Below are positions 1 to 64,000 of a DNA stretch of 64,000 bases, one piece after another. The translations under genes and the position numbers were made by a program. Source of the stretch: Bacilli bacterium (lineage in GTDB: Bacteria; Bacillota_I; Bacilli_A; RFN20; CAG-826); NCBI GenBank assembly GCA_017635465.1, contig JAGBLL010000036.1, positions 76,078 through 140,077 on the forward strand. The letters are read 5' to 3'. Numbering within the stretch: the first letter of the stretch is position 1; each line of letters starts with the position of its first letter. The notes under the pieces are model-generated. The model was not told the DNA's origin, ran no database searches, and saw nothing but the letters and a program-made list of their open reading frames with translations.

Positions 1-121
1 TTATCCCTGCTGTTAATAAGCCTTGTTTTTTATTCCTTTTACTGATGTTTATTAAAATAATGCCAGCCACAATCAGGTGAATAACAATGATAATAAAGAA
101 CGTAAATAAATTAGATGACAT
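1..121 (-). CDS. Membrane protein, N-terminal part only (runs off the window edge)
   Basis: Not in the ORF track. Minus strand from ATG at 121 reads MSSNLFTFFIIIVIHLIVAGIILINISKRNKKQGLLTAGI..., open to position 1, with a hydrophobic helix; TATAAT lies 8 nt upstream (130-135, minus). Confidence 0.6.
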   Translation of the reverse strand, partial: MSSNLFTFFIIIVIHLIVAGIILINISKRNKKQGLLTAGI

Positions 122-240
122 CGATAAATATTATAAACCAATGAAAATATAAAGCAAGTTGACTAGACGTTACACATTTTTCAAAAATATGTCCCCAAAA
201 AATAAAATTATGTGTTTTTATTAATTTCTATTAATAGATG

Positions 241-249
241 TGATACAAT
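241..249 (+). promoter_or_regulatory. Extended -10 promoter (TGnTACAAT) of the pckA-oad operon
   Basis: tgatacaat at 241-249; SD-like agaaagagga precedes the ATG at 303. Confidence 0.5.
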
Positions 250-302
250 GTCTCCGATTTGGGCGTTTTTCGGGTAAACGCTAGAAAGAGGAAACAAAAC
301 AT

Positions 303-1910
303 ATGTCAAATATCGATTTGAACAAGTATGGAATCACTAATGTCAAAGAAGTGGTTTACAACCCATCTTATGACCTTCTCTTCAAAGAGGAAACAAAAGA
401 AACATTAGAAGGCTATGAAAAAGGCCAAGTAACAGAATTAAATGCTGTCAACGTTATGACTGGCATTTACACAGGCAGATCCCCAAAGGATAAGTACATC
501 GTTGTTGATGAAAACAGCAAAGATACCGTTTGGTGGACTTCCGAAGGTTATAAAAATGACAACCACCCAATGAGTGAAAAAGTTTGGGCAGAAGTCAAAG
601 AATTAGCCAAGAAAGAATTATCTGGTAAGAGATTATTCGTTGTTGATGCCTATTGTGGCGCGAACAAGGATACCAGAATGGCGGTCCGCTTCATTATGGA
701 AGTCGCCTGGCAAGCACATTTCGTTAGAAATATGTTCATTAAGCCAACAGAAGAAGAATTAAAGAACTTCGAACCAGACTTCGTCGTTTATACTGCTTCT
801 AAAGCTAAAGTTGAAAATTATAAAGAATTAGGACTTAACTCTGAAACATGTGTTGCGTTCAACATCACAAGCAAAGAACAAGTCATCTTAAATACATGGT
901 ACGGCGGTGAAATGAAGAAAGGTATGTTCTCCATGATGAACTACTACTTACCACTTAAAGGCATTGCCTCAATGCACTGCTCCGCGAACACTGATATGAA
1001 TGGTGAAAATACCGCCATCTTCTTCGGTTTATCCGGTACAGGTAAAACAACATTATCAACCGATCCAAAGAGATTATTAATCGGTGATGATGAACACGGC
1101 TGGGATGACAATGGTGTCTTCAACCTCGAAGGTGGTTGCTACGCTAAAGTCATTAACTTAGATAAAGAAAGCGAACCAGATATTTATAGAGCTATCCGTA
1201 GAGATGCTTTATTAGAAAACGTTACAGTTGACGCCAATGGCAAAATCGATTTCGCTGATAAGAGTGTGACCGAAAATACCCGTGTCAGTTATCCAATCAA
1301 TCACATTGAAAAGATTGTTAAGCCAATTAGCCATGGCCCACACGCTAAGAACGTTATCTTCTTAAGTGCTGATGCCTTTGGTGTCTTACCACCAGTCAGC
1401 ATCTTAACTCCAGAACAAACACAATATTACTTCTTAAGTGGTTTCACAGCGAAACTCGCTGGTACTGAAAGAGGTATTACAGAACCAACACCAACATTCT
1501 CCGCTTGCTTCGGTCAAGCTTTCTTGGAATTACATCCAACAAAATACGCTGAAGAATTAGTGAAGAAAATGAAAGTCAGTGGTGCTAAAGCTTACTTAGT
1601 CAACACTGGTTGGAATGGTACAGGCAAACGTATTTCCATTAAAGATACACGCGGTATCATCGATGCTATCTTAGATGGTTCTATCAACAAAGCCCCAACA
1701 AAGAAAATCCCAGTCTTCGACTTCGAAGTCCCAACTGAATTACCAGGTGTCGATCCAAAGATCTTAGACCCAAGAGATACATATGCTAACCCAGCTGATT
1801 GGGATGCTAAAGCCGCTGATTTAGCTTCTAGATTCGTTAAGAACTTTGTTAAATATGAATCCAATGAAGCTGGTAAAGCCTTAGTCAAAGCGGGCCCAAA
1901 AGCTAAATAA
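303..1910 (+). CDS. pckA: Phosphoenolpyruvate carboxykinase (ATP)
   Basis: [23 protein letters not shown]-loop [20 protein letters not shown] and EGGCYAK motifs; 535 aa. Confidence 0.97.
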
Positions 1911-1923
1911 GTAAGGAAAAATT

Positions 1924-3294
1924 ATGGGTGTTAAAATTGTTGAAACAGGCCTAAGAGATGGCCATCAATCATTATTCGCCACAAGAATGAACACCGAAGA
2001 AGTTCTTTGTGCTTTAAAGGAACTCGATCAAGTTGGTTACCACGCCATTGAAATTTGGGGTGGTGCCACATTCGATGCATGTTTAAGATTCTTAAATGAA
2101 GATCCATGGGAAAGACTTAGACTTGCTAAAAAAGTTTGTAAGAAAACAAAACTTCAAATGTTATTCCGTGGCCAAAACATTCTCGGTTATCGTCACTACG
2201 CTGATGATGTCGTTGAAAAATTCGTTGAAAAATCCATCAAGAATGGTATCGATATCATTCGTATTTTCGACGCTTTAAACGATATCCGTAACTTAGAATG
2301 TGCGGTTAAAGCCACTAAGAAATATGGTGGTGAATGCCAAATTGCTTTAAGCTATACAACTTCTCCAGTTCACACTGTTGAATACTATGTTAACTTAGCT
2401 AAAGAAATTGAAAAATTAGGTGCTGATAGTATTTGTATTAAAGATATGGCGGGTGTCATGATGCCAACCGCTGCTTATGAATTAATCAGTGCTTTAAAGA
2501 AAAACACCAAATTACCAATTGAGTTACATTCTCACTGCACTGGTGGTTTGTGTGAAATGACATATTTAAAAGCCATTGAAGCGGGTGTTGATATTGTCGA
2601 CTGCGCAATCAGCCCATTAAGTGGTGGCACATCACAACCATGTACAGAATCACTTAACTTTGCTCTTCAAGGCACAGAATATGATCCAAAACTTAACGTT
2701 GCAATGTTAAACGCTGCCGCTGCTAAATTGGCACCAGTCAAAGCTAAATACATTGCTAACGGTTTATTAAATCCAAAAGTTTTATCCGTCAATGCGAACA
2801 TTATTAAATACCAAGTTCCTGGCGGTATGTTATCTAACTTAATCAATCAACTTAAGCAACAAGATGCTTCTGATAGATTAGATGAAGTTTTAGCGGAAGT
2901 TCCAAATGTTCGTAAGGATATGGGCTATCCTCCACTTGTTACTCCATTATCACAAATGGTTGGTACGCAAGCAGTTTTAAATGTTCTTTCTGGTGAAAGA
3001 TACAAAATTGTTCCAAAGGAAATCAACGATTATTTACATGGTAGATATGGTAGATCTCCAGCACCAGTTGATGAAGATATCCGTAGAAAGATTATCGGTG
3101 ATGACCAAGTCATTACATATCGTCCAGCGGATGATTTAAAACCAGAATTTGAAGAACTTAAGAAACAATACAAAGGCATTGCAAAAAGTGATGAAGACGT
3201 CTTATCCATCGCTTTATTCGGTGATGTCGCTATTAAATTTATTGAGCAAAGAAACGAAGATGCAATTCCTACGCTCATTCACGTTGAGGCATAA
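1924..3294 (+). CDS. oadA: Oxaloacetate decarboxylase alpha / pyruvate carboxyltransferase subunit (no biotin domain)
   Basis: RDGHQSL, WGGATFD, IKDMAG, HSH, YQVPGGM and LVTPLSQMVG motifs; 456 aa; lacks the AMKM biotinyl domain. Confidence 0.88.
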   Translation: MGVKIVETGLRDGHQSLFATRMNTEEVLCALKELDQVGYHAIEIWGGATFDACLRFLNEDPWERLRLAKKVCKKTKLQMLFRGQNILGYRHYADDVVEKFVEKSIKNGIDIIRIFDALNDIRNLECAVKATKKYGGECQIALSYTTSPVHTVEYYVNLAKEIEKLGADSICIKDMAGVMMPTAAYELISALKKNTKLPIELHSHCTGGLCEMTYLKAIEAGVDIVDCAISPLSGGTSQPCTESLNFALQGTEYDPKLNVAMLNAAAAKLAPVKAKYIANGLLNPKVLSVNANIIKYQVPGGMLSNLINQLKQQDASDRLDEVLAEVPNVRKDMGYPPLVTPLSQMVGTQAVLNVLSGERYKIVPKEINDYLHGRYGRSPAPVDEDIRRKIIGDDQVITYRPADDLKPEFEELKKQYKGIAKSDEDVLSIALFGDVAIKFIEQRNEDAIPTLIHVEA

Positions 3295-3297
3295 TTT

Positions 3298-3597
3298 ATG
3301 TTTTTAGCGGTTTGGACAAATTGGGAATCAATGAACGTTGCTGAGGCACTCTTAGTCGCGGTCATTGCTATATTCATCGTCTTCCTTGTCCTCGCTATTA
3401 TCATTTTCATTACTTGGTCAATGCAAAAAGGCATGGAGAAAATCGATGCCAGCACAAACATTCTTCCACGTGATGAAAATAAGATTTTAAGCGAAGATGA
3501 AAACGCTGTAGTGGCCGCTTTAGTGGCTTCTATGGAGTTCTATCGTGAGACAGGCAAAGAAGTACGTATTGTTTCTATTAAAAGAATTGAGGACTAG
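3298..3597 (+). CDS. OadG-family (gamma) subunit of Na+-translocating decarboxylase
   Basis: Single TM helix (AIFIVFLVLAIII), then an ENAVVAALVAS segment and a C-terminal IVSIKRI; position in the operon. Confidence 0.75.
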   Translation: MFLAVWTNWESMNVAEALLVAVIAIFIVFLVLAIIIFITWSMQKGMEKIDASTNILPRDENKILSEDENAVVAALVASMEFYRETGKEVRIVSIKRIED

Positions 3598-3600
3598 TTT

Positions 3601-3945
3601 ATGAAGATTTATAAAATCAAAGTGAACGGTAAATCATACCGTGTGGAACTTGAAGCTATTGAACAAATCGATACTGTTCCATTAGAAGAAAAGAAAAAAC
3701 AAGAATCTAAAAAGATTATTAATAACGATGGTGCTAAAGAAGTGGTTTCCCCAATCCAAGGCCAAGTTGTTAATATCAAAGTCAAACCAGGTGACAAAGT
3801 GCAAAAAGGTGATGTCTTATTAATCATCGAAGCTATGAAACTTGAAAATGAAGTCGTTTCTCCATTTGAAGGTCAAGTAGCACAAATCTTAGTCACTAAA
3901 GGTCAAAACGTGAAAGCTAAGGAAGCAATCATCACTATTGAATAA
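3601..3945 (+). CDS. Biotin carboxyl carrier protein of the decarboxylase
   Basis: N-terminal YKIKVNGKSYRVE and the biotinylation motif IEAMKLEN. Confidence 0.9.
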   Translation: MKIYKIKVNGKSYRVELEAIEQIDTVPLEEKKKQESKKIINNDGAKEVVSPIQGQVVNIKVKPGDKVQKGDVLLIIEAMKLENEVVSPFEGQVAQILVTKGQNVKAKEAIITIE

Positions 3946-3957
3946 CGGATTACTAAT

Positions 3958-5340
3958 ATGGAAAAATTTTGGAATACAATTGTAGCGTTTTTCCAACAAT
4001 CCGGTATTGCGGGCTTTTTTGCCAACGGAGGATGGCTCAATCTCATCATGATTGTCGTGGCGTGTGTGCTCTTGTTCCTCGCCATCAAGAAAGACTTTGA
4101 ACCATACCTACTCTTACCAATTGCGTTTGGTATGTTACTCGTTAACTTACCATATGTTGGTCAAGAAATATTTAATAAAGGCGCGACGGAATATAACGCC
4201 ATTTCCTTAGCCGCCCAAGTTGGTTTATCACAAGCCCAGAGTCAATATATATTTACTCAACTAGGTGTTGATACAGCGACTACAAAACAATTACATGAAT
4301 TAGTGATGAAGTCGGACTTCTTATCTGGAGAAGCCTTAACATTAGGTTTCAACAGCACGATTGTTTCGAACATTGATCACTTATACAACTATGACTATAG
4401 TGGTATCTTCGGATTCCTCTACTATGGTGTTAAATGGGGTATCTACCCATGTTTAATCTTCTTATGTATTGGTGCGACCACTGACTTTGGTCCATTAATC
4501 GCTAATAAGAAGACTATGTTATTAGGTGCTGCTGCTCAAATTGGTATCTTTATTACCTTTATCGGTGCAATTGCCTTAGGTAAAAACGGCTTAGGTTGGA
4601 CACAATTTGATGCACGTATCGCTTCTTCCATCGGTATCATCGGTGGTGCTGATGGCCCAACCGCTATCTTGGTTACAACTAAGTTAGCTCCTGAATATCT
4701 ATCATCTATTGCCATTGTTGCTTACTCATACATGGCTTTAGTGCCAGTTATTCAACCTCCAATTATTAGACTCTTAACCACCAAAAAGGAAAGAGCTATC
4801 AGAATGGATACTCCTAGAGAAGTTTCTAAAACTGAAAAGATCTTATTCCCAATCGTGGTTACTGCAATTACAGTCTTAATCGTTCCAAGTGCGGCACCAT
4901 TAATCGGTTGCTTAATGCTTGGTAACTTAATTAAAGAATCTGGTGTTGTACCAAAGATTAGAGATACATTAGCAAATAGCTTAATGTACATCGTCACTAT
5001 CTTATTAGGTGTCTGTGTTGGTATGACCGCTGATGCACAAACATTCTTAACCTTAGATACAATTCTTATCTTCGTCTTAGGTATCGTCGCCTTCGCTGTT
5101 GCGACTGCTGCTGGTGTCTTGGGTGGTAAGTTAATGTGTGTCTTAACTAAAGGCAAAGTTAACCCAATGATTGGTGCTGCTGGTGTCTCTGCTGTCCCAA
5201 TGGCGGCTCGTGTCGTCCATAAAGAAGGACTTAGAGAAGATCCAACAAACTTCTTGTTAATGCACGCGATGGGTCCAAACGTTGCCGGTGTTATCGGCTC
5301 CGCTGTCGCGGCAGGTGTCTTACTCCTCTTATTCGCGTAA
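3958..5340 (+). CDS. oadB: Na+-translocating decarboxylase beta subunit
   Basis: EPYLLLPIAFG, LGAAAQIG, IGIIGGADGPT, AGVSAVPMAARV and HAMGPNVAGVIGS motifs; polytopic membrane protein. Confidence 0.93.
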   Translation: MEKFWNTIVAFFQQSGIAGFFANGGWLNLIMIVVACVLLFLAIKKDFEPYLLLPIAFGMLLVNLPYVGQEIFNKGATEYNAISLAAQVGLSQAQSQYIFTQLGVDTATTKQLHELVMKSDFLSGEALTLGFNSTIVSNIDHLYNYDYSGIFGFLYYGVKWGIYPCLIFLCIGATTDFGPLIANKKTMLLGAAAQIGIFITFIGAIALGKNGLGWTQFDARIASSIGIIGGADGPTAILVTTKLAPEYLSSIAIVAYSYMALVPVIQPPIIRLLTTKKERAIRMDTPREVSKTEKILFPIVVTAITVLIVPSAAPLIGCLMLGNLIKESGVVPKIRDTLANSLMYIVTILLGVCVGMTADAQTFLTLDTILIFVLGIVAFAVATAAGVLGGKLMCVLTKGKVNPMIGAAGVSAVPMAARVVHKEGLREDPTNFLLMHAMGPNVAGVIGSAVAAGVLLLLFA

Positions 5341-5360
5341 TAAGAAAACCCGAAAAAAGC

Positions 5361-5391
5361 AAAAGTCTTCGCTTAAAGCGGAGGCTTTTTT
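5361..5391 (+). terminator. Intrinsic terminator of the pckA-oad operon
   Basis: aaaagtcttcgc-ttaaa-gcggaggctttttt hairpin plus U-tract. Confidence 0.75.
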
Positions 5392-5407
5392 GATTTACAA
5401 TTATTAT

Positions 5408-6112
5408 ATGCAATATAAAGAAATTCATTTTGATGAAATAGATTCCACGAATACATATCTAAAAAATGCTTATCGCTTATTAGATAACTTTACTTTTGCT
5501 TCCACTGATTACCAAAGCCATGGTAAAGGCAGAAATGATAGAATTTGGAATAGTAACAAAGGTGAGAATTTAATGTTTTCATTTTTGATTAAAGATGAAT
5601 CATTATTAAAACTAGCGCCTATTATTTCTCTTTTAAGCGCTGTAGAAATCGCTAAAGCGTTAGAGACATATAAAATCAAAGATGTCAGCATAAAATGGCC
5701 TAATGACGTCATTATTGGCGATAAAAAGGTATGTGGTATTTTAGCGGAAGGTGAATTACCTAATTATCTAGTAGTGGGCATAGGTGTAAACGTTAATCAA
5801 AAGGTTTTTCCTGAAGGATTAAGAAGACCCGCAACATCTATTTATAATGTTTTAAATAAAGAGACTAATATTAATGAATTAAAGGAAAAACTGTTCCCAT
5901 CAATAGTGAATAACTTGATTAATTTAGATTCTAATAATTATTTGGAATACTTTAGAAATCATAATTATTTACTAAATAAAAGAGTACGTGTATTAGTTAA
6001 TAACGAAATCTTTATTGGCGAAGTAAAAGGTATTGACGATAACTTTTGCTTACAGATACTAAGTCATGATATTCTTTTACACATCGATAGTGGTGAAATA
6101 GAAATCTTATGA
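5408..6112 (+). CDS. birA: Biotin-[acetyl-CoA-carboxylase] ligase, monofunctional (no HTH)
   Basis: DSTN, QSHGKGR, KWPND and KKVCGIL motifs. The real start is most likely ATG 5408 (MQYKEIHF); the ORF-track extension overlaps oadB and its terminator. Confidence 0.9.
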   Translation: MQYKEIHFDEIDSTNTYLKNAYRLLDNFTFASTDYQSHGKGRNDRIWNSNKGENLMFSFLIKDESLLKLAPIISLLSAVEIAKALETYKIKDVSIKWPNDVIIGDKKVCGILAEGELPNYLVVGIGVNVNQKVFPEGLRRPATSIYNVLNKETNINELKEKLFPSIVNNLINLDSNNYLEYFRNHNYLLNKRVRVLVNNEIFIGEVKGIDDNFCLQILSHDILLHIDSGEIEIL

Positions 6113-6774
6113 AATTATTAGGTAAAGAAATAAAAGCAGTGATTCTCGATATGGATGGAACATTAATTGATTCCACCTCTTTATGGCAAGATATTGACCG
6201 TAAATTCTTCGAAAAAAGAGGAATGAAAGTTCCTGAAGAATACGCTCAACATATTGTTCATCTCGGCTTAGAACAAGCTGCAGAATACACTAAAAAGGCA
6301 TATGGTTTCAAAGAATCACCAAAAGAAATCATTGAAGAATGGCATCAAATGTCACTCAATATTTATCAAAATGATGTGGAATTAAAAGAGGGCGCAATCG
6401 CCTTATTAGAATATTTAAGAACTACTGATGTTAAAACAGCAATTGCCACCGCAAACGATGAAGCATTATATCGACCATGCGTTGAAAGATTAGATATTGA
6501 AAAATATTTTGATTTTATCGCGGACGTGAGTGTGGTTAAAGAAGGTAAACATAGCGCGAAGATTTATCAATATCTCGCTGATAAGATGGGTGCTTTACCA
6601 GAAAATACTTTAGTCGTGGAAGATATGCCAACATGTATTAAAACCGCACATGATGCTGGTTTTGTAACTGTAGCAATCTATGATAAGAATTCCAGCAAAT
6701 ACGATAATGAAAAGAGATCCAATTCGGACCTCTTCATCAATAATTTAAATGAATTAATCGCCGCCTTAAAGTAG
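6109..6774 (+). CDS. HAD-superfamily phosphatase
   Basis: DMDGTLIDS motif I, AT motif II, K and VED motifs; ATGA overlap with birA. Confidence 0.88.
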   Translation: MKLLGKEIKAVILDMDGTLIDSTSLWQDIDRKFFEKRGMKVPEEYAQHIVHLGLEQAAEYTKKAYGFKESPKEIIEEWHQMSLNIYQNDVELKEGAIALLEYLRTTDVKTAIATANDEALYRPCVERLDIEKYFDFIADVSVVKEGKHSAKIYQYLADKMGALPENTLVVEDMPTCIKTAHDAGFVTVAIYDKNSSKYDNEKRSNSDLFINNLNELIAALK

Positions 6775-7764
6775 GTCGACGTTGTGCTTTTTAAATTCTT
6801 TAATATCTTCTTCTGGCCAATAGGAGGACTGCACTTCTCCGATGTGGATCTTTTTCAATAAATACATACAAAGTCTAGATTGACCAATACCACCGCCTAT
6901 AGAAAGTGGTAAATCATCGTTTAAGATTGATTTGTGATATGGAAGATTAACTTTACTCATTTCACCCTTGGCTTTTAATTGTCTAATTAAAGAATCTTTA
7001 TTAACTCTGATACCCATGCTGGATATTTCAAAAGCGATTTGTAATGGTTCATACCAAAGTAAGATATCCCCATTTAATTTCCAATCATCATAGTCAGCGG
7101 CACGCCCATCATGTGGCTTGCCGTCTTTTAGATTAGCGCCGATTTGCATTAAGAAGACGACACCATATTCCTTAGCGATAGCGTTTTCTCTTTCTTTTCT
7201 AGAGAGGTTTGGATATTTAGCTTCTAACTGTTTAGTGGTCACAAAAGTAATATCTTTTGGGAAATCATTAGCTAGTTCTGGATATTTTTTAATTAATAAG
7301 CGGTATGTTTTTAAGAAAGCTTTATAAATCTTTTTAACAATGCGCTTTAAAGTTTTAACATTCCTTTCTTCTGGCAAAAGTCTTCTTTCCCAGTCCCATT
7401 GGTCAACATATAAGGAATGCATATTATCAAGATCTTCAAATCTTCTAATCGCATTCATATCGGTATATAAGCCGTCGATATCATATTTCTTTAAAGCATA
7501 TCTTTTCCATTTCGCTAAAGATTGGACGATTTCTAAATCTTGTCCGTTTTCATTGACAATAAAATCAACAGGTTTTTCATAACCATTCAAGTTATCGTTT
7601 AAACCAGTATTTGGCTCTACGAAAAGTGGGGCACTGACTCTCATTAAATCGAGCTCTTTAGCGAGCTCTCTTTCAAATGTATCTTTAATTAATTTAATGG
7701 CAATTTGTGTATCCACTAAGTTGAGAATACTTTGATAGTTTTTTGGATAGATGTTGTTTTTCAT
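6766..7764 (-). CDS. asnA: Aspartate--ammonia ligase (asparagine synthetase A)
   Basis: VQSLAKWKR, YVDQWDWE, HDGRAADYDDW and SIGGGIGQSR motifs. Confidence 0.95.
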   Translation of the reverse strand: MKNNIYPKNYQSILNLVDTQIAIKLIKDTFERELAKELDLMRVSAPLFVEPNTGLNDNLNGYEKPVDFIVNENGQDLEIVQSLAKWKRYALKKYDIDGLYTDMNAIRRFEDLDNMHSLYVDQWDWERRLLPEERNVKTLKRIVKKIYKAFLKTYRLLIKKYPELANDFPKDITFVTTKQLEAKYPNLSRKERENAIAKEYGVVFLMQIGANLKDGKPHDGRAADYDDWKLNGDILLWYEPLQIAFEISSMGIRVNKDSLIRQLKAKGEMSKVNLPYHKSILNDDLPLSIGGGIGQSRLCMYLLKKIHIGEVQSSYWPEEDIKEFKKHNVDLL

Positions 7765-7765
7765 G

Positions 7766-8278
7766 CTAGATAATATCTTTCTTGTTTTTATTTTTATATG
7801 TTGTAAATCTGATTTCTAAATCACCATCCATGATAGGGGTGCCTTCATCGATGCATTCAAAATCTGGATTCTCATCCAAATTCACAAAGAATACTTCCGC
7901 TCCTCCATCAGCGTTGACTTTAGTTAAATATACTTCATCAACATATGGTAATGTTTGTCTATAGATAGAAGCGCCACCAATAACGAATACCGTGTCGCTT
8001 GTTTCATATTCTTTCATTTTTCTTAAGAAGTCTTCGAAACTATGAACATTAATAACATCATCATAGTTATGAGTGGGATCTTGAGATAAGACAATATTTG
8101 TTCTATTTTTAAGTGGTTTACTACCTGGGAAAGATAATAAAGTATTTTCACCCATACAAACCACATGCCCTTTAGTGGTTTCTCTAAAAAACTTCATGTC
8201 TAAAGGTAAAGAGAATAATAAACCATTTCTCTTACCGATACCATATTTTTTATCGCAGTTAAGAATTGAAATAATCAT
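7766..8278 (-). CDS. folA: Dihydrofolate reductase
   Basis: GIG, DMKFFR, PLKNRTNIVLS and VIGGASIY motifs; directly downstream of thyA. Confidence 0.92.
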   Translation of the reverse strand: MIISILNCDKKYGIGKRNGLLFSLPLDMKFFRETTKGHVVCMGENTLLSFPGSKPLKNRTNIVLSQDPTHNYDDVINVHSFEDFLRKMKEYETSDTVFVIGGASIYRQTLPYVDEVYLTKVNADGGAEVFFVNLDENPDFECIDEGTPIMDGDLEIRFTTYKNKNKKDII

Positions 8279-8279
8279 A

Positions 8280-9110
8280 TTAGATGGCCACTGGAATCTT
8301 CTTATCTAAAGGTTCGTATTCGTAATCAATGAGTTCGAAGTCTTCCACTTTGAAATCATAGAAGTTTTTAACGTTTGGATTCATTTTTAATTTAGGCGCC
8401 TTATGTTGAGGTTTAGCAATAACTTCTTTAACGATATCAACATGTCTATCATAGATATGCGCATCAGCGATAACGTGAACAAGTTCGCCCGCTTTTAAGC
8501 CAGATACTTGGGCAAACATCATTAATAATAAGGCGTATTGTAAAACGTTCCAGTTATTCGCGGTTAACATATCGTTACTTCTTTGATTTAAGATACCGTT
8601 TAATGTATCGCCACTGACATTAAATGTCATAGAGTAAGCACATGGATAAAGATTCATTTCGTGTAAATCTTCAAAGTTATAAATATTAGTCATAATTCTT
8701 CTTGATTGAGGATTATGCTTTAAGTCATATAAAACTCTATCGACTTGATCGAATTCACCTTCTGGATAGATAGATTTCTTTGCTAATTGATAGCCATAGG
8801 CTTTACCAATTGAACCATTTTCATCAGCCCAGGAATCCCAAATGTGAGATTTTAAATCGTGGATATTATTGGATTTCTTTTGCCAAATCCAAAGGAGTTC
8901 ATCTAAACAGCTTTTGAACGCTGTTCTTCTAATAGTTAAGATTGGTAACTCTTCTTGAAGATTGTATCTATTAACAATACAAAACTTTTTGACTGTATGC
9001 GCGGGAGTACCATCTTCCCAATGTGGTCTGACTTTTAAATCAGTATCCCAAAATCCATTCTCAAGAATGTCTTTCATATTGTTAACAAAAATTTCATCTG
9101 CTTTAGACAT
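8280..9110 (-). CDS. thyA: Thymidylate synthase
   Basis: IWDSW, catalytic LYPC, QRSND and HIYDRH motifs. Start set at ATG 9110 (MSKADE) behind a gaggt SD. Confidence 0.95.
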   Translation of the reverse strand: MSKADEIFVNNMKDILENGFWDTDLKVRPHWEDGTPAHTVKKFCIVNRYNLQEELPILTIRRTAFKSCLDELLWIWQKKSNNIHDLKSHIWDSWADENGSIGKAYGYQLAKKSIYPEGEFDQVDRVLYDLKHNPQSRRIMTNIYNFEDLHEMNLYPCAYSMTFNVSGDTLNGILNQRSNDMLTANNWNVLQYALLLMMFAQVSGLKAGELVHVIADAHIYDRHVDIVKEVIAKPQHKAPKLKMNPNVKNFYDFKVEDFELIDYEYEPLDKKIPVAI

Positions 9111-9281
9111 ATCGTTACCTCGCAATGTAAACATTATATGAAAAAATCCCTTATTCTTAAAGGAAAAGAATAAGAAATATAGACTGCGTATAAAAAAGTC
9201 AGATAAAAACTGAATAATAGAAATGTAAAAACTTTTTCTATTATTTAAAATAATATTAAAAGTATTTTATAATATATACAC

Positions 9282-11720
9282 ATGTGCGAGAAATTTTATC
9301 AAAACAAGAATATCATCGTCGCGGACTTTGATTATCAATCCGCGCTTTTCCTATTTAAAAATGCTCATCCAGAATTAGATATCAAAATCATTTCTCGAAA
9401 TGACTTAATTAATAAGATTTCTTATTCATTTTTAAAAGATCCTATTCCTTATTTAATTAATAAAGGTATTGGTTATAAAAAGGCTAAAAAATATTTAGAC
9501 ATCCTTTTAACCGCTGACCACACCAAAAATGAGGAACTTAATAAACTATTTAATGAATTAAATGAAGCGGGATATTTAGTTAAAGATGAATATGGTGCTT
9601 ACGAATTAAAAGATAGCCATATCTATCTATTTGAGATGGAACAAGATACCGCTATCATGGAATTATTAAAAAGAAATAATCTTGAATTCCAATCACTAAG
9701 ACTCGAAGGTTTAGAATTAGTTAAAAATAATGCCTACATTAGCCCAAATATCATTTATTTTGAAAATAAGTTTACACAGTTCTTTTATATTTTCTCTTGG
9801 ATTAGAGATAAGACTATAGATAACGTTAGCCAAAAGCATCGCATTATCATAAATGGCGATGAAGATATCTTCTATGTCAAAATCATGTCTGATATTTTTA
9901 ATCTTCCAATATGCTATGTTGAAGAAAGACCATTGCTATCTGTTAAAAGCGTTAAAGCAAAGATTAATGAAATATATCGAAATAAATCTTTTAACTTCAA
10001 CGAAGAAGAACTAGTGGATCAAGACATCAAAGTCTTAAAAGAATTGATTGAATATTACGAATTGGATAAAAAAGATGACTTCGCTTTTAGCTACGCCAAT
10101 CTATTAGAAATAGTGGCTTCTAAAAATACACGCATACCTAATGGTAATGGGGGCGTTGTCATTACTAATAAATTTGTTTTTGATCCAACGTTCTATACAT
10201 ATGTCACTAATTTTAATTCCGATGCTTTTTATAAGGTGTTTTCAGATGATAATGTTTTACCAGATGCCATATTAAAAGAGATTGGTTATAACACTTCATA
10301 TAACAAAACAGCGATGGATAGAAGAAAGAAGAAAAACTTCTTAAGACACAATAATGTCGCAGTTATTTCACGTGTTAAAAAACATCTAAACGATAAAATC
10401 TTTGATTCTCCTTTAATTGATGATTTAGGCTGGAAAGATAAGATTAGAGATGAAGAAAAATTAGAATTACCAACATATACTTCTGAAGCGGCTTATTTAC
10501 GTAGTTCAATGGAACTTGATAGGTCTGGATTAAAATTTGATTCTAATGTTTTTAATGCTTATGATCCTTCTTTTAAAGGCATTAATAATGGTAAAGATTT
10601 TAGAAAAAAGACTTGGTCAGTGACAGGTTTAGAAACATATGTTAACTGTCCTTTCAAATATTATTTAAGTAATCTTATTCCTTTAAAAAGAAATGATTAT
10701 TCAAGAAGATTTATTGGTACTTCTATTCATAAAGTATTTGAGAAATTTAATCATGTTGATTTTAATGTTGATCAAGCTTTAAAAGAAGGTGAACTAGCTT
10801 ATTATGAGCAATTTAAAAAAGCTGATATCATTCCTACTCCTAAAGATAAGGCCTATTTAGAAATAGCGCAGTATTGGCTAAGAAAATTTATTAAAGCTTA
10901 TAGAAAAAATATTGAAGGTATTTCTTTTGATGAACCCCCTAAAGATGACTATGAAAAAGATATCTATTTCTCTTTAGAAGATGATAAAAAAGAAACATAT
11001 AACTTCAGAGGCACTATTGATAAGGTTATTATTTCTGAAGCAAATGGACACAAATATTACTCAATCGTCGATTATAAAACAGGCATCGAAGAATTTAATC
11101 CTCAAGAAGTGTTCTTGGGTAAATCAATTCAAATACCACTTTATTACTATGCGATAGACACTAATATTCAACCAGATTATTACACCAAAGGAGCGGAATT
11201 CGGTGGCTTTTATATCCAGCATATTTTCTTCACCACAATTAAGTCTGCTTTAAAGGACGCTAACAAGCCAACAATATCTGAAAAAAGATTAATAAATCAA
11301 TCACGTCTCGGTGGAATTAGCAAAAATGATGTTTCCTATATTGCTTCTATTGACCCATCAGCATTTAAAAAAGATGGCTCATTAAAAAGTAATGGCGGCT
11401 CTCTTTTACAAATCAAACACCAATTTAACGAAGTCGATGGTAAAGAAGAACAAATTATCGACGATTCTTCAATTGGCTTAAATAAATATAACTTTAATGA
11501 TTTAGTGGAAGACGCTAAAAAGGCAGCTATCCAAACAATTAACAAAATATGTGATGGTGACTTTTCCATTGCCCCAACATCATATTCATTAAATGAATTT
11601 AATATTGAAAGAATTGCATGCAATAACTGTCCATATCGTCCAGTTTGCTATCGTCATATTAGCGATGCAGTTGATTATAGAAAGTTAATTGCTAAGCGTT
11701 TTCATAAAGGAGGTAAATAA
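9282..11720 (+). CDS. addB: AddB/RexB-like PD-(D/E)XK nuclease subunit with Fe-S staple
   Basis: C-terminal nuclease motifs GTIDK and IVDYKTG, QIPLY, and four Cys (NCPFKYY ... CNNCPYRPVC); directly upstream of addA. Confidence 0.75.
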   Translation: MCEKFYQNKNIIVADFDYQSALFLFKNAHPELDIKIISRNDLINKISYSFLKDPIPYLINKGIGYKKAKKYLDILLTADHTKNEELNKLFNELNEAGYLVKDEYGAYELKDSHIYLFEMEQDTAIMELLKRNNLEFQSLRLEGLELVKNNAYISPNIIYFENKFTQFFYIFSWIRDKTIDNVSQKHRIIINGDEDIFYVKIMSDIFNLPICYVEERPLLSVKSVKAKINEIYRNKSFNFNEEELVDQDIKVLKELIEYYELDKKDDFAFSYANLLEIVASKNTRIPNGNGGVVITNKFVFDPTFYTYVTNFNSDAFYKVFSDDNVLPDAILKEIGYNTSYNKTAMDRRKKKNFLRHNNVAVISRVKKHLNDKIFDSPLIDDLGWKDKIRDEEKLELPTYTSEAAYLRSSMELDRSGLKFDSNVFNAYDPSFKGINNGKDFRKKTWSVTGLETYVNCPFKYYLSNLIPLKRNDYSRRFIGTSIHKVFEKFNHVDFNVDQALKEGELAYYEQFKKADIIPTPKDKAYLEIAQYWLRKFIKAYRKNIEGISFDEPPKDDYEKDIYFSLEDDKKETYNFRGTIDKVIISEANGHKYYSIVDYKTGIEEFNPQEVFLGKSIQIPLYYYAIDTNIQPDYYTKGAEFGGFYIQHIFFTTIKSALKDANKPTISEKRLINQSRLGGISKNDVSYIASIDPSAFKKDGSLKSNGGSLLQIKHQFNEVDGKEEQIIDDSSIGLNKYNFNDLVEDAKKAAIQTINKICDGDFSIAPTSYSLNEFNIERIACNNCPYRPVCYRHISDAVDYRKLIAKRFHKGGK

Positions 11721-11722
11721 TT

Positions 11723-14700
11723 ATGGGTTTTAACAAAGAACAACAATCCGCAATTGATGCTTCAATTTATGAAGATGTTTTAGTGGCGGCTGGTGCCGGT
11801 AGTGGTAAAACCAGAACTCTTTCTGAAAAAGTTTACACAGTCGTTGATAGTGGACAAGTCAAACCAAGCGAATTATTAGTGCTCACTTTTACTGATAATG
11901 CCGCTCATGAAATGCATGAAAGAATTATCAATACATTTAAAGAAAGAAATAAAAATGATATTGCTGAACAAATGGCGTCAGCCCATATTCAAACATTTGA
12001 CTCTTTTGCGAGATTCTTAGTTGCTTCTTATGCCGATGTTTTAGGCATTTCTTCAAATATTAATTCCGCTAATGAGGATGTGATATCTGCTAAAAAGAGT
12101 GTTTATCTTGATGAGATATTTGATGAATATTATCAAGATGAAAACAAATGTCAAAGACTAGTTAAAACATTACGTAAATTCAATATCGCTGGTGATAGAA
12201 ACACTAAGAAAGTAATTTTAGATTTATATAAACAATTAGAAAAACTCACTCTAGAAAGAAAAGAAGAAATATTAAATCATTACGAAGAGCAATTCTTAAG
12301 CGAACAATATTTCAATAAGATTATTGATGAATTAGTGACTTCTAGTAAAAACATCATCGTAGACACAATTAAAGAAGCTTATTTCTACGAAAAGAATTAT
12401 GAAGTTTTAGAAAATGATGACGCCGAAGCTTTCGCTAAATTATTTAATGATAAATCCGCTTTCAATATTGATGTTAAACTGTGTAATTTCTCTAATAGTG
12501 AAATCAATCAAGAAACATATCAAAGATTAAAGGCCGCTTTAAATCTAACTGGTAATGACTTTATTAAAAAGATACATGATACCGCAAACGATAAATCATT
12601 AGCGTTCTCTAAATCTAAAAAGAACCCATCAGGTGACGAAAAAGACAAAGCTGTTAACGATATCTTAAAGAGTGTTTTCAAGAAGCTTGATATTGTTTTA
12701 ACTATTGATGACTTAGATTTAGAAATCAAAAAATTGCTCAGCTTTAAAGATGATATTGCTTTATTACTTGATATTGTTAAGGAATTAAATAAACGTATTG
12801 ATGATCATAAACGTATCACTAATTCATTTGAATTTAATGACATCCTTTTAATGGCGGTCTCTTTATTAAGCAATCCAAAATACATTGAAGTTACTAAAAA
12901 GATTCGTAATCAATTTAAATTCATCATGGTGGATGAATATCAAGACACTAATGATTTCCAAGAAATAATTATCAATAGTTTAATTGAGTCTAAAGAAGAT
13001 GGCGCTCGCGCTCATCTGTTCTGTGTTGGCGATGCTAAACAAGCTATCTACGCATTTAGAAATTCTAAAGTCGAATTATTTACTAAAAGACAAGATGAAT
13101 ATAGTAAAGGCCCTGGCCATCAAGTTATCTTAATGCACAAGAATTATCGTTCTGGTAAAGGACTATTAAGTGAAATTAATCATATATTTAAGTTCTATAT
13201 GACACTAAGCCATGGTGGTATTAATTACGCTTTCGCCAATGAAGGATTGTTATATGATGACCAATTTGGTCCATATAGCAAATTACCATATAAGCATTTT
13301 GGTGTTTCTCGTATTACTTCAGTATCTGGTAAAAATGATGATGCTTTTGGCGACAATAAAAAATGGGAAGCAATGGCTATTGCTAATGATATTCAAAATA
13401 AAATTGATAACCATTTCAAAATATATAAAAGAACACCTGATGGTGGCAAATTAGAAGATGTTACTTATGATGACTTTGTAATCATCATGAGAACTGGTAA
13501 AGGCTTTGAAGATTATCAAGAAATATTTAAAGACGCTCATATACCTTTAAATAATAAATTAAAAACAGACTTAAAAGAGATTAACGCTATATTGCTATTA
13601 CAATCTCTTGTCGAATTAATCGTTAATGAAAAATGTCATTTAGGTAGTGAAAAAGCATTCTTATTTGCCTCAGTAGCTCGTAGTTATATTTATCAATATG
13701 ATGACCAAACTATTTACGACATTTTAAAAGATCACGATGAATCTAAGATTGATGATAATCCAATTATGCAAGACGTGCATGATTTTATCGCTGAAAATCA
13801 AGATGTCAGTGCGTATGAATTCTTCATTAACATGATTAATTATTTCGGTGTTATTGAGAAATTATTTTATGTTGGTGATGTTGATGACAATATTAGCAAA
13901 ATTGAATCATTAGGCGCTATCTTATCTTCACAAGAAAAGATGGGTGACTCATTAGAGGAATTCGTTAAATTCCTAAAAGATATTACTGATTATTCATTAA
14001 AACTTGATAATGATACTGTTGTGAAGACAGGTAACGCTGTTGATATGATGACAATTCATGCTTCTAAGGGCTTAGAAGAAAAGATTGTTTATTTACCAGT
14101 GAGCTTTAATCAAATTACACAAGGTAATACCGCTGATAAGGCAGACTATTTGTTTGATGAAAAATACGGCATCATTCTTCCTTATTATGATTATGATGAA
14201 AATGATGTTGATGATGATGGAAACGTCAAAGACGTTGTTATCGACACTTTACCTAGCGCTTTAATTAAAAACAGCGATAAAGATCCAGAAAGAGATGAAC
14301 ACGTTAGATTATTCTATGTTGCTTTAACTCGAGCGGAAAATATTGTCTATATCGTTGGGGATAAACCTGATGGAGATAATAAAAAGAAAGAAAACCTTTA
14401 TGGTATGCTTTCATATCTTCCACATTATCAAAGAATCGATGAATCATATATCGCTAAAAAGATTAATGAAAAACAAGTTGATTCTAATAAATATAGCCGC
14501 TACTTAAAAACAGTGGATGTTATTAAAAATATTGATTTAATGTCCGGCGATGATTTTGATAATGATTTATATAGCAAATTATTTAATAAATATTACACCG
14601 ATAAATTAACTAATATCCTTCAACAAGAAATAGAAGATTTATTTAAGCCATTATTTAGAGAATATTATTTAAGATTCGTAAATATGACAAGAGATCCATC

Positions 14701-15610
14701 GATGGATGCACTCGTATATTCGTTATTTAAATATAAAGAAGAAATAAACAGTGTTGAAGAACTAGAAGAACTAGTTAAGAAAGATTCTGATGCTTTAATT
14801 GATTTACAAGCTATGCTCAACGAATTCATTAACGCTGTTAAGACAGGTAACTGCGCATATTTTGCTAATAGCCAAGCAGTAGCGAAAGCATTAGAAAAAA
14901 AGAGCGAAGAAAATATACCTTATGGCCTATTTGATTATTTAATGCCAGTATTCGTCAGAGTGTTCGATGGTGAAAAACGCTTCATTTATGAATCATATGA
15001 AAACAAAGATTATAAAGATGAAGTATTAACTTTTGATTATCGCGACTTTAAATATGATATTACTGATGAAGATGCTGAAGAAATCATTGGTAAAATTGAT
15101 CAATTCCCACTTAATGATTCAATTATTAAATTCCCAACAATCATTAAAGAAAGAGCGTCTAAGCAACATCATTATGATGAATCTTTAGAAGATAAGGTTC
15201 CTGATTTAGTGTTAACTCGTGGTATTTATCTCCATAGATTAATGGAACTCGTAGATTTCGTTAATAAAGATACTTCTTTCATCAAAAATGAAAAAGATAG
15301 AAAACTCATCGATAATGTCTTATCTAATAAAGTATTTGATGATTTAGGCTCCGCGAAAGTCTATAAAGAATATGGTTATTATGATGAACTATTACAAACA
15401 ACAGGTTTTGTGGATTTGCTTTATTTCAAAGGTGATGAATGCTATATCGTTGACTATAAGAGTCGATCAATAGATGATGAAGCTTATGAAAGACAGTTAC
15501 ACGTCTATCAAAGAAATATCCAATCTTTATTTAATATTAATAAGGAACACGTGCACTTGTATTTATTATCATTAAGTGAAAACCGTATTAAAGAGGTGCA
15601 ACCAGAATGA
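11723..15610 (+). CDS. addA: AddA/RexA UvrD-family helicase-nuclease
   Basis: AGAGSGKT, LTFT, DEYQDT, VGDAKQAIYAFR, NYRS, MTIHASKGLE and YVALTRA helicase motifs; C-terminal GFVDL...VDYK...QLHVY nuclease. Confidence 0.88.
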   Translation: MGFNKEQQSAIDASIYEDVLVAAGAGSGKTRTLSEKVYTVVDSGQVKPSELLVLTFTDNAAHEMHERIINTFKERNKNDIAEQMASAHIQTFDSFARFLVASYADVLGISSNINSANEDVISAKKSVYLDEIFDEYYQDENKCQRLVKTLRKFNIAGDRNTKKVILDLYKQLEKLTLERKEEILNHYEEQFLSEQYFNKIIDELVTSSKNIIVDTIKEAYFYEKNYEVLENDDAEAFAKLFNDKSAFNIDVKLCNFSNSEINQETYQRLKAALNLTGNDFIKKIHDTANDKSLAFSKSKKNPSGDEKDKAVNDILKSVFKKLDIVLTIDDLDLEIKKLLSFKDDIALLLDIVKELNKRIDDHKRITNSFEFNDILLMAVSLLSNPKYIEVTKKIRNQFKFIMVDEYQDTNDFQEIIINSLIESKEDGARAHLFCVGDAKQAIYAFRNSKVELFTKRQDEYSKGPGHQVILMHKNYRSGKGLLSEINHIFKFYMTLSHGGINYAFANEGLLYDDQFGPYSKLPYKHFGVSRITSVSGKNDDAFGDNKKWEAMAIANDIQNKIDNHFKIYKRTPDGGKLEDVTYDDFVIIMRTGKGFEDYQEIFKDAHIPLNNKLKTDLKEINAILLLQSLVELIVNEKCHLGSEKAFLFASVARSYIYQYDDQTIYDILKDHDESKIDDNPIMQDVHDFIAENQDVSAYEFFINMINYFGVIEKLFYVGDVDDNISKIESLGAILSSQEKMGDSLEEFVKFLKDITDYSLKLDNDTVVKTGNAVDMMTIHASKGLEEKIVYLPVSFNQITQGNTADKADYLFDEKYGIILPYYDYDENDVDDDGNVKDVVIDTLPSALIKNSDKDPERDEHVRLFYVALTRAENIVYIVGDKPDGDNKKKENLYGMLSYLPHYQRIDESYIAKKINEKQVDSNKYSRYLKTVDVIKNIDLMSGDDFDNDLYSKLFNKYYTDKLTNILQQEIEDLFKPLFREYYLRFVNMTRDPSMDALVYSLFKYKEEINSVEELEELVKKDSDALIDLQAMLNEFINAVKTGNCAYFANSQAVAKALEKKSEENIPYGLFDYLMPVFVRVFDGEKRFIYESYENKDYKDEVLTFDYRDFKYDITDEDAEEIIGKIDQFPLNDSIIKFPTIIKERASKQHHYDESLEDKVPDLVLTRGIYLHRLMELVDFVNKDTSFIKNEKDRKLIDNVLSNKVFDDLGSAKVYKEYGYYDELLQTTGFVDLLYFKGDECYIVDYKSRSIDDEAYERQLHVYQRNIQSLFNINKEHVHLYLLSLSENRIKEVQPE

Positions 15611-16302
15611 ACGTTAAAGATTTAATTGTTTACGAAGATAAATATCTCGTGATCATTAATAAACCACGTCATCTTTTATCGCAGTTTGATGGTAACAAAG
15701 ACAATGAATCATTGGATGTCTTATTAAGCAAATATTTAGGTAAACAAGCGATGCTCATTAATAGATTAGATAAAGACACATCTGGTTTAATCGTGTTCGC
15801 TAAAGACAATAAGAGCGCCACTGAGCTCGCTAATATCATTAACGATCACTCGATAGTGGAGAAACATTATTTAACTTTGGTAAATGGCGTTGTTAGTGAA
15901 GACGGGGTAGTGGACGCCCCGCTTAGAAAAAGCTATGAGCGTAAAAAGATGATCGTGGCCCCACTCAAAAGTGGTGCGAAAACCGCCATCACCAAATATT
16001 TTGTTAAAGAAAAATATCAAAACTATACATTATTAGATGTGCAATTAGTGACTGGTCGCACACACCAAATACGTGCGCACATGTCATATGTGCGCCATCA
16101 CGTTGTGGGCGATATTAAATATGGAGATTATAAAGTTAATAACTATTTTAAGAAGGAATTTAACTTCGAAAATCAGTTTTTACACTCCTATAAATTAGTG
16201 TTTTCCGACATAAAATGCACATTTAATTACCTCTCAAATAAAGAGTTTATCGCGGAATTACCTACTGAATTACAAAATATTTTAGAAAATTTAGATAAAT
16301 GA
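15607..16302 (+). CDS. RluA-family pseudouridine synthase (no S4 domain)
   Basis: INKP, NRLDKDTSG and TGRTHQIRAH motifs. Confidence 0.9.
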   Translation: MNVKDLIVYEDKYLVIINKPRHLLSQFDGNKDNESLDVLLSKYLGKQAMLINRLDKDTSGLIVFAKDNKSATELANIINDHSIVEKHYLTLVNGVVSEDGVVDAPLRKSYERKKMIVAPLKSGAKTAITKYFVKEKYQNYTLLDVQLVTGRTHQIRAHMSYVRHHVVGDIKYGDYKVNNYFKKEFNFENQFLHSYKLVFSDIKCTFNYLSNKEFIAELPTELQNILENLDK

Positions 16303-16333
16303 GTTTATCTAACAAAAATAATTTAAAAAATAT

Positions 16334-16360
16334 TTAGCAGTCCTATTGACAGAGTGCTAA
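16334..16360 (+). promoter_or_regulatory. CIRCE element 1 (HrcA operator) overlapping the -35 box
   Basis: TTAGCAGTC-N9-GAGTGCTAA, one mismatch to consensus; contains TTGACA 16346-16351, with TATAAT at 16368-16373. Confidence 0.92.
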
Positions 16361-16380
16361 TTTTGGTTATAATGTAGGTG

Positions 16381-16407
16381 TTAGCAGTCAAAGAGGTTGA
16401 GTGCTAA
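16381..16407 (+). promoter_or_regulatory. CIRCE element 2 in the hsp20 5' leader
   Basis: TTAGCAGTC-aaagaggtt-GAGTGCTAA. Confidence 0.92.
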
Positions 16408-16433
16408 AGAAGGTAATATAGGAGGTTGAAATT

Positions 16434-16835
16434 ATGAGAAATTATATTACTACTTATGATCCATTTTTCGACAGATTTTTCCTTAGAGCAAACAACTGTT
16501 CCGCATCACACATGATGAAGACCGATATCAAAGAAAACAAGAATGACTATCAAATGTTCATCGAACTTCCTGAAGTGAAGAAAGAAGACACAAGAATCGC
16601 TCTTGAAAACGGTTATCTTAAAGTCACTGCTACCTTAAATAAGGAAGATGAAAATGACGAAGATTACATCTATAGAGAAAGAAGCTATGGTGAATTCTCT
16701 CGTTCATATTACGTTGGTGATACAGTGAAACTTGAAGATGTATCCGCGAAATTAGAAAACGGTATCTTAAAAGTTAACATCAAGAAACACAGCGAAAAAG
16801 AAATTGAGAAAGAACACTTAGTGCAAATCGCATAA
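16434..16835 (+). CDS. Hsp20/alpha-crystallin small heat-shock protein
   Basis: MKTDIKE, ELPEVKKED, ERSYGEFSRS and AKLENGILKV motifs; aggagg SD; CIRCE upstream. Confidence 0.93.
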   Translation: MRNYITTYDPFFDRFFLRANNCSASHMMKTDIKENKNDYQMFIELPEVKKEDTRIALENGYLKVTATLNKEDENDEDYIYRERSYGEFSRSYYVGDTVKLEDVSAKLENGILKVNIKKHSEKEIEKEHLVQIA

Positions 16836-16882
16836 AGTTTCCAACAAAAACACTCCTTTCGCAAAAGCCTAATCAGCTTTTC

Positions 16883-16913
16883 AAGCCGCGACTTATGGGG
16901 TCGTGGCTTTTTT
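16883..16913 (+). terminator. Intrinsic terminator after hsp20
   Basis: aagccgcgac ... gtcgtggctttttt hairpin plus U-tract. Confidence 0.75.
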
Positions 16914-16984
16914 GAAGAAATTAGCAGATAGTGATAAACTATCAGTGCATAAAAATTGTCATTAAGACAAAGGTAGGACACAAC

Positions 16985-18901
16985 ATGAAAGAAACAAAGC
17001 AGTTTCAAACTGAATCAAAAGAATTATTAAACTTAATGATTAATTCTATTTACAGCAATAACGAAATATTCTTAAGAGAATTAATCAGTAACGCTTCAGA
17101 TGCGATTGATAAATATCGTTTCCAAGCATTATCTAGCAATGGCAAAATCCCACTTAATGATTTTGAAATTAATATCAAAGTCGATAAAAAGAAAAGAACA
17201 ATTACCATTACCGATAATGGTATTGGTATGAATAAAGAAGATCTTGTTAATAACTTAGGCACTATTGCCAAAAGTGGTAGTAAAGACTTCGCTTCCAAAT
17301 TAAAAGAAGCTAAAGAAAAACAAGATTTAAATATCATTGGTCAATTCGGTGTTGGCTTCTATAGTGCTTTTATGGTCGCTAATAAGATTGAAGTTTTAAC
17401 TAAGACATATGATGGTCAAGGTTATTTGTTCACTAGTGACGGCCAAGAATCATATACCATCGAAGAAAAAGAAAAAGAAACAACCGGTACAGAGATTACT
17501 CTTTATTTAAAGAAGTCTTCTAAGGAAGTCGATTATGATGGTTACTTAGAAGAATATAAGATTAAAAACTTAGTAAAGAAATATAGCGACTATATCCGTT
17601 ATCCAATTAAGATGATGGTCACTAAGAGTGAACAAGTCTTAGATAAAGATGGTAAACCTATCGAAGGTAAATACGAAGATAAGCAAGTCTTAGAAACACT
17701 TAACTCTATGATTCCTTTATGGAAAAAGAATAAGAGTGAAGTGACCGATGACGAATTAAATGAATTCTATAAGAACAAATTTAGTGATTATGAAAATCCA
17801 TTAGCCTCATTATTCGTGAGAGTGGATGGCAAGATCACTTATGATGCCTTATTATTCATCCCAAGCCATGTCCCATATAACCTTTATAGTGATTCTTATG
17901 AAAGAGGCTTACAGCTTTATAGCAAAGGCATCTTTATCAAAGATAAGTGCCAAGAATTAATTCCTGATTACTTAAAGTTTGTTAAAGGTCTTGTGGACTC
18001 TGGTGATTTCTCACTTAACATCTCTAGAGAAATGCTTCAACAATCACCAATCATGCAAAAGATTAGTGAAAACGTTGAAAAGAAAATCGTTGATAAATTA
18101 AAAGACATCAAGAAAACTGACTTCGATAAATATGTTACCTTCTGGAAGAGCTTTGGCGAATTAATCAAATACGGTATCTATTCTACCTATGGTGCGAAGA
18201 AAGAACTTCTTGAAGATACATTAATCTTCCATTCATTAAATAACGAAGACAAATACATCTCTTTAGCGGAATATAAAGAGAAGATGGACAAGAAACAAAA
18301 ATACATCTACTTCGTTTCTGGTGAAAACCTTGATGCGATTAAGTTATTACCACAGTTAGAAAAATATCGTAAAGATAACATCGATGTCTTATTACTCGAT
18401 CAAAAGATTGATGAATTCTGCATCATGATGTTACGTGAATACGATAAGGTTGAATTCAAATCAATTAGTGATGAATCCGCTTCTGAAGTGAGTAAAGAAG
18501 AACAAGAAAAACTCGATAACATTACCGCGGATAATAAGAGACTCCTTGATACATTAAAAGAAGCTTTAAGCGATAAAGTTAACGATGTTGTGATCTCTTC
18601 TAAACTCGTGGATGCGCCAGTATGTGTCTCCACAAAAGATGGTTTATCTCTTGAAATGGAAAAGACACTTAATGAACAACCAGGCGCTGAAGAAAGCGTT
18701 AAGGCTCAAAAGATTTTGGAACTCAATCCAAACCATGCTTTGTTCGAAGTCTTCACCAAGATTCAAAACGATGATGAATTAGTGAAGAATTACGCTTCTG
18801 TTCTTTATGAAGAAGCAATGCTTCTCGAAGGCAGAGAAATCGTTGATAAGAAAGCATTCGTCGATAAGATTAACGAATTGTTTGTTAAAGCGATGAAATA
18901 A
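16985..18901 (+). CDS. htpG: Chaperone HtpG (Hsp90)
   Basis: FLRELISNASDA, DNGIGM, NLGTIAKSG, IGQFGVGFYSAF and LNISREMLQ motifs; start at ATG 16985 behind aggtagga. Confidence 0.96.
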   Translation: MKETKQFQTESKELLNLMINSIYSNNEIFLRELISNASDAIDKYRFQALSSNGKIPLNDFEINIKVDKKKRTITITDNGIGMNKEDLVNNLGTIAKSGSKDFASKLKEAKEKQDLNIIGQFGVGFYSAFMVANKIEVLTKTYDGQGYLFTSDGQESYTIEEKEKETTGTEITLYLKKSSKEVDYDGYLEEYKIKNLVKKYSDYIRYPIKMMVTKSEQVLDKDGKPIEGKYEDKQVLETLNSMIPLWKKNKSEVTDDELNEFYKNKFSDYENPLASLFVRVDGKITYDALLFIPSHVPYNLYSDSYERGLQLYSKGIFIKDKCQELIPDYLKFVKGLVDSGDFSLNISREMLQQSPIMQKISENVEKKIVDKLKDIKKTDFDKYVTFWKSFGELIKYGIYSTYGAKKELLEDTLIFHSLNNEDKYISLAEYKEKMDKKQKYIYFVSGENLDAIKLLPQLEKYRKDNIDVLLLDQKIDEFCIMMLREYDKVEFKSISDESASEVSKEEQEKLDNITADNKRLLDTLKEALSDKVNDVVISSKLVDAPVCVSTKDGLSLEMEKTLNEQPGAEESVKAQKILELNPNHALFEVFTKIQNDDELVKNYASVLYEEAMLLEGREIVDKKAFVDKINELFVKAMK

Positions 18902-18922
18902 CTTATAAACATAAGTCAAAAT

Positions 18923-18947
18923 AGTCTGCATTTATGCAGGCTTTTTT
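18923..18947 (+). terminator. Intrinsic terminator after htpG
   Basis: agtctgca-ttta-tgcaggctttttt. Confidence 0.75.
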
Positions 18948-19050
18948 GTTATTTTTCTTCTTGTAATGCCAACTTATTTGCTATAATTATTATGATTGTT
19001 GCGGGCAAATAATAATTAAAAAATGCTCAAGGGAAGAAAGGGGCATTTTT

Positions 19051-22000
19051 ATGCATTATTTATTAATCCTAGATTCTTTCTGGGATAAAGAAATTGCCGC
19101 AGGCTATACCCTTAGGTCAATATTCGAATATTGGTGGATTGGGTTAATTATTATCATTGTTGCGGCGATAGCGCTAGTGGGTACATATTTCTTACTCAAC
19201 TGGCTTTTTGGTCGTATGAAATTTAAAAGTGGCGATCAAGAAGCAGTTGATAATTATGTCAAAGCGCCTAAACAAGAAAAGAAAGAGATTGCTAAAAACA
19301 CAACTGGTGCCGCTAAAAACGTCATCACTTGGAAAAGAATGAGAGTCTGGCTTATCCCAGTAGTGTGTGTTGTGGCGTTATTATCTTCCGCGGCTGCATC
19401 ATTCTTACCTTCCGCTGCTTTTGCTAACTTGATCTTTACTCTTCGTGGTAGTCATGTTGACATCATCGATACAGAAACATCAAGGCAAGCTGCTGCTGAA
19501 GCTGAAAAGAATGTTGTTACTGTGCAAGAAGAAGGTACTGTCTTACTTAAAAATAAAGACAATGCCTTACCACTAGATGTGAACACAAATAAGAAAATTA
19601 ATATCTTTGGTTCATGTGCTTATGGCCTTTTCTTCAATAATGGTGGCTCTGGTGCGTTCCAAACTGATGGTAGAGTTAAGAATTTTCCAAGAACCGCGGT
19701 TAAATTAGAAGAAGCACTTGTGGAAGAAGGCTTTGAAATTAACAATAATTTATTTAACTTGGTTAAAAATTACTATAACGGCAAGAAAGTTTCTGTCGCG
19801 GAAAGTGATTATAAGATTTTCTGTGGCATTAATACATTTGGTTATCCAGAAATCGTTCCTTCTGGTAATGGCGCAAAACTTGATCCAATTGATTATGAAC
19901 TTCCAGTCAGTGCTTATGAAACCGCTTTTAATGAATTAGGTGGTAAGACCGCTCTTGAAGATGCAAAAGCATTCTCAGATACCGCAATATTTGCAATTAC
20001 GCGACACGGTACTGAAAGTGCGGATATGAAATATTCAGAATTAAAGCTTACTAATGCTGAATCCGCCGCTATTGAAATGCTTAAAGCGAATTTTGGTAAA
20101 GTTATTATCTTATTCAATGTTCCAACAGTCGTGGAATCAGAATTCTTAGATGATCCAGAAATAAGCGCTGCTTTATTTATTGGTCATCCAGGTTTAACTG
20201 GCACAAAAGCTATCGCCGAAATCATTTCTGGTAAAGTTAATCCTTCTGGCAAATTAGTGGATACATGGCCATACGATGTTAAAAGCGCACCATCTTACCA
20301 ATGCTTTGGTAACGATACCACATTAACTTATAATTCTGGTGCCGCTAATAGAGCGAAATTCCTTAATTATATTGAAGGTATTTATGTTGGTTATAGATAT
20401 TATGTGACTCGTGCGATGGTTGATGCTGATTATAAATATGAAGATGCAGTCCAATATTCGTTCGGTCATGGCTTAAGCTATACAACATTTGATAAATCTA
20501 TCGCTGAATATAAAGTTGATACAAAAGAACAAAAAGTATCTGTCACTGTTGAAGTGGAAAACACTGGTGCAGTCGCAGGTAAAGATGTCATTGAACTTTA
20601 TACTCACGCTCCATATACACCAGGTGGTATTGAAAAATCATGGTACTCATTAACTGCCTTCCAAAAGACAAATATCATCGAACCAGGTGAAACCAAGGCC
20701 TACAAACTAGAATTTAGTTTTAGAGATATTGCTTCTTGGTCAACTGAAAAAGGCTATTACGTTTTAGAAAAAGGCGATTATGAATTCTCCATTAGAGACA
20801 ATGTTTGGGATATCGCCAAAACAAACAAAAATAATCGTGAAAACGCTAAAACAATGAACCTTGAAGAAGATGTTGAATTCAAAACTTCTTACCAAACTGG
20901 TAAAGCTTATGAAAATATCTTCCAAGAAGTTGAATTTGGTGGTGGTACTGAAAAGAATAAATACTTATCTAGAAATGACTTTGCGGGCACATGGCAAAAT
21001 AAAGCTGACATCCCATTAGCGTCAAACGCTGAAAAGAGTCATTTCCCAGGTGGTCCAAGTAACTCTACATCTTCAAGTTCATTTACATTTCAAGACAATC
21101 AAATTGATGAAGAAACTAAACCACAAGATGTTCCTGCTGGCTTAACTTTAAGAGATTTAAAAGATGCAGCATGGGATGATCCACGTTGGGAAGACTTACT
21201 TAGTCAAATGTCTTTATCAGATATGGATAAATTAGTCGAATATGGTGGTTTCCAAACTGCAGCGATTGATAGTATCGGTAAAACCGCGACCGTTGACTAC
21301 GATGGTCCAAGCGCGGCTTTCCATTCAGGCACAGGTCACCCAAGTGAAGTTATCGTTGCCTGTTCATGGTCAACTGACGTCGCTAGAGTTATGGGTGAAT
21401 CAATTGGTAGAGAAGGCGCCGCTAGAGGCTTAACTGGCTGGTATGCTCCTGGTATCAATACCCATCGTTCACCATTTGGTGGCAGAAACTTTGAATATTA
21501 TTCAGAAGATCCATTAATTTCAGGTCTTATGGCGGGATATACTGCGCAAGGCACAATGAAATATGGTGTTTATACATACGCTAAGCACTTTATGTGCAAC
21601 GACCAAGAATATAACCGTGCTGGTGTCTTTGTTTGGGCAACCGAACAAGCACTTAGAGAAATCTATGCCCGTGGCTTTGAACTTTATAGTGATTTAGGCG
21701 GCATGGGTATGATGTCTGCTTACAATAGCATCGGTTCTTGGTGGTGTGGTGGTAGTGAAGCCTTATTAACAAAATTATTAAGAGAAGAATGGGGCTTCCA
21801 TGGTGTTGTCGTTACTGACTACGCTGGTAGTGATTACATGGCAACGCACATCGGCTTAAGAGCAGGTAATGACATGTGGTTAACTCCTAGCCAATTACCA
21901 GCCGCTATTAAACCTTCAAGAGTGCGTTCGGCTTGCCCACATGATGGCGCAATCCTTGTGAGAAGAGCGGCGAAAAATATCCTCTTTGCCTGCGCTCATA

Positions 22001-22077
22001 GCAACAATGTCTGGAATGAGGAAGATTATGCTGCTGTTGACATTCCAGAAATCGTCAAGGCCGGCGATGGTCATTAA
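19051..22077 (+). CDS. GH3 beta-glycosidase 1, permuted domain order, two N-terminal TM segments
   Basis: EEGTVLLKN and VNPSGKLVDT (sandwich domain) come first, then EGIYVGYRY/FnIII-like, then GRNFEYYSEDP, KHF and VVTDY (barrel, nucleophile Asp). Confidence 0.9.
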   Translation: MHYLLILDSFWDKEIAAGYTLRSIFEYWWIGLIIIIVAAIALVGTYFLLNWLFGRMKFKSGDQEAVDNYVKAPKQEKKEIAKNTTGAAKNVITWKRMRVWLIPVVCVVALLSSAAASFLPSAAFANLIFTLRGSHVDIIDTETSRQAAAEAEKNVVTVQEEGTVLLKNKDNALPLDVNTNKKINIFGSCAYGLFFNNGGSGAFQTDGRVKNFPRTAVKLEEALVEEGFEINNNLFNLVKNYYNGKKVSVAESDYKIFCGINTFGYPEIVPSGNGAKLDPIDYELPVSAYETAFNELGGKTALEDAKAFSDTAIFAITRHGTESADMKYSELKLTNAESAAIEMLKANFGKVIILFNVPTVVESEFLDDPEISAALFIGHPGLTGTKAIAEIISGKVNPSGKLVDTWPYDVKSAPSYQCFGNDTTLTYNSGAANRAKFLNYIEGIYVGYRYYVTRAMVDADYKYEDAVQYSFGHGLSYTTFDKSIAEYKVDTKEQKVSVTVEVENTGAVAGKDVIELYTHAPYTPGGIEKSWYSLTAFQKTNIIEPGETKAYKLEFSFRDIASWSTEKGYYVLEKGDYEFSIRDNVWDIAKTNKNNRENAKTMNLEEDVEFKTSYQTGKAYENIFQEVEFGGGTEKNKYLSRNDFAGTWQNKADIPLASNAEKSHFPGGPSNSTSSSSFTFQDNQIDEETKPQDVPAGLTLRDLKDAAWDDPRWEDLLSQMSLSDMDKLVEYGGFQTAAIDSIGKTATVDYDGPSAAFHSGTGHPSEVIVACSWSTDVARVMGESIGREGAARGLTGWYAPGINTHRSPFGGRNFEYYSEDPLISGLMAGYTAQGTMKYGVYTYAKHFMCNDQEYNRAGVFVWATEQALREIYARGFELYSDLGGMGMMSAYNSIGSWWCGGSEALLTKLLREEWGFHGVVVTDYAGSDYMATHIGLRAGNDMWLTPSQLPAAIKPSRVRSACPHDGAILVRRAAKNILFACAHSNNVWNEEDYAAVDIPEIVKAGDGH

Positions 22078-22080
22078 TTA

Positions 22081-22127
22081 ATAAAAATCCTTTCTCGGGG
22101 AGGGGCGTGTACGCGCCTCTCTTTTTT
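22081..22127 (+). terminator. 3' element copy A: anti-SD tract plus GC hairpin terminator
   Basis: ataaaaatcctttctc then gaggggcgtg ... cgcctctc-tttttt. Confidence 0.75.
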
Positions 22128-22137
22128 ACATTATGAG

Positions 22138-22172
22138 TGTAAGGTTATGCACAATAATCGCAATGTTATGCA
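22138..22172 (+). promoter_or_regulatory. Candidate LytTR box (type 1): direct repeat with 21-bp period
   Basis: tgtaaggttatgca (22138) and cgcaatgttatgca (22159); the same motif occurs at 27525/27546. Confidence 0.65.
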
Positions 22173-22299
22173 TTTAGATTGCGTAAAATTGTCATTAATT
22201 GTTATAGTATTAGCGAACTTGTTAAAACATGGATTTTGTCGAAATTCGACTTTTCTATGCTTTAACGCACATAAATATAAGAAGAAAAGGAGAATATTT

Positions 22300-25293
22300 A
22301 TGAATTTACCTATCTTAGAGTCTTTCTTTGATAAGCCATTAATTGCTGGTTATTCCCTTGCCTCCATTTTCCAATATTGGTGGGTCGGCTTAATCATCAT
22401 TATCGTGGCTGCGGTAGCTCTCGTTGGTGTCTATTTCCTTCTCAACTGGCTCTTTGGCCGTATGAGATTCAAAGAAGGCGACAAAGAAGCTTTAAAAGCT
22501 TATGACCAAGCTCCACGCGCTGAAAAGAAAGAAGCTGCTAAGTCAGCAAAAGGTCCAGTGAAAAATGTTATCACTTGGAAGAGAATGAGGGGTTGGTTAA
22601 TTCCAGTAGTGTGTGTTGTCGCATTATTATCATCCGCGGCGGCATCATTCTTACCATCCAACGCATTCCAAAACTTATTAACAACATTAAAAGGTAGTGC
22701 TGTTGAAATTATTGATACACCTACCTCAAAAGAAGCTGCTGCTCAAGCAGAAAAGAACGTCGTGTCCATTCAAGAAGAAGGCACAGTTCTCTTAAAGAAC
22801 AAAAACAAATCCTTACCACTCAACTTAGAAACCAATAAGAAAGTTAACATCTTTGGTTCATGTGCTTTCGGTTTATTCTATGGTAATGGTGGTTCTGGTT
22901 CCTTCCAAACTGATGGTCGTGTTAAATCCTTCCCAAGAACTGCTTTAAAACTTGAACAAGCAATGAAAGATGAAGGCTTCGAAATTAACGAAAACATCTT
23001 CAACATGATCAAGAATTACTATTCTAGTAATAAGAGAACAATCTCTGTTGCCCCATCAGATTACGATATTCAATGTGGTTTCAACAAATACAACTACTCT
23101 GAAATCGTTTCTAGTAAGGCTCCATATGATTATGAACCTCCAGTTTCTGCTTATGAAACACCATTTGATGAATTAGGTGGTAAAACATTATTAGAAGATG
23201 CTTTAGACTTCTCTGATACCGCTATCTTCTGTATCACAAGACGTGGTTCCGAAGACGAAGATATGAACCTCAGAGATTTACAACTCAAATCTAACGAAAT
23301 CGCTGCTATCGAAATGCTCGAAGAGAACTTTGAAAAAGTCATTATCTTATTAAACGTTCCAACAGTTATCGAATCCGAATTCTTAGATGACACAGAAATC
23401 GACGCCGCTGTTTATATGGGTCACCCAGGTTTAACTGGTACCAAAGCAGTTGCCGAAATTCTCGCCGGTAAAGTCAACCCATCCGGTCACTTAGTTGACA
23501 CATGGCCATATGATGTTAAGAGTGCTCCATCTTACCAAAACTTTGGTAATGACACCACATTAACATATACTTCTGGTGCGGCTAATAGAGCTAAATTCAC
23601 CAACTACCAAGAAGGTATCTATGTTGGTTACAGATACTATGTTACCGCCGCTAAAGCTGGCTATATCGATTACAATGATGAAGTTCAATTCTCATTCGGT
23701 CACGGCTTAAGTTATACAACATTTGATAAATCCATCGCTGAATTCAAAGTGGATGAAGCAAATCAAAAAGTTGAAGTCACAGTCGAAGTTAAGAATACTG
23801 GTGAAGTCGCTGGTAAAGATGTTATCCAACTCTATACCCACGCTCCATATATCCCAGGTGGTATTGAAAAATCATATTATTCCTTAACTGCTTTCCAAAA
23901 GACAAACGTCATCGAACCAGGTGAAACAAAAGCTTACAAATTAGAATTCTCATTCAGAGACATCGCTTCTTGGAGCACCGCTAAAGGTTACTATGTCTTA
24001 GAAAAAGGCGAATACGAATTCTCCGTTAGAGAAAACGTTTGGGATCTTGCTAAGACAGACGTTAAAGGTAGAGAAAACGCTAAGATTTTCGATCTAAAAG
24101 AAGAAGTCGAATTCAAGAAATCTTACCAAACAGGTAAAGAATACGCCAACATCTTCCAAGATGTCGAATTCGGTGGTACAGATACAAAGAACGTCTACGT
24201 TTCTAGAAACGATTTCGCAGGTACAATTCAAAAAACCGCTGATATCAATAGAGCATCTGCCGCTGACGCAAGTCATTTCCCAGGTGGTGCCTCTAACCAA
24301 ACAGCTGGTCGTTCATTCTCATATCAAGACAACCAAATCGAAGGTGAATTAAGAGAACAAGGTAAAGACAATGGTCTCAAATTCAATGATTTCAAGAATG
24401 CAGCATGGGATGATCCACGCTGGGAAAATTTAATTGACCAAATGTCCATTAAAGATTTACAAGATATCGTTGACCAAGGTTCCTTCAAAACCGCTAAGAT
24501 TGATAGCATCGGCAAAGCCGGTACAACTGACTACGATGGTCCTGGTGCGGCCTTCCACTCTGGTACAGGTCACCCAAGTGAAGTTGTCGTTGCCTGTTCA
24601 TGGGATTTAGAAACCGCTAAAGTTATGGGCGAATCCATCGGTAGAGAAGGTGCTTCCCGTGGCTTAACAGGTTGGTATGCTCCTGGTATCAATACTCACC
24701 GTTCACCATTCGGTGGTAGAAACTTCGAATATTATTCAGAAGATCCACTCATCGCTGGTTTAATGGCTGGTTACACCTCTCAAGGTGCTGCTAAATACGG
24801 TGTCTATTGTTATGCCAAACACTTCTTATGTAACGAACAAGAAAATAGCCGTGCTGGTGTCTTCGTTTGGGCAAGCGAACAAGCATTAAGAGAAATCTAT
24901 GCTCGTGGCTTCGAAATCTACGTTGACTTAGGTGGTTTAGGCCTCATGTCCTCCTTCAACTGTGTCGGTTCCTGGTGGGCTGGTGGTAATGAAGCTTTAT
25001 TAACAACTCTCTTAAGAGAAGAATGGGGCTTCCACGGTGTCGTCGTTACAGACTATGCTGGTCCAGACTACATGGCCACAAATATCGGCTTAAGAGCTGG
25101 TAATGACTTATGGTTAAATAAAGCTGGTTATGCTGCTAGCAATACATATAGCGCTACTCCACATGATGCTACAATCCTCATGAGAAGAGCTGCTAAGAAC
25201 ATCCTCTACGCCTGCGCTCACTCCAACAACGTTTGGACAGCAGAAGACTACAAGGCTGTCGGTATTGACGAAGTTGTCAAAACAAATAGCTAA
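22300..25293 (+). CDS. GH3 beta-glycosidase 2, tandem paralog of GH3-1
   Basis: Collinear with GH3-1 and shares long identical stretches; KHF and VVTDY intact. Start at ATG 22300 behind aaaggag, matching the GH3-1 N-terminus. Confidence 0.9.
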   Translation: MNLPILESFFDKPLIAGYSLASIFQYWWVGLIIIIVAAVALVGVYFLLNWLFGRMRFKEGDKEALKAYDQAPRAEKKEAAKSAKGPVKNVITWKRMRGWLIPVVCVVALLSSAAASFLPSNAFQNLLTTLKGSAVEIIDTPTSKEAAAQAEKNVVSIQEEGTVLLKNKNKSLPLNLETNKKVNIFGSCAFGLFYGNGGSGSFQTDGRVKSFPRTALKLEQAMKDEGFEINENIFNMIKNYYSSNKRTISVAPSDYDIQCGFNKYNYSEIVSSKAPYDYEPPVSAYETPFDELGGKTLLEDALDFSDTAIFCITRRGSEDEDMNLRDLQLKSNEIAAIEMLEENFEKVIILLNVPTVIESEFLDDTEIDAAVYMGHPGLTGTKAVAEILAGKVNPSGHLVDTWPYDVKSAPSYQNFGNDTTLTYTSGAANRAKFTNYQEGIYVGYRYYVTAAKAGYIDYNDEVQFSFGHGLSYTTFDKSIAEFKVDEANQKVEVTVEVKNTGEVAGKDVIQLYTHAPYIPGGIEKSYYSLTAFQKTNVIEPGETKAYKLEFSFRDIASWSTAKGYYVLEKGEYEFSVRENVWDLAKTDVKGRENAKIFDLKEEVEFKKSYQTGKEYANIFQDVEFGGTDTKNVYVSRNDFAGTIQKTADINRASAADASHFPGGASNQTAGRSFSYQDNQIEGELREQGKDNGLKFNDFKNAAWDDPRWENLIDQMSIKDLQDIVDQGSFKTAKIDSIGKAGTTDYDGPGAAFHSGTGHPSEVVVACSWDLETAKVMGESIGREGASRGLTGWYAPGINTHRSPFGGRNFEYYSEDPLIAGLMAGYTSQGAAKYGVYCYAKHFLCNEQENSRAGVFVWASEQALREIYARGFEIYVDLGGLGLMSSFNCVGSWWAGGNEALLTTLLREEWGFHGVVVTDYAGPDYMATNIGLRAGNDLWLNKAGYAASNTYSATPHDATILMRRAAKNILYACAHSNNVWTAEDYKAVGIDEVVKTNS

Positions 25294-25308
25294 TTCAATC
25301 AACATCTA

Positions 25309-25354
25309 ATAGAAACAAACCCCAAATCCTGCTGGGAGGCGGGGTTTGTTCTAT
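25309..25354 (+). terminator. Long hairpin terminator after GH3-2
   Basis: atagaaacaaacccc ... ggggtttgttctat inverted repeat. Confidence 0.6.
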
Positions 25355-25388
25355 CTTTATGCCAATTTAATTGGTATAATAAAAAACA

Positions 25389-26117
25389 ATGAGCGAAACA
25401 TACATCAATATTGCTGTCGTGGAAGATTCCGCTGACGATTTAAACAATTGCTTGGCTTTACTAGATCGCTATAGTAATGAAAAGCATCTAAAATTTGACA
25501 TCCAAACATTCAATAGTGGCGATGCGTTTTTAATGCGTTTCAAAAGCCAATATGACTTCATCATTTTAGACATCAACTTGTCCTCACTTAATGGCATTGA
25601 TGTGGCAAGAACGATTAGAGAAAAAGATGAAGAAGTAATTATTATGTTCGCTACCAATTTAGCAAAATATGCGACTTCTGGTTATGAAGTCGACGCTATA
25701 GACTTTGTATTAAAGCCCTTATCCTATGCTTCTTTCTATTTGAGACTAGAAAGAGTGATGAAAAAGTTAAAGAAGAAAGATGACTTCTTCATCGTTGTAC
25801 CATTCGAAGGTGGCTTTAACAAAATTAATATTAATGATGTCCTCTATGTTGAAGTTATATCTCATGACATAATCTTCCATCTAGTGGATGGTAATGAGAT
25901 TACAACCTCAGGCACATTGAAGAAATACGAAGAGGAATTAAAAAAGCATTGGTTCATTAGATGCAATTCCTGCTATCTAGTTAACGCTCATAAAATTAAA
26001 CGCGTTGAAAAACTTGATATCCAATTAACTAATGACGAAACCATTGCGATCTCTCACCCAAAAAGAAAAGGTTTTATGGAAGCCTTTAAGAAATACATTA
26101 TTGAAGAAGGCAAATAG
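25389..26117 (+). CDS. LytTR-family response regulator 1
   Basis: Receiver motifs VVED, ILDI and KP; C-terminal LytTR FIRCNSCYLVN. Confidence 0.92.
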   Translation: MSETYINIAVVEDSADDLNNCLALLDRYSNEKHLKFDIQTFNSGDAFLMRFKSQYDFIILDINLSSLNGIDVARTIREKDEEVIIMFATNLAKYATSGYEVDAIDFVLKPLSYASFYLRLERVMKKLKKKDDFFIVVPFEGGFNKININDVLYVEVISHDIIFHLVDGNEITTSGTLKKYEEELKKHWFIRCNSCYLVNAHKIKRVEKLDIQLTNDETIAISHPKRKGFMEAFKKYIIEEGK

Positions 26118-26119
26118 AC

Positions 26120-27454
26120 ATGTTTACACTTGATACATTGCTCACAATGTTTATCTCGTTCACAATCGAGATCATTGTGGCTGGTGTGATGTTAATTAAG
26201 CATCCTCTAACATTTAGGTTTAAACCATACATTTCTATCCCTGTTGGCCTTTTGATTGCCTGCAGTGGTGGTGCTTTTAGTATTGTCTTTGTCTACTCGA
26301 TTCTTAAACATTGGAATGAAGTGCTTAATGTCGTTTTTTATACTATTCCAATTTTGACCATTTTCTGTGGTTTCTTATTTGCCTATAAAATTAGTCCATT
26401 AAACTTAATGCTACTTCTTTCTGTAGCATATACTTTCCAACACATGGCTTATCAATCAGGTGTTATTGTTTTAGACACTGGTTTAAGCACACAGATATTC
26501 TATGGAGTTGGTGGCGATATCAACCTCTATAATTTCTTCTATAATTTAATTCTTTACACGATTAAAGCGGGTGTCTATGTTGCTTGCTATTTCTCAATCG
26601 CTAGAACATATGTTAAATATTCAAAATACATTTTAGGAAGATGGTTTGTCATCACTCTTGGTGTAATGGTGTTCTTAGTTGTTAATGTTGTTAACGTTTA
26701 TGTCGCACAACATTTATATACCTTTGCGTTATTAAGAGGCATCTTATCAGGCACAATTATCTTATTCTGTATCTTATTTGATCTTGTTGTTGTTGGTGGC
26801 TTCAGAGTGGTTGAACATCGTCAAGAATCCACAATTATCAAAGCTACACTTAACGCTAAAGTGAGACAACAAGAAATGATGGAGAGCAATATCAACTTCA
26901 TCAACATGAAATGTCATGACTTAAGAAAAGAATTAAAAAGATTAAAAGCTAAGAAAGGCGATTTAAAAGATGAAGACTTCTGCATGCTTGAAGAATCACT
27001 TAACTTCTATGATAGTTCTGTTAAAACAGGTAACGTTAATATCGACGCTTTAATCCAAGATAAACTTATTTATTGTAACGCCGTTGGTATTGAATTCACT
27101 TCCTTAGTGGATGGTGATGCCTTTAAAGATTTAGCGACATCTGATATCTATTTCATGCTCACTAATATTATCGATAACGCTATTGAAGCGACAGAAAATA
27201 TTGAAGAAAAAGAACATCGTGTCATCTCTTTGACCGCTTCAAGAAAACAAGGTGTCTTAGTCATTGAAGAAACAAATTATTACCGTGGCAAATTAGTGTT
27301 CAATAGTGATGGATCAATTAAGACCACTAAAGAAGACAATCAGAAATACCATGGTTATGGTACAAAATCGATTGCCTATGTCGTTAAAAAATATCATGGT
27401 ACGATGTACTATGACACTAAAGATGAAATCTTTAAACTTAAGATTGTTATCTGA
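26120..27454 (+). CDS. Membrane histidine kinase 1 (AgrC-like GHKL)
   Basis: Multi-TM N-terminus; H-box KCHDLRK; N-box NIIDNAIEA; G-box HGYGTKSI. Confidence 0.9.
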   Translation: MFTLDTLLTMFISFTIEIIVAGVMLIKHPLTFRFKPYISIPVGLLIACSGGAFSIVFVYSILKHWNEVLNVVFYTIPILTIFCGFLFAYKISPLNLMLLLSVAYTFQHMAYQSGVIVLDTGLSTQIFYGVGGDINLYNFFYNLILYTIKAGVYVACYFSIARTYVKYSKYILGRWFVITLGVMVFLVVNVVNVYVAQHLYTFALLRGILSGTIILFCILFDLVVVGGFRVVEHRQESTIIKATLNAKVRQQEMMESNINFINMKCHDLRKELKRLKAKKGDLKDEDFCMLEESLNFYDSSVKTGNVNIDALIQDKLIYCNAVGIEFTSLVDGDAFKDLATSDIYFMLTNIIDNAIEATENIEEKEHRVISLTASRKQGVLVIEETNYYRGKLVFNSDGSIKTTKEDNQKYHGYGTKSIAYVVKKYHGTMYYDTKDEIFKLKIVI

Positions 27455-27477
27455 TTATTCTTAAAAAGAGATAAAAT

Positions 27478-27513
27478 AAGCACGATGCAAAATATGATTA
27501 TCGTGCTTTTTTT
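27478..27513 (+). terminator. Intrinsic terminator after TCS-1
   Basis: aagcacgat ... atcgtgctt followed by a T-run. Confidence 0.7.
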
Positions 27514-27524
27514 ACATGCACAAA

Positions 27525-27559
27525 TGTAAGATTATGCATAAATGATGTAAACTTACGCA
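27525..27559 (+). promoter_or_regulatory. Candidate LytTR box (type 1) upstream of the lipoprotein operon
   Basis: tgtaagattatgca (27525) and tgtaaacttacgca (27546), 21-bp period. Confidence 0.65.
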
Positions 27560-27754
27560 AGATATATTTTTTATTGTTTTATTCTGCTTTATGATGTTCT
27601 CGAATCAAAAATACTTGGCAAATCTTTTTATTCGCGGTTTTATTCTTGTGATTTGAAGACTTGTTAAAGTATGACACATAAAATGCTTATTTATTAAGAA
27701 GGAATAGTTCTATCCTCTTAGTAAAACTCATTTTTTGAGAAAGGAAAAAACATA

Positions 27755-29344
27755 ATGAAAACAAAAAAAGCATTACTTCCAATCTTAGCGAGTGCCTTAA
27801 TGCTCACAATGGGTCTTGCTGCTTGTAACAAACCAGCAGAAGGCTCAAAACCAGGTGAAAGCAGCACTCCAGTAGAAACTTCTACAGGTACAGAAGAAAA
27901 AATCGTTGTCACCTCTGCCGGTGATAAAAAAGAAATCCAAGTTGGTGAAACATTACAACTCTCCGCTAGTGTTGAAGGTGTTGAATGGTCAACAAAGAGC
28001 ACTGATATCGTCAGTGTTGACGCTAAAGGTTTAGTTACAGCATTAAGCGCTGGTTCAGCAAGAATCACCGCTAAGAAAGATGGCTATGCCAATGGTAGTA
28101 TCACAATTACAGTTACCAAAGCTCCAGATAGAGCCGCTAAATATGCAATCGGTTTAGAAGATGCTGATCACTATTCACCAACAGATTCTTGGGGCGCATC
28201 ATACGGCAAAGCCGATCCAGATACTCCAGTCGAAAACAATAGTGGCGCAACAGCCGACAGCACCAACCTTGGTTGGTTCTCAAATGGTTGTAAAGAAACA
28301 TTAACTTTCACATCCAATAAAGAATTCAATGCCGAAATTGGTGTCACAATGGCTTACAGTTCTGCGATGGATTTAAGTGGTTTATTAAAAGTTACATTCA
28401 ACGATGCTGAAATCAGCATGGATGGTAAATCCACAGAAGCTCCTGACACAGAAGGTAGCTACTATGAATTCAAAACCGTTTCATTCGGTCAACAAAAGAT
28501 TAAAAACGGCAATAACGTTTTAGTTATCGAAGTTATTGGTAACCAAGCTCCAAATATGGACGAATTCAGAATCTTCACAGAAGAAACCGCTGAAATCAAA
28601 GTTGTTAAACCAGTAGTCTTAGAAAAGATCGTTGTTACTCCAGCTTCCGCTACTATCGATGTCGGTAAATCACAACAATTAACAACCACAACAGAAGGCG
28701 TTACTTATACATCTTCTGATGCTACAGTTGCTTCTGTTAGTAATACTGGTTTAGTCTCAGGTCTTAAAGCTGGTACAGCTGAAATCACCGTTTCTAAAGA
28801 AGGCATGAGAGACGCTAAGGTCTCTATTAGAGTTAAAGAAGTTCGTACATCAGTCGTTCACCAATTAGTGGCTGGTCAAGTCGTCCGTATGGAAGCTGAA
28901 ACAGCTGACTTCTACAACGAAGCTGGTAAATGGGGTCAAGACATTAGTGGTCAATGGAGTGGTCCAAACCACGACCAAGGCGATACACCAATCGAAGATC
29001 AAGAAACCGCATCTGGTGGTATGTCCTTAGGTTACTTCAACCAAACAAGTAAGATGACATTACATATGAACTCACCAAAAGCTGGTACAATCTCTCTCAA
29101 GTTATGTGGCGCTAACGCTGCTGACTTCGATTTAGCTGCTGGTGCAACAATCAAAGTTAATGATGTCGCAATCGATTTAACAGGTAAAGTTGTTACCGGT
29201 GGTGGTGAAAATACTTACTACGACTGGAAAGTTGTCGATTTAGGTAATGCTGCTGTTGTTAGTGGTGATACAAACACATTCGTTCTCGAAATCACTGCTT
29301 CACAAGGCTTCAATATCGACTACGTCGAAGCTACATTAGCCTAA
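27755..29344 (+). CDS. Lipoprotein with two [Ig-like Big_2 + CBM6/CBM35-like] modules; probably non-catalytic glycan binder
   Basis: Lipobox LAAC; two Big_2 repeats (VEWS..IVSVDAKGLVTA; VTYTSSDATVASVSNTGLV); two jelly-roll-like modules (LEDAD...PNMDEF; MEAETAD...ASGG..LGY...FNIDYVE). Confidence 0.7.
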   Translation: MKTKKALLPILASALMLTMGLAACNKPAEGSKPGESSTPVETSTGTEEKIVVTSAGDKKEIQVGETLQLSASVEGVEWSTKSTDIVSVDAKGLVTALSAGSARITAKKDGYANGSITITVTKAPDRAAKYAIGLEDADHYSPTDSWGASYGKADPDTPVENNSGATADSTNLGWFSNGCKETLTFTSNKEFNAEIGVTMAYSSAMDLSGLLKVTFNDAEISMDGKSTEAPDTEGSYYEFKTVSFGQQKIKNGNNVLVIEVIGNQAPNMDEFRIFTEETAEIKVVKPVVLEKIVVTPASATIDVGKSQQLTTTTEGVTYTSSDATVASVSNTGLVSGLKAGTAEITVSKEGMRDAKVSIRVKEVRTSVVHQLVAGQVVRMEAETADFYNEAGKWGQDISGQWSGPNHDQGDTPIEDQETASGGMSLGYFNQTSKMTLHMNSPKAGTISLKLCGANAADFDLAAGATIKVNDVAIDLTGKVVTGGGENTYYDWKVVDLGNAAVVSGDTNTFVLEITASQGFNIDYVEATLA

Positions 29345-29371
29345 TCCGTAATTATTAAGTGAAAGGAAATA

Positions 29372-29395
29372 GAGGGTTTGGGCAACCAAGCCCTC
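29372..29395 (+). other. Intercistronic stem-loop with GNRA tetraloop
   Basis: gagggtttgg-gcaa-ccaagccctc between two co-oriented lipoprotein genes, with no real U-tract. Confidence 0.6.
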
Positions 29396-29409
29396 TTAAT
29401 TAGTAAACT

Positions 29410-31017
29410 ATGAAAAAGAAATTATTATTTCCTTTAGTAGCGGCTTCCTTATTAGTCCTTGGTGCTTGTAATAAACCTGCTGATGCATCTACACCTGCGG
29501 GATCAAGCGAGCCAACTCAAGAAACTGCTAGAAAAATATTAAAAGCCTCCTTATCAAAAGAAGTTGTTGAAGCGGGTGTTAAATCCCAAGTCGTTACTGA
29601 TGTTGAAGGCGTGACCTATCGCAGCAGTAATGAAGATATCGCCACAGTTGATAAAGATGGTGTTATCAGAACAGATGAGCCAGGCATGGCTTATATTACA
29701 GTCAGCAAAGAAGGCTATTTTGATAGAGTGCTCAAAATATTCGTTGATGAATATGAAACACTCGACTACTTAGTGGAAGGTTTCGAATTCGGCCCTGCTA
29801 TTACTGGTATCAAATTAAACTTCCCAGAAAAAGTTAAAGCTTCTGATTTACAAGGCAAACAATTTGTTGTCAAAACAAATAGAAGCAATCGTACAGTTAC
29901 CGCTGTTAATTTATGTGACCAAGAAGGTCAAATCATCGACGCTACTGAATCACATTATGTCCGCCTTTCATTAGAAATGCGTTACAGTGGTTGGGGTCCA
30001 GCGGATGGTGCTTCTCCATTCACATATGCTAATAATGTTAATAACTGGACACCTAATATGACATTTGAAGCCGCTTTAGCTAGTGGTCAAACACTTACAG
30101 TTGGCTCAGAAACATATGATAGTTCATTCAAATTCAATGTTGTGAGATCAAGAATCTCCTTATCCACAAGAGATTGGGGCGAAGCTAAATCACATACCGC
30201 TGAAGGATATACCTTAACTTATAAGGAATATCAAACAGATGCATTAAGAGAAGACGGTGTCTTAAATCCATTGGTCATCTGGTTGCATGGTATGGGTGAA
30301 GGTGGTACAGATCCAGATATCGCTTTATTAGGTAATGATGTTACTGCTTTAGGCGAGCAAAAGATTCAATCCCACTTCATTAAAGGCCAACAAAAAGGCG
30401 CTTATGTACTTGCCGCTCAAACACCAACAATGTGGATGAATAGTGGTACAGGTGGTAATAATGGTGGCGTTGGTCACTCCATCTACACAAAAACATTAAA
30501 GTCATTAATTGATAACTACATTAAAGAAAACGGTGATATCGATACAAAGCGTATTTATGTCGGTGGCTGTTCCAATGGTGGATATATGACTATGGAAATG
30601 GCAGTGACATATGGTAACTTCTTCAGAGCGTTCTATCCATGCTGCGAAGCATATAGTGATTCATTCGTTACTGATGAAGATATCCAAAAATTAAAAGATT
30701 TACCAATTTGGTTTATCCACGCTGCTAACGATACGACAGTTAATCCAAAGAACTTCGTTATCCCAACATATCAAAGATTAGCTGATGCTGGTGCTAAAGA
30801 CTTACACTTCTCATATTTCACAGACGTGAGAGGCACTGATGGCAATCCACAAGGCAATAACTATCAAGGTCACTATTCATGGATTTATATCTTCCGTGAT
30901 GAAGTTGCCTTAGATCAAAAAGACCCAGCCAATGTTGCCGCACCTTCAACAGAAGTTGTTAAAGATGCTCAAGGCAATACAGTCAATTTATTTGACTGGA
31001 TGGAGTCAATGAAATAG
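29410..31017 (+). CDS. Lipoprotein alpha/beta-hydrolase (esterase) with Big_2 and esterase Ig-like domains
   Basis: Lipobox LGAC; LVIWLHGMGEGG oxyanion motif; nucleophile elbow GCSNGG; IHAANDTTV and GHYSW supply candidate triad Asp and His. Confidence 0.8.
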   Translation: MKKKLLFPLVAASLLVLGACNKPADASTPAGSSEPTQETARKILKASLSKEVVEAGVKSQVVTDVEGVTYRSSNEDIATVDKDGVIRTDEPGMAYITVSKEGYFDRVLKIFVDEYETLDYLVEGFEFGPAITGIKLNFPEKVKASDLQGKQFVVKTNRSNRTVTAVNLCDQEGQIIDATESHYVRLSLEMRYSGWGPADGASPFTYANNVNNWTPNMTFEAALASGQTLTVGSETYDSSFKFNVVRSRISLSTRDWGEAKSHTAEGYTLTYKEYQTDALREDGVLNPLVIWLHGMGEGGTDPDIALLGNDVTALGEQKIQSHFIKGQQKGAYVLAAQTPTMWMNSGTGGNNGGVGHSIYTKTLKSLIDNYIKENGDIDTKRIYVGGCSNGGYMTMEMAVTYGNFFRAFYPCCEAYSDSFVTDEDIQKLKDLPIWFIHAANDTTVNPKNFVIPTYQRLADAGAKDLHFSYFTDVRGTDGNPQGNNYQGHYSWIYIFRDEVALDQKDPANVAAPSTEVVKDAQGNTVNLFDWMESMK

Positions 31018-31045
31018 GTACCTAGATTTTTCAAAAAATCTTTGT

Positions 31046-31098
31046 ATAAAATTCCTTTCTGTAGAAGGGGCGCAGCGCTTGAGCGCCCCTTTTATTTT
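31046..31098 (+). terminator. 3' element copy B: anti-SD tract plus GC hairpin terminator
   Basis: ataaaattcctttct then aggggcgc ... gcgcccct-tttatttt. Confidence 0.75.
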
Positions 31099-31130
31099 GT
31101 CCCAGCAATTGTAGTTTTTATCCCAAGCGT
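31095..31130 (+). promoter_or_regulatory. Candidate LytTR box (type 2) upstream of TCS-2
   Basis: ttttgTCCCA (core 31100) and ttttaTCCCA (core 31121), 21-bp period, ahead of TATAAT at 31152. Confidence 0.55.
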
Positions 31131-31175
31131 GTAGGTTTTAATAATATTTTGTATAATATAAGAGCATAAAGAAAT

Positions 31176-32546
31176 ATGGGCCCTTTAGATTTTGGACAAG
31201 CATTTAGCTTTTACTATCAACGCGTATTAGATTTAACAGTGTATTTAGCGTTTTTCTTTTTAAGTGTTGGTTTGTGCATTTTGATTTGGCCTAAAGAATG
31301 GAATAAGAAAAGTATTATCAAACTTATTTGCGTGTTTGTTGGTAGTTATATCACATGCATCTTGTTCTCGTCTTTGATATTCGCTGCAGTTAGACAAATA
31401 CCTGATCAGCATATTTCTCAAATTGCATACGCTTTTACATTACCGCTTATCATCTTGGCATTCACTTTGATATTTATGCGTAAAGGAAGAGCGATTCATA
31501 GAACAATTAAGGCTATTATCTTGATTTCTTCTATTGCGGTTGTGGAAGTTCTTTCTAAAAACACTGGTTTCTTCTTTGGAATCATCGCTAATGATGTTTT
31601 CATTATTGTTGCTTTAGCTAGATCGCTTCCGTTTGTGCTATTCACATGCGTTTGTTTCTTGCTTCATAAAATTGATATTAATAGATACCGTAACTTATCT
31701 AATGAAATGGTTATAATCATTTCCGTTTTATCCGCTTTATTAGTAACTGCGAGTATCTACGAACAAGCTATTACTACACAAGAAACCGCTACTGTGGCGC
31801 TTCTTTCCTTGTTAGATATTGTTTTGCTATTTGTTCTTAACTTCTCATATTATGCAACATATAAGAATATTGAACATCGTCATAAAATTACTAATCTTGA
31901 AGTTCAAAAGACTTTAGAGGATGCAGAGCGAATGTCTATCGCTATTGACCAAACAAATAGAGAAGAATTGGAAAAACTAAGACATGATATTAAGAACCAA
32001 TTCTCCTATGTTGATATTATGCTTCAACAAGGGCAAAACGAAGAAGCAAAGAAATATATTGAAGATTATATAAACAACAATAATCCTATTCTTCATTCAT
32101 TCTCCTGCTCTAATAACGTTATTAACTCAATCATTAATTTGGAGTTAACTAAGGCTAAGATTAAAAATATTAAGATTGATGTTAAAGTAGTGGTACCACC
32201 TGCTCTACCATTTAAAGATATTGATTTAGTTAGTTTACTAACCAACATGATTGATAATGCTTTAGAAAACTATTATTCAGAAGATAAAGACACAATTACT
32301 GTGCGTATTATGAAGCAAAACGATTTTATTCGTTTCATTGTTTCTAATCCAATCAATATTGAGAAAATTAATCTCCGTAGTCTCACTAAAACAAGTAAGG
32401 CTGGCAGAGGTCATGGTTATGGCACAAAAATCATTAAAAATATTGCGGACGCATATAAAGGATATGTTGATTTCAGTGTCGAGAATAATAGATTTGTCTG
32501 CGACGCTGTTTTAAATTTAAATGTTAAGGAGCAAATGGATGATTAA
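31176..32546 (+). CDS. Membrane histidine kinase 2 (AgrC-like GHKL)
   Basis: Multi-TM N-terminus; LRHDIKN, NMIDNALE and GHGYGTKII motifs. Confidence 0.9.
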   Translation: MGPLDFGQAFSFYYQRVLDLTVYLAFFFLSVGLCILIWPKEWNKKSIIKLICVFVGSYITCILFSSLIFAAVRQIPDQHISQIAYAFTLPLIILAFTLIFMRKGRAIHRTIKAIILISSIAVVEVLSKNTGFFFGIIANDVFIIVALARSLPFVLFTCVCFLLHKIDINRYRNLSNEMVIIISVLSALLVTASIYEQAITTQETATVALLSLLDIVLLFVLNFSYYATYKNIEHRHKITNLEVQKTLEDAERMSIAIDQTNREELEKLRHDIKNQFSYVDIMLQQGQNEEAKKYIEDYINNNNPILHSFSCSNNVINSIINLELTKAKIKNIKIDVKVVVPPALPFKDIDLVSLLTNMIDNALENYYSEDKDTITVRIMKQNDFIRFIVSNPINIEKINLRSLTKTSKAGRGHGYGTKIIKNIADAYKGYVDFSVENNRFVCDAVLNLNVKEQMDD

Positions 32547-33273
32547 GATTGCAATTCTTGATGACGATAAGACAGCGCTAATGATCTCCACAAGTGCAGT
32601 GGAAGCTTTCTTGAAAGAAAAGAATGCGGAATATCGTTTGTTTTCTTTTTCTAATCCTTTAAACTTCCTTGCCAGTGCGAAAGAAGAAAAGTTTGATTTA
32701 TCATTTCTGGACATTGATATGCCTGAAATGAATGGTTTGAGCGTCGCTAATGAGTTAACAACTATTTCTAAAGATGGACAGATTATTTTCTTATCGCAAA
32801 GAGAGGATTTGGTCTTTGAATGCCTTAAGTTCCATCCATTTGGCTTTATTCGTAAATCAAAACTCATTGATGACTTCTCGTTAATGATGAATCAATATTT
32901 CCAAACCATTTCTAATAATGAAAGCAACGAAGCAAAAATTGACTTCTTCGATAAGACAAAGACATTCTCATTCAAGATTAAGGAAATTGTTTATATTGAG
33001 GGCGATAGAAACTATCAAAAAGTTGTACTTAAAGACAAGACCTCACAAAACGTACGCGTGCCTCTGGTTACATTAGAAGATAAGTTACGCGAGTACGGAT
33101 TCTTAAGAATACATAAAGGATATCTAGTTAATTATTTATATATACGTAGTATTGAGAGTGAAGAAGTTTATTTGACCACTGGTATTTCTTTACCAATGGC
33201 CAAGAAAAGAAAAGAAGAAATAATGAAACAATACCTCGCAATTTCTCGTAAAAACAGTGCGGTTATTATCTAG
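32539..33273 (+). CDS. LytTR-family response regulator 2
   Basis: ILDDD, FLDIDMP and FLRIHKGYLVN motifs; start at ATG 32539 behind aaggag. Confidence 0.92.
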   Translation: MIKIAILDDDKTALMISTSAVEAFLKEKNAEYRLFSFSNPLNFLASAKEEKFDLSFLDIDMPEMNGLSVANELTTISKDGQIIFLSQREDLVFECLKFHPFGFIRKSKLIDDFSLMMNQYFQTISNNESNEAKIDFFDKTKTFSFKIKEIVYIEGDRNYQKVVLKDKTSQNVRVPLVTLEDKLREYGFLRIHKGYLVNYLYIRSIESEEVYLTTGISLPMAKKRKEEIMKQYLAISRKNSAVII

Positions 33274-33276
33274 AAT

Positions 33277-33348
33277 TTCATCACAAAAATAAACCATTAT
33301 GTCCCTCGCAGGCATTTTTTTATCTCTTTTTTCATGCTTTGTGACCCT
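33277..33348 (+). promoter_or_regulatory. Candidate LytTR box array (type 2): four degenerate copies with 21-bp period
   Basis: ttcaTCAC (core 33281), tatgTCCC (33302), tttaTCTC (33323), tgtgACCC (33344). Confidence 0.45.
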
Positions 33349-33424
33349 TACAAATTTTCTTTCTTAGTAATTCTTCTATATTGCTTACGACTGAAGTTCA
33401 AACTTCAAAAATAGGAGGAAATCT

Positions 33425-35050
33425 ATGAAAGTTTCTAACAAACTAGCTTTACTTGCTTTAACCGTTGTCGGTTCATTCGGCATGGGCGGTTGTAAGAGTA
33501 ACGCTAAAATGCCAGTGAACTTCGTTGCCGTTACTTCCAGTACATATAATGCGGAAGTCCAATTTGGTGACTATGATTACAAGTTCCAAGGCAAAATCAA
33601 TCAAGGTAACAACAAATTCACCCTTGCTGGTACAGCAGTCGCTCGTCACGCAACTTCAAGTGGTGGTCAAGGTGGTGGCTTCCCAGGTGGTGGCTTCCCA
33701 GGTGGTGGCCCAGGAGGAAGTTCCAGCGGTCCAACTTTTGAAGGTTGGGGTGTTGAAGAACAACAAGGTGGCCAAGAACAACAAGGTGGCGGTGGCTTCC
33801 CAGGTGGAGGCGAACAAGGCGGTCAACAAGGTGGCCAAGAACAACCCGGTGGAGGTGGTTTCCCAGGTGGAGGCGGTTTCCCAGGTGGCGGAGAACAACA
33901 AGGCGGTCAAGGTGGTGAACAGCAACAAGAAGTTGCTCCAACAGCCTTAACACTCACTCTCAGTGCGGAACAAGCATTTATTAATCAATCTGTCACTGCG
34001 ACAGTCGGTGTTGAACCAGAAAACGCTTCTAAAAATGTTAAATGGACATCTTCTGATGAAAAAGTTGCTACAGTTAACAATGGTACAATCTCTCCATTAG
34101 CCGAAGGCGAAGTAACAATCACTGCTGCAAGCACAGTGGATGAAAGCAAAACAGCTTCCGCAAAATTAAAAGTCGTTAAAGAAAACCTCGAACAATACAA
34201 TTGGGCCGTTTCTGGCACATACGTATATGAAAAAGGCTATGGATACAAAATAACATTCGATGATGAAAACAAGACAGTCGTTCACACCGACTTCGATAAA
34301 ACAGAAGGTCGTCATAGTTTCTTCTATGATGTCAAGATCGGTGAAACATCATCCACAATTCAATTCCAAGCTAAAGATCCAACATTCAAAGATTCCTTAG
34401 CGAAAGATTATAAGAAATGGGATGAAAGAGACTCCAAGTACATCTTCTATGCAAAGGCTACTGGTAATAACAACAGTGTCGCTACTGCATATATGTACCT
34501 ACATGATTCCGATAAATCGGTCGTTCTCAATACACCAAGCGGTGCGAATAGAAATATCTCGTTTGGTATGACTTGGGAAGAAAAAGACGGTGTTATTACC
34601 GTTCATGATGGTGATAAAGACTATGTCGCTGATAAATCAGTCAATACAGAACATCCAGGTTATAGACTTGTCTATAGTGGCAATACTTACTACTGCTCAC
34701 TCAATCCTGACTTCAAATGGAAGAAATTTGTAACCGCTGACTTCGAAGGTGCAAATACTCACGAATTCGTCGGTTCCTATACAACATCTGGCCCAGATGG
34801 TGGCACAAAAGAAGTCAACCTCAACTTAGTCGAAGATGGCAAAGCCAAATTATATCTTGGTAGTTCCACAGCTTCCTTTGTTGGTAGTTGGACAAAAGAT
34901 TCTGCTAATAAGTTATCTATCACATTAGATGACAAGAAAGCAGAATTTACACCAAATGCTGAAGGCAAATACGATATTACTATTAGAGTTTCTGTTTCTA
35001 GCTTCTTTGGTAGTTCAACACAAGTAATTGTGTTCTCACAAGTTAAATAA
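33425..35050 (+). CDS. Lipoprotein of unknown function with Gly/Gln-rich insert and a Big_2 domain
   Basis: Signal peptide ending MGGC; GGFPGG/EQQ repeats; Big_2 (VKWTSSDEKVATVNNGTI); beta-rich remainder; aggagg SD. Confidence 0.75.
   Translation: MKVSNKLALLALTVVGSFGMGGCKSNAKMPVNFVAVTSSTYNAEVQFGDYDYKFQGKINQGNNKFTLAGTAVARHATSSGGQGGGFPGGGFPGGGPGGSSSGPTFEGWGVEEQQGGQEQQGGGGFPGGGEQGGQQGGQEQPGGGGFPGGGGFPGGGEQQGGQGGEQQQEVAPTALTLTLSAEQAFINQSVTATVGVEPENASKNVKWTSSDEKVATVNNGTISPLAEGEVTITAASTVDESKTASAKLKVVKENLEQYNWAVSGTYVYEKGYGYKITFDDENKTVVHTDFDKTEGRHSFFYDVKIGETSSTIQFQAKDPTFKDSLAKDYKKWDERDSKYIFYAKATGNNNSVATAYMYLHDSDKSVVLNTPSGANRNISFGMTWEEKDGVITVHDGDKDYVADKSVNTEHPGYRLVYSGNTYYCSLNPDFKWKKFVTADFEGANTHEFVGSYTTSGPDGGTKEVNLNLVEDGKAKLYLGSSTASFVGSWTKDSANKLSITLDDKKAEFTPNAEGKYDITIRVSVSSFFGSSTQVIVFSQVK
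33658..33930 (+). repeat. Coding low-complexity repeat (five GGFPGG motifs interleaved with EQQGG)
   Basis: Repeated ggtggcttcccaggtgg and gaacaacaaggtgg units. Confidence 0.9.
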
Positions 35051-35061
35051 GGAGAATAAAC

Positions 35062-38000
35062 ATGGAAAACGAAAATAAAGTCTTAAAAGTCTTAAAACCA
35101 ACAGTACGTGTTTTAACTCTTATCTCTATTGCCTTAGGTTTAGTGGCTATTGCTGTCTTAGTGTTATTCAACTTCTCAGACGTCTTTACCATCTATACCG
35201 ATGATGGCACAAAATACGCAGATGGCTTTTCTTATCCAGGCTATCAAGCTATCTTCTCTGGTTTCGGTAACATGATTATTCAAGGTTACACAGAAGCTAC
35301 ATTCAACATTTGGACATTCTTAGGATGTTTCTTACCATTAATTGGTTGCATCGTTGCTTGTATTATACTCTCAACAAACTTCTTAAGAAGAGGCACAAAT
35401 AAAAAGAAAGCAATCGTAGAAGGCGTTGTCGCAGTTTGCTTAATCTTCGGTGCATTTATCCTCTTGAACGTTGATAAATTATGGATCGAAAATGCTAAAC
35501 ACGTGACTGGTTCTTACACTAATTATTACGAAGCATACTTATTACCTGCAATTAATGGTGAATTATACTTCGGTAGAGATTACTTCCCAGTCGTCACATT
35601 CGTCGTCTGCTTAGTGGTCGGTATCATCAAAGCTATTAACTGTGGCTTACTCTTGTTCCAAAAGTACTACGCTAGAAAAGTTAATAAACAAAACGTCGAA
35701 ATCAGCAAACAGGAGGAGACGGACATGAAAGCAAAAAACAGAAGAATTACATATTTAGCCGTTACAGGCATAGCGGTCCTTGCCATCTTAGGTGGCGCGA
35801 CAATCGCCGCAAACATGCAAGCTAATAACTTAGACTTATTGCTTGGTCGTGGTAAACAACACACAAACGACAACAGTGCTTTAAGTGGTAATTACATTGA
35901 TTTCAAATTTGATAATCAAGATGATGCCTTAAAGAATGCTCAGAGAATGACACAATTAACCGCGGAAGAAGGTATGACGTTATTAAAGAATAAAGATAAT
36001 GCTCTTCCACTTGCCGCTAATGAAGGTGTTACTGTCTTAGGCTATTACTCCTGGCACAACAATATGTCTGGTGGTGAAGATCCAGCTACCACAAGTGGTG
36101 CAGTCTCTCTCGCCAACGGCATTGAACAAGATGCAGCTATCCCATTCAATGCCGCGACAAAACAAGCATACGCTAATGCAAGTGGTGACTTCTCTGAACC
36201 AGCCACAGCTTTAGCCAGTGTGGAATCAACATTCGCTCAATACCCAACCGCAGTTATCACATTAAAGAGAAATTCCGGTGAAGGTAATGATCAATCTTTA
36301 AATCAAGGTGCTTCTGAACAAAATAGAAGTGGTCTTGTCATCACAAACGCTGAATTAAAACTCATCGATTACGCTTGTAAGAAATTCAACAAAGTTATCA
36401 TCGTTATCAACTCTGCTAATGCGATGGAATTAGGTTGGTTACAAGAAAACGATCCACATATGAACAATGGTATCTATACTGATCCATATACCAATCAACA
36501 ATATGACTTCAGCAAAGTTAAAGCCGCTATTTGGGCAGGCTGCTGTGGTTCACAAGGTGGTGTGGCATTAGCCAATATCTTAAAAGGTTCTGTTAACCCA
36601 TCCGGTCACCTCGTTGATACATATGTTCGTGATTTAAGAAACGATCCAACATATAAGAATTTTGGTTCCTATGTCTATAGCAACTCTGACGAACTCAATT
36701 CATACCAAGACGAAACATTCTTCGTTGAATATGAAGAAGGTATCTATGTCGGTTATAGATATTACGAAACAGCGTATAAAGAAGCAAAAGATGGCAACTA
36801 TGCTGGCTTTGATTACGCTAGAGAAGTTGTTTATCCATTCGGTTATGGTTTAAGTTACACAACATTCTCACAAAAATACGTCGGTACACCAAGTTTTGAT
36901 GCTAAGACAAACGAATACACATTCCAAGTCAAAGTGACAAATACTGGTACAGTTGCTGGTAAAGGTGTTGCTCAGATTTATGTGAACGCTCCATATACCG
37001 CTGAAAACAAAACAAACCATGTTGAAAAAGCACATGTCGTCTTAGCAGGCTTTGGCAAAACTGAAGTTTTAGCCGCTGGTGCTTCTGAAACATTGACAAT
37101 CAAAGTTAATAGAGACTATTTCACAAGTTACGATTATCAAGTTGAAAAAGCTTATTTATTAGACGCTGATGAATACAAGTTCTACTTATCCGATAACTCC
37201 CATTCTTGGGCGGAAATCGATGAATTAACAACTGGTAAAGAAAAAGTCTTATGGACTGATACACTTGCTAAGAAAGTTGTCTTTAAAGAAGGCAAAGATG
37301 GTAAGCGTCCAACCGACTTATCAGTCGCTGTTAATAAAGAAGATGATGAATTAAATTATCACTTCAAGAATTATGGTGGCGAACACGATCATGGTGAAGG
37401 CTTTGCCATCAACTTTACAAGAACAGATTTTGCTAAATCATTCCCACAATCTCCACGTGATGAAGATATGGAATTAACTGATGCAAGAGCATTAGAACAA
37501 GTTGCAAAATATGATGTTTGGGCGGAAAAGAACAACCCAATTACTGAAATGCCAACAGTTAATACTGACCCAACAAGTTACACGCTCGCTTCTATGAGAG
37601 GTGTTGATTGGGATGATCCAAAATGGGATGACTATATGAATCAATTCACCAAAGCCAAAATGGTGGAAATGGTCACCAATGGTGGTTGGAATGAAAAAGC
37701 CGATCCTGAAAATGGTGTCCCAGAATCATATGATGCTGACTCCCCATATGGATACTACGCTGCTGCGTTATCAATCAAGAACATTAATAAGTGGTATTGT
37801 GGCGACCCAATGGTTGCAGCTACATTCAATGAAAAACTCGCTAGAGAATTAGGCGAAGCCTTCGGTGAAGAAGCTCATGCTAACTACTTAGCCGGTGGTT
37901 CCTTAATTACAGGTATCTACGGTTATGGTCTCAATATGCATAGATCAGCCTTCTGTGGTAGAAATTATGAATATTATTCAGAAGATGGCATTTTAGCCGG

Positions 38001-38730
38001 TAAGATGGCCGCTGCTGAAGCAGGTGGCGCTTCCGAAAAAGGCTTAATCGTCTTCATGAAACACTATGCCTTAAACGATCAAGAAACAAACCGTCAAAAG
38101 AATGGTTACTGTGCCTGGGTTAATGAACAAGCTTTCCGTGAAGTCTACCTCAAAGGTTGGGAACTTTATATGAAAGAAGCCAAGATGACAGTTAGATACT
38201 ATGCTCAAGAAGGCGAAGTTCTTGCTTCCAAATTATCTGAAAAGACAATGTCTGCTGCTACAGGCATCATGACTTGCTATAACAGAATTGGTGCTACATG
38301 GGGTGGTGCTTCCGTCTCCTTACATGGTATCTTACGTGACGAATTCGGTTTCACAGGTACTGCTATTACAGATGCTGGTGGTCAAAAGAATACATATATG
38401 ACTTCTGACTTCATGCTTAGAAGAGGTGGCCACTTAACATTAACAAATAATGGTACTGATGGCTTATATGACACATCCTCTCCAACTGCAGTCTATTACC
38501 TTAAAGATGCAACAAAGCATATCTTATTCAACAAGGCTAATAGTAACTGTGTCCAAGGTATTTCACCAAGTGCTTCCATTTGGTACGAAATGAGTCCATG
38601 GAAAGGTGGCTTCATCGCTGCTTGGATTATCGTTGGTGTTCTTGCCTTAGCTGATGCAGCCGTCATTACACTCATTGCCCTTAACAAGATTAGTGTTAAG
38701 GAAAGAAAAGAACCAGAAGAAGAATATTGA
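35062..38730 (+). CDS. In-frame fusion: ~216-aa four-TM membrane protein plus GH3 beta-glycosidase 3 (own start at 35725)
   Basis: Single 1222-aa ORF with an internal AGGAGGAG SD and ATG at 35725. The GH3 part has permuted order, MKHY, AITDA, and N- and C-terminal TM helices. Confidence 0.85.
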   Translation: MENENKVLKVLKPTVRVLTLISIALGLVAIAVLVLFNFSDVFTIYTDDGTKYADGFSYPGYQAIFSGFGNMIIQGYTEATFNIWTFLGCFLPLIGCIVACIILSTNFLRRGTNKKKAIVEGVVAVCLIFGAFILLNVDKLWIENAKHVTGSYTNYYEAYLLPAINGELYFGRDYFPVVTFVVCLVVGIIKAINCGLLLFQKYYARKVNKQNVEISKQEETDMKAKNRRITYLAVTGIAVLAILGGATIAANMQANNLDLLLGRGKQHTNDNSALSGNYIDFKFDNQDDALKNAQRMTQLTAEEGMTLLKNKDNALPLAANEGVTVLGYYSWHNNMSGGEDPATTSGAVSLANGIEQDAAIPFNAATKQAYANASGDFSEPATALASVESTFAQYPTAVITLKRNSGEGNDQSLNQGASEQNRSGLVITNAELKLIDYACKKFNKVIIVINSANAMELGWLQENDPHMNNGIYTDPYTNQQYDFSKVKAAIWAGCCGSQGGVALANILKGSVNPSGHLVDTYVRDLRNDPTYKNFGSYVYSNSDELNSYQDETFFVEYEEGIYVGYRYYETAYKEAKDGNYAGFDYAREVVYPFGYGLSYTTFSQKYVGTPSFDAKTNEYTFQVKVTNTGTVAGKGVAQIYVNAPYTAENKTNHVEKAHVVLAGFGKTEVLAAGASETLTIKVNRDYFTSYDYQVEKAYLLDADEYKFYLSDNSHSWAEIDELTTGKEKVLWTDTLAKKVVFKEGKDGKRPTDLSVAVNKEDDELNYHFKNYGGEHDHGEGFAINFTRTDFAKSFPQSPRDEDMELTDARALEQVAKYDVWAEKNNPITEMPTVNTDPTSYTLASMRGVDWDDPKWDDYMNQFTKAKMVEMVTNGGWNEKADPENGVPESYDADSPYGYYAAALSIKNINKWYCGDPMVAATFNEKLARELGEAFGEEAHANYLAGGSLITGIYGYGLNMHRSAFCGRNYEYYSEDGILAGKMAAAEAGGASEKGLIVFMKHYALNDQETNRQKNGYCAWVNEQAFREVYLKGWELYMKEAKMTVRYYAQEGEVLASKLSEKTMSAATGIMTCYNRIGATWGGASVSLHGILRDEFGFTGTAITDAGGQKNTYMTSDFMLRRGGHLTLTNNGTDGLYDTSSPTAVYYLKDATKHILFNKANSNCVQGISPSASIWYEMSPWKGGFIAAWIIVGVLALADAAVITLIALNKISVKERKEPEEEY

Positions 38731-38740
38731 TAGAAAACTT

Positions 38741-38787
38741 CATAAAATTCCTTTCTCGTGAAAGGGGCGCTCAATGCGCCCTTTTCA
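38741..38787. terminator. 3' element copy C: anti-SD tract plus hairpin, possibly bidirectional with tetR
   Basis: cataaaattcctttctc then tgaaaggggcgc-tcaat-gcgcccttttca, between convergent genes. Confidence 0.75.
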
Positions 38788-38821
38788 TTAAGAAAAACTT
38801 CTCAGCCATATAAACGAGAAG

Positions 38822-39403
38822 TTAATCATGATATTCATTATTTTTAAGAGAACTAACACCGTTTTTAATTAAATTAGTTATTAACTGTATCATATCTTCT
38901 TTTGGCATTGCTCTTTTTGTTTTAATCCAGCTACCATACATTGAACTAACACTCATATGATAGTGTTTGAAGACGATACTTTGTACCATTGGATCTAAAT
39001 GAGAAAAAGTGTGAAGCATTTCTTTTTCTTTTAAAAGGATTAACGCGCGTTTTCTTGATAACTCCTTAGTATAGAAATAAGTATCCGTGGAGTTTATTTT
39101 TTGATAAACAGGATTACTTTCGTTTAAATCAAAAAACGCCCTTACAACTGTCTCTACATCTTCCAACAGATTAATACCTCTAACGCGTTGATAAAAGCCT
39201 TTTATCGCTTCTTCTTGTAACTCAACAAAGATATCATCAAGTTGCTTATAATGTAAATAAAAGGTTCTTCTATTAAAACCGGCGGTATCACATAATTCTT
39301 TAACAGTGATTTTTAAATAGTCATCGTAATCAAGTATTAACTTTTTAAAAGCTTCTTTAAAATGTTTTTTTGTTTTTTGGACGCGTGGATCTAGTTCGTT
39401 CAT
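38822..39403 (-). CDS. TetR/AcrR-family transcriptional regulator
   Basis: DPRVQKTK...ITVKELCDTAGFNRRTFYLHY HTH; divergent from the 39734 operon. Confidence 0.92.
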   Translation of the reverse strand: MNELDPRVQKTKKHFKEAFKKLILDYDDYLKITVKELCDTAGFNRRTFYLHYKQLDDIFVELQEEAIKGFYQRVRGINLLEDVETVVRAFFDLNESNPVYQKINSTDTYFYTKELSRKRALILLKEKEMLHTFSHLDPMVQSIVFKHYHMSVSSMYGSWIKTKRAMPKEDMIQLITNLIKNGVSSLKNNEYHD

Positions 39404-39733
39404 TATTTTTTACACACTTTTCGTGCTTTTGCGAATTAAGTTTACTAGAAAGATATGCGTATTACTACATAAATATATGTAATATTTTCAACTAAAATAT
39501 TATAAAAATGCGACTAGCCACAATAGGCAACAATAATTAATGCACATGTTCCTTAAATGTGTGTACTTTCATTTACCAATAGCAAGATTGTCAATATAAT
39601 AACGATAGGAATGTCATATTTTTGATTTCGCAAAGTTATCTATTTTCTATGGAGATTTTTTGTGGCTGATATTCTGACTAATTTGGTACTTACGCGTATC
39701 GCGTATTTATAAGCTTTTTTAAAGGAGACTCGT

Positions 39734-42700
39734 ATGGACAAAAAGCAAAAAAAGAACGTAAAAGTTCTGACTGGCGTTTTGGCTCTTGCAGCAGGCATGG
39801 CAATTGCCTCTGCTACATCCGCTGCTCCAAGTTATGCTTCTTTTGCTGGTGAACAAAAGGGTAAATTCTATCCTGATTTTTCCACATATGCAGAAGAACA
39901 AGAATTTGCGGGCAATTTAAACGTCAAACTTATGCAGGAGAGTATTACTCTATTAAAGAATAAAGATGATGCTCTTCCATTAGCAAAAGGTTCTAATATC
40001 TCATTATTAGGAACCCACTCTTATAGACCATTCTTAGGTGGTACCGGTTCTGGTTCTATCGGTGGCAGTTTCGCTACATTACCAGATAGCTTAACCGAAG
40101 CTGGATTAAACCTAAATGCTGCTATTGCTGATTACTATGAAGCACATGACTACAAATCAAATGTTTGTGTACAAGGTATGTTTACCTCTGCTTCTCAATC
40201 AGTTGATGGCCCTGCTGAAGAAGTTGCACAATTAAAAAACACATTCCAATTATATGGTGATGCAGCAGTTATCACACTTGGCCGTATCGGTGGTGAAGGT
40301 GATGATTTATTAAGAAATCAAGTTGGTACATCTGGCAATATTAAAGTCAATCAAGATGTTACTAAACACAGTCTTGAATTATTTGATACAGAAAAAGACC
40401 TTATTGAACTCGCTAAACAACATTGCGATAAAGTGATTATCTTAATCAACTCCGCTAACGCAATGGAAATTCCTGAATTGGAAGATGATCCTGATATTGA
40501 CGCTATCGTTTGGATTGGTCAACCAGGTGAAACAGGCTTAAAGGGTGTTGGTCCAGTTTTAGTTGGTGATGTCGCTCCATCTGGCAAATTAGCGGATGTT
40601 TGGCCAGCTGATTTCAAAAAAGATCCAACATGGTTCAACTTTGGTAATAACCAACAAAACAATGCATATGATGCTGAAAGCCAACAATTCGCCAGTGAAT
40701 ATGCAAATACTGTTACTAAGAAAGAAGGCAGCACTGTTGCCAACGGCACAAGATATGCTCTTGAAGAAGAAGAAGGCATTTATTTAGGTTACAAATGGTA
40801 TGAAACCGCTGCAGCTGATGATGTTTTAGATAAGATTGCTATTTATGAAGCTGAAAAAGGTGTTATTCCAGAAGATAAAGATGGTGACAAATATTACAAT
40901 CGTTCAACTGGCGTTGTCTATCCATTTGGTTTTGGCTTATCTTACACACAATTCACAAAGCAATTTGTCTCAACAGCTGAACAAATTAAAGCCGCTGTCA
41001 ACGCCTCTTCTTCATTAGAAAGCAGTATCCCAGTTAAAGTTAAAGTTACTAACACTGGTACAGTTGCTGGTAAAGAAGTCGTTCAACTTTATAACCATGC
41101 TCCATATACATTAAACGGCATTGAAAAAGCCGAAGTCTCTTTAGCGGGCTTTGCTAAAACAGATCTTTTAAGACCTGGTAAATCACAAGTCGTTACAGTG
41201 GATGTTAGAGTCGGTGATTTAGCTTCATTCGACTATAATGACGCTAACGCAAACGGCTTCTCCGGTTGGGAAATCGAAGCAGGTAATTATGGATTAAGAT
41301 TACAAGACAACTCTCACGATTGTCTTGCTGAATTAGAATTAGCATTAAACGCAAAAGAATTTAAGAAAGATGGTTCTGCTGCCACTGGTTTAACAGAATC
41401 TGAAAATTATAATGTTTTATCTAAAGGTGATGATTACGATACATTATTACCAATCAAGAAACACGAAGCTGATAAAGATGGTGTCACATTCAAATTAATG
41501 ACACGTTCTAACCTTGTCAGTTCATTCCCAACAGCGCCAAAGGCTGAGGAACGTGTTTATCCAGATGTCGTTCTCGCTTTATTAACAAACTCCAATCAAA
41601 GATCTGGTGTTTCTAGCTATAGTGAAGGTGATGAAGGCTATGACCAATGGGCTAAATATTATCGTTACACTGGTTATTTCAATGGTTCTGATGACTTACC
41701 AACAGACCCATGGTATAAGACCAATGCTGATATCCCAGCTTCTTGGACACAATTAGCAACCGCTAGACAAAGTGGTACACAAACTGAAGTCCTCATCCAA
41801 CAAATGTCTGGTTTAGATTTCAATTCTGATAGAATCGTTCCAGAAGGTCATCCATATGCTGGTTCAACTGAAGCCGAAGCTTGGAACAAATTCATGAACC
41901 AATTAACATATGCTGAATTAGCAGCATTTGTCCAAAACGGTGGTTATAGAACACCAGGCTTAAACGCTATTGGTAAAAAACAATCCGGTGACCAAGATGG
42001 TCCTGCCCAATTAAAAGGTACTCGAAATGGTGGCGACTTTGTTACAAACTTCAACCAAGCTGGTACACCATGGTGCTGCGAAGTCAACATTGCTTCTTCT
42101 TGGAACGTTGATTTAGCTCACAAACAAGGTCTCTGTGTTGGTAATGAATCCTTATTCAATGGCAGTAATGGTTGGTATGGTCCTGCTATGAACATTCATA
42201 GATCTCCATTCTCTGGCCGTAACTTCGAATATTATTCACAAGATGGTGTCCATAGTGGTATCATCGCTGGCGCAGTTGTCTCTGGTGCACAATCCAAAGG
42301 TTGTAACGTCTTCATGAAGCACTATGCTTTAAACGATCAAGAAACAAACCGTATGGATGGTATTGCCACTTACAATTCCGAACAAGCTATTAGAGAAAAT
42401 ATTTTAAAACCATTCGAATATGCAACAAAAGTTGGTCACGCTACTGCTGTTATGACAGCCTTCAATAGATCTGGTTCTATTCCTGCATTCGCTAACTATA
42501 TGTTCAATGAAGAAATCCTCCGTCAAGAATGGGGCTTCATGGGCGAATCCGTTACAGACTACTACTCAGCTTCTATGGGTAAAGGTAACTACTTACAACG
42601 TGGTGGCTGCCATATGGCCTTAAACGGTAACTTAAATTACAACACAAACGTCACAGGTACATCCACAAACACAAATGCTATCACTGGTATTTGGGATGCA

Positions 42701-43882
42701 ACATTACGTGATGGTAAAGGTGGTGTCCGTGATGGTCTTAAAGCAGAAGATGTCATTCCAGAATCTCCAACTCAATACTACGCTATCCGTATGGCCGCTA
42801 CATATATCTGCTGGGTTGGCGCAAACTCCAACGCCATTCAAAATGGTGTCACAACAGTTGGTGCTACAGGCAATACAACAACAGCCGCTAACATCTTCTC
42901 ATTTGATAATGAACAAACAATTAGATATGGTAATCAAGTTGAAATCGATGTCAACGCTGATGCTAAACACATTCCATCAGATTGCTCTGTGAGATATGAA
43001 ATCGCCGGTAACTTACCAGAAGGCTTATCTTTCAATGCTTCCACAGGAAAAATCGTTGGTAGTGCTACAGCTCTTGGTACATACAATGTGACAGTTAGAG
43101 CAATTATTGATAATTACATTTTAAGAACAGCTTCATTAAGAGTTAATGTTGGCCCAACAGCCCAAGTTAACGAAACTGTTTACTTAACACCAACCATTTA
43201 TAAAGTCGGTGATCACTATCAAAATAACCCAACATATGAAATTACTGTTGCTAATGAACCAACAGTCAGTGGCTTCGAAGGCGCTGAAATCGTTACTTTA
43301 GATGCAGAAGCCGCTACTGCTTTAGGATTAGAAGCTGGTACATATATCAAATTATCTTCTGCTGAAGCTGGTTTATTTAACATCCGAGTCAGTCAAGCAA
43401 TCACATATAAAAGAAACGCTTGGCAAACAAGAAATGCTACTGTTACTACAGACTATAGCATCATGATCGGTACTCCAGAAGTTACTCCAGATCCAGTTGT
43501 CCATGGTGGTATTGTTACTTCCGTTATCAACGATCAAGGTCACTTAGTTATTACTTACGAAGATGGCACAGTCGCTGATTTAGGCTTAGTAGTTGGTGCA
43601 AACGGTCAAGACGGCGCACAAGGTCCTGCTGGCCCAGCCGGTGAAAAGGGTGATACAGGCGCACAAGGTCCTGCTGGCCCAGCCGGTGCTGACGGTAAAG
43701 ATGGTGCACAAGGTCCTGCTGGCCCAGCCGGTGCTGACGGTAAAGATGGCGTTGACGGTAAAGATGGTACTTCCGCAAAAGGTTGTGGTGGCTCTATCGT
43801 TGCTACATCAGGCGTCATGGCATTATTCGCCGGTTTAGGCATTGCCATTATCTCTCTCAAGAGATCCAAAAAAGATAACTAA
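39734..43882 (+). CDS. Secreted GH3 beta-glycosidase 4 with He_PIG-like Ig domain, collagen stalk and C-terminal anchor
   Basis: Sec-type signal peptide without Cys; permuted GH3 (RIGGEGDD, GRNFEYYS, MKHY, SVTDY); LPEGLSFNASTGKIVGS; 20 Gly-X-Y triplets; KGCGGS + TM helix + KRSKK tail. Confidence 0.9.
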   Translation: MDKKQKKNVKVLTGVLALAAGMAIASATSAAPSYASFAGEQKGKFYPDFSTYAEEQEFAGNLNVKLMQESITLLKNKDDALPLAKGSNISLLGTHSYRPFLGGTGSGSIGGSFATLPDSLTEAGLNLNAAIADYYEAHDYKSNVCVQGMFTSASQSVDGPAEEVAQLKNTFQLYGDAAVITLGRIGGEGDDLLRNQVGTSGNIKVNQDVTKHSLELFDTEKDLIELAKQHCDKVIILINSANAMEIPELEDDPDIDAIVWIGQPGETGLKGVGPVLVGDVAPSGKLADVWPADFKKDPTWFNFGNNQQNNAYDAESQQFASEYANTVTKKEGSTVANGTRYALEEEEGIYLGYKWYETAAADDVLDKIAIYEAEKGVIPEDKDGDKYYNRSTGVVYPFGFGLSYTQFTKQFVSTAEQIKAAVNASSSLESSIPVKVKVTNTGTVAGKEVVQLYNHAPYTLNGIEKAEVSLAGFAKTDLLRPGKSQVVTVDVRVGDLASFDYNDANANGFSGWEIEAGNYGLRLQDNSHDCLAELELALNAKEFKKDGSAATGLTESENYNVLSKGDDYDTLLPIKKHEADKDGVTFKLMTRSNLVSSFPTAPKAEERVYPDVVLALLTNSNQRSGVSSYSEGDEGYDQWAKYYRYTGYFNGSDDLPTDPWYKTNADIPASWTQLATARQSGTQTEVLIQQMSGLDFNSDRIVPEGHPYAGSTEAEAWNKFMNQLTYAELAAFVQNGGYRTPGLNAIGKKQSGDQDGPAQLKGTRNGGDFVTNFNQAGTPWCCEVNIASSWNVDLAHKQGLCVGNESLFNGSNGWYGPAMNIHRSPFSGRNFEYYSQDGVHSGIIAGAVVSGAQSKGCNVFMKHYALNDQETNRMDGIATYNSEQAIRENILKPFEYATKVGHATAVMTAFNRSGSIPAFANYMFNEEILRQEWGFMGESVTDYYSASMGKGNYLQRGGCHMALNGNLNYNTNVTGTSTNTNAITGIWDATLRDGKGGVRDGLKAEDVIPESPTQYYAIRMAATYICWVGANSNAIQNGVTTVGATGNTTTAANIFSFDNEQTIRYGNQVEIDVNADAKHIPSDCSVRYEIAGNLPEGLSFNASTGKIVGSATALGTYNVTVRAIIDNYILRTASLRVNVGPTAQVNETVYLTPTIYKVGDHYQNNPTYEITVANEPTVSGFEGAEIVTLDAEAATALGLEAGTYIKLSSAEAGLFNIRVSQAITYKRNAWQTRNATVTTDYSIMIGTPEVTPDPVVHGGIVTSVINDQGHLVITYEDGTVADLGLVVGANGQDGAQGPAGPAGEKGDTGAQGPAGPAGADGKDGAQGPAGPAGADGKDGVDGKDGTSAKGCGGSIVATSGVMALFAGLGIAIISLKRSKKDN
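43595..43774 (+). repeat. Collagen-like (Gly-X-Y)20 coding repeat
   Basis: GAN GQD GAQ GPA GPA GEK GDT ... GTS; three copies of gcacaaggtcctgctggcccagccggtg at 45-bp period. Confidence 0.95.
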
Positions 43883-43922
43883 TTGCTAATTTGCAGTTAA
43901 GTTGTTAATTACAAACGAATAT

Positions 43923-43953
43923 GGCTCCCGTGAACACTATGCTCACGGGGGCC
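43923..43953 (+). other. Intercistronic GC-rich stem-loop without U-tract
   Basis: ggctcccgtga-acactatgc-tcacgggggcc. Confidence 0.6.
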
Positions 43954-44004
43954 TTATCAAGCATTAAAATGCATGCATATGCACGCATAGAAAAGAGGGT
44001 ATTT

Positions 44005-45039
44005 ATGAAAATCAACAAATTATTAGGTTTGACTTTGCTCTTGAGTTCCATGACAATCTCTGCTTGTAGTGGTAAAGCTTCCTCTAACGAAGAAAAGAAA
44101 CCATCAAGTGCTACACCTAGCGTTGTTGAACCAAGTTCGAATACATCGTCAAGTTCAGTTGTTCAACCAAGTTCAAACAGCGCTCCTAAATCAAGCTCAA
44201 GCAGCACTCCTAAATCAAGTTCTAGCGCTCAACCAAGTTCAAACAGTGCTCCTAAATCAAGCTCAAGCGCTCAACCAAGTTCAAATTCTCAACAAAGTTC
44301 ACAAAGCAGTAGTGGCTCTAATGTCGATCAATATCTTTTGAAACACGCTGAAGGTCAAACTGCTAATTATATTTTTGAAGCTGAATGTACAGACTTAAGA
44401 GGTAAAAGTGGCTCTGGATATTCTGGTGGTGCAACCGGTTCAGGTTTAGCTACTCATAATGCTTCAGACATTTCATTTGTCACTTTCTTATATACAGAAG
44501 GAATCTCTGTTAATTTCTTCGTCGCATGTGATAGAGATGTCAGCGACGCTAAATTAAGAGCGAGATTCGGTGGCGAATTTATTCATGTCTTACTAAGTCC
44601 AGATAATTACACAATTCGTGTTGACCAAGCCATTGATTCTGCTTTCCTTACAGACTATGACCCTGATAATTTAGATTCTGATGGTTCATTAGGAAACTGG
44701 GATTCATTCTTCCTTAACTATTACAGTGTTGAAGAAACAAATGGCTATTTCCTTAGCGAATGGGAATGCGAAAGTATCGATATTGATGCTTCTAATCAAA
44801 GCGATGTTGTCGGATGGAATACTTTCGATATCACATTTGCTCTTTCTCTTAAACAAGGCATCAATTGCATCTCATTAATTACTGATAATGAAGAAATTAC
44901 AGGCGATGCTCCTCATGGCACAATGACCGCAACAGCACCTGTTATTGACTATATTTCCATTGAAACAAGTGCTCAATTAGGTGTTTTTAACGCAAAAGAT
45001 AATGGCGAAGGTGAAAATGCTGTTCACTTCGCTGCCTAA
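44005..45039 (+). CDS. Lipoprotein with Ser-rich linker and CBM6/35-like module
   Basis: Start at ATG 44005 (gaggg SD); lipobox ISAC; repeated QPSSNSAPKSSSS; YIFEAE...LKQGIN...APVIDYISIE pattern. Confidence 0.7.
   Translation: MKINKLLGLTLLLSSMTISACSGKASSNEEKKPSSATPSVVEPSSNTSSSSVVQPSSNSAPKSSSSSTPKSSSSAQPSSNSAPKSSSSAQPSSNSQQSSQSSSGSNVDQYLLKHAEGQTANYIFEAECTDLRGKSGSGYSGGATGSGLATHNASDISFVTFLYTEGISVNFFVACDRDVSDAKLRARFGGEFIHVLLSPDNYTIRVDQAIDSAFLTDYDPDNLDSDGSLGNWDSFFLNYYSVEETNGYFLSEWECESIDIDASNQSDVVGWNTFDITFALSLKQGINCISLITDNEEITGDAPHGTMTATAPVIDYISIETSAQLGVFNAKDNGEGENAVHFAA
44101..44320 (+). repeat. Ser/Pro-rich linker repeat
   Basis: Near-tandem caaccaagttcaaacagYgctcctaaatcaagctcaagc units. Confidence 0.85.
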
Positions 45040-45058
45040 TAGTAAGGAGCTTTAATCT

Positions 45059-48040
45059 ATGGGTATTAGAAAAAGTGGATTAATTCCATGGGCAATTACT
45101 ACAGCTGTTTTAACTGGTGTATTAATTACCGCTAACGTTCTTTTAACAGGACCTTTAAAAGGTATTGTTTCTACCGCTTTAAGTGATAGAGGCAGAATGG
45201 AACTCATTAATGAAGATGGTTCTAGATTTAAACTAGATGAAGGTATTACTGATAAAGCATCTGCTAAAGAAAATGGTAATAAAACAAACATTAATATTGT
45301 TCGTGAAGGTATTACACTTCTTAAAAACAAGGATAATAACGCTCTTCCATTAGCAAAAGGAGCTAAATTATCTATCTTTGGTAAGAATTCGTCTAATGTC
45401 GCTATTGGTGGATCTGGCTCTGGTAGTGCTTCTACTGATGGTATGATTGATTTCTTCTCTTCACTAGAAAAAGCAGGTTTTACATACAATCCTACGTTAA
45501 AAGCTTTCTATGATGATAATACAAAATCTGGGGCAGGTAGAGATAAAAACAACAAAGACTTAGATAGTGGTAAACCTATCGAATTAGTGGAATCTTATGT
45601 TGGTGAAACCGAAATCACTGCTTATACAGATGATATTTGGAATAGCTGTAATGAATATAAAGACGCTGCTTTAATTATGATTACACGTATCGGTGGTGAA
45701 GGTGCTGATTTACCAAGAACACCAACTGATCATATTTTAAAATTACGTCCAGCGGAAAAAGACTTAATTAACAAAGTCAAGACAATGGGTTTTGGTAAAG
45801 TAGTATTAATGCTCAATACCGCGACATCATTAGAACTTGGCGATGTGCAAAAAGATGAAGGTGTTGATGCCATTTTATGGATTGGCTATGACGGTACAGC
45901 TGGTTTGACCGCTGTGGGTGAAGTCTTAAAAGGCGAAACTAATGATGGCGTTAAATTTTCTCCTTCTGGTAAAACAGTTGATATTTATCCAGCAGATTTT
46001 ACAAAAGATCCAACATGGAATAACTTTGGTGGTAACATCGGTGTTGTTTCTCAAGGTGAAGGTAGCAAGTACGTTGGTGTTTCTGGCGATTGTTATTACA
46101 CAATGGCCAAAAGAGGACCAGTTGATTCCCAAATCTATTTTGCCGACTATGAAGAAGGCATTTACTACGGTTATAGATATTATGAAACCGCCGCAGCGGA
46201 TGGCTATATCAACTATGATGAAGCCATTGTTTATCCGTTTGGTTATGGTTTGAGCTATACAAACTTCTCTTGGGAATTAAAGAATAAGGCTAGTATTCCT
46301 ACTACTTTAACAAAAGACACAAAGATGACTTTTGAAGTTGAAGTTACTAATACTGGTACATATCCAGGTAGAGATGTTGTTGAACTCTATGTCACACCAC
46401 ACTATAACGTTGGTGGTTTAGATAAAGCCGCTAAGATTCTTGTTGGCTTTGATAAAACAGAATTATTACAACCAGGTGAAAAAGAAACATTAAAGATTAC
46501 AATTGATTCACCATATTCATATGCTTCTTATGATTATAAAGGTGTTACTGGTCAAAAAGGCTATGTTGTTGAAGCAGGTAATTATTCTTTCACATTAGGT
46601 ACAGATAGCCATCACGCAAAAGAAATGTCTGATGCTGTTATAACCGCTAATGTTGCAGATAACATCCGCTATGAAAAAGATCCTATTACAGATAATGAGA
46701 TTAAAAATCTTTTCTCTGATAACGAAGATCCATATTTAAACGGGGACGCTCAACTTGGCTCAATTATGCACCGTAATGACTTTGCGGGAACATGGCCTCA
46801 AACAAGAAGTGAAAACGAAAAGAAAATCGGTGGTGAAAAGATTAAAGAAGGATGGGAAATCTCTTCTGATTGGATTAGCAAGATGAAGGATTATACTCCA
46901 AAGCCAAATAATCCTATCAATATTACTGAAATGCCAGTTACTGGTGCAGATAATGGCATTAAATTTACTGACTTAGTAATGTTAGATTACAATGACAAAA
47001 AATGGGACGAATTCATTGATCAATTAACTAAAGAAGAAATGAAGACATTGATTAATGAAGGTGCCTTTATCACTAGCGCAATTGCTAGATTAGGCGTTCC
47101 TCCAACCGATAATACCGATGGTCCAGTTGGTTGGGTCAACTTTATTGACCAGAAAACATTCACAGGCACATGTTCTTATTGCTGTGAAGTCGTTATCGCT
47201 TCCACATGGAATGTAGACCGTGTTTATGATATGGGTAGAGCAGTTGGTAACGAAGGTCTTGTTGGTAATACACAAAATTCGATCAATAGACCATATACTG
47301 GCTGGTACGCTCCAGGTCTTAATATTCACCGTTCTCCATTTGGTGGTAGAAACTTCGAATACTATTCAGAAGATCCATTCTTAAGTGGTATTTTAGCGGC
47401 TTCTATTTCTAAAGGTACTTGGTCAAAAGGCTGCTATACAACATTAAAGCACTTCGCGGTTAATGAAACCGAGACACATAGAATGGGCTTATTAACATGG
47501 CTTGATGAACAAAACTTAAGAGAAAACTATCTTAAAGGCTTTGAAATCGCTGTTAAAGGTGGAAATAGTGACTTGAATAATCACGAATACTTTGGCGAAG
47601 ATAAAGCCACAAAACCAGTTTCTGTTATGACTTCATTTAACAGAATTGGTGAAAGATGGACAGGTGGCGACTATCGCGTTAACACCCTCATCTTAAGAGA
47701 AGAATGGGGCTTTGAAGGATTTACAATCTGTGACTTCAACACCAATGAATTCATGGTGGAAAAAGATATGTTCTATTCCGGTGGTGACCTTAATTTACAA
47801 GGCGCCGGTAACGTATGGAATCCAGACTTTAGTAGTCCTAATGATGTTGAAGTTATGAAGAAATGTTCTAAAAACATCCTCTATGTTGTAGCAAATAGTA
47901 ATGCAGTTAGAGGTGAATTTAAAGTCCATATGCCAAATTGGCAAATCGGCTTATATATTGGAACAGGTGTAGTGGCCGCTGGATTATTAACTTGGGGCTT
48001 CTTCGTCTTCTTTAAAATCTTTAGACGCAAAACGAAGTAA
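45059..48040 (+). CDS. GH3 beta-glycosidase 5, permuted, with N- and C-terminal membrane helices
   Basis: EGITLLKN, RIGGEGAD, GRNFEYYSEDP, LKHF and TICDF motifs; C-terminal TM plus RRKTK. Confidence 0.9.
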   Translation: MGIRKSGLIPWAITTAVLTGVLITANVLLTGPLKGIVSTALSDRGRMELINEDGSRFKLDEGITDKASAKENGNKTNINIVREGITLLKNKDNNALPLAKGAKLSIFGKNSSNVAIGGSGSGSASTDGMIDFFSSLEKAGFTYNPTLKAFYDDNTKSGAGRDKNNKDLDSGKPIELVESYVGETEITAYTDDIWNSCNEYKDAALIMITRIGGEGADLPRTPTDHILKLRPAEKDLINKVKTMGFGKVVLMLNTATSLELGDVQKDEGVDAILWIGYDGTAGLTAVGEVLKGETNDGVKFSPSGKTVDIYPADFTKDPTWNNFGGNIGVVSQGEGSKYVGVSGDCYYTMAKRGPVDSQIYFADYEEGIYYGYRYYETAAADGYINYDEAIVYPFGYGLSYTNFSWELKNKASIPTTLTKDTKMTFEVEVTNTGTYPGRDVVELYVTPHYNVGGLDKAAKILVGFDKTELLQPGEKETLKITIDSPYSYASYDYKGVTGQKGYVVEAGNYSFTLGTDSHHAKEMSDAVITANVADNIRYEKDPITDNEIKNLFSDNEDPYLNGDAQLGSIMHRNDFAGTWPQTRSENEKKIGGEKIKEGWEISSDWISKMKDYTPKPNNPINITEMPVTGADNGIKFTDLVMLDYNDKKWDEFIDQLTKEEMKTLINEGAFITSAIARLGVPPTDNTDGPVGWVNFIDQKTFTGTCSYCCEVVIASTWNVDRVYDMGRAVGNEGLVGNTQNSINRPYTGWYAPGLNIHRSPFGGRNFEYYSEDPFLSGILAASISKGTWSKGCYTTLKHFAVNETETHRMGLLTWLDEQNLRENYLKGFEIAVKGGNSDLNNHEYFGEDKATKPVSVMTSFNRIGERWTGGDYRVNTLILREEWGFEGFTICDFNTNEFMVEKDMFYSGGDLNLQGAGNVWNPDFSSPNDVEVMKKCSKNILYVVANSNAVRGEFKVHMPNWQIGLYIGTGVVAAGLLTWGFFVFFKIFRRKTK

Positions 48041-48082
48041 AAGTATCTCAATAATTAAATAATTTAGATTACTTATTCACTT

Positions 48083-48122
48083 CATAAATTCCTTTTTATA
48101 GAGGGGCGCTCTGGCGCCCTTC
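48083..48122 (+). terminator. 3' element copy D: anti-SD tract plus GC hairpin
   Basis: cataaattccttttt then gaggggcgc-tctg-gcgcccttc. Confidence 0.7.
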
Positions 48123-48140
48123 TTCCTTAAAAAGGTCAGA

Positions 48141-48190
48141 TTATGTTAAAAAATAGACATTTTATGTAACATTGTTTCAATGTTATTAAC
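48141..48190 (+). promoter_or_regulatory. 21-bp-period direct repeats upstream of GH3-6
   Basis: ttatgtta (48141), ttatgtaa (48162), ttattaac (48183); TATAAT at 48201. Confidence 0.4.
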
Positions 48191-48256
48191 GATATGTTAA
48201 TATAATAATGCAATTATTAAATATCAACGATAATACCTCAGGTTAAGGAGTTTTTT

Positions 48257-50728
48257 ATGGCTAGAAAACATCAAGATATAATTGATCAATTAACTTTAAA
48301 AGAAAAGGCAAGTCTCGTTAGTGGTAAAGATTTCTGGCAAACTGTCAACATTGACAGAGTTGGTATTCCAAGTGCTTTCCTTAGCGATGGCCCTCATGGC
48401 GTCAGAAGACAAGCCGCTGCTGCGGACCATTTAGGTTTAAACGCTTCCATTCCAGCGACATGTTATCCAACTGCTGCGACAATGGCCAATTCCTGGGACC
48501 CAGAATTAGGTGAAGGTTTAGGCCAAAGATTAGGTCAAGAAGCCGCTGTTCAAAAAGTTAACGTCTTATTAGGCCCTGGTATGAATATGAAGAGAAATCC
48601 ACTTTGTGGACGTAACTTCGAATACTTCTCAGAGGATCCTTATTTAGCAGGTAAAATGGCTGCAGGTTATGTTAGAGGTATCCAATCAAATGGTATCTCC
48701 GCTTGCGTTAAGCACTTTGCTTGTAATGACCAAGAAGAAAACAGAATGACATTAGATAGTGTTCTTGATGAAAGAACATTTAGAGAAATATATTTAACCG
48801 CTTTTGAAATTGCTGTTAAAGAAGGCAAGACAAAATCAATCATGTCTGCCTATAACTTAATCAACGGTGTTTACGCTAATGAAAATGAACACTTATTATG
48901 CGATATCCTTCGTAAAGAATGGGGCTTTGGTGGTTTAGTGGTCACTGACTGGGGTGGCAATAATGATGGTGTTTTATCACTTAAATGTGGTAACCAATTA
49001 GAAATGCCAGGTACACCAGATAGACCAGAAGAAGTTATTAAAGCGATTGAAAATGGTGAATTAGAAGAATCAGTTTTAGACGATAATCTTGATGTCTTAT
49101 TAGATACCATCTTCGATACAATGGAAAATGGTGTTAAGAAAGCACCTGAAAAATTCGATGTTGAAGAACATCATGCTTTCGCTGAAAAATGCGCGGAAGA
49201 AAGTGCTGTTCTTTTAAAGAATGATGGTGTCCTTCCATTAAAGAAAGAAGAAAAAGTAGCCTTTATTGGTGACTTCTTATATTTACCAAGATATCAAGGT
49301 GCGGGTTCATCTATCGTTAACCCAACAAAACTTGATAACACAGTTGATTTATTAAAGAATTTAGAACTCGATATCGTCGGTTCCGCACGTGGTTTTAATA
49401 GATATGGTAAGAAGAACAAAAAGCTCTTAAAAGAAGCCTTAGAATTAGCCGCAAAAGCGGATACAGTCGTCTTATATCTCGGTTTAGATGAAGTTACTGA
49501 AGCCGAAGGCTTAGATAGAAGTAACGCCAAGATTGAAAATAATCAAATCGAATTGGTTAAACAAGTTAAAGCTTTAGGTAAGAAAATCGTCGTTGTTCTC
49601 TCTTGTGGCTCCGCTGTTGAATTACCATTCGTTGATGATGTTGATGGTTTATTACATTGCTATTTAAACGGTCAAGCTGGTGCGCAAGCGACATTAAATA
49701 TCTTAGAAGGTAAAGTAAATCCTTCTGGTAAATTATCTGAAACATATCCAATCGTTTATGAAGATGTTGCTAGTAGTGATAATTTCCCAAGCCACACAAG
49801 AACAATCGAATATAGAGAAGCTTATGGTATCGGCTATAGATATTTTGAAAAAGCCAATGTGGAGACAAGATTCCCATTCGGCTTCGGTCTTAGCTATACA
49901 AAATTTGAATATTCAAATATCAAAATAAGCGATAAGGGTGTCAATTTCGAAATCAAAAACGTCGGTGATGTCGATGGTAAAGAAATTGCTCAATTATATG
50001 TTGGCTTAAAGAACAGCGTTGTTATTAGACCAGTCAAAGAATTAAAAGGCTTCATTAAAGTCTTCTTAAAGGCTGGTGAATCTAAACGCGTTGAAATTCC
50101 ATTTGATGATAAGACATTTAGATACTTCAATACCAAAACAAATAAATGGGAAATCGAAAAAGGTATCTATGATATCTATGTCGGCGCTGCCGTCAATGAT
50201 ATCCGCTTAAGTGGTTATTTTGAACAAGAAGGCACAGGCGCTGAAGCACCATATAATATTGATGAATTACCAAATTATGCTTCTGGTAGATTAAGAAATG
50301 TTCCAGATGAAGAATTTGCGAAATTATTAGGTCATGAAATTCCTAATGGTGCACTTCCATTCTATAAGAAGAACAGAATGGTCATCGACTATAACACCAC
50401 ATTCAGTGAATTACGTTATTCTAAACGCTGGATTGGCCGTTTAGTGGGTAAAGCTATTCCTTGGTTCACAAGAGTGCTCCGCAAAATGGGTAATCGTGTC
50501 TTAGCGAATACATTAGTCATGGGTGTTGTCCATCAACCAATGAGAGGTATGTCAAGATTCTCTGGTGGTGGCCTCCGCATGAGCCAATTAGATGGCTTAA
50601 TCATGATTTTCAATGGCCACTTCTGGAAAGGTTTACATCACTTCAACAAAGAAGGGCGTAAATACAAGAAGATTGCTAAAGCCGAAAAGAAAGCACAAAA
50701 AGAAGCAGAAGCAGCTCAAAACAAATAG
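48257..50728 (+). CDS. GH3 beta-glucosidase 6, canonical domain order, cytoplasmic
   Basis: SDGPHGVR, GRNFEYFSEDP, VKHF and VVTDWGG first, then ESAVLLKN, EAEGLDR and an FnIII-like domain; no signal peptide. Confidence 0.93.
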   Translation: MARKHQDIIDQLTLKEKASLVSGKDFWQTVNIDRVGIPSAFLSDGPHGVRRQAAAADHLGLNASIPATCYPTAATMANSWDPELGEGLGQRLGQEAAVQKVNVLLGPGMNMKRNPLCGRNFEYFSEDPYLAGKMAAGYVRGIQSNGISACVKHFACNDQEENRMTLDSVLDERTFREIYLTAFEIAVKEGKTKSIMSAYNLINGVYANENEHLLCDILRKEWGFGGLVVTDWGGNNDGVLSLKCGNQLEMPGTPDRPEEVIKAIENGELEESVLDDNLDVLLDTIFDTMENGVKKAPEKFDVEEHHAFAEKCAEESAVLLKNDGVLPLKKEEKVAFIGDFLYLPRYQGAGSSIVNPTKLDNTVDLLKNLELDIVGSARGFNRYGKKNKKLLKEALELAAKADTVVLYLGLDEVTEAEGLDRSNAKIENNQIELVKQVKALGKKIVVVLSCGSAVELPFVDDVDGLLHCYLNGQAGAQATLNILEGKVNPSGKLSETYPIVYEDVASSDNFPSHTRTIEYREAYGIGYRYFEKANVETRFPFGFGLSYTKFEYSNIKISDKGVNFEIKNVGDVDGKEIAQLYVGLKNSVVIRPVKELKGFIKVFLKAGESKRVEIPFDDKTFRYFNTKTNKWEIEKGIYDIYVGAAVNDIRLSGYFEQEGTGAEAPYNIDELPNYASGRLRNVPDEEFAKLLGHEIPNGALPFYKKNRMVIDYNTTFSELRYSKRWIGRLVGKAIPWFTRVLRKMGNRVLANTLVMGVVHQPMRGMSRFSGGGLRMSQLDGLIMIFNGHFWKGLHHFNKEGRKYKKIAKAEKKAQKEAEAAQNK

Positions 50729-50745
50729 TGATATAATCCTATTAA

Positions 50746-52221
50746 ATGGAACAAGTATCAAATAAGTCGTGTTTTTTAAGAATGAAAGAAAGCCTTGCTG
50801 GGAACAGCAAGGTTTTGCTCATTGACAAAGAAGGAAAATATACGGCAAATGAAGTGTTTGAGGTTTACTGTGGCTTACTTAACCAGCTACGCCCAATTAT
50901 CAAAACCGGCGATGTATGTCTTGTTGCTCCGCTTGTGAAAAAAGAAACGATAATCATCATGGCGGCAATTATTTCGTTGGGTGGTGTTGTGCTTTTCGGT
51001 GACTTATATATTAAACCGCTAGATTATTTAGAATTATTGCATGGTCTGACAGATGTTAATCATGTTTTCGCCTTCGAAGACAATAAATGGCTTGTGAAAA
51101 ACGGGAATTCCGAACGCGAATTATTATTCAAAAGAGAAATTCTTAATTGCGATGTTAATCTTGTTGCTAGCAAGAGTTTACCATCATTTTATTTCTTAAC
51201 ATCTGGATCGACTGACTCAAGAAATTTAGTTGCATTATCTGAATACTCTTTTATCAATCATATCGTCCGTGAATTATCTGATATTGGTAACGAAGAAAAG
51301 ATTAGCTATGGATGTGTACCTATAAACCATGTCTTGGGCACTTGCATTTATTTACAACATTTACTTACTGGCCATACTATCTATCTTTCCGAATCTCGCA
51401 ATGCTGATTTGGCATTAGATGTTATCGAAAAATATCATTGCACCGCTATTGCGAATGTTCCAACATTTTTTTACATGTTAATTGAAAAGCAAAAAAAGCA
51501 TCCTCGCGACATAAATTCATTAAAATATGGAATTATTGCCGGGGGTGGTTATTCCAAAGAACAATTCCTTAATATCGAAAAAGAATTAGGAATTTCGTTA
51601 TGCTCTTCATATGGTATGACTGAAGCGAGTACAGTAATTACTAATTCTCCTGCCTCAAGACCAGTTGAAGAAAGATGCACGGGCGTTGGAAAGCCTTTCC
51701 CAGGCGTTGAAGTCGTTTTTAAAGATGATGATGGTAATATTGTTCATAATAAAGGTGAAATATGTTTCAAAGGCTATAATTTGATGCTTGGCTATGTAGA
51801 AAAAGGAAAACTTGTTTTACCAGTTGATAATGAAGGCTATTTCCATACTGGCGATATTGGTATGAAAGATGACAAAGGTGTCTATCATATTGTTGGCCGT
51901 AAAAAGAATATCATTATTAGAGGTGGAGAAAACCTTTCTCCATACACGATTGAAAAGAAGATTCTTTTAATCGACGGCATTAAAGATGTTGTCGTGGTTG
52001 GTATACCTAATGAAAAATATGGCGAAGTAGTCGCAGCGTATATTGCTAGTGACGTTTATAAAAATACTGAAGAAGTTGAAGAATTATTAAAGAAAGTCTT
52101 ACCAAAAAATGAAGTTCCTTATATCTTGATAATAGATGATAATATCCCTCTATTATCAAACGGAAAACATGATAGAATGAGAATAAGGAATATTTTCATT
52201 AGCAAAGATGCACATAAATAA
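50746..52221 (+). CDS. Adenylate-forming (acyl-CoA ligase-like) enzyme
   Basis: Degenerate P-loop LTSGSTDSRN; YGMTE; FHTGD; GRKKNIIIRGGEN; SNGK with the A10 Lys. Confidence 0.85.
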   Translation: MEQVSNKSCFLRMKESLAGNSKVLLIDKEGKYTANEVFEVYCGLLNQLRPIIKTGDVCLVAPLVKKETIIIMAAIISLGGVVLFGDLYIKPLDYLELLHGLTDVNHVFAFEDNKWLVKNGNSERELLFKREILNCDVNLVASKSLPSFYFLTSGSTDSRNLVALSEYSFINHIVRELSDIGNEEKISYGCVPINHVLGTCIYLQHLLTGHTIYLSESRNADLALDVIEKYHCTAIANVPTFFYMLIEKQKKHPRDINSLKYGIIAGGGYSKEQFLNIEKELGISLCSSYGMTEASTVITNSPASRPVEERCTGVGKPFPGVEVVFKDDDGNIVHNKGEICFKGYNLMLGYVEKGKLVLPVDNEGYFHTGDIGMKDDKGVYHIVGRKKNIIIRGGENLSPYTIEKKILLIDGIKDVVVVGIPNEKYGEVVAAYIASDVYKNTEEVEELLKKVLPKNEVPYILIIDDNIPLLSNGKHDRMRIRNIFISKDAHK

Positions 52222-54124
52222 GATATTTATCTTTTTACTAATCACACCAATCCTTGCTTCTTGTAGCAATGATTCTTTTCATTATAGGGAGCAAAAAGAA
52301 ATCGATGTTGTTTTAGTATCTGGGGAGCATTATCAAGTAGTGGACCATGACCAGAAAAAAGACGACACAAATATCAATATTGCCCATTTAGTTTCATCTA
52401 ACACTGTTAAGTACACAATTGGTGTAGAAAAGAATTACTATGTCAGTGGTATCTCTTACGAAGATAGCAAAGTATTCTTTATTGGTAACAGCCAATATTC
52501 AGTAGTGCTAAATAACGTGAAATATTCGACACGTGTTACTGTTTATGTTGATCAAATAAGTGGTGATCCTTCAGAAGAAGGTGAACCAGGCGATGAAAGC
52601 AATAACGAAATCACATACGACGCTAACGGTGGTGAATACATCTTAGTGGATGGTTTACCAATGAATAAGACTATTTATTCCACAATCCATCATCCACGTC
52701 CGAATACATCAATCGGCACAGATATTATGTATCGCGATGGTTATAACTTAATTGGTTGGAATACTAAAAGTGATTTAAGTGGTGAACATATCGGTCTAGG
52801 TAGTAGATATCTAGATTTAAATAATCACACATTCACTCTCTATGCTGAATGGTCTAAATACACTGATAAATCTAACTTCACATATCACGAAGTACATGAA
52901 GATGAGGAAGATTATGTTGTTATTGATAAATATATCGGTACCTCTATAGATGTATCAATTCCAGAATTTATTGATGGATTACCAATTAAAGTCATTGGGG
53001 ATGAGGCTTTCCGTCATTCAATTGTAGAAAAGATTGTTTTACCAAAATCAATCACTAATTTAGGCATTCTCTGCTTTGGTCAAAGCAAACTTAAAGAGCT
53101 TTATTTCTTCGACAATTTGAGAAATATATCTGACGGATGCTTTATGGAAAATAATGACTTTTCAACAGTCCATATTAACGCTATATTGCCTCCAAGATTT
53201 CCAAGTTTTGATCGTCATTCTACATACGCTGATAAGATCGATAACCTTATCGTCAATAAAGACAAGAAAAAGATTATTATCTTAGGTGGAAGTGGAGCTT
53301 ATTATAACGTTGATGCTTGTACATTAAAGAAACTATATCCAGATTATGAGCCATTCAATGTTGCGATAAACGGCTGGTTTAATAATTACATTCAACTCGA
53401 TATCATTGATAAATTCGTTGGTGAAAACGATGTCTTTTTACATGTTGTTGAAAGCTGTGGACAATACCAATTTTTGACTGTCAATAATATGGGATACTTT
53501 AGTTCGAAAAACGGTTATGATTCACGCTTTTTCAACGCTTTAGAATTAAATTATGATTTGATTTCATACGCTGATATAAGAAAAGTTAGTAACTTCTTTG
53601 ATGTTTTTATGACATTCAATAATTCTAGAGCAAGTAGAGAGCCTAAGAAATATACCGATTATACTGATTATGCGGATAAAAGAGGCGATTATTCTAACGA
53701 TCCCACAATAAGAAAAAATGAAGATCCAAAAACTATTTATAGTAAGGAAGATAAAACAAAAATCGAAAGAAATGCTTCAATTACCCAAGAAGGTTCAGTT
53801 GATACAAAATGCTATTCTAGTCAAGGGATGAACAAACTACTTGGTTATTATCAACAGTTCATCGATAAAGGGGCAAAAATATATTTTGCTTTTGCTTGTG
53901 TGGCTGAGCAGTCTTTATTGCTAGAAGAAGCAACAGAAGAAAACATTCATAGATACGAAGTTGAAGTTCGTGCTTATCTTTCTAAAAAAGTCACATTTCT
54001 TAATACTATGGCTGATGCTTTAACTAGTGTGCAATATTTTGCTGATAGTGATTGGCATTTGAAATATGAAAAAGCAGTTGAAGAAACTATCAAATTAGCG
54101 GATAGCATAGGAGCGTTGAATTAA
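52208..54124 (+). CDS. Lipoprotein: InlB-B-like repeat + BspA-type LRR + SGNH/DltD-like domain
   Basis: Lipobox LASC; ITYDANGG...GYNLIGWNT...TLYAEW; IGDEAF...IVLPKSITNLG; KIIILGGS and FADSDWHL resemble Ser and Asp-x-x-x-His catalytic motifs. Confidence 0.65.
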   Translation: MHINKIFIFLLITPILASCSNDSFHYREQKEIDVVLVSGEHYQVVDHDQKKDDTNINIAHLVSSNTVKYTIGVEKNYYVSGISYEDSKVFFIGNSQYSVVLNNVKYSTRVTVYVDQISGDPSEEGEPGDESNNEITYDANGGEYILVDGLPMNKTIYSTIHHPRPNTSIGTDIMYRDGYNLIGWNTKSDLSGEHIGLGSRYLDLNNHTFTLYAEWSKYTDKSNFTYHEVHEDEEDYVVIDKYIGTSIDVSIPEFIDGLPIKVIGDEAFRHSIVEKIVLPKSITNLGILCFGQSKLKELYFFDNLRNISDGCFMENNDFSTVHINAILPPRFPSFDRHSTYADKIDNLIVNKDKKKIIILGGSGAYYNVDACTLKKLYPDYEPFNVAINGWFNNYIQLDIIDKFVGENDVFLHVVESCGQYQFLTVNNMGYFSSKNGYDSRFFNALELNYDLISYADIRKVSNFFDVFMTFNNSRASREPKKYTDYTDYADKRGDYSNDPTIRKNEDPKTIYSKEDKTKIERNASITQEGSVDTKCYSSQGMNKLLGYYQQFIDKGAKIYFAFACVAEQSLLLEEATEENIHRYEVEVRAYLSKKVTFLNTMADALTSVQYFADSDWHLKYEKAVEETIKLADSIGALN

Positions 54125-54375
54125 TGGGTGAATATTTAATATTTAACGTGACACCTATCGTCTTATTCTCACTCGCTCTAGTGGCGCTTATTTTAGATAT
54201 TATTTTTAAAAAAGTATTCCTTAAGATTATCTTTGCTTTATTTGCTACTGGTTTTATTATTGCTTCCTTATTATTAGGAGCATCATTTCAAGAAATATTA
54301 ATCGCAGTGCTTATTCTCATAGTCATTGCGTTATTTAGTTATTATCCAAAAAGGAAGAAGGAAGAAAAAGTATGA
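54124..54375 (+). CDS. Small membrane protein (about 3 TM)
   Basis: 83 aa, almost entirely hydrophobic, with a basic tail; aggag SD; overlaps both neighbours. Confidence 0.75.
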   Translation: MGEYLIFNVTPIVLFSLALVALILDIIFKKVFLKIIFALFATGFIIASLLLGASFQEILIAVLILIVIALFSYYPKRKKEEKV

Positions 54376-55865
54376 CGTTTAATTCATTACAATTTCTTAT
54401 CTTCTTGCCAGTAGTTATCATCCTTTATTTTATCGTGCCTCATAAGTTTAGATGGGTAGTTTTATTAGTGGCGTCTTATTATGCCTATATGAGTTGGAAC
54501 CCATGGCTAGTTTTCTTAATTTTAGCCACGACGGTAGTGAGTTATCTCGCTGGATTATTAATGCCAAAGGCTAAAAATCAAAAGGTTAAGAAACTATTAC
54601 TAGTAATAACTATCATTGTTTGTCTAGGCATTTTGATATTCTTTAAATATGTCAATTTCTTATTATCTTCCGTTATTAATTTCCTCAACTTATTCTCAAT
54701 GAATATCCATAGTGTAGCGTTAGATATTATTTTGCCTATTGGTATTTCATTCTATACGTTCCAAACGCTTTCATATGTCATCGATGTTTATAGAGGTAAA
54801 TTTGAGCCAGAAAAGCATTTCGGTTATTACGCTTTATATGTTTCATTTTTCCCTCAATTAGTCGCAGGACCAATTGAAAGACCAGAAAATCTTCTTCCTC
54901 AACTTAAAGAGAAACATAAAGTTAATAAAGAAGATTTATTAGCAGGTCTGCAATTACTAGTGGTTGGTTTCTTTAGAAAATGTGTCGTCGCAGACTTTAC
55001 TGGTTTGTTTGTTAATAATGTTTTTGCGGATTTAGCTAACGCGAATGCATTGTCATTATTAGCCGCTGGCGCTTTATTCATGGTGCAACTTTATTGTGAC
55101 TTTGGTGGTTATTCAGAAATAGCCGCAGGTAGTGCGAGGATGATGGGCATTAAATTATCTAAGAACTTTGACAAACCATTCAGCGAGGTCACAATTTCTA
55201 AGCTTATGCGTAAATGGCATATGACTTTAACTAGCTGGCTTACTGATTATGTTTACATTCCTTTAGGTGGAAATAGGAAAGGTAAATTTAGACGAATTAT
55301 CAATGTCTTTATCGTTTATATATTATGTGGTTTATGGCATGGTGCAAACTGGACATTTGTCTTATGGGGTTTATTCGCTGGTGTAATTATGGTCATCGAA
55401 GGATTGATTAAAAATCCAGTTCGTAATTTCGCTAAAAAGCACAATATCAATTACCATCGCCCATTGATTAATGTTATTAGACGTGTATTTGTTTACATGA
55501 TATTAGTGTTCTCCGCTTTCTTCTTCCGCGCTCAAAGCATCCAACAAATCGGTGTTATCTACGCGAAATTATTTACATCATTTGGCTTTGGAGTGAATTA
55601 CTTCAACGTGGCATTATCTTCATTAGGTATGAAGGTCATCGATATTATAGAAATAGCACTTATTTTAGGTGTGATGTATAAACTTTATGACTTAGCATAT
55701 GATACTTCGTTTATGCAAGTTGACGCTGATGGCAATGCAGTTATTGCTAAGAACAAGTACTTCAAAAACATCATCATTTGCTTGATGGTAGTAGCTATTG
55801 CTTTAGGCTGGTTTATGCTTATTTCTAGCGACGCTGTTAGCGCATTTGTGTATTTCCAATTCTAG
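54372..55865 (+). CDS. MBOAT O-acyltransferase (AlgI/PatA/DltB family)
   Basis: LPIGISFYTFQ, FFPQLVAGPIER, catalytic GLWHGA, and the C-terminal hexapeptide FVYFQF. Confidence 0.93.
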   Translation: MTFNSLQFLIFLPVVIILYFIVPHKFRWVVLLVASYYAYMSWNPWLVFLILATTVVSYLAGLLMPKAKNQKVKKLLLVITIIVCLGILIFFKYVNFLLSSVINFLNLFSMNIHSVALDIILPIGISFYTFQTLSYVIDVYRGKFEPEKHFGYYALYVSFFPQLVAGPIERPENLLPQLKEKHKVNKEDLLAGLQLLVVGFFRKCVVADFTGLFVNNVFADLANANALSLLAAGALFMVQLYCDFGGYSEIAAGSARMMGIKLSKNFDKPFSEVTISKLMRKWHMTLTSWLTDYVYIPLGGNRKGKFRRIINVFIVYILCGLWHGANWTFVLWGLFAGVIMVIEGLIKNPVRNFAKKHNINYHRPLINVIRRVFVYMILVFSAFFFRAQSIQQIGVIYAKLFTSFGFGVNYFNVALSSLGMKVIDIIEIALILGVMYKLYDLAYDTSFMQVDADGNAVIAKNKYFKNIIICLMVVAIALGWFMLISSDAVSAFVYFQF

Positions 55866-55867
55866 TT

Positions 55868-57295
55868 ATGAAAAAAGGTACAGTGATTTCCATTATTATT
55901 TCTTCTCTTTGCTTACTAGCAATACCTTTAACTGTGCTTTCATTTGGATTAGCTATACCAACGCAATTTGATGAAACATATTACGGTGAATTACCTTATT
56001 TATTTAAGCGTTTGAAAAATGGTAAAGAAGGTAAGATTATCTTTGTTGGTAATAGCGCAATTGCTTTTGGCAATAGAAAAGACTTAATAGAAAAAGAACT
56101 TAATAAAGAAGTAGTAACGTTTGGTCTCTATGGTGCGATAGGCACTAAAGCGATGATGGATCTTTCTAAAGCGGGTATTAAGAAAGGCGATATCGTTGTT
56201 TTATCTCCTGAAATAAGTGAACAAGGTTTATCTTTATATTTCTCTAGTGAAAACATGTGGATGGCGATTGACGGTCATTACGATATGCTTAATTACCTCG
56301 CTAAAGATAATAAAGAATCCATGGTGGGTAATTTCGCTTCTTTCGCCGCGAAGAAATTTGATTATATGGTGAAAGGTAAAAAACCTAAAGTCGATGGTGT
56401 TTATCAACAGTCTTCATTTAATAAAGATAACCAAGAAGTTGGCTATATGACCTATAACAGAGAATACAACTACATGGTTAATGGTTATGACGCTAACTCG
56501 ATGGTGAAATTCGACGTTAATTATTTAAACGATGAATTTATTAAATATATTAATGATTATTGTAAGTACGTTAAGAAAAAAGGCGCAGAAGTCTATTATA
56601 ATTTCGTACCTGTTAATAATTTATCAGTTACATCTTCAAAAGAAGATATTGATGCCTTCTATGATGAATTAAACGATAGAATTATGTGCCCAATCTTAGG
56701 TAGTCCTCATAATTATATTTTTGATTACGAATGGTTCTATGATAACAACAGCCACTTAAATACCGCGGGTACATATATCTATAACAAGCAACTTATAGAT
56801 GATCTTAAGACTGTGTTTAAAGATAGTTCGCCTACTAATATTGGAATACCAGAAAAACCAGATATCCCATTACCTGATTATCATGATGGTGATAATAGTG
56901 ATTTAGATTGCTTTAATTACGAAGAGGAAGCAGATGGTTATGTAGTCACTTCACTAACAGAAAAAGGATTAGAGAAAACCACTGTTATTATTCCTTCAAC
57001 TTATAACGAAAAACCAATAATCTCATTTGACGCAACTGTTTTCCAAAACAGTAAAACAATTACTGAAATAGTGGTTCCTGCGAATATCAGAACCTTAGCG
57101 GATTTCTCTTTCAAAGGTTGTTCTAATTTAACTAAATTAATCATTCAACATGCTAGCCCAAGTCTATTAAATGTCGGCACATCATTATTAGAGGAAGCAG
57201 ATAACTGCTATGTCTATGTTAAGAGTGATGTCTATGATATATTCGCTAACCACTATAACTGGGGTTACTATCGTAATAAACTTAAAAAATATTAA
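55868..57295 (+). CDS. Membrane-anchored SGNH/DltD-like protein with C-terminal BspA-type LRR
   Basis: N-terminal TM; KIIFVGNS and FYDNNSHL motifs; VVPANIRTLADFSFKGCSNL repeat. Confidence 0.65.
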   Translation: MKKGTVISIIISSLCLLAIPLTVLSFGLAIPTQFDETYYGELPYLFKRLKNGKEGKIIFVGNSAIAFGNRKDLIEKELNKEVVTFGLYGAIGTKAMMDLSKAGIKKGDIVVLSPEISEQGLSLYFSSENMWMAIDGHYDMLNYLAKDNKESMVGNFASFAAKKFDYMVKGKKPKVDGVYQQSSFNKDNQEVGYMTYNREYNYMVNGYDANSMVKFDVNYLNDEFIKYINDYCKYVKKKGAEVYYNFVPVNNLSVTSSKEDIDAFYDELNDRIMCPILGSPHNYIFDYEWFYDNNSHLNTAGTYIYNKQLIDDLKTVFKDSSPTNIGIPEKPDIPLPDYHDGDNSDLDCFNYEEEADGYVVTSLTEKGLEKTTVIIPSTYNEKPIISFDATVFQNSKTITEIVVPANIRTLADFSFKGCSNLTKLIIQHASPSLLNVGTSLLEEADNCYVYVKSDVYDIFANHYNWGYYRNKLKKY

Positions 57296-57309
57296 CGCTT
57301 TATTATATT

Positions 57310-58056
57310 TCAATCAGCGTTAAAGAGCGCTACTAAGGTCTTTTCAGTTTCCGCGGTACTTTCATCTAGATACAGTTTTCTAATAAAGGATATTCCTTTG
57401 TGATTTAAGCATACTTCTAAAATGAACAAGAATATTCCAATATCTATCCTGTTATAGTATATAACTTTATCAATAGGCATAATGCCTCTTTTACCGGGTT
57501 TCTTGTATCTATAGATAAATAATTCGTTATTCTTATTTTCGACGTACCATGGCTGCGTATTGCACGCACTAGGGGCAAATCTAACTATGTTAGTGACATC
57601 ATCTATACTTTCACCAGACCATATTTCATCAATTGGCTTTCTTTTTGACTTAAACATATCTTTTCTAAAGCTATTTGATGGCATACGTTTGATAGCGATC
57701 ATAATGACATATTCTAGCCCATTATTTCTTGCTTCTTTTGGTTTACCAATACCAAACCATAAAGCGCCTATACCTATCGAATTAAGATATAGATCTATTT
57801 GTTCACCAATATAACCGATATTCCTTAAATATTCGCCTTTCTGTTCACTATAAAAGAGGATGCAGTAATCCGCTCCTCGATGACATGTTGTTTCTTTTTC
57901 TGGAACAATAATGATTTCAGTTTTGATGTCATTATAAAGTGGCTTTACTTCTTTTATAAAAGAATTGATTAATTTCAAATCATCTTCAGTAGTGGGTTCT
58001 CCACCTATAAATAAGTGAAATGATTTACGTTTGAATAATGTCTCGTAGTAATTCAT
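57310..58056 (-). CDS. Nitroreductase-family protein
   Basis: KRKSFH start motif, APSACNTQPW and IDIGI; start set at ATG 58056. Confidence 0.8.
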   Translation of the reverse strand: MNYYETLFKRKSFHLFIGGEPTTEDDLKLINSFIKEVKPLYNDIKTEIIIVPEKETTCHRGADYCILFYSEQKGEYLRNIGYIGEQIDLYLNSIGIGALWFGIGKPKEARNNGLEYVIMIAIKRMPSNSFRKDMFKSKRKPIDEIWSGESIDDVTNIVRFAPSACNTQPWYVENKNNELFIYRYKKPGKRGIMPIDKVIYYNRIDIGIFLFILEVCLNHKGISFIRKLYLDESTAETEKTLVALFNAD

Positions 58057-58098
58057 ACACCAAATGTTATTCAAATAAATTATAAATGTAAAGCAAAG

Positions 58099-58124
58099 AA
58101 AAACGCTCCCATTACTGAGAGCGT
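58099..58124 (-). terminator. Intrinsic terminator after ppdK
   Basis: Minus strand reads acgctc ... gagcgt-tttt. Confidence 0.65.
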
Positions 58125-58144
58125 CATTCTATATTCCTAAGAAC

Positions 58145-60781
58145 TTATTTTCTTGGGTTTTTGATATTGGCTTGAGCAGCGGCTAATCTAGCGACTGGCA
58201 CACGGAATGGAGAGCAGGAGACATAGTCCAAACCGACTTTGTGATAGAATTCGATAGATTTTGCGTCGCCACCTGTTTCACCACAGACACCAACGTGGAG
58301 GTCTGGGCGGGTGCCACGGCCTAACTTAACGGCTAATTGGACTAATTTACCAACACCGTTTTGGTCTAAGGTCTTGAATGGATCTTCTTCAAAGATCTTT
58401 GTTTCGTAATAAGCTGGTAAGAATTTACCGGCGTCATCACGTGAGAAACCAAATGTCATTTGTGTTAAGTCGTTTGTACCAAATGAGAAGAATTCAGCGT
58501 CTTTAGCGATTTCATCAGCGAGTAATGCTGCACGTGGGATTTCAATCATGGTACCAACGTGATATTGCATTGCTAAGCCAGAATCTTTAATGAGTTTATC
58601 AGCGGTTTCGCAGATAATCTTCTTAACGAAGGCTAATTCTCTTTCTTCGAGTACTAATGGAACCATGATTTCTGGTTGCACTAATGTGCCTGTCTTCTTG
58701 CTAACGTTAATAGCGGCTTTGATAATAGCAGTTGTTTGCATACGGCAAATTTCTGGATATGTAACCGCTAAACGGCAACCACGGTGGCCCATCATTGGGT
58801 TAGCTTCGTGGAGTTCAGCAATTCTATCTTTGACATCAGCAACGCTTAAGTTAAGGGCATCTGCTAATTCCTTAATGAGTTCTTCTTCTTGTGGTAAGAA
58901 TTCATGTAGTGGTGGGTCTAATAAACGAACGTTAACATTGAATGGTAACATTGTTTCATAGAGGGCTTCGAAGTCAGCTTGTTGCATTGGTTCGATTTCT
59001 GCTAAAGCAGCTTCACGATCTTCGACTTTGTCAGCAAGAATCATTTTTCTCATGGAGAAGATTCTGTCTTTAGCGAAGAACATGTGTTCGGTACGGCAGA
59101 GACCAATACCTTCAGCACCGAAGATCTTAGCTTGTTTAGCATCTCTTGGTGTATCAGCATTTGTTCTAACTTTGAGGGCTCTATATTGATCAACCCAACC
59201 CATTAATCTACCGAAGTAACCAGCAGTTAAATCTGGTTCAACTGTCTTGATTTCACCTTCGTAGATTTTACCTGTACTACCATCTAAGGAGATGGTGTCT
59301 TTATCGGTGTACACTTTGTCACCAATGGTGAGTGTACGTTTTTCTTCATCGATAACAGCGGCAGCGCAACCACAGACGCAGCATTTACCCATACCACGGG
59401 CAACGACAGCGGCGTGTGATGTCATACCACCACGCATTGTTAAGATACCTTGAGCGGCAACCATACCGACGATATCTTCTGGAGATGTTTCGGCTCTGGC
59501 TAAGATAACTTTTTCACCAGCGTTCTTTCTGGCTTGAGCTTCTTCAGCAGTGAAAGCGATTTTACCTGTACCTGCACCTGGGCCAGCTGGTAAACCAGAG
59601 GCGATTGGTGTTTTCTTGGCTAAGTCGTCTTTATCAAAGCCTGGTAATAATAATTTATCAAAGCTGACTGGATCGATTCTTAAGACAGCTTCTTTTTCAT
59701 CGATTAAACCTTCGTCGACTAAATCACAAGCGATTTTTAAAGCGGCGGCTGGTGTTCTCTTACCATTACGTGTTTGTAAGAAGTATAATTTACCATCTTC
59801 AACGGTGAATTCCATATCTTGCATATCACGGTAGTGGTTTTCCATTAATTTAATGGTCTTGACGAATTGTTCGTAAACTTCTGGCATACGAGCTTTTAAT
59901 TCATCAATGTGGAGAGGTGTACGGATACCCGCGACGACGTCTTCACCTTGAGCGTTTGGTAAGTATTCAGCGGAGATGACTTTTTCACCTGTACCTGGGT
60001 TACGTGAGAACGCAACACCTGTACCTGATGTTTCACCTTTGTTACCGAAAGCCATGGATTGAACGTTAACAGCAGTGCCCCATGAATATGGGATGTTGTT
60101 CATCATACGATAAACGTTCGCTCTTGGATTGTCCCAGCTTCTGAAAACAGCGGCGACAGCTTCCATTAATTGAACTTTTGGATCAGTTGGGAATTCTTCA
60201 CCGAATGTCTTCTTGTAGTATTCTTTGTATTTAGCCACTAATTCTTTTAATTGTTCAGCAGTGACTTCAGTATCTAATTTGTAGCCGTTCTTTTTCTTTA
60301 AGTCATCTAACATTTTGTCCATGTCATCACGTGGGTGACCTTTGGCAATGTTTGTGAACATAAGAATGAAACGACGGTAGCTATCCATTGCGAATCTTTC
60401 GTTATTTGTTTCTTTAGCAATAGCAGCACATGTTGTTTCGTTTAAACCTAAATTTAAGATGGTATCCATCATACCTGGCATACTGACACGAGCGCCAGAA
60501 CGCACAGAAACTAATAATGGGTTTTTGCTTCCACCGAATGTTTTACCTGTTTTCTTTTCAATACCTTTGACGGCTTCGAAAATTTGATCAACGACAAACG
60601 CTGGAATTTCTTTACCGCTTTCGTAATAGAGTGTGCAAGCTTCGGTTGTAATTGTGAAACCTTCTGGAACTGGGACACCAATGTGGCTCATTTCCGCTAA
60701 ACCGGCACCCTTACCACCTAATAGTTCTTTTCCTAAACCATAGGCTTCATCGAAAGGGTAGACATATTTCTTTTCTGCCAT
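58145..60781 (-). CDS. ppdK: Pyruvate, phosphate dikinase
   Basis: LLGGKG, SVRSGA, GGMTSHAAVVARG (phospho-His), GLCRTEHM and SFGTNDLTQ motifs; 878 aa. Confidence 0.97.
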   Translation of the reverse strand: MAEKKYVYPFDEAYGLGKELLGGKGAGLAEMSHIGVPVPEGFTITTEACTLYYESGKEIPAFVVDQIFEAVKGIEKKTGKTFGGSKNPLLVSVRSGARVSMPGMMDTILNLGLNETTCAAIAKETNNERFAMDSYRRFILMFTNIAKGHPRDDMDKMLDDLKKKNGYKLDTEVTAEQLKELVAKYKEYYKKTFGEEFPTDPKVQLMEAVAAVFRSWDNPRANVYRMMNNIPYSWGTAVNVQSMAFGNKGETSGTGVAFSRNPGTGEKVISAEYLPNAQGEDVVAGIRTPLHIDELKARMPEVYEQFVKTIKLMENHYRDMQDMEFTVEDGKLYFLQTRNGKRTPAAALKIACDLVDEGLIDEKEAVLRIDPVSFDKLLLPGFDKDDLAKKTPIASGLPAGPGAGTGKIAFTAEEAQARKNAGEKVILARAETSPEDIVGMVAAQGILTMRGGMTSHAAVVARGMGKCCVCGCAAAVIDEEKRTLTIGDKVYTDKDTISLDGSTGKIYEGEIKTVEPDLTAGYFGRLMGWVDQYRALKVRTNADTPRDAKQAKIFGAEGIGLCRTEHMFFAKDRIFSMRKMILADKVEDREAALAEIEPMQQADFEALYETMLPFNVNVRLLDPPLHEFLPQEEELIKELADALNLSVADVKDRIAELHEANPMMGHRGCRLAVTYPEICRMQTTAIIKAAINVSKKTGTLVQPEIMVPLVLEERELAFVKKIICETADKLIKDSGLAMQYHVGTMIEIPRAALLADEIAKDAEFFSFGTNDLTQMTFGFSRDDAGKFLPAYYETKIFEEDPFKTLDQNGVGKLVQLAVKLGRGTRPDLHVGVCGETGGDAKSIEFYHKVGLDYVSCSPFRVPVARLAAAQANIKNPRK

Positions 60782-60939
60782 AATATTCCTCCTGCAGGCC
60801 TTTGTGAGTGTACCTCACAGCGCTTAAATATTATCATACATGTACGTTCATGCATACTTTTTTCTAAAAAAAGTTTCTTTCCAAGCGAATTCATATAAAC
60901 TATTTATATAGGGTCTTTTTCGTATTAGGAGAAACAGTC

Positions 60940-62490
60940 ATGAATGAGAATCCATTAGTATTAACGCTAGACTTTGGAACACAATCTGTTAGAACCGCTC
61001 TCATCAATAAGTCTGGCGACATCGTATACTTATCAAAAAAAGCGTATAAGCCAGTTTCGTTTGCGATTAAAACAGGCTATGCCGAACAATTCGCTGATTT
61101 CTACTGGGATAATCTTGTTGAATGCCTTAAAAAGTTGAGCAAAGAAAGTTTGGAAAATTTAAATGATATCGTCGCTATGACAGTGACAACTTTTAGAGAT
61201 TCCGCTGTATTACTAGACGAAAACAATAAACCTTTAAGACCAATTATCTTATGGATGGATCAACGCCTTGCAAAAGCGGAAGAAAAACTTCCTGCAATCC
61301 ATCGTTTCTTATTCAAACTAGTTGGTATGAAAGATGCAATCGATATGAACCGCACTCGTACCGCTGCTCACTGGATTAAAGAAAACGAACCAGAGATTTG
61401 GACTAAAACTAAAAAATACGTAAATATTTCCACATATATCAATTATCGCCTTACTGGCGAATTAGCGGATTCTCCAGGTGGATTAACTGGTCATTACCCA
61501 TTAAATTACAAGAAATCCGAATGGTATAAAGAAGGAGCGATGAAGGGAAGAATTTTTGGTATTCCCCAAAACATGCTCCCTCGTGTTGTTAAACCAGGTC
61601 AAGTCATTGGTCGATTAACTGATGAAATCGCAAAAGAATGCGGATTACCAAAAGGCATTAAATTAATATCCACGGGTAGTGATAAAGGCTGTGAAACAAT
61701 TGGCTTAGGTTGTTTAACTCCTGATATCGGTGCCTTATCATATGGCACAGCGTGCACAATTGAAGTTAGTAATCCAAAATATCATGAACCAGAACCATTC
61801 TTACCAGCTTATGCTGCAGCGGTTCCAAATTTATATAACTTGGATGTTCAAATCTATCGTGGATATTGGATGCTTAAATGGTTTGCTTCTGAATTCGCTA
61901 ACGAATTAGAAAAAGAAGCAAAAGAAAAAGGCTTACCAATTGAAGCCATTTTAGACCAATGGATTAATGATGTTCCTATCGGTTCTGATGGTTTAATACT
62001 TCAACCATATTGGGGTCCAGGTCTTGCTAGACCATTAGCGAAAGGTGCGATAATTGGCTTCTCAAGCGTCCATACACGTAAACACATCTACCGCGCTATC
62101 GTGGAAGGCATCGCATTTGCCTTACGCGAAGGCTTGGAAAGTATAGAAAAATCACAAAAACACAAAGTTAAATCACTAAGAATATCCGGTGGTGGTTCAC
62201 TTAGTGAAGAAATATGTCAAATCACCGCTGACATCTTTGGTTTAGAAATCGCAAGAGTGCAAACCATTGAATCCACCTCCCTAGGCGCTGCAATTGCAAC
62301 GTTCACTGCGATTGGTGAATTCCAAACAATCTATGATGCAGTTAATTCAATGACTAAAATCTCAAAAGTTTTCAAACCAAATATGGAAAACCACAAGAGG
62401 TACAATCAAATCTATCGAGAGGTTTACTTGAAAATTTATCCAAGATTAAATCCTCTGAATAGATTGATAAATAAATTATTTAAGAGGTAA
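60940..62490 (+). CDS. FGGY-family carbohydrate kinase
   Basis: DFGTQSVR, ILWMDQR, YRAIVEG, SGGGS and TSLGAA motifs. Confidence 0.9.
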   Translation: MNENPLVLTLDFGTQSVRTALINKSGDIVYLSKKAYKPVSFAIKTGYAEQFADFYWDNLVECLKKLSKESLENLNDIVAMTVTTFRDSAVLLDENNKPLRPIILWMDQRLAKAEEKLPAIHRFLFKLVGMKDAIDMNRTRTAAHWIKENEPEIWTKTKKYVNISTYINYRLTGELADSPGGLTGHYPLNYKKSEWYKEGAMKGRIFGIPQNMLPRVVKPGQVIGRLTDEIAKECGLPKGIKLISTGSDKGCETIGLGCLTPDIGALSYGTACTIEVSNPKYHEPEPFLPAYAAAVPNLYNLDVQIYRGYWMLKWFASEFANELEKEAKEKGLPIEAILDQWINDVPIGSDGLILQPYWGPGLARPLAKGAIIGFSSVHTRKHIYRAIVEGIAFALREGLESIEKSQKHKVKSLRISGGGSLSEEICQITADIFGLEIARVQTIESTSLGAAIATFTAIGEFQTIYDAVNSMTKISKVFKPNMENHKRYNQIYREVYLKIYPRLNPLNRLINKLFKR

Positions 62491-62495
62491 CAAAA

Positions 62496-63692
62496 ATGCA
62501 AAACTTTATTCTCATCTCCCCGCATTTCCCTGAAAATTACTACTTGTTTGCTGAATCTTTGAAGCGTAATGGCTTCCGTGTGCTAGGAATCGGAGACTGT
62601 CCGTATGAGAATTTAGGTTGGGAATTAAGAAATAATCTTGATGAGTATTATTGCTGCTGTGACATGGATAATTTCGACAACGAAATCAGAGCGGTGCAAT
62701 ACTTCTACGACAAATACGGTCCAATAGATTATCTGGAAAGTAATAATGAATATTGGTTAGCTAAGGACGCTGAACTTAGACAAATTTTTAATATTCCTAA
62801 TGGTGTTAGACCAGATGAATTAAAATTCTGGCAACACAAATCATTAATGAAACAACACTATAAAGAAGCAGGTGCTTTAGTCGCAGACTATATCTTAGTA
62901 TCTGATAAAGAATCTTTATTAAAGTTTATAGATAAGGTAGGTTATCCTGTTTTCATTAAACCAGACATTGGCGTTGGTGCAGCAGGCGATTTTAAAATCA
63001 CTAATGAAGAGGATGTTGATAATTTCTTCGATAAAAAAGAATCATGGATCACTTACATTTGTGAACAATTCATTGATGGCGACATCATCTCATTTGATGG
63101 CATATGTGATAACAATAGCAACGTCGTTTTCTGTGCTTCTAACTATTTCCCTCCATCAGTCGCGGATGTGGTTAAAGAAGGAAAAGACTTATTTTATTAC
63201 ACACTTCAATATGTGCCAGAAGATCTAAAAGAAATCGGTCAAAAAGTCGTCAAAGCTTTCGGTGTGAAAAAGAGATTTTTCCATTTAGAATTTTTTAGGT
63301 TAAATAAAGCTGTAAAAAATGTCGGCCAAAAAGGCGACATTGTTGCCCTTGAAACAAACATGAGACCCGCTGGTGGCTTTACACCTGATTTGATTAACTT
63401 CTCACAATCTGTTAACTGTTATCAAATTTGGGCGGATGTTATGGCCTTTGACGAGAACAGACAAGATTTAACTATGACAAAGTACTATGCTGCATGTGCT
63501 TCAAGACGTAATGGTATTTGGTATGCACATAGCGATAGTGAAATCCTAATGAAATATCGTGACCAATTATCCGCGGAAGGTTATTATCCATATGTCTTAA
63601 GTGGCGCAATGGGCGATCGTTTCTTTATGGCGAAGTTAAATAATCTTAAAGAAGTCGAAGAATTTAAAGAATTCGTCGAGCAAAGAATGTAA
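62496..63692 (+). CDS. ATP-grasp domain protein
   Basis: GYPVFIKPDIGVGA, EQFIDG, FHLEFF and ETNMRP motifs. Confidence 0.85.
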   Translation: MQNFILISPHFPENYYLFAESLKRNGFRVLGIGDCPYENLGWELRNNLDEYYCCCDMDNFDNEIRAVQYFYDKYGPIDYLESNNEYWLAKDAELRQIFNIPNGVRPDELKFWQHKSLMKQHYKEAGALVADYILVSDKESLLKFIDKVGYPVFIKPDIGVGAAGDFKITNEEDVDNFFDKKESWITYICEQFIDGDIISFDGICDNNSNVVFCASNYFPPSVADVVKEGKDLFYYTLQYVPEDLKEIGQKVVKAFGVKKRFFHLEFFRLNKAVKNVGQKGDIVALETNMRPAGGFTPDLINFSQSVNCYQIWADVMAFDENRQDLTMTKYYAACASRRNGIWYAHSDSEILMKYRDQLSAEGYYPYVLSGAMGDRFFMAKLNNLKEVEEFKEFVEQRM

Positions 63693-63694
63693 TT

Positions 63695-63835
63695 ATGGAC
63701 TATAAACCAACAAGACGTAAAAGAAGGAACAGATATTTCACTGGTGAAGACATTGATATGCTTCGCGAACGTGAAAGAGAAAGAAAACGCGATAGCCACA
63801 AGAATATTTGTGATACGAATATCGATGGTGCTTAA
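63695..63835 (+). CDS. Small Arg-rich hypothetical protein (46 aa)
   Basis: Below the ORF-track cutoff. MDYKPTRRKRRNRYFTGEDIDMLRERERERKRDSHKNICDTNIDGA starts 2 nt after the previous stop (taattatg, same junction as addB/addA). Confidence 0.5.
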   Translation: MDYKPTRRKRRNRYFTGEDIDMLRERERERKRDSHKNICDTNIDGA

Positions 63836-63939
63836 TGCGAAAATGTTACAACTGTAACCCATTGTAATTATAAGGCAATCACTTAATACTAGTTTTTGCC
63901 TTTTTAATTTGCAAAAATACAACTATCGGAGGGAGAAAT

Positions 63940-64000
63940 ATGGCTAATTATCAAATATTTACCGATTCAAGTTCTGATTTAACTCCAGAGCTTAGAAAAA
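63940..64000 (+). CDS. DegV-family protein, 5' fragment
   Basis: ggaggga SD, then MANYQIFTDSSSDLTPELRK, matching the DegV N-terminal TDSxxDL pattern; truncated by the window end. Confidence 0.7.
   Translation, partial: MANYQIFTDSSSDLTPELRK

Follow-up and report, generated by a model that had tools for sequence, protein, structure and literature searches.

Loci of the gpPUL type are defined by the combination of an enzyme, a transporter and a regulator (Sheridan et al. 2016, PMC5320581), and the available text of that paper describes strain-level variation among them that explains nutritional specialisation. Permuted GH3 enzymes form a subfamily with solved structures (5k6l, 5wug), and its characterised members act on gluco- and xylo-oligosaccharides; the accessible portions of the two papers describing them contain no occurrence of the word "transmembrane" (PMC5104943, PMC11233000). 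Anchored extracellular exo-glycosidases are represented by SiaBb2, LnbB and BbgIII of Bifidobacterium bifidum, according to the accessible part of PMC6109692.

The locus described here was found in the genome of an uncultured rumen bacterium, labelled Bacilli or Erysipelotrichaceae, which is small (1.83 Mb) and was assembled as a metagenome bin of 137 contigs. It occupies 32 kb between htpG and ppdK, within the 64,000-nt stretch of DNA that was analysed (the window). All genes but one are on one strand, with short gaps, and they comprise six GH3 genes, all of them catalytically intact, together with four lipoprotein genes, two AgrC-like kinase/LytTR pairs and a weak TetR-like gene. A domain-family search of the island ORFs of at least 100 aa found no ABC, PTS, MFS or endo-glycanase family, as the initial annotation had reported, and the intergenic DNA held no further convincing ORF.

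We propose that the 32 kb is probably three cassettes stacked at one strain-variable, recombination-prone site and not one integrated unit. Cassette 1 consists of GH3-A and GH3-B, RR1-HK1, Lpp1 (Big_2/CBM6-35), an EstA-like esterase and the predicted cytoplasmic GH3-F; cassette 2 of HK2-RR2, Lpp3, a 4-TM protein and GH3-C; and cassette 3 of the TetR-like gene, GH3-D, Lpp4 (CBM35-like) and GH3-E. Each contains its own regulator, one or two lipoproteins, one or two permuted GH3 genes and its own terminators, and the esterase in cassette 1 and the 4-TM membrane protein in cassette 2 are cassette-specific extras.

Domain order and topology of the GH3 enzymes

The GH3 genes and the 4-TM gene are as follows.

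19051..22077, + strand: GH3-A, permuted GH3 with two N-terminal TM helices
22300..25293, + strand: GH3-B, permuted GH3 with two N-terminal TM helices; the ORF opens at 22147
35062..35712, + strand: 4-TM protein of the YPGWQ-loop family, fused to GH3-C in this assembly
35725..38730, + strand: GH3-C proper, permuted GH3 with an N-terminal anchor and a C-terminal TM helix
39734..43882, + strand: GH3-D, permuted GH3 with a signal peptide, a He_PIG domain, collagen repeats and a KGCGG-TM-basic tail
45059..48040, + strand: GH3-E, permuted GH3 with an N-terminal anchor and a C-terminal TM helix
48257..50728, + strand: GH3-F, canonical domain order, no TM helix

Glyco_hydro_3_C, Fn3-like and Glyco_hydro_3 domains were found in all six genes; PF00933 in the gene at 35062 scored 26.3 bits, slightly below its cut-off of 27. 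The permuted, GlyA1-type order of sandwich, Fn3 and barrel, which the initial annotation had missed, is present in five of them (19051, 22147, 35062, 39734 and 45059). The catalytic positions were taken from alignments to 2x40 and 7ms2 and from the available text of PMC11233000. Every GH3 of the genome, the 15 permuted ones as well as the canonical one, keeps the K-H motif, nucleophile Asp and acid/base Glu, and the six island genes were correctly described as having intact KH and nucleophile-Asp motifs. Five of the 15 permuted GH3s are in the island. The total of 16 GH3s is the highest among 61 family genomes, only five of which have at least seven GH3 matches. The island permuted GH3s belong to four deeply divergent subfamilies, with paralogues about 30% identical except for the tandem paralogues GH3-A and GH3-B, which share 73% amino-acid identity. 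The start of GH3-B is most likely at 22300 rather than 22147.

The TM topology was assigned from hydropathy and the positive-inside rule. The loop between the two helices of GH3-A carries 12 K/R vs 5 D/E, which would place its catalytic domain outside, and 13 of the 15 permuted GH3s of the genome end in a TM helix followed by a basic tail. Based on the signal-anchor helices, the C-terminal TM helices with basic tails and the K/R-rich cytoplasmic loops, the catalytic domains of the five permuted island GH3s are predicted to face outward, in keeping with the earlier proposal of exo-glycosidases at the cell surface. GH3-F is likely cytoplasmic, since it has no TM helix; its nearest solved structure is 7ms2 (E 2e-190).

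The supposed single gene at 35062 consists of two, a 4-TM gene of 217 codons that continues in frame into a GH3 of 1001 aa anchored at both termini, giving an ORF of 1222 aa. The fusion is due to a single base, CAG at 35710-35712 instead of the TAG found in relatives (five of five), and the RBS and the ATG at 35725 of GH3-C itself are intact. In two other genomes (G101 and G211), the 4-TM gene is separate from the GH3 gene.

Lipoproteins and esterase

The four lipoproteins are listed below.

27755..29344, + strand: Lpp1, two Big_2 copies followed by a CBM6/35-like beta-sandwich
29410..31017, + strand: Est, Big_2, EstA_Ig_like and an Abhydrolase_2 alpha/beta-hydrolase with the motif GCSNG
33425..35050, + strand: Lpp3, a Gly/Gln/Pro-rich linker, Big_2 and C-terminal 300 residues with no assigned fold
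44005..45039, + strand: Lpp4, a Ser-rich linker and a CBM35-like domain; the ORF opens at 43921

All four have a lipobox, and Big_2 is present in three of them. The best structural matches of the Lpp1 model (pLDDT 83) were 5g56 (CBM6; Z 16.0, rmsd 2.6 over 148 residues) and 3zm8 (CBM35; Z 15.6), while that of Lpp4 was 2w46 (CBM35; Z 10.1, rmsd 2.7 over 128 residues). The nearest solved structure to Est is 3doh (E 1e-15). These models support CBM6/35-type folds for at least two non-catalytic lipoproteins, Lpp1 and Lpp4, with glycan binding as a putative function. The initial annotation had built all four from Big_2, CBM6/35-like and esterase modules, and this holds except for the C-terminal part of Lpp3, to which no fold could be assigned. 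One of 300 other family genomes gave a match to Lpp4, which was confined to the low-complexity N-terminus of the protein, and metagenomes contain 19 relatives of Lpp4.

Regulators and conserved promoter repeats

The regulators and the elements found near them are as follows.

22143..22173, + strand: LytTR-type direct repeat upstream of GH3-B, GGTTATGC, 13 nt, GTTATGCA, with a 21-nt period
25389..26117, + strand: RR1, response regulator with a LytTR DNA-binding domain
26120..27454, + strand: HK1, polytopic histidine kinase with HATPase_c_5, AgrC-like
27530..27560, + strand: LytTR-type direct repeat upstream of Lpp1
31176..32546, + strand: HK2, AgrC-like kinase, preceded by the repeat GTCCCA, 15 nt, TCCCAA
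32521..33273, + strand: RR2, LytTR response regulator
38822..39403, - strand: TetR-like regulator (weak match), divergent from GH3-D
48139..48201, + strand: GH3-F promoter region, with TTATG half-sites 21 nt apart and the palindrome ATTAACGATATGTTAAT at 48185-48201

Domain matches confirmed the two AgrC-like kinase/LytTR pairs noted at first. The gene annotated as TetR is present, but its assignment is weak, with 17.8 bits for TetR_N (cut-off 24) and 33 for DhaS (cut-off 129). The divergent region between it and GH3-D contains the palindrome TACGCGTATCGCGTA at 39691-39705.

Repeats with a 21-nt period are conserved upstream of GH3-B, Lpp1 and GH3-F. The first is kept at the orthologue in eight of nine relatives' loci and is also found upstream of a hybrid GH3 gene in G035, a genome of the same genus; the Lpp1 block is kept in 10 of 10 aligned sequences (nine relatives and the window), and the GH3-F promoter region in 9 of 9 (eight relatives and the window). 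The repeat upstream of HK2 is kept in all four aligned sequences, and a GTCCCT half-site occurs upstream of Lpp3 in three genera. These conserved repeats support a tie between each kinase pair and its neighbouring genes, as had been suggested for the kinases and individual modules, and the pairing of a given regulator with a given repeat is a prediction. A simple promoter and terminator scan gave no excess over shuffled controls. The usual signals of AgrC-like/LytTR systems are peptides, not sugars; no signal was evident for the two island kinases, and no AgrB/AgrD-like gene or peptide precursor was found near them.

Proposed mechanism and substrates

Our favoured reading, which we hold to be probable, is a row of three separately regulated surface cassettes of permuted exo-GH3s and CBM-type lipoproteins. 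The lipoproteins would capture soluble oligosaccharides or glycosides on the outside of the cell, Est would strip acyl groups, and the anchored GH3s would clip terminal sugars on the outward side of the membrane. The freed mono- or disaccharides could then enter by the few general ABC and GPH transporters whose genes lie outside the island, and imported glycosides would be finished by the conserved, cytoplasmic GH3-F. The presence of GH3-F implies import of some glycoside, and hence part of the pathway would need a transporter. The genome has no PTS EIIC, and its ABC permease and MFS_2 genes are on other contigs only. Canonical transporter-centred loci do exist elsewhere in the genome (AraC+GH94+ABC and TetR+GPH+GH36-like).

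An alternative that we regard as unlikely is that the sugar taken by the cassettes comes not from cell-wall oligosaccharides but from secondary glycosides of plants (saponins and glycosides of flavonoids or phenolics, some of them acylated). If so, the hydrophobic aglycone would stay outside and be sensed by the polytopic kinases and the TetR-like protein. A sugar-in, aglycone-out scheme of this kind fits exo-enzymes that act outside the cell and have no importer for oligosaccharides beside them, the esterase is conserved in cassette 1, and the sensors lie within the membrane and expose almost no outer loops. Among NCBIfam models, GH3-F matches that of an exo-alpha-(1->6)-L-arabinopyranosidase best, although its 698 bits are below the 1300-bit cut-off. 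However, gluco- and xylo-oligosaccharides are what the characterised permuted GH3s cleave in the available text of PMC5104943 and PMC11233000, CBM6/35 folds usually bind polysaccharide chains or chain ends, and other glycosidase genes of the genome include GH5, GH10, GH43 and GH94.

Distribution of the cassettes

The junctions are marked by copies of a 45-nt terminator element, which occurs only three times in the whole genome.

31049..31097, + strand: copy 1, left junction of a 17-kb indel
38745..38790, + strand: copy 2, junction of cassettes 2 and 3
48086..48130, + strand: copy 3, right junction of the indel

That the whole 32 kb forms one integrated surface platform for a single substrate class, its parts selected together, was the reading of the initial annotation. 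One strand for all genes but one, short gaps, one chromosomal site and the common themes of GH3, Big_2/CBM lipoproteins and LytTR systems speak for it. Synteny largely refutes it, and we consider it quite improbable. Although cassettes 1 and 2 are conserved in relatives, none of 17 close loci had the complete set of genes. The nearest genome, L001 (95% DNA identity), lacks positions 31098-48085, about 17 kb, and in contigs from DNA runs of two other studies 31097 is joined to 48244. Cassette 1 recurs in many relatives, with RR1-HK1-Lpp1-Est adjacent in 10 of the 17 loci and in rearranged order in three more, and G035 keeps only three GH3 genes at the site. Cassette 2 was found in five other genomes, at the same site in L004, L005 and L017 and elsewhere in G101 and G211. 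Cassette 3 was absent from all 17 loci and from every relative searched, and its position is known from one assembly. Each cassette is bounded by separate terminators and regulators, and the divergence of the GH3 paralogues likewise argues against a single unit. Contigs from RNA libraries cover only Est, GH3-F and a GH3-D-like gene, and may reflect DNA carry-over.

It is very improbable that cassette 3 or the 4-TM/GH3-C fusion is an assembly artefact, absent as such from any cell: the junctions lie at a repeated element, cassette 3 is at the site in this contig only and the fusion is one base off from all five relatives in a genome of 137 contigs, but three independent assemblies place cassette 2 at the same junction, 0.94 to 1.00 of the sampled words from 25300-35100 occur in runs X1 to X3 of one study (X1 possibly the source), Lpp4 has its metagenome relatives, and a 45-nt repeat is short for a mis-join.

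Comparison with known systems

The GH3 enzyme type is already known, whereas the transporter-free cassette layout is without earlier description. Like gpPULs, as far as the available text of PMC5320581 describes them, the island is strain-variable and clusters glycoside hydrolase, esterase and regulator genes. It differs in having no transport system, LytTR regulators instead of AraC, LacI and similar, and GH3 enzymes that are exo-acting only. Because the definition in that text requires a transporter, the island is not a gpPUL, and in this respect the initial annotation rightly set it apart from an ordinary locus.

The five permuted GH3s share the order of sandwich, Fn3 and barrel with GlyA1 (PDB 5K6L), the Paenibacillus barengoltzii beta-glucosidase (5WUG) and BrGH3A, and in all of these the sandwich contributes the acid/base Glu and the barrel the nucleophile Asp (sequence matches to 5k6l, E 8e-69, and 5wug, E 3e-71). 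A rumen or gut origin is also common to both, according to the accessible part of PMC5104943. The characterised enzymes are soluble in the available text, BrGH3A having no signal peptide (PMC11233000), whereas the island five are predicted to be membrane-anchored, mostly at both ends.

The functional logic is not without precedent. Anchored B. bifidum enzymes also shorten glycans step by step on the outside, and the systems that take up the small products are encoded at other places, as described in the accessible part of PMC6109692. They belong to other enzyme families and another phylum and carry their CBMs on the enzymes, while here these are on separate lipoproteins; unlike the island, the system as described there has no cassettes with a dedicated two-component system.

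The regulators resemble the AgrC/AgrA type (HPK10/LytTR) in pairing a polytopic HATPase_c_5 kinase with a receiver-LytTR regulator, and the putative operators are likewise imperfect direct repeats with a 21-nt period. The score for the AgrA model is 40.5 bits, far below the cut-off of 400, and the predicted targets differ in being glycosidase and lipoprotein genes. Finally, the lipoproteins resemble the SGBPs of Bacteroidota PULs, such as SGBP-B of the B. ovatus MLGUL (6e57; Foldseek E 2e-8), which are non-catalytic lipoproteins with tandem Ig-like domains and a glycan-binding domain, encoded beside glycosidases. Unlike those PULs, the island has no SusC/SusD pair and its binding domains are of CBM6/35 fold, and the envelope of the cell is of Gram-positive type.

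Organization of the 32-kb region

The source genome is a 1.83-Mb draft in 137 contigs and is 94.9% complete. Between htpG (window positions 16931-18901) and an acyl-ligase gene (50746) there are 16 ORFs, 15 of them on the plus strand, and the intergenic DNA contained no further convincing ORF. Pfam searches identified six GH3 genes and two pairs of a polytopic HATPase_c_5 kinase and a receiver-LytTR response regulator. None of the ORFs matched an ABC, PTS, MFS or endo-glycanase family. Lipoboxes were found in four proteins. The gene inventory of the initial annotation was therefore correct. The gene on the minus strand is called TetR-like here, as all its matches to TetR models were weak and below threshold (TetR_N, 17.8 versus 24 bits; TetR_C_8, 17.0 versus 26.1; DhaS, 33 versus 129).

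Main genes of the region (window coordinates)
19051, plus strand, start of GH3-A (cassette 1)
22300, plus strand, likely start of GH3-B (cassette 1)
35062, plus strand, start of the ORF that contains GH3-C (cassette 2)
35725, plus strand, start of GH3-C proper (cassette 2)
38822-39403, minus strand, TetR-like gene (cassette 3)
39734, plus strand, start of GH3-D (cassette 3)
45059, plus strand, start of GH3-E (cassette 3)
48257-50728, plus strand, GH3-F (cassette 1)

The initial annotation had treated these genes as one integrated 32-kb surface glycosidase island. Comparison with the 17 closest loci, which were found with the esterase, instead divided them into three cassettes. Cassette 1 consists of GH3-A, GH3-B, the response regulator RR1, the AgrC-like kinase HK1, the lipoprotein Lpp1, the EstA-like esterase lipoprotein Est, and GH3-F. 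Cassette 2 contains HK2, RR2, Lpp3, a four-transmembrane (4-TM) protein and GH3-C, and cassette 3 contains the TetR-like gene, GH3-D, Lpp4 and GH3-E.

Gene arrangements in the 17 closest loci
RR1-HK1-Lpp1-Est adjacent: L001, L003-L008, L010, L016, L017 (10/17)
RR1-HK1-Lpp1-Est genes in rearranged order: L012, L013, L015 (3/17)
GH3-F directly after Est: L001, L002, L003, L007, L008 (5/17)
Est, then HK2-RR2-(Lpp3)-GH3-C, then GH3-F: L004, L005, L017 (3/17)
TetR-like gene, GH3-D, Lpp4 and GH3-E present: none of the 17

One of these loci, L001, is 95% identical to the window at the DNA level over 11.7 kb and jumps from window position 31097 to 48086. In runs of two other studies, DNA contigs joined 31097 to 48244, skipping 17,146 bases, and depth fell from high values over Est and GH3-F to almost nothing in between. 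In G035, a well-assembled genome from the same genus, the stretch between htpG and ppdK contains only GH3-A, a hybrid GH3 and GH3-F. The N-terminal 38% of the hybrid (L074:9260-11515) matches GH3-B and its C-terminal 35% matches GH3-C, and it looks like the product of a recombination between paralogues that deleted both two-component systems, Lpp1, Est and Lpp3. Cassette 2 in the order HK2-RR2-Lpp3-4TM-GH3-C was also found in two other genera (genomes G101 and G211) in unrelated surroundings. For Lpp4 of cassette 3, only 19 relatives were present among 5.8 billion clustered proteins, and it was matched in one of 300 other family genomes, solely over its low-complexity N-terminus.

Each of the three junctions (31049, 38745 and 48086) has a copy of a 45-nt terminator-like element, in which AAAWTCCTTT and a short hairpin are followed by GGGGCGC...GCGCCCC. 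The genome contains no other copy apart from a diverged fourth one, located at 22083 behind GH3-A. The short, the cassette-2-only and the full forms of the locus would be explained by recombination among these direct repeats. A single island-wide regulon was rejected on the basis of the synteny and the separate terminators.

Putative operators and expression

A direct repeat with a period of 21 nt (consensus approximately GRTTAYGC, 13 nt, TTAYG) was found at three sites in the region, and no such repeat was present upstream of GH3-A. A stricter form of the pattern had 20 matches genome-wide, of which only the two of this locus are intergenic and upstream of genes in this way.

Sites of the 21-nt-period repeat (window coordinates)
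22143, direct repeat upstream of GH3-B; in 8/9 relatives' orthologue loci, and also before the G035 hybrid GH3
27530, direct repeat upstream of Lpp1; kept in 10/10 aligned sequences (nine relatives and the window), with variable surrounding DNA
48139, half-sites upstream of GH3-F; conserved in 9/9 aligned sequences (eight relatives and the window)

A distinct repeat, GTCCCA, 15 nt, TCCCAA, precedes HK2 in all four aligned sequences, and a GTCCCT half-site lies after RR2, upstream of Lpp3, in three genera. The geometry of these putative operators is that of LytTR operators. Two palindromes were also observed. One, at 39691-39705, lies between the TetR-like gene and GH3-D. The other, the perfect palindrome ATTAACGATATGTTAAT at 48185-48201, overlaps the likely -10 region of GH3-F, is almost invariant in 9/9 aligned sequences (eight relatives and the window) and is probably the operator of a second regulator. 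With these repeats, and the palindrome between the TetR-like gene and GH3-D, each cassette thus appears to carry its own switch, in agreement with the switching of individual modules proposed in the initial annotation.

Both two-component pairs have the domains of an Agr-type system with an HPK10-type kinase and a LytTR regulator (HATPase_c_5; Response_reg with LytTR), and no ORF for an AgrB- or AgrD-like peptide-processing or precursor protein was found in or between the genes of the region. Scans for consensus promoters and terminators gave counts no higher than shuffled controls, except for terminators in the first half (17 versus 10.5 ± 3.5). RNA-library contigs of two studies extend over Est at 29.5-30.9 kb and over GH3-F at 48.2-49.2 kb, with 92-99% likeness, and a GH3-D-like gene is covered in one RNA library. 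Because DNA can occur in such libraries, this cover is weak support for expression, and the lack of cover on cassette 2 and most of cassette 3 is uninformative.

Domain order, catalytic residues and topology of the GH3 enzymes

Both GH3 domains, PF00933 and PF01915, were detected in all six GH3 genes, although in the gene at 35062 the PF00933 score was 26.3 bits against a cut-off of 27 bits (E 6e-6). Five of the six have a circularly permuted order, with the alpha/beta sandwich first, then an Fn3-like domain and the barrel, which the initial annotation had missed. GH3-F is the only one with the usual order and the only one without a TM helix. Permuted GH3s form an established subfamily for which crystal structures exist, according to the available text of PMC5104943 and PMC11233000. 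GH3-A matched 5k6l (GlyA1, from a rumen metagenome) with an E value of 8e-69, its residues 302-622 aligning co-linearly with 5k6l residues 123-428, and it matched 5wug (Paenibacillus barengoltzii) with an E value of 3e-71 in a likewise co-linear order. Catalytic columns were anchored on alignments to 2x40 and 7ms2, and the residue identities, in TnBgl3B numbering, were taken from the available text of PMC11233000. Each of the genome's 15 permuted GH3s, as well as its canonical GH3, retains the K-H motif, the nucleophile Asp and the acid/base Glu.

Topology was predicted from hydropathy and the positive-inside rule. GH3-A and GH3-B each have two N-terminal helices. Since the loop between them is rich in basic residues (12 K/R versus 5 D/E), the short N-terminus and the catalytic domain are both predicted to be outside. 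At its N-terminus GH3-E has a signal-anchor, and at its C-terminus a TM helix followed by a basic tail. GH3-D combines a signal peptide with an Ig-like He_PIG domain, collagen repeats and a KGCGG-TM-basic tail, and the same type of tail was found in two upstream GH3 genes of the same contig. At the 3' end of GH3-D, window positions 43590-43882 encode the collagen Gly-X-Y repeats followed by this tail. In the 1222-aa ORF at 35062, five helices lie at the N-terminus, separated by loops of alternating charge, and one lies at the C-terminus; GH3-C proper is predicted to be a further enzyme with an anchor at each end. Across the genome, a C-terminal TM helix with a basic tail is present in 13 of the 15 permuted GH3s.

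Sixteen GH3 genes, 15 of them permuted, occupy about 2.7% of the genome DNA. Of 61 sampled genomes of the family, 20 were without a GH3 match, most contained one, and seven or more were present in just five (16 in the source genome, then 10, 8, 8 and 7). The paralogues are about 30% identical, with the exception of GH3-A and GH3-B (73%), and by this divergence they are old. In a quick tree, GH3-D grouped with the two upstream genes that have the same Cys-Gly tail, and GH3-E with a third upstream GH3 gene. The region thus belongs to a lineage-specific expansion across diverse subfamilies and is not a local amplification.

Lipoproteins and esterase

The model of Lpp1 (mean pLDDT 83) consists of the lipobox and a linker, Big_2, a beta-sandwich, another Big_2 and a second beta-sandwich. 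This C-terminal sandwich (residues 364-529) matched the CBM6 of CtXyl5A, 5g56, with a Z score of 16.0 and an rmsd of 2.6 Å over 148 residues, and the CBM35 3zm8 with a Z score of 15.6 and 1.9 Å over 123 residues; about 20 more CBM6/35/36 entries had Z scores of at least 12. The middle sandwich matched 4qhx (Z 12.8), and the Foldseek matches of Lpp1 include the B. ovatus surface glycan-binding protein SGBP-B. The model of Lpp4 is weaker (pLDDT 59.8). Its residues 1-103 form a disordered Ser-rich linker and residues 110-323 gave the CBM35 2w46 as best structural match (Z 10.1; Foldseek E about 1e-3); language-model leads agree with a CBM35-like fold. In both models, then, the predicted fold is the beta-jelly-roll of CBM6/CBM35, Lpp4 being the weaker case. 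The assignment is by fold only, because Pfam CBM_6 and CBM_35 had no match in either protein, even at E values up to 1. A PL4 'CBM-like' match in Lpp1 was below threshold (24.6 versus 27 bits).

Lpp1 orthologues are 45-57% identical, versus 70-90% for the neighboring genes, and vary from 514 to 775 aa in length through extra domains. This fast divergence fits an exposed, putative binding protein and suggests diversifying pressure on it. The NCBIfam model 'BLB8/JUQZ-1' matched the N-terminus of Lpp1 (40.7 versus a cut-off of 40 bits), which we read as its signal, lipobox and linker.

In Lpp3 a Big_2 domain was identified, and the long, repetitive linker between its lipobox and Big_2 (window 33650-33920) is rich in Gly, Gln, Pro and Phe, with GGFPGG and QQGG repeats. 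The linker of Lpp4 at 44149-44280 is rich in Ser, Pro and Lys. Comparison of Lpp1, Lpp3 and Lpp4 by hhalign revealed no kinship beyond Big_2 and the lipobox. Likewise, an all-against-all BLASTP of the lipoproteins beside the other GH3 genes of the genome gave only Big_2 and lipobox similarities, and a common partner family was rejected.

Est contains Big_2, the Ig-like domain of Thermotoga EstA (EstA_Ig_like, 38.4 bits) and an alpha/beta-hydrolase domain (Abhydrolase_2, 32.5 bits) with the motif GCSNG. It matched T. maritima EstA, 3DOH, with an E value of 1e-15, GCSNG aligning with GLSMG. With an Ig-like N-domain and a hydrolase domain carrying G-x-S-x-G, Est is predicted to be EstA-like.

The 4-TM protein and GH3-C

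The first 217 codons of the ORF at 35062 correspond to a separate 4-TM gene in every relative examined. An in-frame TAG lies between this gene and GH3-C in L004 and L017, the two are in different frames in L005, and they are two genes 1-5 nt apart in G101 and G211. In the window, CAG is present at 35710-35712 in place of the TAG of L004 and L017, and the ribosome site of GH3-C, AGGAGGAG, and its ATG at 35725 are intact. Hence the fusion is a one-base change, which may reflect polymorphism among strains or a mistake in the assembly.

Residues 1-215 of the ORF matched only 20 representatives among 1.84 billion. The full-length relatives are stand-alone proteins of 196-227 residues with a common outer-loop motif, Y-P-G-W-Q, and a search of the ESM Atlas with the 4-TM part gave no usable match. 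The 4-TM gene is translationally coupled to GH3-C in five relatives; this tight coupling in five genomes, together with the read-through here, argues for a functional pair. We think it improbable that the YPGWQ protein is the missing membrane partner of the transporter-less cassettes, a new kind of component that couples surface hydrolysis to uptake of the released sugar or to signalling through the adjacent AgrC-like kinase. If it were, the cassette would be a self-sufficient module that binds, cuts, and imports or senses.

Small polytopic membrane proteins were also observed 4-17 nt after two further permuted GH3 genes on other contigs of the genome (L068:8098-8520 and L073:492-1868). The two membrane proteins have an N-terminal motif in common and no detectable homology to the YPGWQ 4-TM family. 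Homology between the 4-TM module and the small membrane proteins beside GH3s on contigs C26 and C38 was not supported (hhalign probability at most 3.7%, no phmmer match).

Transport and other carbohydrate loci

No PTS EIIC match was found in the whole genome. There are 14 ABC-permease and 5 MFS_2 matches, none of them on the contig of the region. A canonical locus elsewhere contains AraC, an oxidoreductase, GH94, two permeases, a binding protein and a GH123-like gene; a second has TetR, a GPH symporter and a GH36-like gene; and a third has GalK, an MFS transporter and GH2. Since such annotated loci occur in the genome, the organism uses ordinary transporter-centered loci as well, and the GH3 cassettes are a second, transporter-less class beside them. 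The genome also has one GH5, one GH10 and GH43 genes. The only GH5 match (L071:1073-2389, contig C96) is one of three consecutive lipoproteins that immediately precede another permuted GH3, and the cassette there does include a predicted endo-type enzyme.

A variable module at 50746-57295 begins 18 nt past GH3-F. It encodes an AMP-dependent ligase, an LRR lipoprotein, an 83-aa membrane protein (54124-54375), a DltB-like MBOAT protein (137.8 bits versus a cut-off of 375) and a 475-aa membrane-anchored protein, and it looks like a surface O-acylation system. L001 carries the module; L003, L008 and G035 lack it.

Comparison with known systems

The source lineage comprises uncultured small-genome rumen bacteria, and this genome is rich in GH3 genes, of which most relatives have at most one. 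The genes are arranged in portable cassettes that appear to be switched individually, each with a predicted anchored exo-glycosidase and a CBM lipoprotein, to which cassette 2 adds a 4-TM partner. The cassettes point to a scavenger lifestyle, in which terminal sugars are stripped extracellularly and few general importers are relied on, and their presence or absence at the strain level could explain diet-linked shifts of rumen strains. Several parts are testable: the putative operators of two LytTR systems with targets of a non-peptide type, the stand-alone CBM6/35 lipoproteins, the permuted GH3s predicted to be membrane-bound, and a rare 4-TM family with genetic linkage to a glycosidase.

The enzymes, five of six in the region and 15 of 16 in the genome, belong to the permuted GH3 subfamily of 5K6L and 5WUG. 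In the available text of PMC5104943 and PMC11233000 the characterized permuted GH3s are soluble and the word 'transmembrane' is absent, whereas the five in the region are predicted to be membrane-anchored. The literature searched contained no account of membrane anchoring of permuted GH3s, of LytTR- or TetR-switched cassettes that combine them with separate CBM6/35 lipoproteins and a 4-TM protein, or of repeat-mediated stacking of such cassettes.

Compared with the gpPUL as defined in the available text of PMC5320581, the region has the regulators (two LytTR regulators and the weak TetR-like gene), and its only enzymes are GH3s, predicted to be exo-acting, and an esterase, with no endo-enzyme. 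It falls outside that definition because it has no carbohydrate transport system, the nearest such genes being on other contigs. The working logic of the cassettes resembles that of the anchored extracellular glycosidases of Bifidobacterium bifidum, as described in the available text of PMC6109692.

Follow-up and report, generated by a model that had tools for sequence, protein, structure and literature searches.

Rho-independent terminators of low-GC Gram-positive bacteria are GC-rich stem-loops placed directly past the stop codon, with a T-rich tail and compensatory changes in the stem. The units described here share the stem-loop and its stem changes but carry a conserved pyrimidine tract as their 5' flank, and their T-rich tail varies, two of the four copies (C and D) having poor U tracts. 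In Staphylococcus aureus icaR and Bacillus subtilis hbs, a pyrimidine motif in the 3'UTR is complementary to the Shine-Dalgarno (SD) region of the same transcript. The units likewise hold a pyrimidine 3'UTR motif complementary to an SD region of their own transcript; they differ in that no partner is conserved, the distances are 3-8 kb within polycistronic units, and the motif is a generic 16S tail. Gill et al. (bioRxiv 2025, PMC12697547) cite the icaR 3'UTR and the hbs 5'/3'-UTR as the few known long-range cases, and describe inserted anti-SD (aSD)-like 8-mers that act by long-range mRNA folding. Like the tract, these 8-mers are pyrimidine-rich, SD-complementary, active from far downstream including the 3'UTR, and modulated by neighbouring structure. 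In that study, however, they are inserted, deleterious and depleted from genes, whereas the 8-mer of the tract is conserved and its sequence, TCCTTTCT, is not depleted in sense coding sequence.

Two other kinds of element invite comparison. The Listeria LhrC1-5 RNAs and 3'UTR-derived sRNAs resemble the units in having sibling copies, a CU-rich single-stranded motif adjoining the terminator, a link to a two-component system, and targets among secreted proteins and lipoproteins. The units differ in having one motif per copy, no Rfam match and no conserved target, and would be putative sRNAs only. At attC and pdif cassette junctions, as at the units, an imperfect inverted repeat at the 3' end of a module is the breakpoint of gain and loss. 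The units differ from these junctions in lacking an integrase, Xer-type site architecture and a recombinase gene in the window, and the modules that they bound carry their own promoters and regulators.

Four copies of a terminator unit

The window is the whole stretch of 64,000 nucleotides analysed, from an uncultured rumen bacterium (genome G000), and it holds a GH3/esterase/LytTR island with four units composed of a tract and a hairpin. A sequence-only reading had placed such a pair at four transcription-unit ends, and all four are present where it put them. The features are:

22081..22096, plus strand: tract of copy A, ATAAAAATCCTTTCTC, 3 nt past the stop of the GH3 gene 19051-22077
22097..22128, plus strand: hairpin of copy A (22097-22124) with its T run, fold -17.6 kcal/mol
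31046..31060, plus strand: tract of copy B, ATAAAATTCCTTTCT, 28 nt past the stop of the esterase gene 29410-31017
31061..31098, plus strand: hairpin of copy B (31061-31095) with its T run, fold -21.8 kcal/mol
31098..48082, no strand: modules bounded by units, M1 between B and C and M2 between C and D
38741..38757, plus strand: tract of copy C, CATAAAATTCCTTTCTC, 10 nt past the stop of the GH3 gene 35062-38730
38758..38795, plus strand: hairpin of copy C (38758-38788) with a T-poor tail and a 5-bp outer extension (UUUCU:AGAAA)
48083..48099, plus strand: tract of copy D, CATAAATTCCTTTTTAT, 42 nt past the stop of the GH3 gene 45059-48040, covariance model E 4.8e-8
48100..48127, plus strand: hairpin of copy D (48100-48123) with a poor U tract, fold -18.7 kcal/mol
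48128..48145, plus strand: downstream partner of tract D, SD-like and followed by ATG

All four sites are copies of one unit of ~63 nt. The tract, ...ATAAA(W)TCCTTTCT, is followed after 2-5 nt by a GC-clamped intrinsic terminator, whose clamp is GGCGC/GCGCC and whose 5' foot is purine-rich and SD-like. Identity between copies is 0.60-0.72 in the unit versus 0.47-0.56 in the flanks; random 63-mers give 0.49 +/- 0.04, with a maximum of 0.59. The hairpins fold at -17.6 to -22.7 kcal/mol, and copy C with its outer extension at -25.7 kcal/mol (z -5.8). Past the stem, copies A (TCTTTTTT) and B (TTTTATTTT) have a good U tract, that of C (TTTTCATT) is interrupted and that of D (TTCTTCCTT) is poor. The tract of copy D carries the variant TTCCTTTTT, and G002, G014 and G022 have a hairpin homologous to the stem of copy A, GGAGGGGC/GCCTCTC.

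The pattern ATAAAWTYCCTTTYT, allowing at most one mismatch, has three matches in the window against 0.37 expected, a count reached by 1 of 100 shuffles; copy D is reached only at two mismatches. A genome-wide fuzzy search with up to two substitutions returns 45 matches, and a GGGGCG...CGCC hairpin stands 3' of the island copies only. The same search shows two looser look-alikes, on contigs C100 and C126. A looser version had also been proposed after hsp20 (16851): its single 10-mer is present, but it precedes a different hairpin pair and is unmatched by the covariance model.

Across 16 copies from this genome and its relatives, variation falls in the foot, loop and spacer, and the tract and clamp hold the invariant columns. 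Fifteen copies share the same 8-nt core, six of the eight core columns are invariant, and the columns of the tract are invariant or at least 90% conserved. The conserved block reaches TTCAT, the complement of AUGAA, in 11 of the 16. As expected of an intrinsic terminator, the GC-rich stem-loop is supported by its stem changes (10 pairs, three of them with double changes that keep the pair). The description of the tract as anti-SD-like is borne out, as TCCTTTCT is identical in all eight letters to the 16S 3' end of a congener, used in place of the unassembled 16S of G000. The tract is also conserved beyond the hairpin, being present at 8/8 orthologous B sites and 7/8 C sites. Its loss beyond the hairpin at orthologous loci would have counted against the sequence-only reading, and these sites do not show it. 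At site A it occurs only in G000 and the 95%-identical G009, and 6/8 orthologous A sites are terminators without it. As part of the unit, the tract is thus under constraint at B and at C/D.

Two readings of the tract at the gene ends were rejected. Covering of the tract by a ribosome at the stop codon does not suit a stop-to-tract distance of 3 to ~42 nt. A promoter in the tract fails by eye, as TAAAAT resembles a -10 box with no -35 at workable spacing.

Distribution and module breakpoints

A covariance model scan of the 1.83-Mb genome finds exactly the four island copies, all within 26 kb. The unit occurs in 13 of 23 genus genomes, in one to four copies on island contigs; the only strong match off these contigs, on C104 of G011, likewise lies 3' of a GH3 paralogue. 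None of 150 other genomes of the order has it, and a search among 185,579 species returned six genus stretches, one chance-like match and nothing credible elsewhere. An Rfam scan of window positions 18000-52000 with E up to 1 gave two weak unrelated matches, none at the units. The proposal of a regulator family is not supported by this distribution of one to four copies in one island of one genus. A dispersed repeat of the MITE or REP type was rejected on the same counts: four copies within 26 kb here, one to four per genome in relatives.

M1 is composed of a LytTR two-component system, a Big_2 protein and a GH3. M2 contains a TetR-like gene on the minus strand, a GH3 with collagen repeats, a 344-aa protein and a further GH3. 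The island encodes two LytTR regulators. Likeness to TetR is weak in the 193-aa minus-strand protein (E 0.003), and no family is matched by the 372-aa ORF at 43921-45039, which holds the gene of the 344-aa protein starting at 44005. Pfam scans of 35 window proteins revealed no member of an integrase, resolvase or transposase family, and a site-specific cassette junction (attC, pdif) was rejected because no cognate recombinase gene is among them.

Relatives differ in which modules they hold. G009 lacks both M1 and M2; G012, G007, G011 and G003 lack M2; G002, G013 and G014 lack M1; G022 is split across short contigs. In G009, copy B is followed by the sequence that lies downstream of D in G000, and both alignments have the unit in common. 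The same holds in G012, G007, G011 and G003, where copy C is joined to the sequence downstream of D. The unit is thus the breakpoint of module presence and absence in 5/5 contiguous relatives. Copy C is the left edge of a 9.3-kb module found in G000 only: for window positions 39400-48080, a single 229-nt piece is matched, and otherwise nothing, in the 14 other genus genomes with matches. A homologue of M2 on a metagenome contig (GH3s 80-84% identical in amino acids) ends in a different terminator without the tract. On sequence comparison, the tract at joint D predates the M2 module.

Local folds and start-region pairing

The tract had been proposed to switch between two competing folds. The tract:foot hairpin reaches -5 to -8 kcal/mol versus -17 to -23 kcal/mol for the terminator, three to four times weaker, which leaves little room for a switch; it stands at the 2.5-15th percentile of 162 control terminators. 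An attenuator was rejected for the same inequality, the lack of a sensor or leader, and the position at 3' ends. At equilibrium, the tract of copies A and B is predicted to be single-stranded. The predicted fold of the nascent RNA is a tract:foot hairpin of 6-8 bp in 14 of 16 copies (by eye), at -3.0 to -8.6 kcal/mol.

In most relatives a longer palindrome surrounds the terminator, with the tract as its 5' strand. The purine partner just past the terminator, present in most relatives and in copy D, had gone unmentioned in the sequence-only reading. In copy D, TAAAAAGG pairs with CCTTTTTA over 8 bp and TTATG with CATAA. The result is a hairpin of three tiers (UUCAUAA:UUAUGAA, tract:purine and terminator), which is the minimum-energy fold in 8 of 9 joints adjoining the downstream GH3 promoter (z -3.5 to -7.7) and in copy D has -26.0 kcal/mol (z -4.7). 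The register of tract and partner is the same in 11 joints, with 83.6% of cells paired versus 49-70% when the partner is slid, and between G003_C and G000_D one tract position changes from C:G to U:A.

Several observations stand against local pairing. No downstream purine partner exists at A and B in G000 or at site B in G012, G021 and G007, yet all five keep the tract. For 21 copies, the tract against the 32 nt past the hairpin gives -4.75 versus -5.12 kcal/mol in 162 controls, in a noisy test with the hairpin end placed unevenly, for which the three-tier folds are the better evidence. Covariation in the outer helices is slight (five double-change pairs, reached by 17 of 500 shuffles), and the outer pairing would suit a DNA palindrome no less than an RNA stem. 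For the conserved TTCATAAA part, pairing with a start codon context is a better explanation than local pairing. Shielding of an SD-like terminator arm by the tract was rejected as a general rule, since outside the island an upstream tract occurs in 2/12 terminators with such an arm versus 6% of the rest (correlation 0.01). The genome-wide control terminators come from a crude finder, whose 165 sites miss A, C and D through its tail rule; a relaxed version gave 90 sites and recovered only B among the units, and both sets served as controls only. The 5' flank of the 165 terminator-like sites elsewhere in the genome is usually A-rich.

The pairings with start regions named in the sequence-only reading can all be reproduced. 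RNAduplex joins copy A to the 19051 GH3 start over 15 bp with a 3-nt bulge (-11.8 kcal/mol, rank 32 of 1329), copy B to the 27755 SD over 9 bp (-11.9 kcal/mol, rank 68/1329), and copy D to the 44005 start over 16 bp with a 1-nt bulge (-14.6 kcal/mol, rank 1/1329); the best partner of copy C stands at 17.9%. As in icaR, the 3'UTR motif is complementary to the SD of its own mRNA; with a core identical to the 16S tail, such a fit is generic. A gene-specific partner does not hold up in relatives, where the tracts have ordinary percentiles within their own units and no gene recurs. The best in-unit percentile of 15 such tracts ranges from 1.8 to 93%, and the values of 1.8% and 3.5% come from G009; unlike icaR, no partner is kept among orthologues. 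The best match, D with 44005, sits in the module found in G000 only.

In a 17-mer search of five genomes for a perfect complement, only the tracts themselves appear at 0-1 mismatch. At two mismatches most matches are non-genic, and among them is one orthologous lipoprotein start, seen in G012 and G014. Ranked by summed energy, the 15 best genome-wide partners include six that have an N-terminal signal peptide with a lipobox-like Cys (by eye), and one of these six is a GH3. Within coding sequences, TCCTTTCT occurs 44 times in sense versus 41 in antisense, so that it is not avoided in this genome. Next to the terminator lies a conserved seed, single-stranded in A and B, as in sibling sRNAs. In a metatranscriptome (one run, 5% of sampled words, contigs), parts of the esterase and downstream GH3 of a related strain are covered, and the units are uncovered. 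By analogy with the B. subtilis experiments of PMC12697547, a generic anti-SD effect of the tract in cis or trans is possible.

Origin of the unit and role of the tract

The explanation that we favour, with about even confidence, is that the copies are diverged forms of one terminator unit at which modules have been swapped, and that the tract pairs locally. Each gene module would be capped at its 3' end by the unit, within a GH3/esterase island that is specific to the lineage, highly variable and under the control of LytTR two-component systems. Modules appear to be gained and lost exactly at the unit, which points to the copies being paralogues that descend from a single ancestral joint and were multiplied and rearranged through recombination there. 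This recombination was probably homologous, because no recombinase gene lies nearby. As for the function of the tract, we infer that it most likely acts locally, as a pyrimidine strand pairing with the purine tracts that flank the terminator. During transcription its partner would be the 5' foot of the terminator and, in read-through RNA, the SD-like purine stretch and AUG just downstream. Together, both pairings would form a long hairpin that insulates successive modules, each with its own regulation, from one another. A role of the tract as a long-range or gene-specific translational regulator seems unlikely to us.

It is rather unlikely that the tract is a generic anti-SD RNA, acting in cis or through terminator-protected 3' fragments in trans (sibling 3'UTR-derived sRNAs) and lowering the translation and stability of island or other secreted-protein mRNAs by pairing with their SD and start. 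The identity of the core with the 16S tail, the block extending to TTCAT, the lipobox-like signal peptides and the ranks of D, A and B speak for it, as does a tract left unpaired in A and B and kept where the local partner is absent. Precedents are aSD-like 8-mers that repress mRNA level in B. subtilis even from one 3'UTR position (PMC12697547) and multicopy CU-rich sRNAs under a two-component system (LhrC, PMC4132741). On the other side, the partner is conserved in no relative, the only complements at 0-1 mismatch in five genomes are the tracts, the module of the partner of D is younger than its tract, TCCTTTCT is not avoided in sense coding sequence, 6/8 A orthologues lack the tract, and no small RNA is seen in the metatranscriptome contigs. 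Moreover, the cis distances are 3-8 kb, and in PMC12697547 the measured effect falls with distance and such 8-mers are shielded by neighbouring structure. A variant that would join regulation to recombination is unlikely: the terminator-protected 3' fragment or 3'UTR of each module would be a sibling anti-RBS element, a 16S-tail mimic that pairs with the SD/AUG of secreted-enzyme and lipoprotein mRNAs and throttles their translation on induction of any module, and the 63-nt unit would also be a homology patch for module swaps between strains.

We also doubt that the tract is without a function of its own, carried in a short sequence copied between terminators by recombination or gene conversion and so homogenised. 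The recombination breakpoint lies at the unit, and site A of G000 and G009 appears to have gained a tract and a B/C/D-like clamp on an orthologous hairpin. Lineage variants are also shared between sites: ATTCC in G000, G009, G007, G019 and G003 at both B and C, and AATCC (TATCC in G021_C) in G012, G011, G021, G002, G014, G013 and G022 at B and C alike. Yet copies within a genome are only 60-72% identical, so conversion has not homogenised them; their loops and feet differ, as do the adjoining spacers in length and sequence, while the core is the same in 15/16. A DNA-level element is very unlikely, whether a protein site tied to LytTR-type repeats or an inverted-repeat insertion fossil. It would account for the palindrome TTCATAA...TTATGAA with inner CCTTTCT...AGAAAGG, for an outer arm TTATGAA that opens a pair of direct repeats (21-nt period) ahead of the downstream GH3 promoter, and for pairing kept mostly by conservation and not covariation; the two LytTR regulators and the reverse strand scoring with the covariance model at two joints also suit it. 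LytTR direct repeats, however, are not known to lie across a terminator, ~70 nt apart, as these half-sites do. Copies A and B have no right half, copy A has no TTCAT, and with one to four copies per genome and no target duplications seen the element is not MITE-like. The reading with the least to recommend it, which we consider extremely improbable and reject, takes the reverse complement of the tract as a real ribosome-binding site and start of a small minus-strand ORF. Although GAGAAAGGA(N3-5)ATGAA is conserved in most copies, the ORFs have no conserved frame and vary in sequence and length (2 to >12 codons), and in G000 the ATG is missing from copies A and B. The spacing from AAGGA to the start is 3-5 nt, whereas 289 predicted starts peak at 8-10 nt, with 17/289 at 5 nt or less.

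The element is restricted to one island of one uncultured genus. Should the tract also act as an anti-SD RNA, nature would here offer a conserved example of long-range aSD repression, which has recently been measured in B. subtilis from synthetic inserts. If the favoured reading of module exchange at the unit is true, a terminator-sized repeat suffices as a joint for adding and dropping whole, separately regulated carbohydrate-degrading modules, which would be a simple route to diversity in glycan utilisation that needs no mobile-element machinery.

A repeated terminator unit with a narrow distribution

The four gene-end sites A to D carry copies of one repeated terminator unit of about 63 nt (tract plus terminator), whose 16S-tail-like pyrimidine tract is under constraint. 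The unit is strictly linked to the joints between gene modules, and its distribution is narrow. All four sites were found as the sequence-only reading had described them, each behind the stop codon of a secreted-enzyme gene.

Copy A: behind the GH3 gene 19051-22077
Copy B: behind the esterase gene 29410-31017
Copy C: behind the GH3 gene 35062-38730
Copy D: behind the GH3 gene 45059-48040; its tract is the two-mismatch variant TTCCTTTTT

A degenerate 15-mer recovers A, B and C, where shuffles give 0.37 expected matches and reach three in 1 of 100. When up to two substitutions are allowed, the whole 1.83-Mb assembly (34.5% G+C) holds 45 matches, and the GGGGCG...CGCC hairpin accompanies the tract in none of them except the island copies. 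In this genome (G000), a covariance model based on 16 copies has exactly four matches; the model was trained on these same four, and the informative part is that there is no further match. Compensatory double changes are found at 3 of 10 hairpin stem pairs across copies, and an Rfam search returned nothing at the four positions. The looser copy claimed after hsp20 is an isolated 10-mer in a context unlike the units. The sole other terminator of the genome with TTCCTTTCT immediately upstream lies on contig C126 at about 24544-24600 and reads aacaaattcctttcttc GGAAGAGGCTG...CAGCCTTTTCT. Its foot, the 5' part of the terminator, is also purine-rich, and the covariance model does not match it.

In an alignment of 16 copies, ATAAA, TCCTTTCT and the GGCGC/GCGCC clamp of the stem make up the columns with no variation or with at least 90% conservation. 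Variation lies in the purine foot, in the loop and in the spacer between stop codon and unit. Where the tract exists, it is conserved beyond the hairpin, being present at 8/8 orthologous B sites and 7/8 orthologous C sites (G018 has a different terminator there). At site A it is found in only two of eight genomes, G000 and the 95%-identical G009, and so appears to have been gained or converted there. Three relatives (G002, G014, G022) keep a homologous hairpin at A, GGAGGGGC...GCCTCTC, preceded by an unrelated 24-nt spacer, and three (G003, G008, G017) have other terminators.

Each of the 22 other genus genomes has matches to the island's first 20 kb, mostly at ~65-95% identity. The covariance model matches 13 of the 23 genus genomes with one to four copies each, nearly all on island contigs (G011 has a further copy behind another GH3 paralogue), and none of 150 other genomes of the order from 47 genera. 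Across 185,579 species, the exact gapped pattern of the common unit type occurs in seven stretches, six of them assigned to genus contigs already known and the seventh lying antisense to an ordinary start region of an unrelated MAG. The proposed RNA family is thus a lineage-specific island feature and not a family in the usual sense.

Likeness to the 16S rRNA tail and pairing with start regions

The 16S gene of a congener ends in ...GGATCACCTCCTTTCTA. The Rfam match to this gene stops at ...CCTCCTTT; we take the mature 3' end to run to ...CCUUUCU, as in B. subtilis. The tract core TCCTTTCT repeats the ribosomal anti-SD tail and must therefore complement any good Shine-Dalgarno sequence. By duplex energy, the three pairings with start regions noticed in the sequence-only reading are real: A with 19051 (-11.8 kcal/mol, rank 32 of 1329 predicted starts), B with 27755 (-11.9 kcal/mol, rank 68) and D with 44005 (-14.6 kcal/mol, rank 1), all chosen after the fact out of several genes per unit. 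Tract C has no good start-region partner (best at 17.9%), genes downstream of the units show ordinary pairing with the tracts (17-75%), and tracts of relatives pair unremarkably with start regions in their own unit (best percentiles 1.8 to 93%). The 27755 orthologue ranks at 13-23% as a tract partner in five genomes. Allowing zero or one mismatch, a search of five genomes for the perfect 17-nt complement found solely the tracts themselves; most matches with two mismatches lie outside genes, and they include the start of one orthologous lipoprotein gene in G012 and G014. No partner gene recurs across relatives, which leaves the proposed gene-specific fold-back regulator unsupported.

The reverse complement of the tract resembles an SD followed by ATG, and a minus-strand ribosome binding site was considered and rejected. 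The spacing is just 3-5 nt, whereas among 289 predicted starts AAGGA most often lies 8-10 nt from the start codon, and 5 nt or less in 17 of them; no conserved minus-strand frame was found at the tract.

The start of the 344-aa protein is probably 44005 rather than the first ATG at 43921. The region 43882-44005, between this protein and a collagen-repeat GH3, contains a hairpin, GGCTCCCGTG...CACGGGGGCC, and repeated ATGCA motifs.

Module joints

The mutual similarity of A to D is limited to ~63 nt (identity 0.60-0.72). Their 200-nt flanks show identities of 0.47-0.56, and random 63-mers average 0.49 +/- 0.04 and reach at most 0.59. In alignments with relatives, the unit is the breakpoint of module presence and absence. 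A single 49-nt stretch of G009 aligns to both B (31049-31097) and D (from 48086), so this genome is without the intervening 17 kb. In G012, G007, G011 and G003, a stretch of 50-63 nt aligns to C as well as D, and 38.8-48.08 kb of the window is missing. B is joined straight to the promoter of the last GH3 gene in G002, G013 and G014, and the short contigs of G022 have the same joint sequence.

The module between C and D (M2) is absent from the other genus genomes searched, except for one 229-nt piece in G006. A metagenome contig carries a homologue whose GH3s show 80-84% amino-acid identity; the terminator at its end is a different one and lacks the tract. The D-joint tract therefore predates the module preceding it, and the D:44005 match cannot explain why the tract was retained. 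Scanning 35 window proteins revealed no integrase, resolvase or transposase family, which makes homologous recombination at the unit the simplest mechanism by which copies may have spread and reshuffled.

The permuted domain order GH3_C, Fn3-like, GH3_N is seen in five of the six GH3 genes. Two genes of the C-to-D interval are listed here.

39734-43882: permuted GH3 of 1382 aa with C-terminal collagen triple-helix repeat and He_PIG Ig domain; belongs to M2 and is known from G000 and one metagenome contig (L083) only
38822-39403, minus strand: 193-aa protein convergent on copy C, with weak TetR_N and TetR_C_8 matches (E 0.003-0.006, below cut-off)

The GH3 before C is a single 1222-aa ORF in G000 and is split into adjacent ORFs of ~215 and ~1000 aa in G012, G007, G021, G011 and G019 (compared with stretches L070, L071, L073, L077 and L080). 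G003 (L078, G003:C9:282000-296000) carries a chimeric GH3 in which the start of the second GH3 (window to ~23390) is fused to the end of the pre-C GH3 (37612 onward), which points to deletion through recombination between paralogues.

The extended hairpin and its predicted role

In the four copies, the nascent hairpin between tract and foot reaches -5.0 to -8.2 kcal/mol, whereas the terminator folds at -17.6 to -22.7 kcal/mol and is predicted to win at equilibrium. With this gap the element is not the balanced switch that had been proposed. Ranked among 162 control terminators, the tract:foot hairpin falls at the 2.5-15th percentile, and a similar one of 6-8 bp was judged by eye to be present in 14 of 16 copies.

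The sequence-only reading had missed a downstream half. At joints that lie ahead of the last GH3 promoter, SD-like purines just past the terminator are the tract's pairing partner, and in an outer tier TTCATAA pairs with TTATGAA (upstream palindrome arm, TTCATAAA). This three-tier hairpin is the minimum-energy fold in 8 of 9 joints; its energies lie between -24 and -37 kcal/mol and its z-scores between -3.5 and -7.7. Across 11 aligned joints, 83.6% of cells are paired in the proposed register versus 49-70% with the partner slid; double changes in the outer helices are few (5 pairs, a number reached in 17/500 shuffles). In G000, CCUUUUUA:UAAAAAGG (48128-48135) is retained at D and 5 bp at C, and neither A nor B has such a partner. 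At other genomic positions, terminator-like hairpins are preceded by 20 nt rich in A, not in pyrimidines, and terminators with an SD-like arm generally lack an upstream aSD-like tract (2/12 carry one; correlation 0.01).

The promoter regions behind three units each contain two direct repeats with a 21-nt period.

22144-22172: GTTATGCA twice
31100-31135: TCCCA...GTAG twice
48141-48170: TTATGnnAA twice

This spacing presumably fits boxes of LytTR-type response regulators, and the island encodes two LytTR two-component systems, at 25389-27454 and 31176-33273. In 8 of 11 joints, the SD-like purines just past the terminator are followed by a 2-codon ORF that overlaps the first direct repeat (ATG AAA TAA, ATG AAT TAA, ATG CAT TAA, ATG AAA TGA or ATG AAC TGA, for example), as at L070:10375-10395 and the equivalent place in L073, L071, L078, L076, L074 and L081. 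Copy D of G000 has an 8-codon ORF (48143-48169) instead.

It is unlikely that the tract has a generic anti-SD role at the RNA level, whether in cis or as part of stable 3' fragments. Such an effect is made plausible by a B. subtilis preprint, where pyrimidine-rich aSD-like 8-mers reduce mRNA level and translation through long-range pairing with the ribosome binding site, even from one 3'UTR position (PMC12697547). The same preprint reports that the effect declines with distance and can be cancelled by neighbouring structure, from which the adjacent hairpin would be predicted to shield the tract and distances of 3-8 kb to weaken it. It also describes such 8-mers as depleted from genes and cites icaR and hbs as the few natural examples of long-range action (PMC12697547). 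In G000, TCCTTTCT occurs 161 times, with 24 occurrences antisense to a start region and 44 sense versus 41 antisense within CDSs, so the 8-mer is not avoided in its mRNAs.

The reading we prefer is a local one. The tract would act as the pyrimidine strand of the extended hairpin, and this hairpin may insulate consecutive LytTR-controlled modules from one another.
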